This document shows, one piece after another, positions 1 through 32,000 of a DNA stretch of 32,000 nt; positions within the stretch are counted from its first letter, which is position 1, and every line of letters starts with the position of its first letter. Where the stretch lies: positions 4,050,001 through 4,082,000 of the forward strand of contig LT962688.1 in NCBI GenBank assembly GCA_900234795.1, given 5' to 3'. The position numbers were made by a program, and so were the translations under genes. The notes under the pieces were generated by a model. The model was not told where the DNA came from. It saw nothing but the letters and a program-made list of their open reading frames with translations, and did not search any database. This stretch comes from Methylorubrum extorquens (GTDB taxonomy: Bacteria > Pseudomonadota > Alphaproteobacteria > Rhizobiales > Beijerinckiaceae).

Positions 1-528
1 GGCGACTTCCTTGCTCGTGAAGCCGAAGGCGACGAACCGGAGGATGTCGCGCTCGCGCTCGCTCAAGGTTGAGCACGCCGCCTCATCCACGCTTGAACTC
101 AGCCGCCGATGCGGAGCGGTGCGTTCCGGCAATGCCGGATCGAGATAGATGCCGCCGGCATGAACCGCTCGCACCGCGCTGGCGATGTTCTGGAAGGCCG
201 ACCGCTTGAGAACATAGCCGCGGGCGCCCGCCTCAAAGGCTTGGTCGATGTAGACCCGGCTCTCATAGACGCTCAGCATGATAGCCTGGGTCCGCGTCCC
301 GGTTCTGGCGAGATGGCGAAGAACGGTGACGCCATTCATCTCCGGCATATTGATGTCGAGGATGGCGACGTCCGGCTCGTGCTGAACAATCGCCCGGTAG
401 GCGGCCGCGCCCGTTTCGACGGAGGCCACCACGACGATCTCGCCGGAATCAGCGATCAGGCTCGTCACACCGTGACGGAAAACCGGATGATCGTCCGCCA
501 GCACGACGTGGATCAGGGTCCTAGGCAT
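1..528 (-). CDS. NarL/FixJ-family response regulator (receiver + LuxR-type HTH); 3' end cut by window edge
   Basis: Hand translation of the minus strand from ATG 528..526 gives MPRTLIHVVLADDHPVFRHGV...EPDVAILDINMPEMNGV (receiver with acceptor-Asp context) ... LSERERDILRFVAFGFTSKEVA (LuxR/GerE HTH), running off position 1. The ORF is absent from the track because no stop lies in the window. Its start overlaps the kinase stop (ATGCCTAG, 521..528), implying translational coupling. Confidence 0.85.
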   Translation of the reverse strand, partial: MPRTLIHVVLADDHPVFRHGVTSLIADSGEIVVVASVETGAAAYRAIVQHEPDVAILDINMPEMNGVTVLRHLARTGTRTQAIMLSVYESRVYIDQAFEAGARGYVLKRSAFQNIASAVRAVHAGGIYLDPALPERTAPHRRLSSSVDEAACSTLSERERDILRFVAFGFTSKEVA

Positions 529-1843
529 GCCCGCTTTCCTCGACGGACCGGTAGGCGCGGGCAACGATGCTCGTGCCCCGGCCGGGAGCCGACTCGATGT
601 TCAGCGTGCCGTCGACCAGCGCCATCCGTTCACGCATGCCGAGCAGGCCGAGCTTCCCCTGGGAGACGAGACTGGTCGCGATTGCCTCGTCGGCCGCGAA
701 GCCGCTGCCGTTGTCGTCGATCGTCAGCGTGACTTGCAAAGCGCTGAACCGCAGCACGACCGACACGCATACGCCCGGCCCCGCATGTTTCGCCACGTTC
801 GTGAGCGCCTCCTGAGCCAAGCGATAGAGCGTGATCGCCGTCTCCAGCGGAAAATCGACCTCCTCCCCGACGATCTGAAACTCGGTCACGATTTCCGTCA
901 CCCGGCTCCACTCATCCACGAGCGAGCGCAGCGCGGTCACGAAGCCGAACTCATCGAGGGCGGCCGGCCGGAGTTCGAGGGTCACCCTCCGGAGCGATTG
1001 CCCGATGTCCTGGGTGTGGCGGAGAAGTTGCTCGACCTCATGGATGGCCGTTGGGCAAGACAGGCGTGACGCGATCTTTCTCAGGCCGAAGGTCAGCGTG
1101 ACGAGTTGCTGACCGGCATGATCATGGAGATCGCGCGCGAGACGCCGCCGCTCGTCCTGCCCGGCCCGGTAGAGCCTTGATAGAACGGCGTCACGCTCGG
1201 CCTCGGCACGCTGCCGTGCCTGCGCGTCCTCCTCGAGGTGGACCAGCAACCGGCTGCGCTCGGTCAGGAGCGCCTGCATCTCGATCTCACGCCGCTTCCG
1301 CTCCTGCATGACGCGCCGGACATCGTTCAGCCGCTCCGTGAGGAGGTGAAGGCGGCCCTCCAGGTTCGTCGGCGTGAGATGAAGCAGGACGAGTGGCTCG
1401 TCACCATAGGCGCGCAGGACGATGCGCGCGCCCCGGCATGGATGACGACAGGAACTCTCGGCTCCGGCGCGGACGAACACCGCGCCGGGGATCGGGTTCT
1501 CGGTCCGCGAACACAGGCTGAGGTAGCGGCTCATCCGCTCGCGATGTGTCCCCTCGACCGGCAGGGGAAGGCCGATCGCGAGGTCCGGCAAACGGTCGAA
1601 CGCGGCTGGATTGGCGTCTTCCACGAGCCCGAACCGGCCCACCAGGATCAGGGGATCCGCAACGAAGGCGAACAGCGCAGCGAAGTCGGACTCAGGCCCA
1701 GGCTCGCCGATGATACCGCCGCCCGCTGCCGGTTGTGTTCGGGTCGAGGTTGATGACGACCCGGCACTCGGACGCCCCCGCGGCGATGGTTTCGGGAAGA
1801 TCGACTCGTGCATATCCCTGACTCTCCGCGGCCAGATGCCCAC
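521..1843 (-). CDS. Sensor histidine kinase, HisKA_3 (NarX/DesK-like) + HATPase_c, PAS-like N-terminal region; true start uncertain
   Basis: The 440-aa ORF has the H-box RRLARDLHDHAGQQLVTL, the N-box EALTNVAKHAG, the G-boxes DDNGSGF and GLLGMRERMALVDGTL, and a long coiled coil before the H-box. Both ATG candidates (1843, 1813) lie inside the upstream ORF 1692..2270, so the start is unresolved (see findings). Confidence 0.85.
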   Translation of the reverse strand: MGIWPRRVRDMHESIFPKPSPRGRPSAGSSSTSTRTQPAAGGGIIGEPGPESDFAALFAFVADPLILVGRFGLVEDANPAAFDRLPDLAIGLPLPVEGTHRERMSRYLSLCSRTENPIPGAVFVRAGAESSCRHPCRGARIVLRAYGDEPLVLLHLTPTNLEGRLHLLTERLNDVRRVMQERKRREIEMQALLTERSRLLVHLEEDAQARQRAEAERDAVLSRLYRAGQDERRRLARDLHDHAGQQLVTLTFGLRKIASRLSCPTAIHEVEQLLRHTQDIGQSLRRVTLELRPAALDEFGFVTALRSLVDEWSRVTEIVTEFQIVGEEVDFPLETAITLYRLAQEALTNVAKHAGPGVCVSVVLRFSALQVTLTIDDNGSGFAADEAIATSLVSQGKLGLLGMRERMALVDGTLNIESAPGRGTSIVARAYRSVEESGHA

Positions 1844-2270
1844 ACACGTTCGCGGTCAGCATGCACAGTGAAGGGCATTTCTTTGCCAGTTCTCCGAACG
1901 GACAGCGCTTATTGCCGAGAACGATGCGCTGCTCCGATTCGTCCATGACGTAGAAATCGCTGCCGATCCGCTGCTTCATGTCGAGCAGAGCGTCGACCAT
2001 CCCTTTCCTGTCGAGTTGGCTCGCGCCACTCACCTGGAGGTACTCTTCCTGGATCTTCTCACCCACAGCGAGGCCGACCAAGCTAATGAAGCTGCCAGCT
2101 TCGCTGGATCCGACTGTATCCTCAAACAAGGACCCCATTGTCGTCACCACGAGATCCATGAATATTTCCCGGTCCAAGCGAATCTGCGAACCGCAGAAAT
2201 CACCCCGCGAATCTACCAAGCTCTGTTCCACTGCCGCCTCCCAAGCAGGGCCACCCTCTACGGATATCAC
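1692..2270 (-). CDS. Cys-rich small-ligand/redox sensor-like protein (MOD1 / V4R-like domain), possibly the N-terminal part of the downstream kinase
   Basis: The 192-aa ORF has the C-terminal pattern RCPFGELAKKCPSLCMLTANVCGHLAAE...TIAAGASECRVVINL (6 Cys in total). I recognise this as the 'methanogen output domain 1'/4-vinyl-reductase-type fold signature, from memory only. G+C is 52-55% by my count over 2041..2220, against 72% in the kinase at 1141..1200. Confidence 0.55.
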   Translation of the reverse strand: MISVEGGPAWEAAVEQSLVDSRGDFCGSQIRLDREIFMDLVVTTMGSLFEDTVGSSEAGSFISLVGLAVGEKIQEEYLQVSGASQLDRKGMVDALLDMKQRIGSDFYVMDESEQRIVLGNKRCPFGELAKKCPSLCMLTANVCGHLAAESQGYARVDLPETIAAGASECRVVINLDPNTTGSGRRYHRRAWA

Positions 2271-2402
2271 GGGTGGTATCCGCGCATCAATAGTTAGTAC
2301 TATGCCAGGGTTACTAGAAACGGAAATTTAGGGGTAGGCAGTCGAACCTCGGCATGCGCACGGCTTGGCTGACGAAATGAATCGATACGCAAATATTAAC
2401 AG

Positions 2403-3749
2403 TCATCGCTCAAGGAATGCGCGACTAAATTGGTCTTGAAGCGGCTTCATCAGGTAGGACATTGCTGTTCTCTCATCCGTAGCGACCTGAACTTCGACGG
2501 GCATTCCAGGGATAAGGCGGGCCGAGCCTCCCAGGCGTTCAATCTCGCCATCCTTGAGCTCGACATGCCCGATATAGAACGCCTCGTCCCGTGGGCCCTT
2601 CGTCGTCGAGGGCGAGACGTAGGTCAGCACTCCCTTGAGTTCGGGGGTGGTGCGCTGGCTGAAGGCGGTGAAGCGGACCCGGGCCGCGCGGCCGACGCCG
2701 ATCTGGTCGATGCTGGTCGGCGGGATGCGGATCTCGATCTTAAGCCGCGCGTCCTCGGGTACCACGGTCGCCAGGATGTCGGCGGGGGTGACGACGCCGC
2801 CAACCGTAAAGGTCTTCAATTCGTGCAGGATGCCGGTCACGGGGGCACGGATCTCCGTGCGCGTCAGCCGGTCGTCCAATGCCACGCGACGGTTGCTCAG
2901 CTCTGCCGCCTTGGCATCGACCTGACTGAGCTCGCGCTGTGCCTCGGTCCGCGCGGTGTCTGCGATGGCGAGGATCTGGACGCGGATCTCGCTCGTCCGC
3001 GTCTTCGCCCGCGCGATGGAGGCTTCCAACGACCCCTGCTCGCCGGCCAGGCGGTGCTTGTCGCGGGTGATCGGCAGGAAGCGGGAACTCTCGTAGAGCT
3101 GCTTCTCGACGAGGATCGATAGCTTGCCATGCTCGGTGGTGAGGACGGCCAGTTCGTCTCTCTTGGCGTCCCGCTGCTTCGTGAGGCCGGCGATCTCCTC
3201 AGCGATCTGCCCGATCTGGAGTTCGAGCTGCTGGCGCTGGCTGTCACGGCCGGCGAGGTTGCCCCGGAACAGCCGGAGTTCGCCCTCCAGGATCGACTGC
3301 ACCTCGGCGCCCTGGTGAAGCAGGGCTTGCGGGAAGCTGACCTCGCGCTGCCCGTCGCGCTCCGCCAGGAGCCGCGCCTTCTTGGCGGCGAGTTCCACCA
3401 ATTGTCCCTTCACGATGGCGAGTTCCGCGCGGGTCTGCGCGTCGTCGATTCTGAGGAGCACTTGGCTGGCCGTGACCGGCTGCCCATCGCGCACGAGGAT
3501 CTCGCCGACCACGCCGCCGTCGCGGTGCTGCACGGACTTGGCTCGCTGATCGACGGCGACGGATCCGGAAGCGAGGATCGCGCCGCTGAGATCGGTCGTG
3601 GCGGCCCAGCCGCCGACGCCGCCGACGAGCGCCGCGCCGAAGATGAACCCGGCGACGATGCGCGGGCCGACGGAGAACGCGACGTTCGTGCGGGATTGCG
3701 GTTCGTGCCGCCGCAGGGGGCGCGGCATCCGATCGGGAGATGTACGCAT
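2403..3749 (-). CDS. HlyD-family type I secretion periplasmic adaptor (membrane fusion protein)
   Basis: The 448-aa ORF has an N-terminal cytoplasmic stretch plus one TM helix (IVAGFIFGAALVGGVGGWAA), a lipoyl-like VQHRDGGVVGEILVRDGQPVTASQVLLRIDD, long coiled coils, and the C-terminal LIPGMPVEVQVATDERTAMSYLMKPL typical of PrtE/AprE/HlyD adaptors. A strong SD (GGAGAAGGA) precedes ATG 3749. Confidence 0.9.
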   Translation of the reverse strand: MRTSPDRMPRPLRRHEPQSRTNVAFSVGPRIVAGFIFGAALVGGVGGWAATTDLSGAILASGSVAVDQRAKSVQHRDGGVVGEILVRDGQPVTASQVLLRIDDAQTRAELAIVKGQLVELAAKKARLLAERDGQREVSFPQALLHQGAEVQSILEGELRLFRGNLAGRDSQRQQLELQIGQIAEEIAGLTKQRDAKRDELAVLTTEHGKLSILVEKQLYESSRFLPITRDKHRLAGEQGSLEASIARAKTRTSEIRVQILAIADTARTEAQRELSQVDAKAAELSNRRVALDDRLTRTEIRAPVTGILHELKTFTVGGVVTPADILATVVPEDARLKIEIRIPPTSIDQIGVGRAARVRFTAFSQRTTPELKGVLTYVSPSTTKGPRDEAFYIGHVELKDGEIERLGGSARLIPGMPVEVQVATDERTAMSYLMKPLQDQFSRAFLER

Positions 3750-3770
3750 GATCCTTCTCCGGCTTCGCTC

Positions 3771-5992
3771 TCAAGTGTGGAATGTCGGCGGTTCGGGCAG
3801 CGGCGCGATCGTGAAGCGCAGCAAGTGCTCGCCATCGAGGACGACGGTGGTCTCGTAGGCGTCGTTATGGTCGAGGTCGGCCGAGACGACCGTGCGGTCC
3901 CGGCCTTCGGAACGATCGAACCGGCACTGGATCCCGGTCGGTGCATCGCTTTCGCCCCGGAGCGCCTCCGCGAGCGGGCGCCCGGCCGCGGTCTCCTCCT
4001 TGAACAGGGCGTAGCGGACCAGATCGATGTAATCGCCGACGGAGAAGTCCGTGATCTGCACGGTGCGGGTGCCATCGCGCGGCTCGGCCGGAGCGGCGAA
4101 TGCGTACACGTCGTCGCCGCCGCCGCCGGTGAGCACGAGATCCCGGCCGCCCACCACGAAGCGGTCGTCGCCCGATCCCGCGATGATCGCCTCGACCGAG
4201 GTGATCCGGTCGAGGCCGAGCTCCTGAGCGGACACGGTCTCGTTCCTCAGGTCCACCACCAGATCGACCGTGGCCGCCGACAGGTCGAGCGTGTCCCGCC
4301 CCCGCGCCGCCGTCGACCGTGTCCTCCGCGCTGTCGAGGGCGAGGATGATCACGTCGTCGCCCGCCTCCCCCGAAACGAGGTCACGCCCGGCCCCGTCCG
4401 AGAGGATGTCCGCACCCTCGCCGCCCTGCAGCCGATCGTCACCCGCATCCCCGACGAGCACGTCGGCACCGGTGCCGCCGGACAGGTCGTCGGCGCCGGC
4501 CGCGCCGTAGAGGCTATCGTTGCCCTCGCCGCCAAGGAGGAGATCGTCGCCGTCGCCCCCATCCAGGATGTCGCGCCCCCTCGCCGCCATCGAGCAGGTC
4601 GTCGCCCGCCTCGCCGAACAGAAGGTCGTCGCCCGCCTCCCCGAACAAGCGGTCGTGACCCGCCCCGCCCGAGACCCGATCCGCGCCCGCCCCGGCGAAC
4701 ACGACGTCGTCGCCCGGCCCGGCCAGGACCGTGTCGGCGCCGTCGCCCGCGATCACGTGGTCGCTGCCGCTGCCGGCATCGACGAGGTCGTCGCCACCGC
4801 GGGCGTCGACATTGTCGTCTCCCGCACCGGCCGCGATGTCGTCCGCGCAGGGTGTGCCGAGGATGAGGTCGTCCCCGTCCGTGCCGCCGATCAAAGCCCG
4901 TTCGAGGACGGTCAGATGAGCCGTACGGGCGACCGAGAACTCGCCGTCCGTCACCGCGTAGGTGACCGTGACCGGACCGGGCGCGTCGGCGTCGAACACC
5001 CAGCCCGAGCCGTCCGCCGTCACGGTGCCGGAGGAGACTCGGACGTCGCGCACGCTGAGTGCGTCTCCGTCCGGATCGCTGGCGCCGCGCAGGAGATCGC
5101 TCAGGGCGATGGTGAGGAGTGCGCAGCCCGCGACATCCCCGAGCTGGACCGGGCCGTTCACCACGGGCGAGCGGTTGCGTTGCCCCGCCGGTCCGTCGTC
5201 CCGGCCGCGCGGCGGCGTCGCCGGATCGACGGGACGCGGATCGCCGCCCGGCGTGGAGTCGGGAGGGATCCGGACGCCGCCGTCCGACGGCCCCGGACCC
5301 TGTGGGTTCGATCCGCCTTGCCCTGTCGAGCCTTGCCCAGTCGAGCTTTGCTCGCTCGAGCCTTGCCCGACCGAGCCTTGATCCGGCCTGTCGGCCTTCT
5401 CCTCTCCCAGCGGTCGGGGGGCCGGCTGTGCCTCGTCGCCGGGCTCCTGCGCATCCGCTTCCGGGTGGAATGCGTCCCGTGGCCGGCCGCCGCCGCTCGG
5501 CTGCCCGCCTCCGCGCCCGCCCGATCCGGCTGCGAGGGAGCCGCCGTTGTCGTTGATCGGCTGGGGGATGACCGGAGAGGCCTTGAAGTCGCCGAGGTCC
5601 GGATGCGCGTCGGGCCTTGCGAAGCGCAGCCCGCGCGCGAGCAGTTCGTGCCCATCGTCGAACAGGGACATGCCGGATTGCAGAACCGGGGATGGCGGTT
5701 CGGCCAGTGGCTTCGGTGCCTCGGCGGCCTTTGCAGGGGTGGGCGCGGCGAGCTCCTCGGAATGGACGAGGCGCAGGGCGTCGGCGCGTGCCGCCACGAT
5801 CTCCGGGTCCACTTCCTCTGCCAGGGTCGCGCGGGGCAGAAGCAGGGATTTGAGGTAGGCGGCCACGGACGCGACCGCCACCGCGGCATAGTAGGGGACG
5901 CCGGATCGCCGGTCTGCGCTGCGCGAGACGTAACGCTCGGCACCCTCGGGCGCGTCCCGCCCGGGCTTCGTGCCCTTGATCTCGATCGTCAT
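3771..5992 (-). pseudogene. Membrane-anchored cadherin-like / RTX Ca-binding protein (~739 aa if repaired), interrupted by two +1 frameshifts at G5 runs
   Basis: Three track ORFs are consecutive pieces of one protein: 4514..5992, 3865..4590 and 3771..4259. RTX nonapeptides run straight across both junctions. Removing one G at 4576..4580 gives ...[16 protein letters not shown]..., and removing one G at 4299..4303 gives ...[18 protein letters not shown].... The N-terminus has a TM helix (VPYYAAVAVASVAAYLKSLLL). This is followed by a Pro/Ala linker, GQGSx pentapeptides, a cadherin-like module (NRSPVVNGPVQL...DPDGDALSV...TVTYAVTDGEF), RTX repeats and a C-terminal tail. ATG 5992 overlaps the ABC gene stop (ATGA). 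Confidence 0.75.
5311..5385 (-). repeat. About five imperfect 15-bp tandem units encoding G-Q-G-S-x pentapeptides (in-frame, inside the RTX/cadherin gene)
   Basis: The plus strand reads ...ccttgccctgtcgagccttgcccagtcgagctttgctcgctcgagccttgcccgaccgagccttgatcc.... The minus-strand translation is DQGSVGQGSSEQSSTGQGSTGQGGS. Confidence 0.6.
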
Positions 5993-7755
5993 GCGGGCAC
6001 CCGCTCCGGCATGGAGCGCTCCCTGTTGTCCTGGGCGCTGTCGGGCTTGGCCGCACCGTCGCGGGCGGCCTTGCCGAGGATCGCCTCCTTCGGGCCGAAT
6101 GCCGTGAGCTTGCCGTCCTGGATCACGGCGATCAGATCCACGGCCGCCAGCACGCTCGGGCGGTGGGCGATCACGATCGCGAGGCCGCCGCGGGCACGCA
6201 CGCCCTGGATCGCCGCGGCGAGCGCAGCCTCGCCCTCGGCATCAAGATTCGCGTTCGGCTCGTCGAGGACGACGAGGAAGGGATTGCCGTAGAGCGCGCG
6301 GGCGAGGGCGATCCGCTGCCGCTGCCCGCCCGAGAGCGCCGTCCCGAGCGGTCCGAGTTCGGTCTTGTAGCCGTCGGGCATGCGCAGGATCATCTCGTGC
6401 ACGCCCGCCGCCTGCGCGGCCGCCACGACCAGCGCCGGATCGCTGTCCTCGGCCAGGCGCGAGATGTTCTCCTCGACCGTCGCGTCGAGGAGGCAGACCT
6501 CCTGAGGCAGGTAGCCGATCATCCCTCCCAGGCTCGCCTCGTCCCATTGCGGCAGGTCGGCCTCGTCGAGCCGCACGCTGCCGCGCAGCAGCGGCCAGAT
6601 GCCGGTCAGCGCGCGGCCGAGGGTGGTCTTGCCGCCACCGCTCGGTCCGATGACGCCGAGCGCCTGCCCGGCCTTGAGCTCGAACCCCACATCCGAGAGG
6701 AGCACGCGACCCGAGCCGGGGGCCGCGACCGTGATGTGGCCGACCCTGAGCGACCGGTGCGCCGGCGGCAGCGTCATCGGCGGCTCGGCGGCGGCCAGGG
6801 CGATCACGGTCTCCTTCAAGCGCCGGAAGGCGGTCCGCGCGGCCAGGATGACCTTCCAGTTGCCGATCGCTTGGTCGATGGGCGCCATGGCGCGGGCGGA
6901 GGTGATCGAGGCTGCGATGATCGCCCCGGCGGAGAGTTCGCCGCCGATGACGAGGTAGGCGCCGAGCCCGAGCACGGCCGATTGCAGGATCATGCGCAGG
7001 ACGCGCGCGATCGCCCCGAACGTGCCGCTGATGTCGGTGGTGCGGGTCTGCAGGTCGAGGTGTTCGTCGTTGGCGCGGCGGTAGCGGTCCACGGCCCGGT
7101 CGGCGAAGCCCATCGCCTTGAGCACGTCGGCGCTGCGCGCGTTCGAGTCCGCGATGGCGTTGCGGGCCACCACGGCCTGCTGCGTGGCGCCGGTCCAGCG
7201 CCGGGTCAGGAGTTCGGCGAGGATGGTCAGCAGCGCGAGGACGACCGCCCCCGCGACGGTGAGCGCGCCGAGATAGGGGTGCAGCATGTAGACGAAGACG
7301 AGGAAGACCGGCACCCACGGCAGGTCGAACAGGGCGACGAGACCGGGGCTCCCGAGGAAGCCCCGCACCGTGTCGACGTCGCGGCCGCGCTCCATCGCCT
7401 CCGCGGTCGAGAAGCCGAAGCGCGGCATGTCGATCCCGACCCGCTGCGCCAGCGGAGCGACCCGGCGGTCGAACTGCGCCCCGAGGCGAACCAGGATCTG
7501 CGAGCGGAGAACGTCGAACAGGCCCTGCGCCAGGTAGAGTCCGACGGCGAGGATCGACAGCCCGACGAGCGTCGGCAGGCTCCCGCTCGGCAGGGCGCGG
7601 TCGTAGACCTGCAGCATGTAGAACGAGCCGGTCAACGCCAGGATGTTGATGATGCCGGACATCCCGAACAGGAAGACGAAGGGCCCCCGAACGCTTTGGG
7701 TGAGCTGCTCGGCGCATCGCTGCTGAGCGAGCTTTTTCTGATCTCTGGAACGCAT
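5989..7755 (-). CDS. Type I secretion system permease/ATPase (PrtD/AprD/HasD type, no N-terminal C39 peptidase domain)
   Basis: The 588-aa ORF begins directly with the TMD (FLFGMSGIINILALTGSFYMLQVYDRALPSGS, typical of the PrtD family). It has Walker A GPSGGGKTT, the ABC signature LSGGQRQRIALARAL and Walker B FLVVLDEPNANLD. The SD GGGGGAGAG precedes ATG 7755. Confidence 0.92.
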   Translation of the reverse strand: MRSRDQKKLAQQRCAEQLTQSVRGPFVFLFGMSGIINILALTGSFYMLQVYDRALPSGSLPTLVGLSILAVGLYLAQGLFDVLRSQILVRLGAQFDRRVAPLAQRVGIDMPRFGFSTAEAMERGRDVDTVRGFLGSPGLVALFDLPWVPVFLVFVYMLHPYLGALTVAGAVVLALLTILAELLTRRWTGATQQAVVARNAIADSNARSADVLKAMGFADRAVDRYRRANDEHLDLQTRTTDISGTFGAIARVLRMILQSAVLGLGAYLVIGGELSAGAIIAASITSARAMAPIDQAIGNWKVILAARTAFRRLKETVIALAAAEPPMTLPPAHRSLRVGHITVAAPGSGRVLLSDVGFELKAGQALGVIGPSGGGKTTLGRALTGIWPLLRGSVRLDEADLPQWDEASLGGMIGYLPQEVCLLDATVEENISRLAEDSDPALVVAAAQAAGVHEMILRMPDGYKTELGPLGTALSGGQRQRIALARALYGNPFLVVLDEPNANLDAEGEAALAAAIQGVRARGGLAIVIAHRPSVLAAVDLIAVIQDGKLTAFGPKEAILGKAARDGAAKPDSAQDNRERSMPERVPA

Positions 7756-7784
7756 GGCAGGCTCTCCCCCTCGTCAGGCAAGTG

Positions 7785-7811
7785 GGTCGGGCCCCTGGCC
7801 GGGGCCCGACC
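7785..7811 (-). promoter_or_regulatory. Perfect 11-bp GC-rich stem-loop between the giant substrate gene and the ABC exporter gene
   Basis: The sequence is ggtcgggcccc-tggcc-ggggcccgacc, 4 nt downstream of the substrate stop (7816..7818). No U-tract follows on the minus strand, so it is not a canonical intrinsic terminator. Confidence 0.6.
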
Positions 7812-7815
7812 AGGA

Positions 7816-10800
7816 TCAGAGCGTGAAGTCGGCGGCCGTGGGCGCCGTATTGCCCTTGATGGCGAGCTTGAATTCCGGGGAGGCATCGCCGGCCGTGTTC
7901 CCCTGGACGACGACGTAGTCTCCGTCGTCGCGCGTCTCCTGCGTCACCAGGAGTTGTCCGACCCCCGTGAAGGCCGCGCCGGTCGCGAGCGTGAAGGCTT
8001 GGTTCCCGGCCTGCCCGGCATCGGCGTCGATCGCGCTGAGGTCGATCTTGTCGCCCGGCCGGAAGCCCTCGATGGTGTCGCCGTTCGCCGCGCCGGCCGA
8101 GCCGAAGCGGTAGGTGTCGCTGCCCTCGCCGCCATCCATCACGTTCGCGGCGTCGCTCGCCGTGATGTCGTCGTTGCCGGACCCCGTGACGACGTTCTCG
8201 ACGCCCCAGAGCACGTCGCGACCCGACTGGGTGCTGGTCGCACTGCCGCGCCCAGCCAGACCCGTCCCGAGGTTGACCGCGATGTTGGCGGTGATGGCCG
8301 ACATGTCGAGCGTGTCGCTCCCCAGCCCGCCCCCCATCTCGTCGCCCCAGTAGGTGTCGTCGCCGTCACCGGTCTCGGCCACGAACAGGTCGTCGCCCTC
8401 GCCGCCGATGACCGTGTCCCGGCCGGCGCCGGCGGTCACGAGGTCGTTGCCGGCTCCGGCGAGGATGCGGTCGTTGCCGCCATCGCCGTACACCATGTCG
8501 GCGCCGCCGCCGCTGAGGACATCGTCGTCGCCGTCCCCGGCGAACACCACGTCCCGGCCCTCGCCGGCATCGACGAAGTCGTTGCCCGCGCCGGCCCGGA
8601 CCACGTCGGCACCGCCGCCGGCGAGGATGTTGTCGTCGCCGTCCAGGCCGAGGATGGTATCCGCCCCCGCCGTGCCGTTGAGGACGTCTCCGTTCGCGCC
8701 GCCGGCGATCACGCCGGGCACGTGGTTGACGGGCGGAGTGGTGCCGGGACCGGTCCCGGGCCCGTCCTCGTCGCCGTCACCCCCGCCGACCGGGTCGGTC
8801 GTCCCGTCTCCGTCTCCTTGCCCGTCGTCCTCGTCGTCGCCGGGATCGCCCCCGCCGCCGACAGGGTCGGTCACGCCGTCGTCATCGTCCTCGTCCCCAC
8901 CGGCATCGCCGCCACCGCCGACCGGATCGGTCGGGCCGTCCTCGTCCTCGTCGGGATCGCCACCCACGGGATCGGTGTCGCCGTCGTCGTCATCATCGCC
9001 GGGCTCCGTCCCCGGTCCGTCCTCGTCGGACAGCTCGAAGATGTGTTCCGGCAGGACCGTCAGGCCGGTGTTCCGGGCAACGATGTCCGAGAAGCCCTGG
9101 CCGTCGACGACGTTCTCGTAGAAGTCGAAGTTGTCGAAGCGCTCGAGGTAGTAGAAGCGGTCGCCGTCCTGCAGTCGGTCGAACTGCTCGTGCAGCACGA
9201 CCCAGAAGGTCTGGCCGACGACGCCGTTGTTGATGTGCTTCTCGGCAAGCCCGCCGACCCAGAGATCGAGCCGGTCGATCCCCTTCACGACACCGGTCCC
9301 ATCGGCCTGCATGGCGATGGCGATGTCGCCGTTGATCACCCGGAAGGCTGCGATGTCCGCGGCGGCGAGGACGAGGTCCGGGTAGGCTTGCCGGAACTGC
9401 GCGATCACCGCGTCGCTGAGGCCGTTGCGCGCCTGGAAGTCCTCCCAGGAGGCGTAGGGCGAGAGGTCGCCGCCGGCGAAGCCCACCGCGTCCCGGATAT
9501 AGGGATTGGTGGAGGCCGCCAGATCGGCGCGGACCTGGTTGAGGGTGCCGAGGCCCACGTCCCAGCCGCGGGCCACGTTGAAGGCGAACAGGTCGGCCCG
9601 AATGCGCACGAGGTCGTTGCGAACCGCATCGACGATGTTGAAGTCGACGTCCTCGGCCGCCTGCTCGATGGTGCCGCCGATTATGCCGCCGACGCCGTAC
9701 TGAGCGTAGCCGGGCTGCGGCACGTAGCCGGGAGGCAGCGGCGCGGTGAACACCGAGGGATCGTTGCTCGGGTTGAGGAAGGCGTCGAACAGGCTGACCG
9801 GAATGGTCTCGCCGTCGGCGCCCTTCACGTTCAGCGTCTGCCCGATCAGGGAGTGGCCGAACCGGAACACCGCCGCGGCGAACTCGTGGCTGATCGCGAC
9901 ATCCACGCTCGGATCATAGGTCTCGAACCCGTGCGTGCCGTCCGAGCGCAGACCGCCGATCAGCGTCTCCAAGTACTCGTCGAAGACGACACGCTGATAC
10001 TCCGCCTCGTTGACCATCTTGGCGGCCTGGAACACCTGCTCGGGCGTGCCCTCGAAGCCGGATTCGAGGAGCTTCTCGACGTGGTAGTTGTGGTTGCGCG
10101 CCCAGACCGTGTGGATCGAGGTGAGGGCGAAGTTCTCGTTGGCCCGCCCGTCGCCGGCCACGAAGTGGTCGAGGACGCTGATGAAGGGGTTGGTGTCGAG
10201 CAGCAGCGGATGGCCCGAGCCCATGAAGTTTCCGACGAGCTTCGTGAGCACCTGCGGGTCGAAGGCGCCGGTCTCCGTGTTGAACAGGGTGCCGGTCACC
10301 CCCTCGGACAGGGCGAAGTTCGTGTAATAGGTCCGGAAGCTGATCGGCCCGTCCGGTCCGGCGAAGATGGTGTCGGCCTGCCAGTGATGGTTGACCAACT
10401 CGCGCAGCGTCGGCAGCAGGTTGAAGGCGGGGTTGGACGGGTCCGGTGCCCCCGCCAGAAGCCGCATACCGACGCCCTGCGCCCCGTCGCTCTCTCTCAG
10501 GAACTGGCCGACCAGCGCGTTGGAGCCATAGGCTTGGTTCTGGTCGATGTAGGGGGAGGTCTGGTTCTTGTGCTGCGGCACGCCGTTCGCATCGACGGCC
10601 ATGACGGTGCCGCGGGTGAGGTCGGCCGGGTTGTTGGAGCCTGGTGCCCCGCCGCCGGGCGCACCGATCACGATCGAGCCGTTGCCACCCTTGGGCAGGA
10701 AGTCGAGCCCGTGGTCGATGTACTGGCCCATCGCCATGAAGAAGATGTTGGCGTCGTTTCCGGCCTTGGGCAGGCCGGCCTCCTGCGTGCCGAGGATGTT

Positions 10801-13800
10801 GCTGATGGTGCGCGCGTCGAGGCCGTCGAAGATCGGGTTGATGGCCCTGTTGCCGTTGGCGTCGGCCTCGCCGTAGCGGGCCTGGGTCAGGCGGATGAAG
10901 GCTTGGTCGGCGCTGCCCCAGGTCGGGTGGTCGAGGTTGTTGCCGTGGCCGCTGAGCTCGCGGTAGCCCGTCGGCACGTCGTCGTCGCCCGCATTGTCAG
11001 GGCGCTGGCCGCGCACCAGCGCCTCCAGCCCGTCGATGTCGGCTGCCGTGTAGGCGAAGGCGCCGGTGACGCCCTCGCCGTGCCCTCCGTCGGCGCCTGC
11101 ATCCACCGTGATCCGCGGCATGCCGCCCGCGGCCGAGAAGGTGATGGTATGCGACCCGTTGGAGAGGGTCGTCATGCCGTTCGCGCCTGCGGCGGCGACG
11201 TAGTCCGCCCGGTTCGAGCCGGCCGGCAGTTCGATCACGTCCTGCGGCCGCAGAGTGCCGACGATGGTGTCGTGCCCCCCGTTCGAGCGGAAGACGATGC
11301 GGTGGGCCGAGGTGAGGGCGGCCATGTCCACGGTGTCGTCGCCCGATGAGCCGTCGATGGTGATGGTGTTGAAGTTGAGGCTGGTGCCGGTGAAGCTGCC
11401 GATCACCTGAATCGTGTCGCCGCCATTGGCACCGCCGTTCTGGCCCCCGGGCGACGTCACCTGGAGCGTGTTGACGCGGATCTCCTCGACGTTGTCGAGT
11501 TCGGCGACAATCGCGGCGGCACCCGTGCCGTTGCGGGTGATCACGATCTCGGTCGAAGCGGCGAGCTGCGCCTCCGTATTGCCCGCGACCTGGAGCCAGG
11601 CTGACCGGCTGTAGATGCGGAAGGTCTCAGGCCCCGCGGTGCCGTTCAACTGGTAGGTATCGGTGCCGGCTCCGCCATCGACGCGGTCGCGCCCGTCGGT
11701 GCTGACTTGAATGAACGTATCGTTGCCGCCGCGGCCGTTCAGGATGTCGTTGCCGGCGCCACCGTTCATCGTGTCGTTCGGCTGGATCCCGAAGAGGGCG
11801 GTGTCGGCGCCGTTTGCGATGTCGTCACCGGCCGTCCCGTTGAAGGTCCTGTTGAGCGCCGTGCCTGTGAAGGTGTCGCCGACGACGCCGGTGGGCGCCG
11901 AGAACAGCTCTTCCGGATTTCCCGCGCCGTCGGTGAAGCTCACCCGCAGCCTCAGCACGTCCCCGACCTGGGCCTGGCCGGGCGTGTAGTTGAGCGTGCC
12001 GGCGGCGTTGCCGGCGATATCCGTCCAGGTCTGGCCGTTATCGCCCGATTGCTGCCAGCGCAGCGAGAAGGTCCCAAGACCGTCGGCGTCCTGGATCGCG
12101 GCGACCAGCGCGCCGAGCGGCTGGCCCTCCGTCGGCGAAACGAGCCCGTTCGTCGGCGTTGGGTCCGTGACGACGGGCGCCCCGGTCGCGACGGCGTTCA
12201 CGGCGACCTGCTCGACGTTCTTGAGCTCGGCGATGACGATCCCGTTGCGCACGACCACGGTCTGCGTGTCGTCACGGAACGACAGGTTCGCGAACTGCGC
12301 CCGGGCCTGGGCCAGCGTGAGCTGCTGGACGGGACCGGTCCCGTTCATGATCCGGAAGCTGTCCGTGCCGGCGCCGCCATCGACGAAGTCGCGGCCGTCG
12401 CCGGTCCGCCACAGGACGTTGTCGTTGCCGGCTCCCGCGAAGACGAGGTCGTTGCCCGCGCCGCCGCTGAGCGTATTGTTGCCGGCCGTCCCGACCACGA
12501 TGTCGACGGCCGCCGTGCCGTTGGCGACCAGCGTGTAGGGCGTGAGGTCGTTGCCCATCTGGATCTGCTCGATCGTGGTGAGCGTATCGACGCCGTCGCC
12601 CTCCGCTCCGAGGTTGTCGCTGACGACGACCTCGCCCTGCGCGTTCCGCTCGAAGCTGTAGGCCGCGATCGGTCCCGAGTAGATGGCGGTGTCGGTGCCG
12701 GCGCCGCCGATCAGACGGTCGTTGCCGTGCCCGCCGGAGAGTTGGTCGTCGTCGTTGCCGCCGTCGAGCGTGTTGTTGCCGGTCCGGCCGATCAGGGTGT
12801 CGGCGCCATCGTTGCCGAGGAGGGTGTCGTCGCCCGCGCCGCCATCGACCCGGTCGTCGCCGCTGCCGGCGTAGATGGCATCGTTGCCGACATCGCCCTC
12901 GATGTCGTCGTCGCCGTCGCGCCCCAGGATGACGTTCGGGCTCGTGGAACCCGCGATGTCATCGGCGGCGGCGGTTCCGACGAAGGCGGACTGGACGGAG
13001 GCCGTCTGCTGCAGGCCGGTATTGCCGGCGACCGTGCTGGTCCAGTTCGCGACCACCCGGATCTCGACGCCGGTCGCTCCGGTCGGCGTGAAGAAGGTGC
13101 CCCCGTTCGTGACCTGGCCGTCCGCGCCGGTCACGTTGCGCCACTGCCCGTTGTCGGCCAGCACCTGCCATTGCAGGGTCACGGGCCGGGTGGTCGCGTT
13201 CACACGGTTCACCAGCGTCGCGACGAGTGTCGAGGAATCGTCGCCGTCCGCGTCGAACGGTCTGATGGTGAGGCTGTCGAAGGGCTGGTTGAGAACCAGC
13301 GCGACGTCCGCCGTGCCGTCCGCGAAACGCAGCTTCTCGATGTTGCGCAGCGTATCCGTGCCGTCATCGACGGCGGGATTGGTCAGCGTGGTGTGGGTGA
13401 CGGTGAGCGTGCCGTTCGCCGCGCGGGTGATCGTGTAGTTCGCCCGGATGTCGTTGAACACGGCGGTGTCCACGTCCGCCGCCGTCGCTCCGGTGGTGAT
13501 CACCTCGCGGACGATTGCGAGCTGGGTCGGGCTGATCACCCGGTCGATCATCAGCTCGAAGAGCGACTTTCCGGCCCAGCCGCGCGCCTGATTGGCGGCG
13601 CTGTCGTCGAAGACGTGCTTCAGGCTGTCGGCCGTCGCCATCTCCTGGCCAGCATCCGCAGGATTGCGGATGCTGATGCGCACGTTCAGCCAGCGGTCGC
13701 CGTCGAGGATGTCGTTGCCACCGTTGCCCTGGAGCGTATCGTTGCCCGCGCCGCCCAGCAGGATGTTGCCGGCCTCGAAGAACTGCTGCCCGGAAGCAAG

Positions 13801-16800
13801 CGACACGATCTGGTCGAGGCCCGCGATCCGAGCGATGCCGGCCGCGTCGAGCCCGTCGTTGAAGAACACGCCCTCGTTTGCCGCCGTGATCGGCGCGCCG
13901 GCAGGCGCCTCGGCATCCGCGTTGGCGGCCGCGGTCCGGTCGTCGCCGATGAGCGTGTCGTTCAGCCGCCAGCCGGAGAGACCCTCCGTCTTGTCGAAGC
14001 GGTTGCGCAGGATGTCGGCTTCTTCGGTGGTGAAGATCGGGATGCGCATGTCGGCATTGGCCGCGATCTGGTTGCCCTTGTAGATCGCCCAATCGAAGCC
14101 GAACATGCCCTCGTTGCGCATCACGCTCTCGCCCTGGACCATGATGTCGTCGCCGGACTCGCCGTCGAAATCATGCTCGTCGCCCCCGGCAAACATGACG
14201 TCGTGGCCCTTGATGGCCGAGTTGAAGAACAGTTCCGAGTTGTCGCCGGCGGTGGTGTCGAAGCCGCCGCCACCCTCCATCCAGTCGTCGCCCTCGTTGC
14301 CCATCAGAAGGTCGGCGTCGTCGCCGCCGATCACGAAGTCATCGCCCTCGCCGGCAAAGACTTCGGTCGCATCGACGCCGACGAAGATCGCGTCCTTGCC
14401 GCGCCCGCCCATCAGGATGTCGATGCCGTTCGAGTTGGCGATGACGTCGTTGCCGTCCTCGCCCTTGAGGAAGTCGCCGGTATCGCCGGAATCGGTGATG
14501 ATATCGTCGCCCGCTCCGCCGTTCACGAGATCGACGCCCGCGCCCGCCTCGATCCGGTCGTCGCCTGCATCCCCCCAGATTCCGTCATCGCCGAAATCGG
14601 TGATGATGGTGTCGTTGCCGTCGGTGCCACCCACCAGCACATGCTCGCCGCCGGTGAAGCGGAGGTAGTGCCCGGTGGCGAAGGGCTGATTGAGCGCGGC
14701 CGGATCGACGACGGTTGCGTCGAGGTCGGCGGCCGGGCTGGCGATGGACTGCCCGGTGCGCAGGACGTTGCCGGCGCCATCGCGCAGGAACGGGTCGGCG
14801 GCCGGGTCGTAGCCGGGCGTCTGCGCTGGGGTCAGATCGGACCGGTAGGCCGGCGCCGTCCGCACGAGTTCGATGTCGTCCACGAGGATCTGCGCATCGC
14901 CGCTGCCGGTGTTGCGGATCTCCAGGCGAAGCTGAAGGCCCGCAAGCGCCGACGGGACAACACCCGTTGCGAGGGTGAAGGTGCCCCACTGCCCGTCGGC
15001 CGGCTCCGTCAGGGTCAGCGTCCCGAGGGTCACCGGGTTTGCCCCGCCGACCGCCACGAGGCGCGCCTCGGCGCCCGGCCAGGTGAAATCGGTCCGGTCC
15101 CCGACCTTGAAGCTGTAGGTGTAGCCGACGCCGGCCTGGAGGGTCGTCCCGCCCTCCTGCGAGAGCGTGGCGCCGCCGCGCAGCCACACGACGTTGGCGC
15201 CGTCGCGGCCGGCGGGGTCGACGACCGCGTCGGCCGGCGCGAAGAGGCCGCCGACGCCCCCGGCGATGGTCCAGCCGGCCGGGTTCGTCGTGGTGTAGTT
15301 GCCGTTGCCGTCGAGGATCACGCCCTCCTGGCCGGCGACCAGCGCCAAGCCCTCGAAGCTGCCGTTGGCGACCGCCACCGCCTCGGGGACGGACGAGCCG
15401 GGAGCGAAGCCGAGGCGCCCATCGGCACCGATCCGGAGCACCGGTGCGTCCAGCATGTCCGCCTGGGTCAGCGCGATGCCGAGCTTGGCTGCATTCGCCT
15501 TGAGATCGGCCCAGGTGACGGGGTTGCCGGCGCCGCCGACCCCCTCCTCGCTGCCGTCCACGAGCGCGCCCGTGGGGCTCCCGTCCGCACCGTAGCGCCG
15601 GACCAAGGCGTTAATCGAGGCGTGGTAGCCGCTCGCGCCCTCGTCGGCCGCGGTGCCGGGATCGTCGCGCACGACCTTGCCGAGGCCCATCGCCTCCAGC
15701 ACGGGGTCGTTTCCGGTCGGGTCGCGGCCGGGGGCGGCGCCGTTCTGATCGAGCTGGTTGGCGGCGTTCACCTCCAGCTCGAAGTCGTAATCGGCGAAGG
15801 CATCGACGCCGATATGGCGGGGCACGATGTCGTCCGCCGTGCCGCGGATGCCGTCAGGCCCCGGCAGCGACAGGCTCGAATTGGCGAGCATGATCTTCGA
15901 GAAGGAGTTCTGCTCCAACTCGTTGAGGAAGTTCTGCCCCTGGACGCGGCTGAGATAGTAGAACCTGTCGGCATCCTGCAGGTTCTCCATCTGGGCTTCG
16001 AAGATGGCGTTGAAGGTCGAGCCCAGCATGCCGCCGAACGGCATCTGCTTCTCGGCCAGGCCGCCGATCCAGAGATCGACCGCGCCGAAGCCCGTTTCCC
16101 GCCCGGCCCAGCTCCCGCGCGAATTGAGGTAGTCGAGGCGGTCCGTCGGTGCGCCCTCGCCGCCGAAGACCAGGGCCATGGCCGCGTCGCGCTTGGCCGC
16201 GAGCGTCGTCGCGGCGACAACGGTGCCGTGGGTGCCGTAAGCGGCGATGAAGTTCACCACCGAGAGCGGGTTCTTCAGGTTGGCCGCCATCTCCACCCAG
16301 CTCGTGTAGGGGGTGAGGAAGGTCGAGCCTGTCGCGGCGTAGAGCTGGGCTCGTGCCTCGTTGAGCGTCGGCGTGCCCGTATCGCGGCCGCGGGCGATGT
16401 TGATGGCGGCGAGATCGAGCGGCAGGCCGAGCAGATTGTTGCGCAGGGCACCGACGACGAACTCGTCGATTTCGCTGCCGCGTTCGATGGTCATGCCGCG
16501 CATGATCGCGGCCGCGCTCTCGTCGTGGGACAGGCCGCCGTCGTTGTCGAAGGCCAACGGATTGAGGAAGGCGTCGATCAGGCCGAGGTCGGCATCGAGC
16601 GCCTGCCCGTCCGGCCCGAGCCGCGGCATGTTCTCGGTCAGCATCGAGTGGCCGAAGCGGTAGACCGTATTGGCGAACTCGGCGAAGATCGACGGGTCGA
16701 TCTCGGTCACCGGATTGAACACGAAAGGATCGACCAGCGGTTGGATCTTGCGGGCGAATTCCTCGAAGACGAGGTGCTGGTACTGCATCTCGGTGGCGAA

Positions 16801-18573
16801 GCGCGCCGCCTGGAACAGCCGCTCACCGTCCCAGGACAGCGTATTGGCGTAGGCGAGCTGACCCAGCGCCGTCATCTGCGCGAAGTTGCCCGGCAGGGCC
16901 GCGATGTCGGTCGCCAGCCAATCGTTGATGAAGGCGAGATCGCCCGACTGCAGGATCGTGAGCTTATGGGCGTCGATCTGCCGGTTGTGCTCGGAATGGA
17001 AAATGTGGTGGACCGCGGTGAGGCCGATATTCTCGTTGCCGCGCCCGTCGCCGGTGACGAAGTGCCGGTCGAGAAGCTCGTTGTCGTATTCGAGATTGCG
17101 GCCGGTCTGCGGGTTCATCTGAACCGCATTGCCCGTGAGCGCGTCGGCATCGGGCCGGAGCACGCCGTTCACGGCGACCGGCACCGCGTTGTGGGCGATG
17201 TCGTCGAGGAACGCGTTGAAGGTGCGGGCCGCTGCGACCGTCTCACCGGCCTCAATGACGTTCTGCGTACCGTTGGGACCCACCAGAACGGTGCCGACGG
17301 GAAGCTGGATCGCCGAGAGCTTCAGCGGCTCGGCAAGGCTGCCGCTGGCATAGACGGCCAGCCCCCCAGGCCCCACCCCGACCATCACCTGCGGCAAGCC
17401 GTTGGCACTGCGGACGAACTCGCCGTAGGCATCCACCAGCAATTGCGGGACGGCCGAGACGTCGGCGTCCGTCAGTTCGATGCCGAGGATCGTCCGCGCC
17501 TGGAACTTGACGTCCGCCCAGGTGGCAAGGCCTCCGTCCGCGCCGCCGAGCAGGCGCCCGGTCGCGACGGGCCGCCCGTCCACAAGTGCGTATTCGCGCA
17601 GGAACACTTGGTGGGAGGCGTTCGAGGTGTAGGTCTGGTTCTGGTCGACGAAGGGTGTCGTGACATTGCGCTGCGAACCCTCAACCTGCGCGGCGCGCGT
17701 CAGCGTCATGAAGCGCAGATGCGGCGCGAGGTCGTCGGCGGTGCCGGCGAGGCCGTCCTGTCCGAGCACGAGCGGGTCGTCGGCGGCGAGCGGGACGTAG
17801 ACGGTGCCGTTCCCGCCCTTGGAGATCAGATCGAGGCCGTGGTCGAAGAACTGGCCGAAGAAGGTCATCCAGGCGTTGAACGGCTTCGACAGCCCCTCGT
17901 CGGGCGAGACGTTGAGGACGTCGATGGAGCCGTTGGTGACGGTGACGCCGGTCTGCTCCAGCAGCGCATCGAGGTTCGATTGCAGGACCGCGTGATCGCC
18001 GGCCGGGTTCGCGGCCTGAGCGGCCTTCAGGGCCTCGTGCGCTGCCGTGATGGCGCGCTGATCGGCGATGACGTTGTCCGAACCGGCGATCCTGAGCGCC
18101 GCGGCGATGGCGGCCGGGTTGTCGAGCGTGGCATCGACCACGAGGTTCGAGATGATCCGCGGGTCGGCATCGGCGACCGAACCGGGCAGCCCGTAATTGG
18201 TGTTCGTGATGATCGGAGCGCCCGGTCCGAGCGCCATCGTGTCCCCGTCCGCGTCGTTGAGGTAGGTCGGCTCGAAGAGTTGCGGCATCGGCTGGCCGGA
18301 CGAGCCCCAGGTCTCGCGGCCGGGCACGAGGTTGTTGTAGGTGCCGTCGACCGTGCGCAGCCCGTAGGGCACGTGGGGATCCGCAATCGCCTTCGGCGCC
18401 GCGGCATCGCCGAGCCAGTTGCCGGTGGCGTCGTAGAGCCCGCGATCCGTGAGAAGCGTGCCGGCGGCGTCGAGGCGCAGTTCCGTGAGCTTGATGCCGC
18501 TCGCATGCGCTTCGGCGATCTTGATCTGCTTCAGGATGAAGGTCAGATCTTGAAGATTGAGCTTAACGGCCAT
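7816..18573 (-). CDS. Giant secreted dual heme-peroxidase / RTX protein (3585 aa; 'long peroxicin'-type, T1SS substrate)
   Basis: The track ORF is 7816..18672. I place the start at ATG 18573..18571 (MAVKLNLQDLTFILKQIKIAEAH) because a perfect GGAGG sits 5 nt upstream. The protein has two An_peroxidase-type regions, at least six RTX nonapeptide blocks (GGxGxDxUx), and a C-terminal serralysin-like tail (GDKIDLSAIDADAGQAGNQAFTL...GDASPEFKLAIKGNTAPTAADFTL). Confidence 0.92.
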   Translation of the reverse strand: MAVKLNLQDLTFILKQIKIAEAHASGIKLTELRLDAAGTLLTDRGLYDATGNWLGDAAAPKAIADPHVPYGLRTVDGTYNNLVPGRETWGSSGQPMPQLFEPTYLNDADGDTMALGPGAPIITNTNYGLPGSVADADPRIISNLVVDATLDNPAAIAAALRIAGSDNVIADQRAITAAHEALKAAQAANPAGDHAVLQSNLDALLEQTGVTVTNGSIDVLNVSPDEGLSKPFNAWMTFFGQFFDHGLDLISKGGNGTVYVPLAADDPLVLGQDGLAGTADDLAPHLRFMTLTRAAQVEGSQRNVTTPFVDQNQTYTSNASHQVFLREYALVDGRPVATGRLLGGADGGLATWADVKFQARTILGIELTDADVSAVPQLLVDAYGEFVRSANGLPQVMVGVGPGGLAVYASGSLAEPLKLSAIQLPVGTVLVGPNGTQNVIEAGETVAAARTFNAFLDDIAHNAVPVAVNGVLRPDADALTGNAVQMNPQTGRNLEYDNELLDRHFVTGDGRGNENIGLTAVHHIFHSEHNRQIDAHKLTILQSGDLAFINDWLATDIAALPGNFAQMTALGQLAYANTLSWDGERLFQAARFATEMQYQHLVFEEFARKIQPLVDPFVFNPVTEIDPSIFAEFANTVYRFGHSMLTENMPRLGPDGQALDADLGLIDAFLNPLAFDNDGGLSHDESAAAIMRGMTIERGSEIDEFVVGALRNNLLGLPLDLAAINIARGRDTGTPTLNEARAQLYAATGSTFLTPYTSWVEMAANLKNPLSVVNFIAAYGTHGTVVAATTLAAKRDAAMALVFGGEGAPTDRLDYLNSRGSWAGRETGFGAVDLWIGGLAEKQMPFGGMLGSTFNAIFEAQMENLQDADRFYYLSRVQGQNFLNELEQNSFSKIMLANSSLSLPGPDGIRGTADDIVPRHIGVDAFADYDFELEVNAANQLDQNGAAPGRDPTGNDPVLEAMGLGKVVRDDPGTAADEGASGYHASINALVRRYGADGSPTGALVDGSEEGVGGAGNPVTWADLKANAAKLGIALTQADMLDAPVLRIGADGRLGFAPGSSVPEAVAVANGSFEGLALVAGQEGVILDGNGNYTTTNPAGWTIAGGVGGLFAPADAVVDPAGRDGANVVWLRGGATLSQEGGTTLQAGVGYTYSFKVGDRTDFTWPGAEARLVAVGGANPVTLGTLTLTEPADGQWGTFTLATGVVPSALAGLQLRLEIRNTGSGDAQILVDDIELVRTAPAYRSDLTPAQTPGYDPAADPFLRDGAGNVLRTGQSIASPAADLDATVVDPAALNQPFATGHYLRFTGGEHVLVGGTDGNDTIITDFGDDGIWGDAGDDRIEAGAGVDLVNGGAGDDIITDSGDTGDFLKGEDGNDVIANSNGIDILMGGRGKDAIFVGVDATEVFAGEGDDFVIGGDDADLLMGNEGDDWMEGGGGFDTTAGDNSELFFNSAIKGHDVMFAGGDEHDFDGESGDDIMVQGESVMRNEGMFGFDWAIYKGNQIAANADMRIPIFTTEEADILRNRFDKTEGLSGWRLNDTLIGDDRTAAANADAEAPAGAPITAANEGVFFNDGLDAAGIARIAGLDQIVSLASGQQFFEAGNILLGGAGNDTLQGNGGNDILDGDRWLNVRISIRNPADAGQEMATADSLKHVFDDSAANQARGWAGKSLFELMIDRVISPTQLAIVREVITTGATAADVDTAVFNDIRANYTITRAANGTLTVTHTTLTNPAVDDGTDTLRNIEKLRFADGTADVALVLNQPFDSLTIRPFDADGDDSSTLVATLVNRVNATTRPVTLQWQVLADNGQWRNVTGADGQVTNGGTFFTPTGATGVEIRVVANWTSTVAGNTGLQQTASVQSAFVGTAAADDIAGSTSPNVILGRDGDDDIEGDVGNDAIYAGSGDDRVDGGAGDDTLLGNDGADTLIGRTGNNTLDGGNDDDQLSGGHGNDRLIGGAGTDTAIYSGPIAAYSFERNAQGEVVVSDNLGAEGDGVDTLTTIEQIQMGNDLTPYTLVANGTAAVDIVVGTAGNNTLSGGAGNDLVFAGAGNDNVLWRTGDGRDFVDGGAGTDSFRIMNGTGPVQQLTLAQARAQFANLSFRDDTQTVVVRNGIVIAELKNVEQVAVNAVATGAPVVTDPTPTNGLVSPTEGQPLGALVAAIQDADGLGTFSLRWQQSGDNGQTWTDIAGNAAGTLNYTPGQAQVGDVLRLRVSFTDGAGNPEELFSAPTGVVGDTFTGTALNRTFNGTAGDDIANGADTALFGIQPNDTMNGGAGNDILNGRGGNDTFIQVSTDGRDRVDGGAGTDTYQLNGTAGPETFRIYSRSAWLQVAGNTEAQLAASTEIVITRNGTGAAAIVAELDNVEEIRVNTLQVTSPGGQNGGANGGDTIQVIGSFTGTSLNFNTITIDGSSGDDTVDMAALTSAHRIVFRSNGGHDTIVGTLRPQDVIELPAGSNRADYVAAAGANGMTTLSNGSHTITFSAAGGMPRITVDAGADGGHGEGVTGAFAYTAADIDGLEALVRGQRPDNAGDDDVPTGYRELSGHGNNLDHPTWGSADQAFIRLTQARYGEADANGNRAINPIFDGLDARTISNILGTQEAGLPKAGNDANIFFMAMGQYIDHGLDFLPKGGNGSIVIGAPGGGAPGSNNPADLTRGTVMAVDANGVPQHKNQTSPYIDQNQAYGSNALVGQFLRESDGAQGVGMRLLAGAPDPSNPAFNLLPTLRELVNHHWQADTIFAGPDGPISFRTYYTNFALSEGVTGTLFNTETGAFDPQVLTKLVGNFMGSGHPLLLDTNPFISVLDHFVAGDGRANENFALTSIHTVWARNHNYHVEKLLESGFEGTPEQVFQAAKMVNEAEYQRVVFDEYLETLIGGLRSDGTHGFETYDPSVDVAISHEFAAAVFRFGHSLIGQTLNVKGADGETIPVSLFDAFLNPSNDPSVFTAPLPPGYVPQPGYAQYGVGGIIGGTIEQAAEDVDFNIVDAVRNDLVRIRADLFAFNVARGWDVGLGTLNQVRADLAASTNPYIRDAVGFAGGDLSPYASWEDFQARNGLSDAVIAQFRQAYPDLVLAAADIAAFRVINGDIAIAMQADGTGVVKGIDRLDLWVGGLAEKHINNGVVGQTFWVVLHEQFDRLQDGDRFYYLERFDNFDFYENVVDGQGFSDIVARNTGLTVLPEHIFELSDEDGPGTEPGDDDDDGDTDPVGGDPDEDEDGPTDPVGGGGDAGGDEDDDDGVTDPVGGGGDPGDDEDDGQGDGDGTTDPVGGGDGDEDGPGTGPGTTPPVNHVPGVIAGGANGDVLNGTAGADTILGLDGDDNILAGGGADVVRAGAGNDFVDAGEGRDVVFAGDGDDDVLSGGGADMVYGDGGNDRILAGAGNDLVTAGAGRDTVIGGEGDDLFVAETGDGDDTYWGDEMGGGLGSDTLDMSAITANIAVNLGTGLAGRGSATSTQSGRDVLWGVENVVTGSGNDDITASDAANVMDGGEGSDTYRFGSAGAANGDTIEGFRPGDKIDLSAIDADAGQAGNQAFTLATGAAFTGVGQLLVTQETRDDGDYVVVQGNTAGDASPEFKLAIKGNTAPTAADFTL
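7819..8735 (-). other. C-terminal RTX block plus non-cleaved T1SS secretion-signal region
   Basis: The region reads GGANGDVLNGTAGADTILGLDGDDNILAGGGADVVRAGAGNDFVDAGEGRDVVFAGDGDDDVLSGGGADMVYGDGGNDRILAGAGNDLVTAGAGRDTVIGGEGDD, then DTLDMSAITANIAVNL and the tail described for the CDS. Confidence 0.8.
8760..9030 (-). repeat. Polyacidic linker with four TDPVGG(G) units at ~60-66-nt spacing
   Basis: The translation is SDEDGPGTEPGDDDDDGDTDPVGGDPDEDEDGPTDPVGGGGDAGGDEDDDDGVTDPVGGGGDPGDDEDDGQGDGDGTTDPVGGGDGDEDGPGTGPG. The DNA repeats (g)accgg(g/a)tcggt four times. Confidence 0.8.
9030..10985 (-). other. Peroxidase head 2 (animal heme peroxidase family domain); approximate bounds
   Basis: The distal motif is FFMAMGQYIDHGLDF (His codon 10711..10713). 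Other motifs are YIDQNQAYGS, HFVAGDGRANENFALTSIHTVWARNHNYH (about 10085..10160), FRFGHSLI, ARGWDVG and DLWVGGLAEK...DRFYYLER. Confidence 0.8.
11650..14640 (-). repeat. Central region with five dispersed RTX nonapeptide blocks and two WQ..G..W beta-sandwich modules (in-frame protein repeats)
   Basis: RTX blocks lie at about 14230..14640 (GGTDGNDTIITDFGDDGIWGDAGDDRIEAGAGVDLVNGGAGDD...), 13690..13770, 12690..12960, 12360..12500 and 11650..11850. The beta-sandwich modules lie at about 12990..13270 (TLQWQVLADNGQWRNVTGADG) and 11880..12130 (SLRWQQSGDNGQTWTDIAGNAAG). Confidence 0.75.
14860..15375 (-). other. Jelly-roll / carbohydrate-binding-module-like beta-sandwich (approximate bounds)
   Basis: The region reads ANGSFEGLALV...NPAGWTIAGG...VWLRGGATLSQ...GVGYTYSFKVG...GQWGTFTLA...LRLEIRN...ILVDDIELVR. 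The NGxFE start, the GW and the closing DDIEL pattern resemble CBM4_9/DUF642-type lectin folds. This is by eye only. Confidence 0.4.
15880..18400 (-). other. Peroxidase head 1 (animal heme peroxidase family domain); approximate bounds
   Basis: The distal motif is WMTFFGQFFDHGLDL (His codon 17839..17841). Other motifs are FVDQNQTYTS, HFVTGDGRGNENIGLTAVHHIFHSEHNR (about 16985..17065), FRFGHSML, ARGRDTG and DLWIGGLAEK...DRFYYLSR. Confidence 0.8.
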
Positions 18574-18694
18574 GGCCACCTCCCAAATACGGATACAGGC
18601 GAGCATCAGCCGGCCTGGTGATGGACGGAGCGCCCCTTGTCGCCGGGGAGGTCTCCAAACTGGCCACAGCATTCCATCAGCCGCGCAAATTGGC

Positions 18695-18910
18695 TGGAGT
18701 TAAAAAATACTTAAGGAAAAGGAAAAAACCCTCACGCGGGGATTTTCCTTGCATATTCAGGCGGCGCAGGTCACGAGTTATTCTAGTTGCTGTGAAACAT
18801 TAGAGTTGCATGTCCCTGCCGATCGGGAATTTATGCGTTTATTTTGTTGCATAAAACTTTTATATGCCTTTTATAACACATATCTATCAATTAAAGCGGA
18901 ATTACTGACA
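18695..18910. promoter_or_regulatory. AT-rich upstream region of the peroxidase/T1SS operon (probable promoter and regulator-binding region)
   Basis: My G+C counts are 32/60 (18721..18780), 26/60 (18781..18840) and 15/60 (18841..18900), against about 70% in flanking genes. TTGCAT occurs three times (18749, 18806, 18847). No credible ORF is present. Confidence 0.5.
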
Positions 18911-18995
18911 GCGAAGGGTGCGCCGTGGACTTGCCTGGCTCGGGTAATACTATCGGGGCGCTCCGGAATGGCCGCTTGAGCGACTTTGGAGCATC

Positions 18996-19256
18996 GTGCA
19001 CGAAGGACTCCGGTTGCAGGAGCGCACCGCCTTGCTACAGGCCGAAGACGGCGGGCTAGAGCCCTACAACCCGGACTTCAACCCGATCGAGCAGGTCTTC
19101 GCCAAGTTGAAGGGCCTGCTCCAGACCGCGGCGGCCCGCACGGTCCCAGACCTGGGGCACACCATCCCGCAAGCCTTCGCTCGCGTCACGGCCGACGAGT
19201 GTCGCAACGGCCTCGCTGCAGCCGGTTACGATACCGACTTGGCCATCGCTACGTAA
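18996..19256 (+). mobile_element. IS630-family transposase, C-terminal remnant only (dead fragment)
   Basis: The 86-aa ORF contains PYNPDFNPIEQVFAKLKGLLQTAAARTVPDLGHTI...ADECRNGLAAAGY. This matches the conserved (Y/F)SPD(L/F)NPIEQxFAKLK...RT...EC.N.F..AGY C-terminus of IS630/Tc1-type DDE transposases. The N-terminal roughly 250 aa and the terminal inverted repeats were not found. Confidence 0.7.
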
Positions 19257-19499
19257 GCGGGAACGGCTTTCAGTGACGTCTCAACGCCGCGCAGCGTCCC
19301 GCATGATGGCTCGGGAGCGTAACCGACCGCCTCGTTTGCGCGAAGGAACAGGTCTTTCGCAGGGGGCGTCGTAGATTCGGGCTTCCGGCAGCCTCAAGCC
19401 CACTCAGCCTGTGCACAATTGTGTACCCGACGTTCACCAAGAGACCCGATTCGTTGGGCCTGAAAACTCGCAACACATTGGCTAAATTAAAGAATTTGG

Positions 19500-19574
19500 T
19501 GGAGCGGGCGATCGGGATCGAACCGACGACATTCAGCTTGGGAAGCTGACGTTCTACCACTGAACTACGCCCGC
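19500..19574 (-). tRNA. tRNA-Gly (anticodon CCC), CCA encoded
   Basis: The minus strand reads gcgggcg-ta-gttc-agtggta-gaac-g-tcagc-ttCCCaa-gctga-atgtc-gtcgg-ttcgatc-ccgat-cgcccgc-t-cca. It folds by hand into a perfect cloverleaf: a 7-bp acceptor stem, a 4-bp D stem, a 5-bp anticodon stem and a 5-bp T stem with one G-U pair. Confidence 0.95.
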
Positions 19575-19684
19575 ATCCGGCCGCTCGCGGAGCGGTGAGG
19601 CGCTCTTGAGCCGGAGGGTGATTCCGAGCGCGGGGCTTCGGAAGCACCCCATTTTCATAAGCGATGGCGGACGCCTGTCCACCC

Positions 19685-20194
19685 CTAAAATGCGTCGGCG
19701 CCGCGCCGCTGAGTCCGGTCGCCGACACTGCGGCCGGCGATCAGCCAGTAGACCAGACCCGAGACGGCGCCCGTCACGAGGAGGATTGCGGCCAGCCGCG
19801 CTTCTGCGGCCGACGCCGCCGATCCGGCGGCCGGCGGCGGGCCGCCGCGGGCGAGCCAGGGCAGAAGCGCCGTGAGGCCGGCCGCCGCGCCGCCGTACCA
19901 GAACGGGGAGCGCAGCCCGAGCGTCTCGCCGACGAGCGCGGCCAGCGTCGGCGGCAGGATCAGCAGGAGGCTGAGCGCCTGGGCGAAGAGGATTACGGCC
20001 ATCACCGCCATGTCCGGCGGAACACCTTGGGCGAGATCCGACAGGCCGGCGAAAAGGCCGACGAGGCCGATTTCGCCCAACGCTTCACGGAAGCTTGGGT
20101 CGAGAAGCACCCCGGCGCCGAATGTCAGGGCGCCGGCCGGGATGGCCACGATCAGGGCGAAGGCGGCCAGAAGGAGGCGTCCGAGCCACGTCAT
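19685..20194 (-). CDS. Hypothetical integral membrane protein (~169 aa, about 4 TM helices)
   Basis: The track ORF is 19685..20347. I prefer the start at ATG 20194 (MTWLGRLLLAAFALIVAIPAGAL...) because the upstream 51 aa are Arg/Pro/Ser-rich and non-protein-like. The hydrophobic segments are clear, and I recognise no family. Confidence 0.5.
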   Translation of the reverse strand: MTWLGRLLLAAFALIVAIPAGALTFGAGVLLDPSFREALGEIGLVGLFAGLSDLAQGVPPDMAVMAVILFAQALSLLLILPPTLAALVGETLGLRSPFWYGGAAAGLTALLPWLARGGPPPAAGSAASAAEARLAAILLVTGAVSGLVYWLIAGRSVGDRTQRRGADAF

Positions 20195-20383
20195 CGGCCA
20201 TCGGGTCTCCCTGTTGCTCCGTCGGAGCGACGGCGGCTGGGCGATCGATAGGCCGACGGGGCCGGATCGAGCAACCGACCTCATGCCGCTCTGTCCCCTG
20301 GGCGCGTTCGGCCCCTCGCGGAGGATCGGCGACCCCGATACCGGCATCTTGCCGAAGCGCTCGGCCGGATGCGGAAGGATCGC

Positions 20384-21682
20384 TCAGCAGTCGAGCGTGG
20401 TGTCGCGCTCCCACTGGGTGAGGTGGCGGCAGTAATCGTCCCATTCCTGGCGCTTGAGCTTGAGGTAGCTCGGCACGAAGGCGCCGAGCGCCTCGTTGAG
20501 GACGGGGCTCGCTTCGAGGGCGCGCAGCGCATCGAGCAGGTTGAGCGGCAGGCGCTTGACGCCCTCCACCGTGTGACCGTCGGTGTACATGTTGATGTCG
20601 AGGCGCTGGCCCGGATCGCGCCGCTGCCGGATGCCGTCGAGGCCGGCGGCGAGGAGGCCCGCCTGGAGCAGGTAGGGGTTGGCCGCCCCATCCGCGAGGC
20701 GGAACTCGAAGCGCCCGCCGTCCGGAATGCGGATCATGTGGGTGCGGTTGTTGCCCGTGTAGGTCACGGTGTTGGGCGCCCAGGTCGCGCCGGAGGTGGT
20801 GCGCGGCGCATTGATGCGCTTGTAGGAGTTCACGCACGGGTTGGTCAGCGCGGCCAGCGCATCCGCCGAGTGAATCAGGCCGCCGATGAAGTGATAGCCG
20901 ATCTGCGACAGGCCGATCTCGTCCGAGCGGTCGGCGAACACGTTCTGGCCGTCGCGCCAGAGCGAGACGTGGGCGTGGCAGCCCGAGCCCGTGAGATCCA
21001 TGAAGGGCTTGGGCATGAAGGTCGCGCGGAAGCCGTGCTTCTCGGCGATCGAGCGGGTCATGTACTTGAAGAAGGCGTGCCGGTCGGCGGTGATCAGCGC
21101 GTCGTCGTAGTCCCAGTTCATCTCGAACTGGCCGTTCGCGTCCTCATGGTCGTTCTGGTAGGGCTTCCAGCCGAGGCTGAGCATCGCGTCGCAGATCTCG
21201 GTGATTACTTCGTAGCGGCGCATCAGGGCGGATTGGTCGTAGCAGGGCTTGGTCTGCTTGTCGGCGGTGTCGGCAGGCTCCGAGCCGCAGGGCGTGATCA
21301 GGAAGAACTCGCACTCGACGCCGCTCTTCATCTGCAGCCCTTCCTCGGCCGCTTCCTTGATGAGGCGCTTGAGGATGTTGCGCGGGCCCTGCTCCACCGC
21401 CTTGCCGTTCATCACGAGGTCGGCGGGCAGCCAGCCGACTTCCGGCTTCCAGGGGAGTTGGATCAGCCCGTCCGCGTCGGGCATGGCCAGAAGGTCGGCG
21501 TCGGCGGGGCTCATGTCGAGCCAGGTGGCAAAGCCGGCAAAGCCCGCGCCGTTGCGGCAGGTGCTGCCGATGGCGGCGGCCGGCACCAGCTTGGCCCGCT
21601 GGGTGCCGAACAGATCGGTGTAGGACACGAGGAAATACTTGATGCCGCGCTCCCGGGCGGCGGTCTCAAGATCATGCGCCAT
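20384..21682 (-). CDS. gmaS: Glutamine-synthetase-family enzyme; by context gamma-glutamylmethylamide synthetase
   Basis: The protein has a GS-type catalytic domain (FMPKPF...GSGCHAHVSLW; NSYKRI; RIPDGGRFEFRLADGAANPYL). I prefer the start at ATG 21682 (MAHDLETAARERGIKYFLVSYTDLFG), which is preceded by GGAAGGA. It sits directly downstream of mgsABC-like genes. Confidence 0.8.
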   Translation of the reverse strand: MAHDLETAARERGIKYFLVSYTDLFGTQRAKLVPAAAIGSTCRNGAGFAGFATWLDMSPADADLLAMPDADGLIQLPWKPEVGWLPADLVMNGKAVEQGPRNILKRLIKEAAEEGLQMKSGVECEFFLITPCGSEPADTADKQTKPCYDQSALMRRYEVITEICDAMLSLGWKPYQNDHEDANGQFEMNWDYDDALITADRHAFFKYMTRSIAEKHGFRATFMPKPFMDLTGSGCHAHVSLWRDGQNVFADRSDEIGLSQIGYHFIGGLIHSADALAALTNPCVNSYKRINAPRTTSGATWAPNTVTYTGNNRTHMIRIPDGGRFEFRLADGAANPYLLQAGLLAAGLDGIRQRRDPGQRLDINMYTDGHTVEGVKRLPLNLLDALRALEASPVLNEALGAFVPSYLKLKRQEWDDYCRHLTQWERDTTLDC

Positions 21683-21731
21683 TGCAAGGATCCTTCCGGC
21701 TTGGTGGTGCGGCCCCATCGCCACAAAAGAA

Positions 21732-21767
21732 CAAGGGCCGCCCTCGAAGCGTCAGGAGCGGCCCTTG
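21732..21767 (-). terminator. Intrinsic-terminator-like hairpin between mgsC and gmaS
   Basis: A 10-bp stem caagggccgc/gcggcccttg encloses a 16-nt loop. On the minus strand it is followed immediately by TTCTTTTGT. It lies 5 nt after the mgsC stop (21772..21774). Confidence 0.5.
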
Positions 21768-21771
21768 CAGG

Positions 21772-23115
21772 TCAGATGCCGGTCTTGCCGGGGATCCAGC
21801 CGGTGCCGGCGAGCGGCACCTGGGCCATCGCCGCGGCCTCGATGGTGAGCGCCACGAGATCCTCGGGTTCGAGGTTGTGCAGGTGGCTCTTGCCGCAGGC
21901 CCGCGCGATGGTCTGAGCCTCCAGCGTCATCACCGCGAGGTAGTTGGCGAGCCGGCGGCCCGCGAGCTCCGGATCGAGGCGCTTGGCGAGTTCCGGGTCC
22001 TGCGTCGTGATGCCGGCCGGGTCGCGGCCCTCGTGCCAATCGTCATAGGCGCCGGCCGTGGTGCCGAGCGCCTCGTACTCCGCCTGCCAACGGGGATCGT
22101 TGTCGCCGAGCGCGATCAGGGCGGCGGTGCCGATGGCGACCGCATCGGCGCCGAGCGCCAGCACCTTGGCCACGTCGGCACCCGAGCGGATGCCGCCCGA
22201 CACCACGAGCTGCACCTTGCGGTGCAGGCCCAGATCCTGAAGCGCCTGCACGGCAGGGCGGATCGCGGCCAGCGTCGGGATGCCGACATGCTCGATGAAC
22301 ACGTCCTGCGTCGCGGCGGTGCCGCCCTGCATGCCGTCGAGCACGACCACGTCGGCGCCGGACTTGGCCGCCAGCGCGGTGTCGTAATAGGGGCGGCTCG
22401 CGCCGACCTTGACGTAGATCGGCTTCTCCCAGTCGGTGATCTCGCGCAGCTCCTCGATCTTGATCGCGAGGTCGTCCGGCCCGGTCCAGTCCGGGTGGCG
22501 GCAGGCGGAGCGCTGATCGACGCCGGGGGGCAGGCAGCGCATGCCGGCGACGCGCTCGGTGATCTTCTGGCCGAGCAGCATGCCGCCGCCGCCGGGCTTG
22601 GCGCCCTGGCCGATGACGACCTCGATGGCGTCGGCCTTGCGCAGGTCGTCCGGGTTCATGCCGTAGCGCGAGGGCAGGTACTGGTAGACCAGGGTCTTGG
22701 AGTGGCCGCGCTCCTCCGGCGTCATGCCGCCGTCGCCCGTGGTGGTGGAGGTGCCGGCCAGCGTCGCGCCGCGCCCGAGCGCCTCCTTGGCGTTGGCCGA
22801 GAGCGAGCCGAAGCTCATGCCGGCGATGGTGACCGGTGTCTTCAGATGGATCGGCTTCGAGGCGAAGCGCGCGCCCAGCACCACTTCGGTGCCGCAGCGC
22901 TCGCGGTAGCCCTCCAGCGGGTAGCGGCTGATCGAGGCGCCGAGGAACAGCAGGTCGTCGAAATGCGGCAGCGCGCGCTTCGCGCCAGCGCCGCGGATGT
23001 CGTAGATGCCGGTCGCCGCCGCGCGGCGGATCTCGGACATCACGTCCGGGGTGAAGGTCGCCGACAGGCGCGGTTTCGTGCGCGGCGTCTCGCGGGAATC
23101 CTTGCGGTCGGCCAT
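21772..23115 (-). CDS. mgsC: FMN-binding glutamate-synthase-family protein (GltB domain-2-like); N-methylglutamate synthase subunit C by context
   Basis: The 447-aa ORF contains GMSFGSLS, QGAKPGGGGML, GGTAAT and VSGGIRSGADVAKVLALGADAV. ATG 23115 overlaps the mgsB stop (TGATG). Confidence 0.85.
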   Translation of the reverse strand: MADRKDSRETPRTKPRLSATFTPDVMSEIRRAAATGIYDIRGAGAKRALPHFDDLLFLGASISRYPLEGYRERCGTEVVLGARFASKPIHLKTPVTIAGMSFGSLSANAKEALGRGATLAGTSTTTGDGGMTPEERGHSKTLVYQYLPSRYGMNPDDLRKADAIEVVIGQGAKPGGGGMLLGQKITERVAGMRCLPPGVDQRSACRHPDWTGPDDLAIKIEELREITDWEKPIYVKVGASRPYYDTALAAKSGADVVVLDGMQGGTAATQDVFIEHVGIPTLAAIRPAVQALQDLGLHRKVQLVVSGGIRSGADVAKVLALGADAVAIGTAALIALGDNDPRWQAEYEALGTTAGAYDDWHEGRDPAGITTQDPELAKRLDPELAGRRLANYLAVMTLEAQTIARACGKSHLHNLEPEDLVALTIEAAAMAQVPLAGTGWIPGKTGI

Positions 23116-23804
23116 CAGTAGGCTCCGGCGTTGTCGACGTGGAAATGGTAGAGGGTGCGGGCCGAGCCGTAGCGGCGGAATTCGCTCGGGCTCACCTCCC
23201 CGGCGAGGCCGGCGGCGGCGAGCTTGTCGGCGAGTTCGCGCAGGTGCTCGTCGCGCATCTCTTTCTCGACGCAGTCGGCGCCGAGGCTTTTCACCGAGCC
23301 GCGCACGTAGAGCTTGGCCTCGTAGAGCGAGTCGCCGAGCGCCTCACCGGCATCCCCGAGGACGGTGAGCGTGCCGGCCTGGGCCATGAAGGCCGACATG
23401 TGGCCGATCGAGCCCTTCACGACGATGTCGACGCCCTTCATCGAGATGCCGCAGCGGGCGCCCGCATTGCCGTCGATGATGAGCATGCCGCCATGGGCCG
23501 TGGCGCCGGCCGACTGGCTGGCATCGCCCCGTACGTGGACGAGGCCGGAGATCATGTTCTCGGCCACGCCCACGCCCGCATTGCCGTTGACGAGAACGGT
23601 CGCGAGCTTGTTCATGCCGGCGCAGTAATAGCCGACATTGCCCTCGATCTCGACGGAGACCGGCGCGTCGAGCCCGGCGGCGATGGCGTGGCGCCCGTCC
23701 GGACCGGTGACGGTCCAGTGGGTCTCGTTGGTGTCGGGCCGCAGGGCGTGCAGGGCCCGGTTCAGTTCGCGCAGGGGCGCGGATCGCAGGTCGAAACTCG
23801 GCAT
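23115..23804 (-). CDS. mgsB: GXGXG-motif protein (glutamate synthase alpha-subunit C-terminal domain-like); N-methylglutamate synthase subunit B by context
   Basis: The ORF shows the repeating beta-helix pattern VEIEGNVGYYCAGMN...VNGNAGVGVAENMISG...VRGDASQSAGATAHGG...IDGNAGARCG. I prefer the start at ATG 23804 (MPSFDLRSAPLRELN), which overlaps the mgsA stop by 1 nt. Confidence 0.85.
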   Translation of the reverse strand: MPSFDLRSAPLRELNRALHALRPDTNETHWTVTGPDGRHAIAAGLDAPVSVEIEGNVGYYCAGMNKLATVLVNGNAGVGVAENMISGLVHVRGDASQSAGATAHGGMLIIDGNAGARCGISMKGVDIVVKGSIGHMSAFMAQAGTLTVLGDAGEALGDSLYEAKLYVRGSVKSLGADCVEKEMRDEHLRELADKLAAAGLAGEVSPSEFRRYGSARTLYHFHVDNAGAY

Positions 23805-24739
23805 CACTGGCGCTCCCCGGAAGCGTGCTCGGAACCTGTGCGCTCCCACGCGTAGACCTTGGCCGGCTCGGGCTCGAACACGCGGGCGGTGTCGATGCCG
23901 GGCAGGCCGACCAGCGCCCGGTACTCGGAGCCGAAGGCGACGTAGTCGTCGGTCTCGGCCATCACGGCGGGCTTGCAGGCGATGGGGTCGCGCACGACCG
24001 CAAAGCCGGTCTCGGTGCCGACCACGAAAGTGAAGAAGCCGTCGAGATCGGTCAGGCTCGATTCGAGCGCCTGCTTCAGCGAGGCGCCCTCGCGCATGCG
24101 CCAGCTGAGGTAGCCGGCGGCGACCTCGGTGTCGTTCTGGGTGGCGAAGCTCAGCCCCTCGTGGCGGAGGCGGCGGCGCAGGTCGTTGTGGTTCGACAGC
24201 GAGCCGTTATGGACGAGGCATTCGTCGGTGCCCGTCGAGAACGGGTGGGCGCCGTTGGTCGTCACCGCGCTCTCGGTGGCCATGCGGGTATGGCCGATGC
24301 CGTGGGTGCCGGACATGCCCTCCAGGGCGAAGCGCTCGGCCACGGAAGCCGGCAGCCCGACTTCCTTGTAGATCTCCATGCGCCGGCCCGCGCTCACCAC
24401 GTCGATGCCGGGGGTGTTGTCCTTGAGCCAAGCGCGAATCTCGGCCTCGCGCTCCGCTGGAACGGCGAGGACGGTGTGAGTGTCGCGCTCGGTCGCCTGC
24501 GCCGAGAGGGCCAGCGCCGCTTCCATCTTCGCGACCGCGCCGCGCAGCGCCTCCGGGCCGGGGCCGCGCAGGGTCAGCTTGACGCTGCCGGCATCCGAGG
24601 CGCCGTCCGAGCCGTAGACCGCGAAGCCCGCGCTGTCGGGACCGCGATCGGTCATCGTCTCCAGCATCTTGGAGAGCATCGCGCCGAGCTGCGGTTCAAG
24701 CTTCGGATTCTTGAGGAATAGTCCGACAATACCGCACAT
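23804..24739 (-). CDS. mgsA: Class-II (Ntn) glutamine-amidotransferase-like protein; N-methylglutamate synthase subunit A by context
   Basis: The track ORF extends to 24916. Class-II GATases need Cys2, which gives the start at ATG 24739 (MCGIVGLFLKNPKLEPQLG...). The motifs GIGHTRMATES and LVHNGSLSNH are present. Confidence 0.85.
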   Translation of the reverse strand: MCGIVGLFLKNPKLEPQLGAMLSKMLETMTDRGPDSAGFAVYGSDGASDAGSVKLTLRGPGPEALRGAVAKMEAALALSAQATERDTHTVLAVPAEREAEIRAWLKDNTPGIDVVSAGRRMEIYKEVGLPASVAERFALEGMSGTHGIGHTRMATESAVTTNGAHPFSTGTDECLVHNGSLSNHNDLRRRLRHEGLSFATQNDTEVAAGYLSWRMREGASLKQALESSLTDLDGFFTFVVGTETGFAVVRDPIACKPAVMAETDDYVAFGSEYRALVGLPGIDTARVFEPEPAKVYAWERTGSEHASGERQ

Positions 24740-24912
24740 CGGCGCCGCCCCGTCCGTTCGATCATTGTCGAGAGGGATCGCACGCTCCGCCGGACGCGTC
24801 AACCAACAAGCACGAAAATTTCCTCTCATGAAACATGTCGCTGATAGCCGGAGGGCTGGCCGCGACGGCACACCGGCTCTGTCATCGCTTCGATGATGCT
24901 CGCGGCGACGCC

Positions 24913-25911
24913 TCAACGCTCAGCCTCTTGCCGGTGCCGCCGCCGCTCGGCCCGGGACAACTCGTCCGCGCTCGCAAAACCCGTGGCAGCAGCGATCTCG
25001 GCACGGCTCAGGGCGCTCTCGCGGCCGAGCTGGTGCGCCCGGTCGAGGCGCAGGTGCAGGTAATGCCGGTGGAGGCCACGCCCGAGCCCCTCGCGAAACA
25101 GCCGCTCCAACTGCCGTACGGACACGTGGGCGAGATCGGCCAGGGCCTCGCGCGGGACCGGCGCTTCGAGGTTCGCCTCCATTGCCGCGAGCACCCGCAG
25201 GAGCCGCGGGTCGCGCACGCCGAAGCGCTGGCGCAGATCCATCCGTTGCGGGCTCAATCCCTCGCGGATCTGGTTGTGCAGGAACCAGTCGCTGACGCCC
25301 GCGGCGAGGCCGGCGCCGTGGTCGCGGCCGATCAGGTCGAGCATCAGGTCGAGCGCGGCGATGCCGCCGGAGCAGGTGATGCGGTCGCCCTGGATCTCGA
25401 ACAGCGAGCGGACCACCTCGATCTCGGGGTAGCGCTCCTCGAAGGCCGGGACGTGCTCCCAGTGCAGCGTGCAGCGCCGTCCCGAGAGCAGACCGGCGCG
25501 GGCGAGAAGATACGGCCCGCCGGAAATGCCGCCGAGCGTCGCCCCGTGGCGGGCGAGCCCGCGCAGCCACGCGAACAGGGAGGGATCGTCGAACTCGGCC
25601 GGGTTTCCTCCGGCACAGACGAAGACGCGGTCGGCCCTGGCACGCGCGCCGACCGCGACGTCGGTGAGGATGCCGAGCCCGTTCGAGGCTTGCACCACCC
25701 CGCCGCCCGGCGCGGCGTGCCACCAGCGATAGAGTTCGCAGCCCGACAGGGTGTTGGCGGCGCGCAGGGGCTCGACCGCCGCGGTGTAGGCCATCAGCGG
25801 AAAGTCCGGCACCAGCACGAAGCCGACCGTTCGCGGCGCGGGATCTTCGGCCCGCGCGGGCTTTCGCCAGGGCCGGGCGTGCTGGCCCGGTTCGGGGGTG
25901 TCGTCCGACAT
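24913..25911 (-). CDS. GlxA-family transcriptional regulator (DJ-1/PfpI-like domain + AraC-type HTH)
   Basis: After the start MSDDTPEPG... comes VGFVLVPDFPLMAYTAAVEPLRAAN (DJ-1-like), and later SVRQLERLFREGLG...HYLHLRLDRA (AraC HTH). ATG 25911 is preceded by GGAGGGA. The track start at 26043 adds an implausible Arg-rich extension. Confidence 0.8.
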   Translation of the reverse strand: MSDDTPEPGQHARPWRKPARAEDPAPRTVGFVLVPDFPLMAYTAAVEPLRAANTLSGCELYRWWHAAPGGGVVQASNGLGILTDVAVGARARADRVFVCAGGNPAEFDDPSLFAWLRGLARHGATLGGISGGPYLLARAGLLSGRRCTLHWEHVPAFEERYPEIEVVRSLFEIQGDRITCSGGIAALDLMLDLIGRDHGAGLAAGVSDWFLHNQIREGLSPQRMDLRQRFGVRDPRLLRVLAAMEANLEAPVPREALADLAHVSVRQLERLFREGLGRGLHRHYLHLRLDRAHQLGRESALSRAEIAAATGFASADELSRAERRRHRQEAER

Positions 25912-26111
25912 GTCCGATCGATCCCTCCGGGATGGCCGATGGGCCGTCACGCGGGTTCGCGCGATACGGCCTGCGCTCGGATCAGGCGAAGGACGAGCCG
26001 CGCATTTCTGCGCGATTTGCCGGAAACGTGTCGCGAAATGCAAGTCTGCCGCAGGCGATCGCGGCTACCTCTGGGACCACACAGACATCTCGGGCAAGAG
26101 CGGCTGACCCC

Positions 26112-27362
26112 ATGCGCTATTCCCTGTTCAGCGTCCTGGGGCAGGCCCTGCGCGGCCAGCGGGATTGGACCCCGCAATGGCGCGACGCCGCCCCGCAGGA
26201 AGCCTACGACGTGGTGATCGTCGGCGGCGGCGGGCACGGGCTCGCCACCGCCTACTACCTCGCCAAAGAGCACGGCCTCACCAACGTCGCCGTGCTGGAG
26301 AAGAGCCACATCGGCTCCGGCAATGTGGGCCGCAACACCACCATCGTGCGCTCGAACTACGGTCTGCCGGGCAATATCCCGTTCTACGAGCGCTCGATGA
26401 AGCTCTGGGAAGGGCTGGAGCAGGACATCAACTACAACGCCATGGTCAGCCAGCGCGGCGTGCTGAACCTGTACCATTCGGACGCGCAGCGCGACGCCTA
26501 TGCCCGCCGCGGCAACGCCATGCGGCTCGCCGGAATCGATGCGGAACTGCTCGACCGCGAAGGCGTGCGCCGGTTGGTCCCGTTCATCGATTTCGACAAC
26601 GCGCGCTTCCCCGTGAAGGGCGGCCTGCTCCAGCGCCGCGGCGGCACCGTGCGCCACGATGCGGTCGCCTGGGGCTATGCCCGCGCCGCCAGCGACCGCG
26701 GCGTCGACATCGTCCAGAACTGCGCCGTCACCGGCATCCGCCGCGAGAACGGCCGCGTCACCGGCGTCGAGACCAGCCGCGGCTTCATCCGCGCGGGGAA
26801 GGTCGCACTGTCGGTGGCCGGCTCGTCGTCGCTGCTGGCCGGCATGGTCGATATGCGCCTGCCGATCGAGAGCCACGTGCTCCAGGCCTTCGTCAGCGAG
26901 GGCGTGAAGCCCCTGATCGACGGGGTGATGACCTTCGGCGCCGGCCACTTCTACGTCAGCCAGTCGGACAAGGGCGGCCTCGTCTTCGGCGGCGACATCG
27001 ACGGCTACAATTCCTATGCGAGCCGCGGCAACCTCCACACCATCGAGGACGTGATGGAGGGCGGCATGGCCCTCTGGCCGGGGCTCGGCCGCCTGCGGCT
27101 GCTGCGCCACTGGGGCGGCATCATGGACATGTCGATGGACGGCTCGCCCATCATCGACCGCACCGACATCGGCGGCCTCTATCTCAATGCCGGCTGGTGC
27201 TACGGCGGCTTCAAGGCGACGCCGGCCGCGGGCTTCTGCTTCGCCCACCTGATCGCCCGCGACGAACCGCACGCGGATGCGCGCGCCTACCGCCTCGACC
27301 GCTTCGCCACCGGCCATCTCATCGACGAGAAGGGCATGGGCGCCCAGCCCAACCTGCATTGA
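26112..27362 (+). CDS. mgdA: Sarcosine-oxidase beta-subunit-family FAD oxidoreductase; N-methylglutamate dehydrogenase subunit A by context
   Basis: The start is MRYSLFSVLGQALRGQRDWTPQWRDAAPQEAYDVVIVGGGGHGLATAYYLAKEHG (a SoxB-type N-terminus with the GxGxxG FAD fold). The track start at 25932 is an upstream extension. Confidence 0.85.
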   Translation: MRYSLFSVLGQALRGQRDWTPQWRDAAPQEAYDVVIVGGGGHGLATAYYLAKEHGLTNVAVLEKSHIGSGNVGRNTTIVRSNYGLPGNIPFYERSMKLWEGLEQDINYNAMVSQRGVLNLYHSDAQRDAYARRGNAMRLAGIDAELLDREGVRRLVPFIDFDNARFPVKGGLLQRRGGTVRHDAVAWGYARAASDRGVDIVQNCAVTGIRRENGRVTGVETSRGFIRAGKVALSVAGSSSLLAGMVDMRLPIESHVLQAFVSEGVKPLIDGVMTFGAGHFYVSQSDKGGLVFGGDIDGYNSYASRGNLHTIEDVMEGGMALWPGLGRLRLLRHWGGIMDMSMDGSPIIDRTDIGGLYLNAGWCYGGFKATPAAGFCFAHLIARDEPHADARAYRLDRFATGHLIDEKGMGAQPNLH

Positions 27363-27374
27363 GACTTCCTTGGC

Positions 27375-27396
27375 GGCGTCGGCCGAAGCCGACGCC
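27375..27396 (+). promoter_or_regulatory. Perfect 9-bp stem / 4-nt loop hairpin in the mgdA-mgdB spacer
   Basis: The sequence is ggcgtcggc-cgaa-gccgacgcc, with no downstream U-tract. Confidence 0.5.
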
Positions 27397-27479
27397 ATCC
27401 GCCGCATGGGCGGCGACGCGCAGTCGCGCTTGCGATGCCCGCTTGAGCGGACATCGATCTCAAAAGAGGACGACACGCC

Positions 27480-27767
27480 ATGCGCATCCGATGCCCCTTC
27501 TGCGGCGAGCGCGATAATGGGGAGTTCAGCTACCTCGGCGACGCCGCGCCCCGGCGTCCCGACGGGCTCGACGCCTCGGCGGCGGCCATGCACGACTACG
27601 TCTATCTCCGCGACAACCCCGCCGGGACGATCCGCGAACTCTGGTACCACGCCGCCGGCTGCCGCTCCTGGCTGGTCGTGACCCGCGACACCCGCACCCA
27701 CGCCATCGAGGCGGTCGGGTCGGCGCGCGACGTCGCGCGGGCGCGCCGCTCGGGAGAGGCCGCATGA
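27480..27767 (+). CDS. mgdB: Sarcosine-oxidase delta-subunit-family protein; NMG dehydrogenase subunit B by context
   Basis: The 95-aa ORF begins MRIRCPFCGERDNGEFSYLGDA and contains ELWYHAAGCRSW (a Zn-ribbon-like Cys pattern typical of SoxD). Its stop overlaps the mgdC start (ATGA). Confidence 0.85.
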   Translation: MRIRCPFCGERDNGEFSYLGDAAPRRPDGLDASAAAMHDYVYLRDNPAGTIRELWYHAAGCRSWLVVTRDTRTHAIEAVGSARDVARARRSGEAA

Positions 27768-30700
27768 CCACGCTCGCCCTTCAGCGCGCGGAGGCCCCGG
27801 CTTCCGCAAACACCGGCGACCAGCCGTTCCGCACCGCCACCGGCGGCCTGATCGACCGGAACCGGCCGCGCGACTTCAGCTTCGACGGACGGCGCCTCAC
27901 CGGCTGCCACGGCGACACGCTGGCCTCGGCCCTGCTCGCCAACGGCGTGCGCCTCGTCGGCCGCTCGTTCAAGTATCACCGGCCGCGCGGCATCCTCTCG
28001 GCCGGCTCGGAAGAGCCGAACGCGCTGGTGGAGCTCCGCTCCGGCGCCCGGCGCGAGCCCAACACCCGCGCCACCATGGCCGAGCTCTACGAGGGGCTGG
28101 AGGCGACGAGCCAGAACCGCTGGCCCACGCTCGCCGTGGATGCGCTCTCGGTCAACGCGCTGCTCTCGCCGGTCTTCGCGGCGGGTTTCTACTACAAGAC
28201 CTTCATGTGGCCGGCTTCCCTGTGGGAGAAGCTGTACGAGCCGATGATCCGGCGCGCGGCCGGTCTCGGTCGCGCCGCCGATGCGCCCGATCCCGACACC
28301 TACGACCACGCCCACGCCCATTGCGACGTGCTCGTCATCGGCGGCGGCCCGGCCGGGCTGTCGGCGGCGCTCGCCGCCGGCCGCTCCGGGGCGCGGGTCA
28401 TCCTGGTCGACGAGGATTTCGCCACCGGCGGTCGGCTGCTCGCCGAGCGGCGCGAGATCGGCGGCACGAGCGGGGCCGCGTGGGCCGCGCGCGCGGTGGC
28501 CGAGCTGGAGAGCCTGCCAGAGGTGCGCATCCTGTCGCGCACCACCCTGTTCGGCGTCTACGATCACGGCGCCTACGGCGCGGTCGAGCGCGTCTCCGAT
28601 CATCTCGCGGTGCCGGCCGCCCACACCCCGCGCCAGCGGCTGTGGCGGATCGTGGCCCGGCGGGCGGTGCTCGCGGCCGGCGCGATCGAGCGCCCGCACG
28701 TCTTCGGCGGCAACGACCGGCCCGGCGTGATGCTGGCCGGCGCGGTGCGGACCTATCTCAACCGTTACGGCGTGCTGCCGGGGCGCCGCTTGGCCGTGTT
28801 CACGTCGAGCGACGACGGCTGGCGCACCGCCACCGATATCCTGGCCGCAGGCGGCGGGCTCGCGGCGGTGATCGACACCCGAGCTGCCGTTCCCCCCGCC
28901 TTGCGCCGGATGGCGGAAGCCGCCGGGGCGCGTGTGGTGGCTGGTGGGTACGTCGCGGGCACCAAGGGGCATCTGGGCCTGAGCGCGATCCAAGTCGTGG
29001 ACGGCGACAACAGCACCGAGACGATTCCCTGCGACGGCCTCGCCATGGCCAATGGCTGGAACCCGGTCGTTCACCTCGATTCGCACCTGTCGCGTCGGCC
29101 GGTCTGGGACGCGGCGATCCACGCCTTCGTGCCGGGCACCCTCCCCTCCGGCATGCAGGCCGCCGGCGCCGCCGCCGGGCGCTTCACCCTGGCCGAATGC
29201 CTGGAGACCGGCGCCCGGGCCGGCGCCGAGGCCGCGAGTGAGTGCGGCTTCACCGCCTCCGCCGAGGCCGCTCCGCCGACCGACCCGGAAAGCGTGGACC
29301 ACACCCCGCTCTGGCGCGTGCCAAAGCCGAAGGGAAAAGCCTTCGTCGATTTCCAGAACGACGTGGCGGTCTCCGACGTCGAACTCGCCCACCGTGAGGG
29401 CTTTCGCGCGGTCGAGCTGTTGAAGCGCTACACCACGCTTGGCATGGCGACCGACCAGGGCAAGACCTCGAACCTCGCCGGTCTCTCGATCATGGCCGAG
29501 CTGACCGGCAAGGACATCCCGAGCGTCGGCACCACGGTGTTCCGCCCGCCCTTCACCCCCGTCGCCATCGGCGCGTTTGCCGGCCATCACCGCGGCAAGG
29601 AGTTCCGCGCCACCCGGCACGTCCCCTCCCATGCCTGGGCGGAGGAGAACGGCGCGGTCTTCGTCGAGACCGGCCTGTGGCTGCGCCCGGCCTATTTCCC
29701 GAAGGGAGGCGAGACCGACTGGCTCGACACGGTGGTGCGGGAGGTCGAGACCGTGCGCGCCCGCGTCGGGATCTGCGACGTCACCACGCTGGGCAAGATC
29801 GACATCCAGGGCCGCGATGCGCTGGCCTTCATCGAACGGGTCTGCGCCAACCCCTTCGCGACGCTGCCCGTCGGCAAGGCGCGCTACGCCGTGCTGCTGC
29901 GCGAGGACGGCTTCATCCTGGACGACGGCACGATCGCGCGGATGGGCGAGACCCATTACGTCATGACCGCCTCGACGGCGAACGCCGCGCGGGTGATGCA
30001 GCACCTCGAATTTTGCCGGCAATGGTTGTGGCCAGAGCTCGACGTGCAGCTCGCCTCGGTCAGCGAGCAATGGGCGCAATATGCGGTCGCCGGCCCTCGC
30101 GCCCGCGATACCCTGCGCCGGATCATCGATCCCGGTTTCGATCTCTCCAACGAGGCCTTCCCGTTTCTCGCCTGCGCCGACGTCTACGTCGGCGGCGGCA
30201 TCCCGGCGCGTCTGTTCCGCATCTCGTTCTCGGGCGAGCTTGCCTACGAGCTCGCTGTGCCGGCCGCCTACGGCGACGCGGCGTGGCGGGCGATCATGCA
30301 GGCGGGCCTGCCCTACAGCATCACCGCCTACGGCTCGGAGGCGCTCTCGGTGATGCGCATCGAGAAGGGCCACGCGGCCGGGTCTGAGATCAACGGCCAG
30401 ACCACCGCCCGCGACCTCGGGCTCGGCGGGATGCTCGCCAAGAAGAAGGACTATATCGGCCGCCTGATGAAGGAGCGCCCGGCGCTGGTCGATCCGGACA
30501 GGCCGATCCTCGTGGGCTTCCGCCCCGTCGATCCGAGCGCGCGACTCCGGGCGGGGGCGCATTTCCTGAGCCTCGACGCCGCGCCGAGCCTGGAGGCCGA
30601 CGAGGGTGTGATGACCTCGGTGGCCTACTCGCCGAGCCTGAAGAGCTGGATCGGCATCGGCCTGATCCGGCGCGGACCCGAGCGCCACGGCGAGCGGGTG

Positions 30701-30793
30701 CGCGCCTACGATCCGGTGCGCGGCGCCGAGATCGAGGTCGAGATCTGCTTACCGGTCTTCGTGGACCCCAAGGAGGAGAAGCTGCATGTCTGA
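27764..30793 (+). CDS. mgdC: Sarcosine-oxidase alpha-subunit-family protein (FAD/NAD-binding + aminomethyltransferase folate-binding domain); NMG dehydrogenase subunit C by context
   Basis: The 1009-aa ORF contains FSFDGRRLTGCHGDTLASALLANGV, DVLVIGGGPAGLSAAL, and a C-terminal GcvT-like region (KIDIQGRDALAFIERV...YVMTASTANA...FSGELAYEL). Confidence 0.88.
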   Translation: MTTLALQRAEAPASANTGDQPFRTATGGLIDRNRPRDFSFDGRRLTGCHGDTLASALLANGVRLVGRSFKYHRPRGILSAGSEEPNALVELRSGARREPNTRATMAELYEGLEATSQNRWPTLAVDALSVNALLSPVFAAGFYYKTFMWPASLWEKLYEPMIRRAAGLGRAADAPDPDTYDHAHAHCDVLVIGGGPAGLSAALAAGRSGARVILVDEDFATGGRLLAERREIGGTSGAAWAARAVAELESLPEVRILSRTTLFGVYDHGAYGAVERVSDHLAVPAAHTPRQRLWRIVARRAVLAAGAIERPHVFGGNDRPGVMLAGAVRTYLNRYGVLPGRRLAVFTSSDDGWRTATDILAAGGGLAAVIDTRAAVPPALRRMAEAAGARVVAGGYVAGTKGHLGLSAIQVVDGDNSTETIPCDGLAMANGWNPVVHLDSHLSRRPVWDAAIHAFVPGTLPSGMQAAGAAAGRFTLAECLETGARAGAEAASECGFTASAEAAPPTDPESVDHTPLWRVPKPKGKAFVDFQNDVAVSDVELAHREGFRAVELLKRYTTLGMATDQGKTSNLAGLSIMAELTGKDIPSVGTTVFRPPFTPVAIGAFAGHHRGKEFRATRHVPSHAWAEENGAVFVETGLWLRPAYFPKGGETDWLDTVVREVETVRARVGICDVTTLGKIDIQGRDALAFIERVCANPFATLPVGKARYAVLLREDGFILDDGTIARMGETHYVMTASTANAARVMQHLEFCRQWLWPELDVQLASVSEQWAQYAVAGPRARDTLRRIIDPGFDLSNEAFPFLACADVYVGGGIPARLFRISFSGELAYELAVPAAYGDAAWRAIMQAGLPYSITAYGSEALSVMRIEKGHAAGSEINGQTTARDLGLGGMLAKKKDYIGRLMKERPALVDPDRPILVGFRPVDPSARLRAGAHFLSLDAAPSLEADEGVMTSVAYSPSLKSWIGIGLIRRGPERHGERVRAYDPVRGAEIEVEICLPVFVDPKEEKLHV

Positions 30794-31415
30794 GGCGATG
30801 ACGAGCCTGTGGCAGCCGCGCGGCGCCTGGGAGGGGACCGCGCGGATCGGGCGCCACGGTGCAGCCGCGGGGCCGGCGGGCATCCGCCTGAGCCTGCGCG
30901 AGGGGTTCGGCCTCGCCACCCTCATCGCGGCTGAGGGAAAGGAAGCCGACTTACAAACTGCCCTTGCGGATCGGTTCGGCCCGTCCCTGCCGGATGCCGG
31001 CACCGCAATCTTCGAGGGCGAGACGGGTTTGGTCTGGTCCGCGCCCGGCCAGTGGCTCGCGGTGGCGCCGTCACCGGGCGATCTGCGGGATTGGCCCGAA
31101 GCCCTGCGCGGTGTCGCCTCCGTCACCGACCAGAGCGACAGCCGCGCCCTGGTGCGGATCTGTGGGCCGCAGGCGCGCGCCATGCTCGCCAAGGGCGTGG
31201 CGATCGATCTGCACCCCCGCGCCTTTGGGCCGGGCCGGACGGCGGTGACGAGCATCGCCCATATCGGCGTGCAGCTCTGGCAGCGCGATGCCGGCCCGAC
31301 CTACGACCTCACGGTCGCCCGCAGCTTCGCCGGCAGCTTCTGGCGCTGGCTGGAGCACGCGGCGGCCGAGTTCGGCTACGAGGTCGAAGGCGCGGATCAG
31401 CGCCGGCTGAAATAG
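30786..31415 (+). CDS. mgdD: Sarcosine-oxidase gamma-subunit-family protein; NMG dehydrogenase subunit D by context
   Basis: The 209-aa ORF has an 8-nt overlap with the mgdC stop (ATGTCTGA). Its size and position match SoxG, and it contains the motif TDQSDSRALVRICGPQARAMLAKG. Confidence 0.75.
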   Translation: MSEAMTSLWQPRGAWEGTARIGRHGAAAGPAGIRLSLREGFGLATLIAAEGKEADLQTALADRFGPSLPDAGTAIFEGETGLVWSAPGQWLAVAPSPGDLRDWPEALRGVASVTDQSDSRALVRICGPQARAMLAKGVAIDLHPRAFGPGRTAVTSIAHIGVQLWQRDAGPTYDLTVARSFAGSFWRWLEHAAAEFGYEVEGADQRRLK

Positions 31416-31993
31416 CGCCGGTCGGCGGCGTCGGTCTCGGCCAGCGGTAGGACGAGACGTCCCGTCCGGTCGATCAGGCCCCAGCGCCCGCCGACCATCG
31501 CGGCGGGTTGCCGTCCGTCCGAGCGGCAGCCCTCGCAGACCAAAGCCTCGCCGCATGCGTTGAACGGGAAGGCCCAGTCGTAGGGCGTGGCGAGGACGAG
31601 CCGCAGGCGGCGGTCGTAGAAGGCGACCTTGCCGTTGCGCCAACTGCGCACGAGGCCCTGCTCGAAAGGGTCCGGCCCGTTATCGAGTAGGAACACCGGC
31701 AGCGCCAGCCCGTCGCGGCGCACCCAGAGACAGCCGATCCCCGGCACGCGCAACTCGGCGAGGCCGCGCTCGAAACGCATCCGCGCGAGATGCGCCGGGG
31801 CGACCCGGACCATCCCGTCCTCGCGCCGGGCGCAATGCGCGTACGAGTCGAGATCCCGACGGAAATAGGCGCAGGCCAGCGGATACGGGGCCGCGCCCTG
31901 GCCTGCGCCGAGAGCCGGCAACGGAAGCGCTGCGAGCGCCGTGAGGCCAACCAGCATCCCCCGCGCGACCCGACGGGACGGGCGGCGCCGCAA
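31397..31993 (-). CDS. Secreted WG-repeat-containing protein (hypothetical)
   Basis: The 198-aa ORF has a signal-peptide-like N-terminus (MLVGLTALAALPLPALGAG) and WG-type repeats (NGKVAFYDRRLRLVLATPYDWAFPF; GGRWGLIDRTGRLVLPL). It converges on mgdD with a 19-bp overlap of the 3' ends. Confidence 0.55.
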   Translation of the reverse strand: MRRRPSRRVARGMLVGLTALAALPLPALGAGQGAAPYPLACAYFRRDLDSYAHCARREDGMVRVAPAHLARMRFERGLAELRVPGIGCLWVRRDGLALPVFLLDNGPDPFEQGLVRSWRNGKVAFYDRRLRLVLATPYDWAFPFNACGEALVCEGCRSDGRQPAAMVGGRWGLIDRTGRLVLPLAETDAADRRYFSRR

Positions 31994-32000
31994 GGGGCGC

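Follow-up and report, generated by a model that had tools for sequence, protein, structure and literature searches.

Giant haem peroxidases with RTX repeats are behind bacterial Mn(II) oxidation and benefit bacteria that colonise roots, and it is not understood how such proteins leave the cell unfolded, receive their haem outside and are kept at the surface. The Methylorubrum extorquens locus described here bears on this process, as it raises the question of what an RTX/cadherin protein is doing between the two transporter genes that follow a peroxidase gene. It lies in a window of 32,000 nt, which is the whole stretch of DNA that was analysed. An earlier note on this DNA had described a self-contained operon of five co-oriented elements with tight junctions. 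Order, strand and junctions stood up to our analysis; the RTX/cadherin gene is, on the other hand, not one open reading frame in this copy. The gene order is long peroxicin (MopA/PehA-type, RTX), ABC exporter, anchored RTX/cadherin protein (here called the middle protein) and membrane-fusion adaptor (Table 1).

Table 1. Positions of the features of the M. extorquens peroxidase locus within the 32,000-nt window.
Feature	Position	Strand	Basis or remark
Elements of the locus, whole	2403..18573	minus	all on the minus strand
5' leader and AT-rich upstream region, presumed promoter region	18574..18950	minus	sequence reading
Giant haem peroxidase, predicted to be secreted, 3585 aa, long peroxicin/MopA/PehA type	7816..18573	minus	Pfam; exact protein called elsewhere
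N-terminal peroxidase head, ~residues 60-900	15874..18396	minus	identity to single-headed relatives
HpiC1-like beta-sandwich domain, ~residues 1065-1236	14866..15381	minus	PF22825, 58.8 bits vs cut-off 27
C-terminal peroxidase head, ~residues 2537-3170	9064..10965	minus	phmmer against PDB
C-terminal RTX block and serralysin-type secretion domain of the peroxidase, ending in IKGNTAPTAADFTL	7819..8706	minus	HemolysinCabind
Hairpin, perfect 11-bp stem, 5-nt loop, 4 nt after the peroxidase stop	7785..7811	minus	GGTCGGGCCCC/GGGGCCCGACC
T1SS ABC permease/ATPase, PrtD family, 588 aa	5989..7755	minus	TIGR01842
Middle gene, N-terminally anchored RTX/cadherin protein, 739 aa if repaired	3771..5992	minus	two +1 frameshifts in this copy
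N-terminal module, MxIxVKGTK..RY..K...S..P, then hydrophobic helix ending A.YLKS	5837..5992	minus	alignment of 81 distinct N-termini
Spacer, disordered, with many P, G, A, D and S residues	5192..5836	minus	pLDDT <50
Cadherin-like Ig domain with conserved Cys	4895..5191	minus	PF17892 Cadherin_5, 50.8 bits vs 26.5
RTX beta-roll and C-terminal beta-sandwich of the middle protein	3771..4894	minus	HemolysinCabind, Peptidase_M10_C
G5 run with first extra G (frameshift 1)	4576..4580	minus	window GAGGGGGCGCGAC vs assemblies L009, L010 and L011 GAGGGGCGCGAC
G5 run with second extra G (frameshift 2)	4299..4303	minus	window GCGGGGGCGGGAC vs assembly L009 GCGGGGCGGGAC
HlyD-family T1SS periplasmic adaptor, 448 aa	2403..3749	minus	TIGR01843

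The peroxidase ORF has a Shine-Dalgarno sequence (GGGAGG) ahead of the ATG at 18573 and a stop at 7816-7818, and its exact 3585-aa product was called by gene callers in 11 Logan contigs. Pfam searches gave matches to An_peroxidase (PF03098, 424 bits), HemolysinCabind (191 bits, 13 stretches) and an HpiC1-like domain (53 bits), and a Zn_serralysin C-terminal match covers residues 3450-3583. The very long ORF, several RTX blocks, PERCAL inserts and haem-peroxidase motifs place the protein, as judged from sequence, in the already known long peroxicin/MopA/PehA family (peroxidase-cyclooxygenase superfamily, family 5), and it carries the GGxGxD nonapeptide repeats and C-terminal signal of a type I secretion (T1SS) passenger. 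There is no cysteine among the 3585 residues, and the end motif IKG.H.LT..DF.L is kept across loci. Long peroxicins have been described, including duplicated heads and two Ca motifs, and M. extorquens proteins of 3587 and 3618 aa were among the two-domain peroxidases listed in 2012.

Two An_peroxidase heads, together with the RTX blocks, bear out the two-headed giant peroxidase of the earlier reading. The N-terminal head, with FFGQFFDHGLD, GDGRGNEN and YRFGHS in its translation, is the one that the single-headed relatives also possess; its identity to their head is 47% for the Microvirga, Phyllobacterium and Rhizobium proteins. It also contains two PERCAL-type inserts (GQDGLAGTADD and GPDGIRGTADD; pattern G-x-D-G-x-x-[GN]-[TN]-x-D-D), a count that agrees with the published '2+0' for M. 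extorquens proteins. When searched against the PDB with phmmer, the C-terminal head matched lactoperoxidase (8s6c_A, E 1e-37) in an alignment spanning GQyiDHgLD, AGDgRaNE and fRfGHs. The mutual identity of the two heads is only 32%. The catalytic motifs are intact in both, with the distal His/Gln/Asp, the Arg-x-x-Glu and the proximal His kept (distal Q..DH, R..E, H).

The families of the peroxidase, the ABC protein and the adaptor are established here. The ABC protein scored 651.6 bits with TIGR01842 (PrtD family, cut-off 510.15), the HlyB and LssB models staying below their cut-offs, and the adaptor 341 bits with TIGR01843 (cut-off 208.65). Several details of the earlier note were reproduced: Pfam finds ABC_membrane and ABC_tran alone in the exporter, with no C39 or C39-like domain, the ABC stop overlaps the start of the middle gene (ATGA at 5989-5992), and a 21-nt gap with the strong Shine-Dalgarno sequence GGAGAAGG precedes the adaptor ATG at 3749. 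Its proposal of a dedicated RTX-type secretion unit for the peroxidase also agrees with the family matches of ABC protein, adaptor and passenger, and the locus thereby reads as a T1SS cassette that is predicted to serve a known kind of giant two-headed haem peroxidase. The peroxidase would be exported unfolded, C-terminus first, through the ABC protein, the adaptor and an unlinked TolC-type channel, fold on Ca2+ outside the cell and acquire its haem there. The unit is, however, not self-contained as had been claimed, because it lacks an outer-membrane factor: the coding-like ORFs of the 32-kb window include none that matches an OEP/TolC family, an absence already remarked on before, and such a factor may be encoded elsewhere in the genome. 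The presumed promoter region has a GC content of 0.60, as compared to ~0.70 in the flanks, and a consensus scan found no sigma-70 site in it. Consensus scans over 1600-19400 gave no promoters or terminators of note, an Rfam search for known RNA elements returned tRNA only, and the 243-nt stretch 3' of the adaptor gene folds no better than shuffles.

A stem-loop after the passenger gene is a classic RTX operon arrangement. The gap between the peroxidase gene and the ABC start is 60 nt and holds the perfect 11-bp hairpin seen earlier, at 7811..7785; the fold has an energy of -34.1 kcal/mol, with a z of only -1.97 against shuffles of this GC-rich stretch of the window. A hairpin 3' of the peroxidase stop is conserved across related loci, as a stem-loop occurs at the equivalent place in 73 non-redundant ones whose sequences are unrelated; the median stem has 12 bp, 97% of the loci have 8 bp or more, and the mean z is -3.7. 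We considered a canonical intrinsic terminator and rejected it because there is no U-tract: no T-run follows the hairpin in the window, and a T-rich tail is found in only 5 of the 73 related loci. Possibly, the peroxidase is made in excess, and the stem-loop may attenuate read-through or stabilise the 3' end of the peroxidase message.

Domain matches and alignment confirm what the earlier note found unusual, a Ca-binding protein with an N-terminal helix wedged between exporter and adaptor. With intact orthologues of 741 and 729 aa it shares 97% and 90% identity, respectively. A conserved N-terminal helix module, a fixed-length spacer and an NDN motif characterise the protein. Near-invariant residues of the module are I3, K6, P33, Y46, L47 and K48, and the AF2 model has a helix at 32-51 with a pLDDT of about 78-80. 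Lys plus Arg number 4.8 before and 2.8 after the helix, with net charges of +0.1 and -2.4, and the hydrophobicity of the helix in Methylorubrum is only moderate (Kyte-Doolittle 1.5). The spacer measures 126-213 aa in 78 loci, and within it the near-invariant NDN (here at 5546-5554) follows YLKS by 96-120 aa in the 67 sequences, out of 77, that showed both motifs. Run against 5.8 billion proteins, a profile of the 56-aa module returned only 14 short fragments (56-97 aa) and no new architecture, and was thus uninformative.

The cadherin-like domain and the RTX repeats are among the best-conserved segments of the family. Foldseek matched the former to cadherin-23 EC1, and the RTX/C-terminal part (PF00353, 81 bits vs cut-off 23; AF2 pLDDT >90) to the CyaA RTX domain and the C-terminal domains of PrtC/serralysin; against the PDB it returned generic RTX, serralysin and cadherin folds only, and none of the NCBIfam models reaches its cut-off for this protein. 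The number of RTX repeats ranges from 8 to 28. Two cysteines are conserved, which is unusual among T1SS passengers. The C-terminal end reads ..GHH.L.IVENA in most genera and is another tail in Methylorubrum; recognition by the exporter is not assured, because these ends differ from the conserved DF.L end of the peroxidases.

The earlier note had suggested checking whether the RTX/cadherin gene is conserved between the ABC and adaptor genes, and this holds in every related locus that we examined. A related ABC protein is present in hundreds of species, with 465 genome loci found, and the closest 80 (65-97% identity) were examined for gene order. The middle gene directly follows the ABC gene in 80 of 80 and the adaptor comes next wherever the contig continues, while a peroxidase ORF lies upstream in 71 (8 are cut by contig ends and 1 has no adjacent peroxidase). 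The start of the middle gene overlaps the ABC stop in 78 of the 80 (77 ATGA, 1 GTGA), and six annotated contexts, from Methylorubrum to Rhizobium, also show the cassette. The partner gene was verified in the 80 closest species' genomes, among them Methylobacterium, rhizobia, Bosea, Devosia, Paracoccus and Halomonas relatives. Evidently, the middle gene is a fixed and widely conserved member of the cassette, and the M. extorquens locus is one copy of a widespread four-gene cassette that has spread vertically and horizontally. In literature on peroxicins, MopA secretion, cadherin/peroxidase/T1SS and Methylobacterium peroxidase we found no description of the middle gene, which makes it an apparently undescribed and apparently new part. 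As a strictly co-inherited partner gene within a transporter pair, it is a concrete and genetically tractable lead. Acylation was also considered and set aside, since a HlyC-type acyltransferase gene follows the adaptor in a single locus (L050) and is absent from the window and the other loci.

From these features we infer a role for the middle protein. The explanation of the whole that we favour, and hold to be somewhat probable, is that the T1SS cassette exports the peroxidase, that the middle protein is its retained partner and that the frameshifts are assembly errors. The middle protein would be translated in step with the ABC protein, and its N-terminus (a short basic cytoplasmic tail and the helix) would be held in or at the inner-membrane part of the machine. 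The acidic, proline-rich spacer of at least 126 residues would let the cadherin/RTX module sit beyond the inner membrane, and this module would most likely pass through the same T1SS and be exposed at the surface, as a passenger that stalls itself and is retained. There it may dock the peroxidase; the sole test tried, for a shared cadherin domain, failed. Homophilic cadherin docking as a general mechanism was rejected, as the cadherin-domain HMM matches 13 of 71 partner peroxidases, weakly, and not the peroxidase of the window.

Carried further, a retained partner could be a new T1SS element, a passenger built to stall, which we put forward tentatively as a possibility. Its tail and helix would be locked to the ABC protein/adaptor in the inner membrane, a spacer of fixed length, ~100 residues, would run through the ABC-adaptor-TolC conduit up to NDN, and cadherin/RTX would be folded outside. 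If so, the stalled passenger would span the whole envelope and mark or hold the sites of peroxidase secretion, giving a new way to anchor proteins on Gram-negative surfaces and a counterpart in nature to the HlyA complexes that are stalled artificially for T1SS studies. On the same data, the middle protein could alternatively be a fourth structural subunit that sets the geometry of a T1SS subfamily. Some observations speak against a retained passenger. Once stalled, a passenger would leave its channel blocked, and P. putida secretes PehA and retains it at the surface without such a gene. The C-terminal end unlike that of the peroxidases, the two cysteines and the moderate hydrophobicity of the helix point the same way.

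The same helix with its basic N-flank, and the overlap with the ABC stop that suggests a fixed stoichiometry, would also suit a bitopic inner-membrane protein inserted via Sec/SRP or YidC, whose RTX/cadherin part folds in the periplasm as an accessory and is never exported. Such an accessory could, for example, serve as a ruler or scaffold as the machine assembles with TolC, or assist a very long passenger in a Ca2+-dependent manner, much in the spirit of SiiAB in the SiiE system. A ruler needs the constant helix-NDN spacing of ~100 aa, the two conserved cysteines could form a periplasmic disulfide, and the C-terminal end is unlike that of the cognate passenger. We nevertheless regard this as rather unlikely, as the RTX beta-roll, capped C-terminally in the serralysin manner, is the feature by which T1SS passengers are known, and since these bypass the periplasm a helper there has no obvious client. 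To our knowledge, no RTX protein works in the periplasm.

RTX repeats and a secretion-type C-terminal domain could equally make the middle protein a second, freely released passenger, i.e. an adhesin or a protein of the matrix that depends on Ca2+, similar to the rhizobial Rap/cadherin-like proteins, with a hydrophobic stretch that does not anchor. In Rhizobium leguminosarum, cadherin-like RTX proteins do travel through a T1SS as genuine passengers, and a variable repeat number is what adhesins have. We find this doubtful. The N-terminal 50 residues are among the best-conserved parts across at least four bacterial orders, the distance from helix to NDN is confined, and the gene is always found within the transporter pair and not beside the passenger gene; for a free adhesin no conserved N-terminus, fixed spacing or gene position is expected.

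As to the enzyme, its job by analogy may be extracellular redox chemistry, such as Mn(II) oxidation or the production or removal of reactive oxygen species. The earlier note had instead seen a weapon that makes hypohalous acid, hypothiocyanite or radicals, or a peroxidasin-like matrix crosslinker. Both heads do keep the catalytic residues of halide-oxidising animal peroxidases and the enzyme is predicted to be extracellular, but in the loci that we examined the cassette has no immunity, halide-related or matrix gene linked to it, and Pfam finds none of the LRR, Ig-C2 and vWF domains of the peroxidasin architecture in the giant peroxidase. In myeloperoxidase, chlorinating power is conferred by a Met. 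Of the bacterial relatives that have been characterised, some oxidise Mn(II), for which a superoxide route is reported, and others give better rhizosphere fitness and oxidative-stress tolerance; we consider the weapon or crosslinker improbable.

The middle gene had been taken for an open frame, and in the window it is broken by two extra G's. The frame opened at 5992 stops at 4514 and the protein continues in a second and then a third frame; removing one G from each of the two G5 runs restores a 739-aa protein. Aligned over 18,316 nt to an independent short-read assembly (L009), the window differs by exactly two gaps of one base each and by no mismatch, and L009 encodes the intact 739-aa protein. 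The same protein is found in five further contigs (grouped by mostly identical neighbouring proteins), and two further assemblies (L010 and L011) have G4 at the first site. The two insertions are probably assembly or sequencing errors, because an otherwise identical short-read assembly carries the intact gene. For annotators, this means that the two frame breaks need checking before the middle gene is called a pseudogene. That it is a true pseudogene in this strain (by real frameshifts or slipped-strand switching), leaving a plain three-part peroxidase exporter, is very unlikely: although the two breaks fall within 277 nt of one gene, with 25 other G/C runs of at least 5 in the three neighbours intact (Fisher p about 0.03 from G/C-run counts), and although P. 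putida manages without such a gene, the remaining 18.3 kb is base-for-base identical to an assembly where the gene is whole, the intact gene or the shorter run recurs in other assemblies, and two independent breaks in a lineage without other change are not to be expected. Usual phase variation needs runs longer than 4-5 G.

Operons of the hlyCABD type have the passenger gene first, a stem-loop right after its stop and the transporter genes tightly packed downstream. The Methylorubrum locus shares the passenger in first place, the post-stop stem-loop and the compact transporter genes, but differs in having no acyltransferase gene, an ABC protein of PrtD rather than HlyB type and a hairpin without a U-tract. 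The middle protein is a cadherin-like RTX protein, with Cadherin_5 and HemolysinCabind above the Pfam cut-offs, and resembles the rhizobial Rap/cadherin-like (CHDL) proteins secreted via PrsDE, which have a cadherin-like domain, bind Ca2+ and are T1SS passengers in Hyphomicrobiales. Unlike the middle protein, these are encoded away from the transporter, have no reported N-terminal anchor module and are not linked to peroxidases.

A passenger or an operon-encoded partner that stays cell-attached, as proposed here, is known from LapA/LapE/LapG/LapD, from MpIBP, from SiiE with SiiAB and from FrpC, which is held by the lipoprotein FrpD. The retained giant adhesins and the middle protein have in common a flexible segment to thread a channel and Ca2+-stiffened Ig-like/RTX modules. 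Retention in those systems works by means of a folded N-terminal plug, seated in the outer-membrane channel, and a site for cleavage by LapG, whereas the candidate anchor of the middle protein is a single hydrophobic helix with a conserved cytoplasmic tail; no LapA-type folded retention module is apparent in its AF2 model, which predicts a single helix followed by disorder. The six annotated contexts contain no LapG/LapD (BTLCP), MotAB-like or lipoprotein genes.

For the peroxidase, the MopA enzymes of Aurantimonas manganoxydans SI85-9A1, Erythrobacter SD-21 and P. putida GB-1, with those of Roseobacter AzwK-3b grouped alongside, share the long-peroxicin architecture, and alphaproteobacterial hosts are likewise found among them; the Aurantimonas protein has two heads, as here. 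MopA oxidises Mn(II), requires Ca2+ and haem and is located outside the cell. This dependence and the extracellular activity are known for the MopA enzymes, and the Methylorubrum protein is likened to them by its primary structure. PehA (PepA, PP_2561) of Pseudomonas putida KT2440, which lies in a genomic island, is flanked by the pehBCD T1SS and was detected on the cell surface. Like the Methylorubrum peroxidase, it has ~3600 aa, two heads, RTX repeats, PERCAL inserts and a dedicated T1SS at its side. The heads of PehA are recent duplicates, in contrast to the pair of the Methylorubrum protein with its mere 32% identity, and pehBCD encodes an outer-membrane factor, an adaptor and an ABC protein with nothing between the ABC gene and the adaptor, which is precisely where the cassette described here carries its middle gene.

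The earlier note had described a cassette of a giant peroxidase gene, a hairpin, an ABC exporter gene, an RTX/cadherin gene (here the middle gene) and an adaptor gene, and we found this layout in the window, a stretch of Methylorubrum extorquens DNA, with every part on the minus strand. The co-orientation and the tight junctions (60-nt gap with a perfect 11-bp hairpin, ATGA overlap, 21-nt gap) were confirmed; no C39 or C39-like domain was detected in the exporter, which is of the PrtD family, and no TolC-type outer-membrane factor was found within the window, both as the note had stated. The layout could however be confirmed only in part, because the middle gene is not one open frame in the given sequence. 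The frame starting at 5992 ends at 4514, and the protein carries on in a second and then a third frame. Deletion of one G in each of two G5 runs restored 739 aa, with 97% identity to an intact 741-aa protein and approximately 90% to the intact 729-aa proteins of M. populi and M. thiocyanatum. Against a short-read assembly with an identical giant gene, the window showed 0 mismatches and exactly two one-base gaps in 18,316 aligned nt. Both gaps are these extra G's, and the assembly encodes an intact 739-aa protein. Two further assemblies also agree with it at the first site. The most likely cause is errors of the source assembly, and a genuine double mutation of very recent date is less likely. 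The 25 other G/C runs of at least five in three neighbouring genes are all unbroken. Frame breaks in GC-rich repeat genes such as these are common artefacts; in two uncultured Alphaproteobacteria MAGs (L080, L081) the peroxidase gene is broken into many short overlapping ORFs and in L080 the middle gene is without its start, splits that look like assembly indel noise.

Coordinates of the cassette, its surroundings and two features of compared loci (window positions unless a locus is named)
Feature	Position	Strand	Remark
MetOD1-domain protein, HisKA_3 sensor kinase and LuxR-type response regulator genes	521-2270	-	3' of adaptor
HlyD-family adaptor	3749..2403	-	21-nt gap with GGAGAAGG 5' of gene
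Frameshift 2	4299-4303	-	G5 run, one extra G
Frameshift 1	4576-4580	-	G5 run, one extra G
ABC stop/middle-gene ATG overlap	5989-5992	-	ATGA
ABC exporter	7755..5989	-	PrtD-family T1SS, no C39 or C39-like domain
Hairpin	7811..7785	-	perfect 11-bp stem, 5-nt loop, in 60-nt peroxidase-ABC gap
Giant peroxidase gene	ATG at 18573, stop 7816-7818	-	GGGAGG precedes ATG; 3585 aa
AT-rich stretch	18700-18950		GC 0.60 vs ~0.70 in flanks
IS630-type transposase C-terminal remnant (..YNPDFNPIEQVFAKLK..)	18996-19256	+	immediately upstream of cassette
tRNA-Gly(CCC) gene	19500-19574	-	immediately upstream of cassette
220-aa ORF	19685-20347	-	coding-like GC3, several hydrophobic stretches
N-methylglutamate gene set	20384-30793
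Extra ORF, Phyllobacterium	L007:7689-8231		also L035, L036, L039, L041, L047; just upstream of ABC gene
Locus without adjacent peroxidase, with HlyC-type RTX acyltransferase gene	L050:9959-15936		3' of adaptor

Conservation of the middle gene between the exporter and adaptor genes had been suggested as a test of the cassette, and in both samples that we compared the gene was in place. The order peroxidase-RTX, ABC, middle gene, adaptor was seen in 6/6 sampled contexts encoding middle-protein homologues (Methylorubrum metagenome contigs, M. populi, Methylobacterium Leaf111, Microvirga, Phyllobacterium and Rhizobium leguminosarum), with 69-84% ABC protein identity among these genera. A scan with the ABC alignment, using one genome per species, gave 465 loci, and the 80 best (65-97% identity; hosts in Hyphomicrobiales, Rhodobacterales, Inquilinus and Halomonas/Vreelandella) all carry a homologue directly 3' of the ABC gene, followed by the adaptor wherever the contig extends. 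The ABC stop overlaps the middle-gene start in 78 of these 80 loci (77 ATGA, 1 GTGA), and 71 have an upstream peroxidase ORF. Contig ends truncate eight, seven of them with an upstream RTX ORF, most showing a peroxidase-type C-terminal end, and the eighth (L075) with the ABC gene at the contig start. The sole locus without an adjacent peroxidase (L050) has the acyltransferase gene after its adaptor gene, and secretin, prepilin-peptidase and PilN-like genes upstream. Large-plasmid copies occur in Phyllobacterium, Rhizobium, Ensifer, Paracoccus and Shinella, annotated only as 'cadherin-like domain-containing protein'. The extra ORF (110-235 aa) that separates the peroxidase and ABC genes in Phyllobacterium loci matches a portion of the ABC protein and is possibly a fragment duplicated from it.

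Approximately 78 non-redundant sequences define five parts of the middle protein. A conserved N-terminal module (MxIxVKGTK..RY..K...S..P) leads into a hydrophobic helix with an A.YLKS end, placed at residues 32-51 in the AF2 model, and is followed by a disordered, P/G/A/D/S-rich spacer of 126 to 213 aa (median 147) with a near-invariant NDN motif 96-120 aa (median 103) after YLKS. Next come a cadherin-like Ig domain, which is strongly conserved, an RTX beta-roll with 8-28 repeats (pLDDT >90 in the AF2 model) and a serralysin-type C-terminal beta-sandwich. The extreme C-terminus of the protein differs from the conserved IKG.H.LT..DF.L end of the peroxidases. The claim of a second Ca-binding protein with an N-terminal helix was borne out. 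The stretch preceding the helix holds more basic residues than the one following it, which is acidic, and this would fit an N-in topology. Approximately 80% of the family conserve two cysteines, at residues 290 and 382 in the repaired protein, and the peroxidase has none in 3585 aa.

Gene order and sequence motifs show a dedicated PrtD-type exporter pair genetically locked to a long peroxicin with intact catalytic motifs and to an anchored RTX/cadherin protein. The peroxidase would be exported unfolded via the ABC protein, the adaptor and an unlinked TolC; outside the cell it would fold on Ca2+ and acquire haem. The middle protein would be made together with the ABC protein, its N-terminal module keeping it at the inner membrane and the spacer letting the cadherin/RTX module sit far from the membrane. 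In the reading that we favour, the same T1SS would export this module but not the N-terminus, making the protein a self-stalling, surface-displayed passenger. In the main rival, it would be an ordinary accessory that Sec inserts and that faces the periplasm. The conserved N-terminus and fixed spacer are hard to square with a free second passenger. Docking of the peroxidase via matching cadherin domains was not supported. The interpretation in the earlier note is partly supported, its oxidant-weapon and matrix-crosslinker roles being hypothetical.

Taken alone, the window hairpin folds little better than shuffles (z -1.97). A stem-loop lies within a few nt of the peroxidase stop in 73 non-redundant loci, with unrelated sequences, a median stem of 12 bp (≥8 bp in 97%) and a mean z of -3.7. 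Just 5 of the 73 have a T-rich tail, and the structure is therefore conserved without being a canonical terminator. In classical RTX operons a stem-loop raises passenger over transporter mRNA; possibly the hairpin acts here as an attenuator or 3'-end stabiliser that favours passenger mRNA in the same way.

Together, the upstream transposase remnant, tRNA gene and AT-rich stretch resemble a genomic-island edge, and in M. populi (L004) the cassette is followed by a phage-integrase gene. The 220-aa ORF had no Pfam match, and beyond it lies a gene set of the kind that serves methylamine use by the N-methylglutamate route (glutamine-synthetase-like, glutamate-synthase-like, GXGXG, GATase, then DAO and sarcosine-oxidase-alpha-like, with an AraC/DJ-1 regulator gene within it), which is unrelated to the cassette. 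The MetOD1, HisKA_3 and LuxR genes, the last truncated by the window start, follow the adaptor in Methylorubrum and Methylobacterium; in Rhizobium, Phyllobacterium, Bradyrhizobium and others a related kinase/regulator pair sits upstream of the peroxidase gene in divergent orientation. One or the other arrangement is seen in L001, L004, L005 and many of L015-L094, and the pair is probably dedicated to regulating the cassette.

Other gene callers produced the identical giant protein. Pfam gave An_peroxidase (424 bits), 13 RTX-repeat stretches and an HpiC1-like beta-sandwich, and piecewise scans located further RTX blocks in the stretch separating the heads and at the C-terminal end. The two peroxidase heads (residues ~60-900 and 2537-3170) share only 32% identity, and both retain the distal Q..DH, the R..E and the proximal H, as read in the translation; lactoperoxidase aligns with the C-terminal head. 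The protein is a 'long peroxicin', a term for very long ORFs of proteobacteria in which the peroxidase head is duplicated and Ca2+ motifs of two kinds occur, and a 2012 listing of two-domain bacterial animal-haem peroxidases includes those of M. extorquens (3587 and 3618 aa). The characterised relative MopA oxidizes Mn(II), requires haem and Ca2+ and is extracellular, and by analogy Mn(II) oxidation or ROS chemistry may be the enzyme function here. In P. putida a three-gene T1SS (pehBCD) flanks the gene of PehA, which lies in a genomic island, and PehA was detected at the cell surface and improved rhizosphere fitness. Given these reports, the peroxidase, its RTX nature and the T1SS link are already known. 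No NCBIfam model covers the middle protein and literature searches found no published description of it; a conserved, translationally coupled, N-terminally anchored RTX/cadherin gene within the transporter pair appears to be new, and merits experiment.

Follow-up and report, generated by a model that had tools for sequence, protein, structure and literature searches.

Analysis of a 32,000-nt window of Methylorubrum extorquens DNA (assembly GCA_900234795.1, contig LT962688.1) pointed to an RTX protein encoded between the genes of an exporter pump and its adaptor, which gene order and conservation indicate to be a conserved accessory of a type I secretion system (T1SS) cassette that specifically serves a MopA-type haem peroxidase. 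The gene lies on the minus strand (5992..3771, stop codon 3773..3771), as do all features described below, and after repair of two reading-frame breaks it encodes 739 aa with a transmembrane (TM), cadherin and RTX arrangement; intact orthologues are 721-746 aa long. Immediately upstream is the gene of a PrtD-type T1SS ABC permease/ATPase of 588 aa (5989..7755; TIGR01842, 652 bits versus a cutoff of 510), while the gene of a 448-aa HlyD-family T1SS periplasmic adaptor (2403..3749; TIGR01843, 341 bits) starts 21 nt past the stop codon, and so the gene is indeed embedded in a T1SS, as the preliminary description had it. The presumed main cargo is a giant MopA-type animal-haem-peroxidase/RTX protein with an ORF of 3618 aa (7816..18672), in which Pfam recognized An_peroxidase (E 8e-127), HemolysinCabind and HpiC1-like regions, and which was identified with the use of the literature on MopA-type peroxidases (PMC6247904, PMC3396595). 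C7CGY0 in PMC3396595 has the same length as this peroxidase ORF, but an origin of the sequence in strain DM4 was rejected, the DM4 ABC protein having a different sequence. The neighboring genes encode a histidine kinase, a response regulator, MetOD1 and metabolic functions.

Related loci were gathered with an alignment of the cadherin domain, and co-occurrence was counted in those loci that had sufficient upstream DNA. The data showed that the order peroxidase, ABC, embedded gene, HlyD, all on one strand, was kept in each of the 53 loci with enough flank (53/53), and that the embedded gene is located between pump and adaptor genes in more than 50 bacterial species. The cassette was found in Methylorubrum, Methylobacterium, Microvirga, Phyllobacterium, Mesorhizobium, Rhizobium, Ensifer, Pararhizobium, Bosea and Halomonas/Vreelandella, and plasmids of Agrobacterium and Paracoccus carry annotated genes in the same order. 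The start codon of the gene overlaps the stop codon of the ABC gene in an ATGA (5989..5992), and the same overlap is present in 54 of 54 orthologous loci, which indicates translational coupling to the ABC gene. Judged by this strict co-occurrence, the link between the embedded gene and the peroxidase appears very strong. It is the gene context which is new here, and literature searches found no published work on the embedded protein. The previously described MopA and PepA "long peroxicin" cassettes likewise consist of an animal haem peroxidase with RTX cargo character, followed by ABC and HlyD genes (PMC6247904, PMC3396595). However, in the peroxidase cassette of this type on a Plesiomonas plasmid the embedded gene is absent and the HlyD gene directly follows the ABC gene, which suggests that the embedded protein is accessory to the cassette, not part of its core, and a lineage-specific addition. 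Rhizobium leguminosarum 3841 appears to be without the peroxidase cassette, because the only type I systems listed for it are PrsDE, ToaDE, TobDE and BltDE, and no known type I substrate is located within 10 kb of toaDE or tobDE.

In the deposited sequence the gene is divided into three ORF pieces in three different frames (4514..5992, 3865..4590 and 3771..4259), which together span 2222 nt, that is 3n+2. When the G5 runs (plus-strand C5) at a first site, 4576..4580, and a second site, 4299..4303, were each shortened by one G, a single 739-aa ORF resulted; the length of about 739 aa reconstructed earlier was therefore right, while the residue repaired at the second site was corrected to R (GGAGRDTLD). 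Both sites fall inside the part coding for the RTX beta-roll, and both are G4 in all orthologues. In the alignment to an orthologous contig (16 kb, 98.2% identity) these two insertions were the sole indels that were not a multiple of three, and the extra G's were unique to the GCA_900234795.1 assembly among the sequences compared. Because the gene is intact, with 734-746 aa, in at least 14 named genome entries of the M. extorquens group, the comparison indicates that the three pieces are one gene, as had been supposed, and that the breaks are probably assembly errors; the check for separate genes elsewhere came out negative, the orthologues having a single intact ORF. The gene is thus probably intact in the living strain, and the three "genes" of this assembly should be merged or flagged.

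We regard it as somewhat unlikely that the gene is a genuine pseudogene in this strain, in which two real +1 slippage mutations would cut the product at 492 aa and remove the C-terminal export region. Such a reading would agree with the presence of both insertions in the deposited sequence, where the middle fragment is annotated as a CDS of its own (SOR30927.1), and with the fact that the only frame-breaking indels in 16 kb are both in one gene, for which the chance is ~5% if errors hit G4 runs randomly. On the other hand, the source assembly (probably strain TK 0001) was made from MinION (nanopore) reads of 2017 with Illumina short-read polishing (PMC5824006), and both sites are homopolymer extensions within 27-nt tandem RTX repeats, where short-read polishing is weakest. 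The remaining gene is also free of further damage and 97% identical to intact orthologues, and the at least 14 related entries argue in the same direction. An exact look-up of the 492-aa fragment gave no record, and neither the G5 nor the G4 version of the first frameshift site was matched in metagenome pattern scans, which therefore favor neither reading. Programmed frameshifting or phase variation was rejected, because the G4 sites are read through in all orthologues, because runs of G5 are too short for switching by slippage, and because it would require two separate events.

The N-terminal tail consists of residues 1-31 (5900..5992), rather than of 22 polar residues as first described, and contains a conserved MxI[ED][IV]KGTK motif, with basic residues beside the helix that follows. 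This hydrophobic helix, VPYYAAVAVASVAAYLKSLLL (residues 32-52, 5837..5899), runs from the invariant P33 to the conserved YLKS, and the AlphaFold2 (AF2) model, the Wimley-White scale and the charge bias mark it as a putative N-in single-pass anchor. In the AF2 model of P0001, a 97%-identical orthologue, residues 32-50 were helical, while residues 1-30 and 52-271 were disordered. The helix is the best 19-residue Wimley-White window of the protein, with a value of -1.8 kcal/mol, its Kyte-Doolittle value of 1.54 is borderline, and its uninterrupted hydrophobic core extends over the 14 residues before K48. Such weak hydrophobicity is seen in Methylorubrum, whereas the values for most genera (Wimley-White -7 to -9 kcal/mol) denote a strongly hydrophobic helix. 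The preliminary description had singled out the helix as unusual, and it proved to be kept family-wide: the Wimley-White value of the hydrophobic window was below 0 in 54/54 orthologues, and in 46/48 proteins K/R were more numerous ahead of the helix than behind it, in accordance with the positive-inside bias. The tail was 28-34 aa long across 48 orthologues, and most orthologues have prolines at both ends of the helix, P33 and a second one at 52-53, which gives it a length of 19-20 residues. The conserved positions are I3, K6, S30, P33, A44, Y46-L47-K48-S49 and N147-D148-N149, of which I3 is invariant, K6 invariant or nearly so, and L47 and S49 nearly invariant.

The helix is followed by an acidic Pro/Ala/Gly-rich linker (residues 53-272, 5177..5836; AF2 pLDDT <50), which corresponds to the Pro/Ala-rich spacer described before. 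In the family as a whole this linker measures 135-223 aa, never below 135, with a median net charge of -16, and it contains a moderately conserved segment of ~45 aa that ends with an invariant NDN motif (residues 147-149, 5546..5554). The GQGSx pentapeptides noticed earlier were recovered by TRF as a repeat with a 15-nt period in 4.4 copies (5315..5380); their number differs between strains, for example P0001 and P0002, and they are absent outside Methylorubrum. Residues 1-271 had no match in Pfam or NCBIfam. Of 1.84 billion cluster representatives, a profile of the N-terminal module matched only 250; among the best 150 of these 250, nearly every match began at protein residue 1-3, and all 60 full-length matches (60/60) carried Cadherin_5 and RTX regions. 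Hence, the module defined by MxIE/DVKGTK, the helix ending in YLKS, and NDN seems to occur only in this architecture.

The part of the protein beyond the linker has, for the most part, features of the kind seen in T1SS substrates. The cadherin-like module that had been recognized by eye is supported by a Pfam match to Cadherin_5 (PF17892; residues 273-362, E 2e-13, 50.3 bits versus a cutoff of 26.5), which was present in 60/60 family members, and by an AF2 beta-sandwich at residues 273-365 (4898..5176; pLDDT 87-94 in P0001) which contains a calcium-type DPDGD motif as well as a conserved Cys. Residues ~366-640 (4071..4897) form the RTX nonapeptide beta-roll (HemolysinCabind, PF00353, E 2e-38; AF2 368 to ~640 in P0001, pLDDT 97-98), with a Peptidase_M10_C match at residues 559-662 and 27-nt periods detected by TRF at 4516-4721. 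The tandem GGxGxDxUx repeats identify the embedded protein, as judged from its sequence, as an RTX protein with a calcium beta-roll. The earlier count of about 15 nonapeptides holds for those that fit a relaxed consensus (~15), while the roll as a whole has ~28 nonapeptide-length strands. The C-terminal capping tail was also recovered, as residues ~641-739 (3774..4070; AF2 cap at 644-730 in P0001), and is a putative T1SS target region. It is similar to the C-terminal end of the peroxidase encoded in the same cassette (E 2e-5), and the family-wide Smith-Waterman comparison of the two C-termini gave a score of 60 versus 28 for shuffled sequences. In the PDB the beta-roll and cap matched only T1SS RTX proteins (CyaA, PrtC, serralysin); the likeness of the cap to T1SS substrates may reflect the needs of beta-roll folding and not a secretion signal. 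Two cysteines, C292 and C384 in P0001 numbering, are nearly invariant, and the median net charge of the protein across the family is -127. The C-termini of the embedded protein and of its own peroxidase were no more alike than those of non-cognate pairs, and the cognate ranks were uniform; the idea of their co-evolution was dropped, as there was no cognate-specific signal. Homophilic pairing with a cadherin domain of the peroxidase was ruled out, because only some peroxidases (seen in Rhizobium) have such a domain and the one in the window has none.

The explanation that we tentatively favor, and consider possible, is that the embedded protein is an inner-membrane-tethered T1SS passenger which holds its cadherin/RTX module on the cell. 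In the mechanism that we infer, the overlap of the start codon with the stop codon of the ABC gene would couple synthesis of the protein to that of the ABC transporter. The basic N-tail would remain cytoplasmic, and the helix from P33 to YLKS would insert into the inner membrane in the N-in orientation, probably packed against transmembrane helices of the ABC protein or the adaptor. The very acidic cadherin-like, RTX and cap part would be exported C-terminus first via the cognate ABC/HlyD/TolC-type channel and would fold on external calcium. About 80 extended residues would span the tripartite conduit of ~27 nm, and the disordered linker of 135-223 residues would be long enough to remain threaded through it. 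The cell-bound surface module might then contact the secreted peroxidase and retain or organize it at the cell surface. It is rather doubtful that the passenger never leaves at all, with the helix held beside the ABC protein and the linker threaded through the ABC-adaptor-TolC conduit, as an envelope-spanning tether that displays the cadherin/RTX module and captures or positions the peroxidase on the surface.

The closest analogy to the tethered passenger is provided by the retained RTX adhesins LapA, MpIBP and DvhA, which are also T1SS substrates whose C-terminal part carries RTX repeats and a region for export, and in which an N-terminal element is proposed to stop full release, leaving a linker in the channel (PMC10990149). 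In these adhesins, however, retention depends on a folded, beta-rich module with spaced glycines, which sits on the periplasmic side and plugs the outer-membrane channel, while AF2 showed no such module in residues 1-271 of the embedded protein, where one predicted alpha-helix and disorder are found instead; a membrane helix would thus replace the folded periplasmic plug. The adhesins also differ in having a di-alanine LapG cleavage site and the regulators LapG and LapD, whereas no conserved AA site adjoins the NDN motif in the family alignment, and no LapG-like (BTLCP protease) or LapD-like genes were found by annotation or Pfam in the cassette neighborhoods examined. In addition, the adhesins exceed in size, by a factor of 10 to 20, the embedded protein, whose gene is located between the ABC and adaptor genes. 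The proposed topology, with a short cytoplasmic N-tail, one TM helix and a large extracytoplasmic part, is shared with HlyD-family adaptors (PMC8277102), but the body of the embedded protein is cadherin-like and RTX, and it had no HlyD-type Pfam or NCBIfam matches (barrel-sandwich, hairpin, beta-barrel).

The usual fates of T1SS cargo are release or, for LapA-type adhesins, retention by a folded periplasmic plug. If the tether is true, an RTX protein with an inner-membrane-type anchor, made alongside the pump, would be a third use of T1SS, a new way of anchoring a protein at the surface by means of a T1SS, and possibly a fourth T1SS component. It would also bear on the surface location and maturation of the peroxidase, including haem loading after unfolded export; MopA-type peroxidases have been implicated in bacterial Mn(II) oxidation (PMC6247904). 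The tether hypothesis is directly testable, because the family is well defined and occurs in genetically tractable bacteria such as M. extorquens PA1 (ABY30063.1), Rhizobium, Agrobacterium and Paracoccus.

Several observations argue against the tether. The 14-residue core and the Kyte-Doolittle value are equally compatible with the h-region of a Sec signal and with a short membrane helix whose Lys snorkels. Co-translational capture of the N-terminus by SRP/Sec would put the C-terminal part in the periplasm, beyond the use of the T1SS, and a permanently threaded chain would take up the channel that the peroxidase needs as well. The possible origin of the cap likeness in folding needs and the lack of a cognate-specific likeness between the C-termini also count against it. 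The Plesiomonas cassette further suggests that the embedded gene is dispensable for secretion as such.

It is unlikely, though consistent with several features, that the embedded protein is a Sec-dependent periplasmic protein, in which the N-terminus would be a signal anchor or an extended, possibly cleaved Sec signal, and the linker, cadherin domain and RTX roll would be translocated to the periplasm, folded there with calcium, and serve as a T1SS accessory. The short hydrophobic core has basic residues just upstream, and by eye L47-K48-S49, with the nearly invariant L47 and S49, would fit the -3/-1 rule of signal peptidase I. The long conserved N-extension recalls the extended signal peptides of autotransporters, C292 and C384 would suit an oxidizing compartment, and a position with overlapping codons between ABC and adaptor genes is typical of machine subunits. 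However, the n-region is as long as 31 aa, no conserved helix breaker and no AXA-type c-region were seen by eye, and the 19-20 residues between P33 and Pro 52-53 in most orthologues are more anchor-like than signal-like. Nearly all features after the linker are of the T1SS-substrate type, and an RTX protein of the periplasm would, to our knowledge, be without precedent. One role that can be pictured for such a protein is to stabilize or gate the adaptor-outer-membrane channel assembly for very large cargo. A Tat signal was ruled out because the twin arginine is not conserved, and a prepilin-type or double-glycine leader because of pattern misfit and an ABC protein without a C39 domain.

A further explanation, which we consider improbable, is that the embedded protein is an ordinary released co-substrate, passing whole, including the helix, through the T1SS like RTX cytolysins, and acting outside the cell. 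Ordinary T1SS substrates are expected to lack an N-terminal hydrophobic targeting or anchor sequence, while here helix 32-52 was present in 54/54 orthologues. Hydrophobic helices are, however, present in the N-terminal half of RTX cytolysins, which are exported nevertheless, so the premise of the preliminary description that T1SS substrates are free of such helices is too strong. The RTX repeats, acidic composition and T1SS-type C-terminus, the own exporter encoded next to the gene and the weakly hydrophobic Methylorubrum helix agree with release. On the other hand, release leaves unexplained the positive-inside pattern, the fixed 28-34-aa N-tail with its invariant motif, the strict start/stop overlap with the ABC gene and the linker of at least 135 aa throughout, and in most genera the helix is strongly hydrophobic. 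Serralysin, lipase and CyaA-type substrates share the nonapeptide beta-roll, the C-terminal cap, the acidic composition and a PrtD/HlyD-type exporter, but they have an N-terminal catalytic or toxin domain and no conserved N-terminal anchor, and none of their genes is inserted, with overlapping codons, between those of pump and adaptor. In a released protein the cadherin-like domain could, for example, bind polysaccharide or a surface, and the helix a membrane or a partner. The rhizobial cadherin-like (Ra/CHDL) Rap proteins and RL2961/pRL100309, from related bacteria, also have calcium-dependent cadherin-like domains and are exported by a T1SS (PMC9298526, PMC2275737). The Rap proteins are released, which agrees with the co-substrate reading, but their exporter is the general PrsDE system, and they have neither the N-terminal hydrophobic helix nor a link to a peroxidase. 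Their example suggests polysaccharide or cell-surface binding as a possible function of the embedded protein.

The embedded gene occupies 5992-3771 of the window on the minus strand, where it is split into three overlapping ORF pieces, each in a different frame (4514-5992, 492 aa; 3865-4590, 241 aa; 3771-4259, 162 aa); its span of 2222 nt equals 3n+2. The DNA alignment with four orthologous loci showed that two homopolymer runs of the window, read as C on the plus strand (4576-4580 and 4299-4303), each contain a surplus G, while four G's were present at both sites in all four loci, and deletion of the two surplus bases gave a 739-aa protein. Over 16 kb aligned with an orthologous contig (98.2% identity), these insertions were the sole indels of a length not divisible by three. 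Compared with the closest orthologous contig, the window also has in-frame indels of 6, 6, and 3 nt (5498-5501 and 8953-8997); they fall in low-complexity sequence rich in Gly or Asp, within the linker and the peroxidase, and represent ordinary repeat-length variation. No break affects the peroxidase ORF (3618 aa), the ABC gene or the HlyD gene of the window. Named genome entries of the M. extorquens group with an intact embedded gene (734-746 aa) number at least 14, among them PA1, CM4, and DSM 13060, and the two surplus G's explain the breaks, which bears out the preliminary description in treating the pieces as one gene. The 241-aa middle piece exactly matches SOR30927.1, a "protein of unknown function" of Methylorubrum extorquens, which is the only member of its sequence cluster. 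The M. extorquens TK 0001 genome is a MinION assembly polished with MiSeq (PMC5824006). Because both surplus bases are homopolymer extensions within 27-nt tandem RTX repeats, where short-read polishing is weakest, the frameshifts are probably an assembly error, and it is rather unlikely that they are genuine and mark a strain-specific pseudogene. Programmed frameshifting and phase variation were rejected, as the orthologues need no shift and the G runs are too short for slippage-based switching.

The search with Pfam profiles placed Cadherin_5 at residues 273-362 (E 2e-13, which exceeds the gathering score) and Peptidase_M10_C at residues 559-662, and it also detected HemolysinCabind (E 2e-38), while residues 1-272 had no match in Pfam or NCBIfam. 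The AlphaFold2 model, made on the 97%-identical orthologue P0001 with an alignment of 60 sequences, contains a 19-residue helix (residues 32-50) between disordered regions (1-30 and 52-271), followed by a beta-sandwich (273-365), a beta-roll that runs without a break from 368 to about 640 (pLDDT 97-98), and a C-terminal cap (644-730). Hence, the cadherin-like module, the RTX repeats and the capping tail of the preliminary description were all recovered. The GQGSx pentapeptide repeats that it listed are also real, with a 15-nt period and variable copy number, and occur in Methylorubrum only. Structure and sequence searches of the PDB matched solely RTX proteins exported through type I secretion systems (T1SS), which were CyaA, PrtC, serralysins, lipases, AlgE modules, and RsaA. 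The last ~160 residues are similar to the C terminus of the co-encoded peroxidase (E 2e-5 in the window), with a mean Smith-Waterman score across 42 species of 60 versus 28 for shuffled controls. The family is extremely acidic, with a median net charge of -127. Of two nearly invariant cysteines, one (C292 in P0001, C290 in the window protein) lies in the cadherin-like domain, and the other (C384 and C382, respectively) where the RTX block begins (GTxCAD); they are unusual in a T1SS substrate and might form a disulfide.

The main new result is the family and its cassette context, in which an RTX protein with a conserved membrane-anchor-like N terminus is built into T1SS cassettes for peroxidase export and is specific to them. 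Among 5.8 billion proteins searched, full-length relatives were detected in Methylobacterium, Microvirga, Phyllobacterium, Rhizobium, Ensifer, Bradyrhizobium, Bosea, and others. In a locus survey, which used one genome per species, a cadherin-domain profile scan and tblastn mapping of neighbors, the order peroxidase, PrtD-type ABC, embedded gene, HlyD on one strand was present in all 53 loci with sufficient flanking DNA, counting one apparent exception that was settled by Pfam. All 54 extracted copies of the embedded gene begin with a start codon that overlaps the stop codon of the ABC gene. Almost all members start with MxI[ED][IV]KGTK, followed by a 28-34-residue tail, a hydrophobic stretch that opens at an invariant proline and closes with YLKS, an invariant NDN motif near residue 150, and a linker before the cadherin-like domain (135-223 residues). 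A profile of the N-terminal 150 residues retrieved just 250 cluster representatives among 1.84 billion proteins; the best 150 of these nearly all aligned from protein residue 1-3, the few offsets being mostly short fragments, and all 60 full-length matches tested contained Cadherin_5 plus RTX. The N-terminal module is therefore found together with both this architecture and the peroxidase cassette. The same four genes are also found on annotated Agrobacterium and Paracoccus plasmids. A divergent member on Agrobacterium tumefaciens pAtCFBP5877a (locus L077, 28506-30851) is without the MxIEVKGTK start and separated from the ABC gene by 46 nt; it has retained a hydrophobic helix along with the cadherin/RTX body and the NDN motif. 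Halomonas and Vreelandella supply two of the 53 loci (Halomonas sp. SpR8 and Vreelandella aquamarina), each with the whole four-gene cassette and, in the embedded gene, YLGS instead of YLKS; the presence of the cassette in these gammaproteobacterial Halomonadaceae implies its horizontal transfer from Alphaproteobacteria. On a Plesiomonas shigelloides plasmid (locus L079, 23372-26433), which provides a natural "minus" control, the peroxidase and ABC genes are followed directly by HlyD without the embedded gene, and hence the embedded protein is dispensable for T1SS function as such. Public annotation calls the protein merely "cadherin-like domain-containing protein" or "calcium-binding protein," and literature searches for it found no paper; the family is sharply defined, widespread, unstudied, and directly testable.

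In favor of an anchor, no other stretch of 19 residues was as hydrophobic as this segment in any of the 54 orthologues, and in most of them prolines limit it to 19-20 residues. On the Wimley-White scale it is weakly hydrophobic in Methylorubrum (-1.8 to -3 kcal/mol) and strongly so in the rest of the family (-7 to -9 kcal/mol); its Kyte-Doolittle value of 1.54 in the window protein speaks against an anchor. The ten residues before the helix contain more Lys and Arg than the ten after it in 46 of 48 proteins, which, like the 19-residue helix of the AlphaFold2 model, speaks for an anchor. The conservation of A44, Y46, L47, K48, and S49 suggests that the segment is adapted to specific packing rather than being generically greasy. 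A conserved helix with a positive-inside pattern, a tail of fixed length and translation coupled to that of the ABC gene argue that the N terminus is a cytoplasmic or inner-membrane element made in a fixed ratio with the pump. The extreme acidity, the T1SS-type beta-roll and cap, and the location inside a T1SS operon make export of the C-terminal part by the T1SS of its own operon the simplest reading of the sequence. These observations could tentatively be combined into a T1SS-tethered passenger, with its N terminus in the inner membrane and its C-terminal module outside. The linker would remain in the conduit as a threaded chain, with the cadherin/RTX module folding on calcium outside the cell; as the protein is strictly paired with MopA-type peroxidases, the module on display could hold or organize the peroxidase at the surface. 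About 80 extended residues span a tripartite conduit, and even the shortest family linker, of 135 residues, exceeds this length. Two other explanations, each somewhat less probable than the tethered passenger and equal to one another, were considered. The protein could be a Sec-inserted or cleaved periplasmic accessory, as the uninterrupted hydrophobic core of 14 residues has a signal-peptide length, and L47 and S49 would suit the -3/-1 rule for signal peptidase; the T1SS-type C-terminal part points instead to export by the T1SS. Alternatively, it could be an ordinary released co-substrate, with the helix acting after export; the protein has the repeats and the linkage typical of RTX T1SS substrates, but it differs from them in having an N-terminal hydrophobic element. 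The feature noticed in the preliminary description is thus borne out, and its reading as an anchored RTX protein has partial support: the anchor-like helix is conserved and the gene lies in a T1SS cassette, while the membrane topology of this putative anchor is what we infer from them.

The proposed working of the embedded protein is similar to that of LapA-type retained adhesins (PMC10990149). However, it has neither a predicted beta-rich retention module nor a di-alanine site, and the cassette neighborhoods examined showed no genes resembling LapG or LapD, which places it outside the LapA-type family.

The giant neighbor is a MopA/PepA-type "long peroxicin" (PMC6247904, PMC3396595, PMC4420034). 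The real start of its ORF (7816-18672, minus strand) is probably the second in-frame Met (MAVKLNLQDL...), 33 codons in, from which the plasmid homologues align; the first 33 residues resemble an ORF-extension artifact. An HpiC1-like domain (residues 1098-1269) lies between its two peroxidase regions. In some genera the peroxidase itself carries Cadherin_5, the domain type of the embedded protein, as in Rhizobium leguminosarum (locus L004, 948-8168), while the window peroxidase does not. A sensor kinase and response regulator pair adjoins the cassette downstream of HlyD in Methylorubrum (521-2270, minus strand, with a MetOD1-domain gene), and just upstream of the peroxidase in Agrobacterium (L077, 15443-17625) and Paracoccus (L078, 15484-17581), which suggests that the cassette has a dedicated two-component regulator. 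Upstream of the peroxidase gene, the window contains N-methylglutamate pathway genes (about 21772-30793), encoding glutamate-synthase-like, GXGXG, and glutamine-amidotransferase subunits and a sarcosine-oxidase-alpha-like protein, in agreement with the route by which M. extorquens TK 0001 is reported to grow on methylamine.

Follow-up and report, generated by a model that had tools for sequence, protein, structure and literature searches.

The 32,000-nucleotide stretch of Methylorubrum extorquens DNA analysed here (the window) contains an open frame of 3618 codons without stop (7816..18672, minus strand, in the ORF listing of the window), which raises the question of what kind of protein joins two animal-type haem peroxidase heads to arrays of RTX repeats, and what such a protein could do once outside the cell. 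The answer that we favour, with a probability of roughly 75%, is that it is the Methylorubrum orthologue of the manganese-oxidizing peroxidase MopA, secreted via a type I system; we infer its function in Methylorubrum from its residues and homologues. No experiments on this peroxidase in Methylorubrum or Methylobacterium were found in the literature searched (MopA, animal haem peroxidase, secretome, Mn oxidation).

The ATG at 18573, already chosen in a preliminary description of the locus, has an SD sequence (GGGAGGTG) upstream and gives a product of 3585 aa, the N-terminus of which (MAVKLN..DL.FIL.QIKIAEAHA) resembles by alignment that of MopA from Aurantimonas manganoxydans (hereafter AmMopA). 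On the basis of the SD and of this common N-terminus, we retain this start as correct. The longer, 3618-aa start has no SD, its N-terminus is unconserved and its sequence is absent from the protein collection; it was rejected. An identical protein was found in public assemblies, and the corresponding 90% cluster (112 members, genus Methylorubrum) takes in M. extorquens proteins and one from Methylobacterium sp. Leaf92. A scan for promoter and terminator consensus sequences upstream of the peroxidase gene gave no match. The gene and its parts are the following:

7816..18573 (-), stop codon included: mopA-like gene encoding a two-domain haem peroxidase/RTX protein of 3585 aa (ORF, SD, N-terminus)
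15859..18456 (-): peroxidase head 1, aa 40–905 (Pfam An_peroxidase, PF03098, 193.9 bits, 5.7e-57; LPO and LspPOX alignments; 57% identity to AmMopA head 1), with residues Q241, D244, H245 (17839..17841), G246; R511, E514, N515; proximal H642 (16648..16650); N725
17731..17763 (-): PERCAL motif 1, GQDGLAGTADD, aa 271, inserted in head 1 (regex)
15829..15861 (-): PERCAL motif 2, GPDGIRGTADD, aa 905, end of head 1 (regex)
14866..15381 (-): HpiC1-like beta-sandwich module, aa 1065–1236 (Pfam PF22825, E = 4e-14 / 4.8e-16)
11236..14628 (-): central region with six RTX nonapeptide blocks (aa 1316–1441, 1607–1632, 1866–1972, 2019–2082, 2245–2316 and 2381–2446) and the modules between them (HemolysinCabind; nonapeptide clustering)
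9019..10998 (-): peroxidase head 2, aa 2526–3185 (Pfam An_peroxidase, PF03098, 248.7 bits, 1.4e-73; MPO light-chain, LPO, LspPOX and DdPoxA alignments; 69% identity to AmMopA head 2), with residues Q2617, D2620, H2621 (10711..10713), G2622; R2810, E2813, N2814; proximal H2907 (9853..9855); N2999
8704..9018 (-): Gly/Asp-rich acidic linker with TDPVGG repeats, aa 3186–3290 (composition)
7819..8703 (-): C-terminal RTX blocks (aa 3291–3431 and 3463–3510) and uncleaved type I secretion tail (HemolysinCabind 64.2 bits; NF035945; CyaA matches)

The separate pieces containing head 1 and head 2 each gave an independent match to An_peroxidase (cut-off 25), in agreement with the two heads announced in the preliminary description. 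All the motifs quoted there were recovered at the coordinates given: FFGQFFDHGLD (aa 238–248, His codon 17839..17841), FVDQNQTY (from aa 308), GDGRGNEN... (aa 508–531) and DRFYYL (aa 869) in head 1, and MGQYIDHGLD (aa 2615–2624, His codon 10711..10713), YIDQNQAYG (from aa 2675), GDGRANEN... (aa 2807–2831) and DRFYYL (aa 3138) in head 2. In both heads, the catalytic set (Q-x-x-D-H, R-x-x-E, proximal His and Asn) is in register with that of four other An_peroxidase enzymes, MPO, LPO, DdPoxA (PDB 6erc) and LspPOX, which we take to be the 528-aa bacterial-like chain deposited as 'Lactoperoxidase' (PDB 8s6c). These four enzymes differ from the window protein in being single-domain proteins of about 500–600 aa, relative to which the window heads carry insertions between the distal His and the Arg (about 120 aa in head 1 and 45 aa in head 2). 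The Gln, Asp and His of head 2 align with Q91, D94 and H95 of MPO (1cxp_A numbering), and both R511/E514 and R2810/E2813 align with R255/E258 of LPO. With the family profile as a bridge (18.5 bits), the distal motif of head 1 pairs with GQFlDHdLDL of 8s6c, and the distal region of head 1 also aligns with head 2 (E = 3e-12); since a phmmer search of the N-terminal part of head 1 only (aa 60–330) against the PDB returned no match, this distal region is tied to solved structures only via the family profile and head 2. Both heads keep the Asp and the Glu through which the mammalian enzymes are ester-linked to haem, and in both the sulfonium Met243 of MPO (Gln259 in LPO) is replaced by Asn, two points on which the alignments agree with the preliminary description. 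The 'proximal-His stretch' was in contrast mislabelled there: the proximal His are H642 (YRFGHS) and H2907 (FRFGHS), which align with LPO H351 and lie about 95–130 residues downstream of the GDGR..EHNR stretch, outside of it. The Asn partner of the proximal His is N725 in head 1, aligned with the LPO Asn (N437 in our own numbering), and N2999 in head 2, in sequence register with the equivalent Asn of 8s6c.

The heads had also been credited with the full catalytic signature of the MPO/LPO type, which holds for the catalytic residues but not for the calcium ligand. MPO Asp96, which adjoins the distal His, is Gly in both heads (MPO alignment), and Gly occupies this position in 241 out of 241 motif matches among 120 homologues. 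In addition, MPO Ser174 is replaced by Asn, as read by eye from the FVDQNQTY and YIDQNQAY motifs, and neither head has the distal calcium site of families 1–3 (MPO D96, T168, F170, D172 and S174), a motif that is incompletely conserved in ancestral families (PMC4420034). With Gly in place of Asp96 in both heads, the active site thus reproduces the mammalian one only in part. AlphaFold2 models obtained with 24-row alignments had mean pLDDT values of 40.2 (head 2) and 55.9 (head 1), too low for geometry, and a Foldseek search of the PDB with the low-confidence head 1 model found nothing below E = 3, so that residue equivalence rests on sequence and profile alignments only. From these alignments, both heads appear to keep intact the catalytic residues of haem peroxidases.

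Outside of the heads, a jelly-roll module, at least six RTX blocks, a polyacidic linker and a T1SS tail had been proposed, and all four were found: the first as the HpiC1-like match to PF22825 (aa 1065–1236), the second as eight blocks formed by the nonapeptides, the third as a segment with 30 Asp, 6 Glu and 32 Gly per 105 residues (aa 3186–3290) and the last as a match of the last 135 aa or so (aa 3450–3583) to positions 326–460 of 462, i.e., the C-terminal part, of the serralysin model NF035945. HemolysinCabind matches 13 stretches of the protein and the family profile matches the RTX blocks of CyaA, while the two proposed 'WQ..W' beta-sandwiches, the aa 2290–2540 region and the other inter-domain segments gave no Pfam match at E up to 1. 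The PERCAL motif (defined in PMC3396595 and searched for with the regex G-x-D-G-x-x-[GN]-[TN]-x-D-D) is present in head 1 only, a pattern noted 2+0. The N-terminus (MAVKLNLQDLTFILKQIKIAEAHASG) is not hydrophobic by inspection and there is no N-terminal signal peptide; together with the C-terminal RTX nonapeptides followed by a secretion tail, this corresponds to the features of a type I substrate. Long peroxicins (Family 5) are encoded by very long proteobacterial ORFs and combine a duplicated peroxidase domain with PERCAL and hemolysin-type calcium motifs (Zamocky 2015, PMC4420034). With its 3585 aa, two heads, two PERCAL motifs and 13 HemolysinCabind stretches, the window protein rightly received this label (PMC4420034, PMC6247904).

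Among long peroxicins, the window protein is collinear end to end with the 3297-aa AmMopA of strain SI85-9A1 (P0039 in our collection), aa 1–2135 aligning with 1–2147 at 50% identity and aa 2230–3583 with 1996–3293 at 55%. Each head matches its counterpart (57% for head 1 and 69% for head 2) far above the cross-matches (about 32%). The sequence P0039 agrees with Q1YMS2 (3297 aa, two domains, same strain; PMC3396595, Table 3), which is treated as the Aurantimonas Mn(II)-oxidizing homologue (PMC3396595). The two proteins have an identical order of domains (An_peroxidase, HpiC1-like, RTX, An_peroxidase, RTX) and share a PERCAL-bearing head 1, the acidic linker, the RTX tail, the N-terminus, the catalytic motifs (GQFFDHGLD/GDGRGNEN/YRFGHS and GQY[FI]DHGLD/GDGRANEN/[YF]R[VF]GHS) and an operon with genes for an ABC transporter, a cadherin/RTX protein and a membrane-fusion protein (MFP). 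They differ in length, the window protein having 288 aa more and an additional repeat module at aa ~2135 to 2230, and in the PERCAL pattern, 2+0 instead of 3+0 in AmMopA (PMC3396595); of the two, only the Aurantimonas protein has had its Mn(II) oxidation measured.

The neighbouring genes in the window are the following:

5989..7755 (-): type I secretion ABC transporter, 588 aa (Pfam ABC_membrane and ABC_tran)
3771..5992 (-): cadherin-like/RTX protein (Pfam Cadherin_5, Big_9, HemolysinCabind and Peptidase_M10_C)
2403..3749 (-): type I membrane-fusion protein, HlyD/AprE type, 448 aa (Pfam HlyD_3 and HlyD_D23)

The gene order peroxidase, ABC, cadherin/RTX, MFP is common to the window, A. manganoxydans and M. 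populi. The ABC gene, which starts 60 nt downstream of the peroxidase gene, has the same place in the two other species, and the MFP gene has the same place in loci L001, L003 and L004. The cadherin-like/RTX protein is probably a second type I substrate; its gene is spread over three frames in the window, with two extra G (at 4580 and 4303), and is intact in loci L003 (724 aa) and L004 (739 aa). No Pfam match to a TolC-like outer-membrane component was detected among the window ORFs scanned. The absence of an outer-membrane component from the window, the frameshifted RTX gene and the Gly at the position of Asp96 are observations that run against the MopA reading.

If the window protein is indeed a MopA, this ~370-kDa protein without N-terminal signal peptide would be exported unfolded by the adjacent ABC transporter and MFP, via its C-terminal RTX/secretion module, through an outer-membrane channel presumably encoded elsewhere. 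Once outside the cell, it would fold as calcium binds to its RTX blocks and to both PERCAL motifs. Each head, derived from an ancient duplication, is predicted from its residues and homologues to bind haem via the proximal His–Asn pair; it also has the distal Gln, His and Arg, and its Asp and Glu could provide the covalent links known from the mammalian enzymes. By the same comparison, the most likely activity would be the extracellular one-electron oxidation of Mn(II) to Mn(III), plus that of other peroxidase substrates.

Several of these proteins have been described before. The two-head architecture was catalogued in 2012, M. extorquens orthologues included (PMC3396595, Table 3): two-domain animal peroxidases of 3587 and 3618 aa with PERCAL 2+0, as in the window, are listed there for strains PA1, DM4 and CM4 (A9W3A5, C7CGY0 and B7KW13), which belong to the same genus-level lineage. 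These proteins were catalogued from sequence and are compared here by description, their lengths standing against 3585 aa (second ATG) or 3618 aa (first ATG) for the window protein. The reading of the latter as a two-headed peroxidase/RTX fusion is correct, yet adds nothing from sequence to the catalogues available since 2009–2015. The preliminary description also stated that such fusions lack an established role, substrate or product; this is contradicted by the MopA-type proteins, long peroxicins that oxidize Mn(II) to Mn(III) (PMC6247904; bioRxiv 10.1101/2022.11.10.515945), and by PehA/PepA of Pseudomonas putida, of which both domains are active and which aids root colonization (PMC9518985, PMC3396595).

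Two enzyme classes are known to underlie the formation of manganese oxides by bacteria, of which the MopA-type peroxidases are one, with a disputed mechanism: the Aurantimonas enzyme is stimulated by H2O2, the Erythrobacter head depends on NAD+ and O2 and is independent of H2O2, and in Roseobacter AzwK-3b superoxide mediates the oxidation (PMC6247904). MopA of Erythrobacter sp. SD-21 (A5PER4, 2138 aa) has a PERCAL-bearing head resembling head 1 of the window protein, which, as in the latter, keeps the equivalents of LPO Asp108 and Glu258 but not the MPO Met (PMC6247904); the recombinant head converts Mn(II) to Mn(III) (PMC6247904). It differs by its single head, its single calcium-binding region and its requirement for NAD+ and O2 instead of H2O2. 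The copy of Methylorubrum, a genetically tractable methylotroph, could serve as a model for covalent haem binding, for the different jobs of two heads and for metal oxidation versus defence against plant peroxide.

This last alternative corresponds to a PehA-like job, in which the protein would remove plant-derived H2O2 and aid leaf or root colonization instead of mineralizing Mn; it is compatible with Mn(II) oxidation and we regard it as possible, although at less than even odds. A protein of Methylobacterium sp. Leaf92 belongs to the 90% cluster of the window protein; Methylorubrum is plant-associated and 'Leaf' strains were isolated from leaves. PehA/PepA of P. putida KT2440 (PP_2561, 3619 aa) and MopA of strain GB-1 (3618 aa) are extracellular proteins of ~370 kDa with two domains derived from an internal duplication and with PERCAL and hemolysin-type calcium motifs (PMC9518985, PMC3396595). 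Both PehA domains are peroxidase-active after haem reconstitution (PMC9518985, PMC3396595), and the haem-dependent peroxidase activity of the protein enhances root-tip colonization (PMC9518985). However, the null pehA mutant has no marked colonization defect (PMC9518985), and the N-terminal domain of PepA has a very high KM for H2O2 (13 mM, cited in PMC6247904). Furthermore, the architecture and the 2+0 PERCAL pattern of the window protein are much closer to AmMopA than to PehA, which has PERCAL 5+5, i.e., in both heads and not in head 1 only (PMC3396595, Table 3), and the P. putida proteins, which are gammaproteobacterial and more distant, are absent from the 120 best matches. As for GB-1 MopA, genetic evidence implicates it in Mn(II) oxidation (PMC5906577), and P. 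putida MopA alone produces little Mn oxide in the dark (PMC5906577).

A second alternative, which we consider unlikely, is that the protein works as an 'oscillating' oxidase/peroxidase making extracellular superoxide, which would oxidize Mn(II) indirectly, as proposed for the animal haem peroxidases of Roseobacter AzwK-3b. The enzymes of Roseobacter are members of this MopA-type family (PMC6247904, PMC3396595), and the close two-headed relatives of the window protein include Roseovarius homologues, but the MopA head of Erythrobacter is barely affected by superoxide dismutase and the Aurantimonas enzyme is responsive to H2O2 (PMC6247904); no sequence feature tells the superoxide and H2O2 modes apart.

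Exactly two sets of distal/RxxE/proximal motifs, nearly invariant, are present in 110 of the 120 best homologues. In 24-row alignments of each head (A1 and A2, with rows taken from full-length homologues), the catalytic Gln, His, Arg and Glu and the proximal His do not vary in either head. The distal Asp and the Asn paired with the proximal His likewise show no variation in head 1, and reach at least 90% conservation in head 2. Relative to AmMopA, no other part of the protein is as well conserved as head 2 (69% against about 50% overall). That the protein is chiefly an RTX adhesin or toxin with vestigial peroxidase heads, a view suggested by the RTX blocks and beta-sandwich-like modules that make up more than half of it and by the cadherin-like RTX protein of the same operon, is highly improbable, since the (nearly) invariant catalytic residues speak against vestigial heads, head 2 is the best conserved part and enzyme activity is known for heads of homologues (PMC9518985, PMC6247904).

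The two heads share only about 32% identity, which indicates that the duplication is old and rules out a recent tandem duplication, as the preliminary description had already argued. Each has its own signature, GQFFDHGLD/YRFGHS for the PERCAL-bearing head 1 and GQY[FI]DHGLD for the better conserved head 2. Considering that the heads have been kept paired, with these signatures, in 110 of 120 homologues, yet are so divergent, we tentatively raise the idea, in which our confidence is low, that they are non-redundant, with a division of labour inside one secreted molecule. We found no published work on separate roles of the two heads in alphaproteobacterial proteins. Such a division of labour, if true, would make the protein a self-contained extracellular two-step redox machine. 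For instance, Mn(II) could be oxidized to Mn(III) by one head, with the other providing or removing H2O2 or superoxide, or dealing with the Mn(III) formed.

The peroxidase gene of the window encodes a member of an already known protein family with named and studied representatives. Long peroxicins, encoded by proteobacterial ORFs that reach 3300 aa, have a duplicated and fused peroxidase domain and recurring peroxidase calcium (PERCAL) and hemolysin-type calcium motifs; their role was called unknown (Zamocky et al., 2015, PMC4420034). Santamaria-Hernando et al. (2012, PMC3396595) tabulated twelve two-domain animal peroxidases from bacteria, among them those of M. extorquens PA1 (3587 aa) and DM4 (3618 aa) and of M. 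chloromethanicum CM4 (3587 aa), all three scored '2+0' for PERCAL motifs. The window protein likewise contains exactly two PERCAL motifs, at aa 271 and 905, both within head 1 or at its margin, and its possible lengths of 3585 and 3618 aa compare with 3587 and 3618 aa for the tabulated proteins. Judged by length, domains and PERCAL motifs, the M. extorquens proteins listed as two-domain peroxidases in 2012 are probably near-identical to it.

The reading frame (7816..18672, reverse strand) is open across 3618 codons. A start at the ATG at 18573, chosen in the preliminary description, gives 3585 aa and is favoured because a strong Shine-Dalgarno sequence (GGGAGGTG) precedes it, the resulting N-terminus (MAVKLNLQDLTFILKQIKIAEAHA) is nearly identical to that of the Aurantimonas homologue, and the exact 3585-aa sequence occurs in public assemblies, from which the 3618-aa version is absent. 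All motifs quoted in that description were found at the residues and codons it assigned to them. The two independent matches to Pfam An_peroxidase that it expected were both obtained, for aa 1-1000 (193.9 bits, E = 5.7e-57) and aa 2460-3200 (248.7 bits, E = 1.4e-73; cut-off 25 bits), and over the whole protein Pfam also detects 13 HemolysinCabind stretches and one HpiC1-like beta-sandwich (aa 1065-1236). The heads are only ~32% identical and therefore derive from an old duplication, which bears out the view that it was not recent.

The best database match is a 'peroxidase family protein [Methylorubrum populi]' (95% identity), and the 90% cluster of the window protein has 112 members, from Methylorubrum extorquens, populi, rhodesianum, aminovorans, thiocyanatum and others. 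Among the strong matches is P0039, the 3297-aa 'hemolysin-type calcium-binding peroxidase' of Aurantimonas manganoxydans SI85-9A1 (AmMopA), which is collinear with the window protein from first to last residue (aa 1-2135 versus 1-2147, 50% identity; aa 2230-3583 versus 1996-3293, 55%) and has an identical order of Pfam domains. Corresponding heads share 57% (head 1) and 69% (head 2) identity, cross-matches ~32%. Exactly two sets of distal, RxxE and proximal motifs occur in 110 of the 120 best homologues, the named ones being all Alphaproteobacteria (including Methylobacterium, Rhizobium, Bosea, Rhodopseudomonas, Xanthobacter, Aurantimonas, Roseovarius and Hyphomicrobium). Three sets are present in 4 of the 120; these three-headed relatives (P0061, P0086, P0094 and P0113; 3842-4335 aa, all sets complete) come, where named, from Rhizobium and Bosea.

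Alignments with the mammalian enzymes agree with the earlier prediction that the cited residues of both heads occupy catalytic positions. In head 2, Q2617, D2620 and H2621 correspond to Q91, D94 and H95 of the myeloperoxidase (MPO) light chain (1cxp_A numbering); GDGRANEN aligns with residues 252-259 of lactoperoxidase (LPO), placing R2810 on R255, E2813 on E258 and N2814 at the position of LPO Q259 and MPO M243; and H2907 of FRFGHS falls on the proximal H351 of LPO. The proximal histidine had been placed in the 'GDGR...EHNR' stretch; it actually lies ~95-130 residues downstream. R511, E514, N515, H642 and N725 of head 1 show an equivalent register against LPO, and its distal region aligns directly with head 2 (E = 3e-12) and, by way of the family profile (18.5 bits), with chain 8s6c, a probable LspPOX-type bacterial peroxidase. 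Both heads have glycine immediately after the distal histidine, as do all 241 motif matches of the 120 homologues. The corresponding MPO residue, Asp96, is a calcium ligand, and therefore the mammalian distal calcium site is not fully present.

Both heads are predicted to be catalytically competent, a prediction that rests on sequence register and conservation because the AlphaFold2 models are of low quality (pLDDT 56 for head 1 and 40 for head 2) and Foldseek found no match with the poor head 1 model. The confident parts of that model (pLDDT 70-92) are only two lineage-specific insertions outside the catalytic core, neither of which is assigned to a recognised family:
17941..18126, reverse strand: helical hairpin before the distal motif (aa ~150-210)
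17236..17656, reverse strand: beta-rich module between FVDQNQTY and the Arg/Glu stretch (aa ~307-446)

The peroxidase gene is followed directly, with short or overlapping intergenic gaps, by secretion genes, in the order peroxidase, ABC transporter, cadherin-like RTX protein and AprE/HlyD membrane-fusion protein. This order is identical in A. manganoxydans, in M. populi and in Logan contigs encoding the identical protein. The window protein has no N-terminal signal peptide; two of its eight RTX blocks stand just ahead of a C-terminal tail with matches to CyaA RTX blocks and to the C-terminal portion of the serralysin model. The 60 nt that separate the peroxidase stop (7816) from the ABC start (7755) contain a GC-rich perfect hairpin without a T-run (GGTCGGGCCCC-GGCCA-GGGGCCCGACC, 7783..7811, reverse strand), which might set the substrate:transporter ratio, either as an attenuator or by stabilising the RNA. 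The gene for the cadherin-like/RTX protein (3771..5992, reverse strand), which lies between those for the ABC transporter and the membrane-fusion protein, reads in three frames:
4514..5992, reverse strand: cadherin-like/RTX ORF fragment
3865..4590, reverse strand: cadherin-like/RTX ORF fragment
3771..4259, reverse strand: cadherin-like/RTX ORF fragment
A matching contig (L004) is otherwise 100% identical over 17.8 kb and encodes an intact protein of 739 aa; relative to it, two G-runs of the window, at 4580 and 4303, are each one G longer (GGGGG for GGGG), reflecting either homopolymer sequencing error or real inactivation of the probable second type I substrate.

We propose that the peroxidase would be exported unfolded through the adjacent type I system and fold outside the cell once its RTX and PERCAL sites bind calcium; each head would bind haem, possibly esterified through Asp/Glu after peroxide exposure as in LPO-type enzymes, and then oxidise Mn(II) to Mn(III), other peroxidase substrates, or both. 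Orthology with AmMopA suggests Mn(II) as a substrate; our literature searches retrieved no experimental report of Mn(II) oxidation by the Methylorubrum/Methylobacterium counterparts. The 2012 table also has the two-domain protein of Aurantimonas (Q1YMS2; 3297 aa), which its authors treat as the Mn(II)-oxidising homologue (PMC3396595). Medina et al. (2018, PMC6247904) class MopA-type proteins as long peroxicins, describe repeated domains for those of A. manganoxydans, Roseobacter AzwK-3b and P. putida GB-1, and report Mn(III) as the product. Substrate and product are thus published for orthologues, contrary to the preliminary description, which held that no role, substrate or product was established, a statement that probably goes back to the 2015 peroxicin paper (PMC4420034). 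The chemistry is unsettled, being H2O2-stimulated, NAD+/O2-dependent or superoxide-mediated according to the organism, and the Erythrobacter head retains the equivalents of LPO Asp108 and Glu258 and lacks the MPO Met (PMC6247904), the same pattern as first noticed in the window heads.

A serious alternative, compatible with Mn oxidation, is a role in coping with plant-derived peroxide like that of PehA, Methylorubrum being a plant-associated methylotroph. PehA/PepA of P. putida (3619 aa, 373 kDa) is extracellular, improves root-tip colonisation, and has two domains that are both peroxidase-active after haem reconstitution (PMC9518985). The protein is unlikely to act solely as an adhesin or toxin, since its catalytic residues are invariant or nearly so in each head and no other part of it is as conserved as head 2. 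For the peroxidase reading, the point with some novelty is a possible split of chemistry between two conserved, divergent heads.

Upstream of the peroxidase gene lies an unrelated cluster resembling the N-methylglutamate pathway for methylamine use:
20384..24916, reverse strand: N-methylglutamate-like cluster
24913..26043, reverse strand: N-methylglutamate-like cluster
25932..31415, forward strand: N-methylglutamate-like cluster
It comprises a glutamine-synthetase-like gene, three glutamate-synthase-like genes (GATase, GXGXG and Glu_synthase), an AraC/DJ-1 regulator and genes for sarcosine-oxidase-like beta, alpha and gamma subunits, with a candidate delta-subunit ORF between the latter that has no Pfam match. 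On the corresponding side, M. populi (L003) has a transposase and an integrase instead. Two further genes follow the secretion operon:
1692..2270, reverse strand: MetOD1-domain protein
521..1843, reverse strand: HisKA_3 histidine kinase
A GerE-type response regulator comes next in M. populi, and a GerE-type regulator is also found near mopA in A. manganoxydans (L001); these genes may represent a conserved two-component regulator of the peroxidase/secretion locus.
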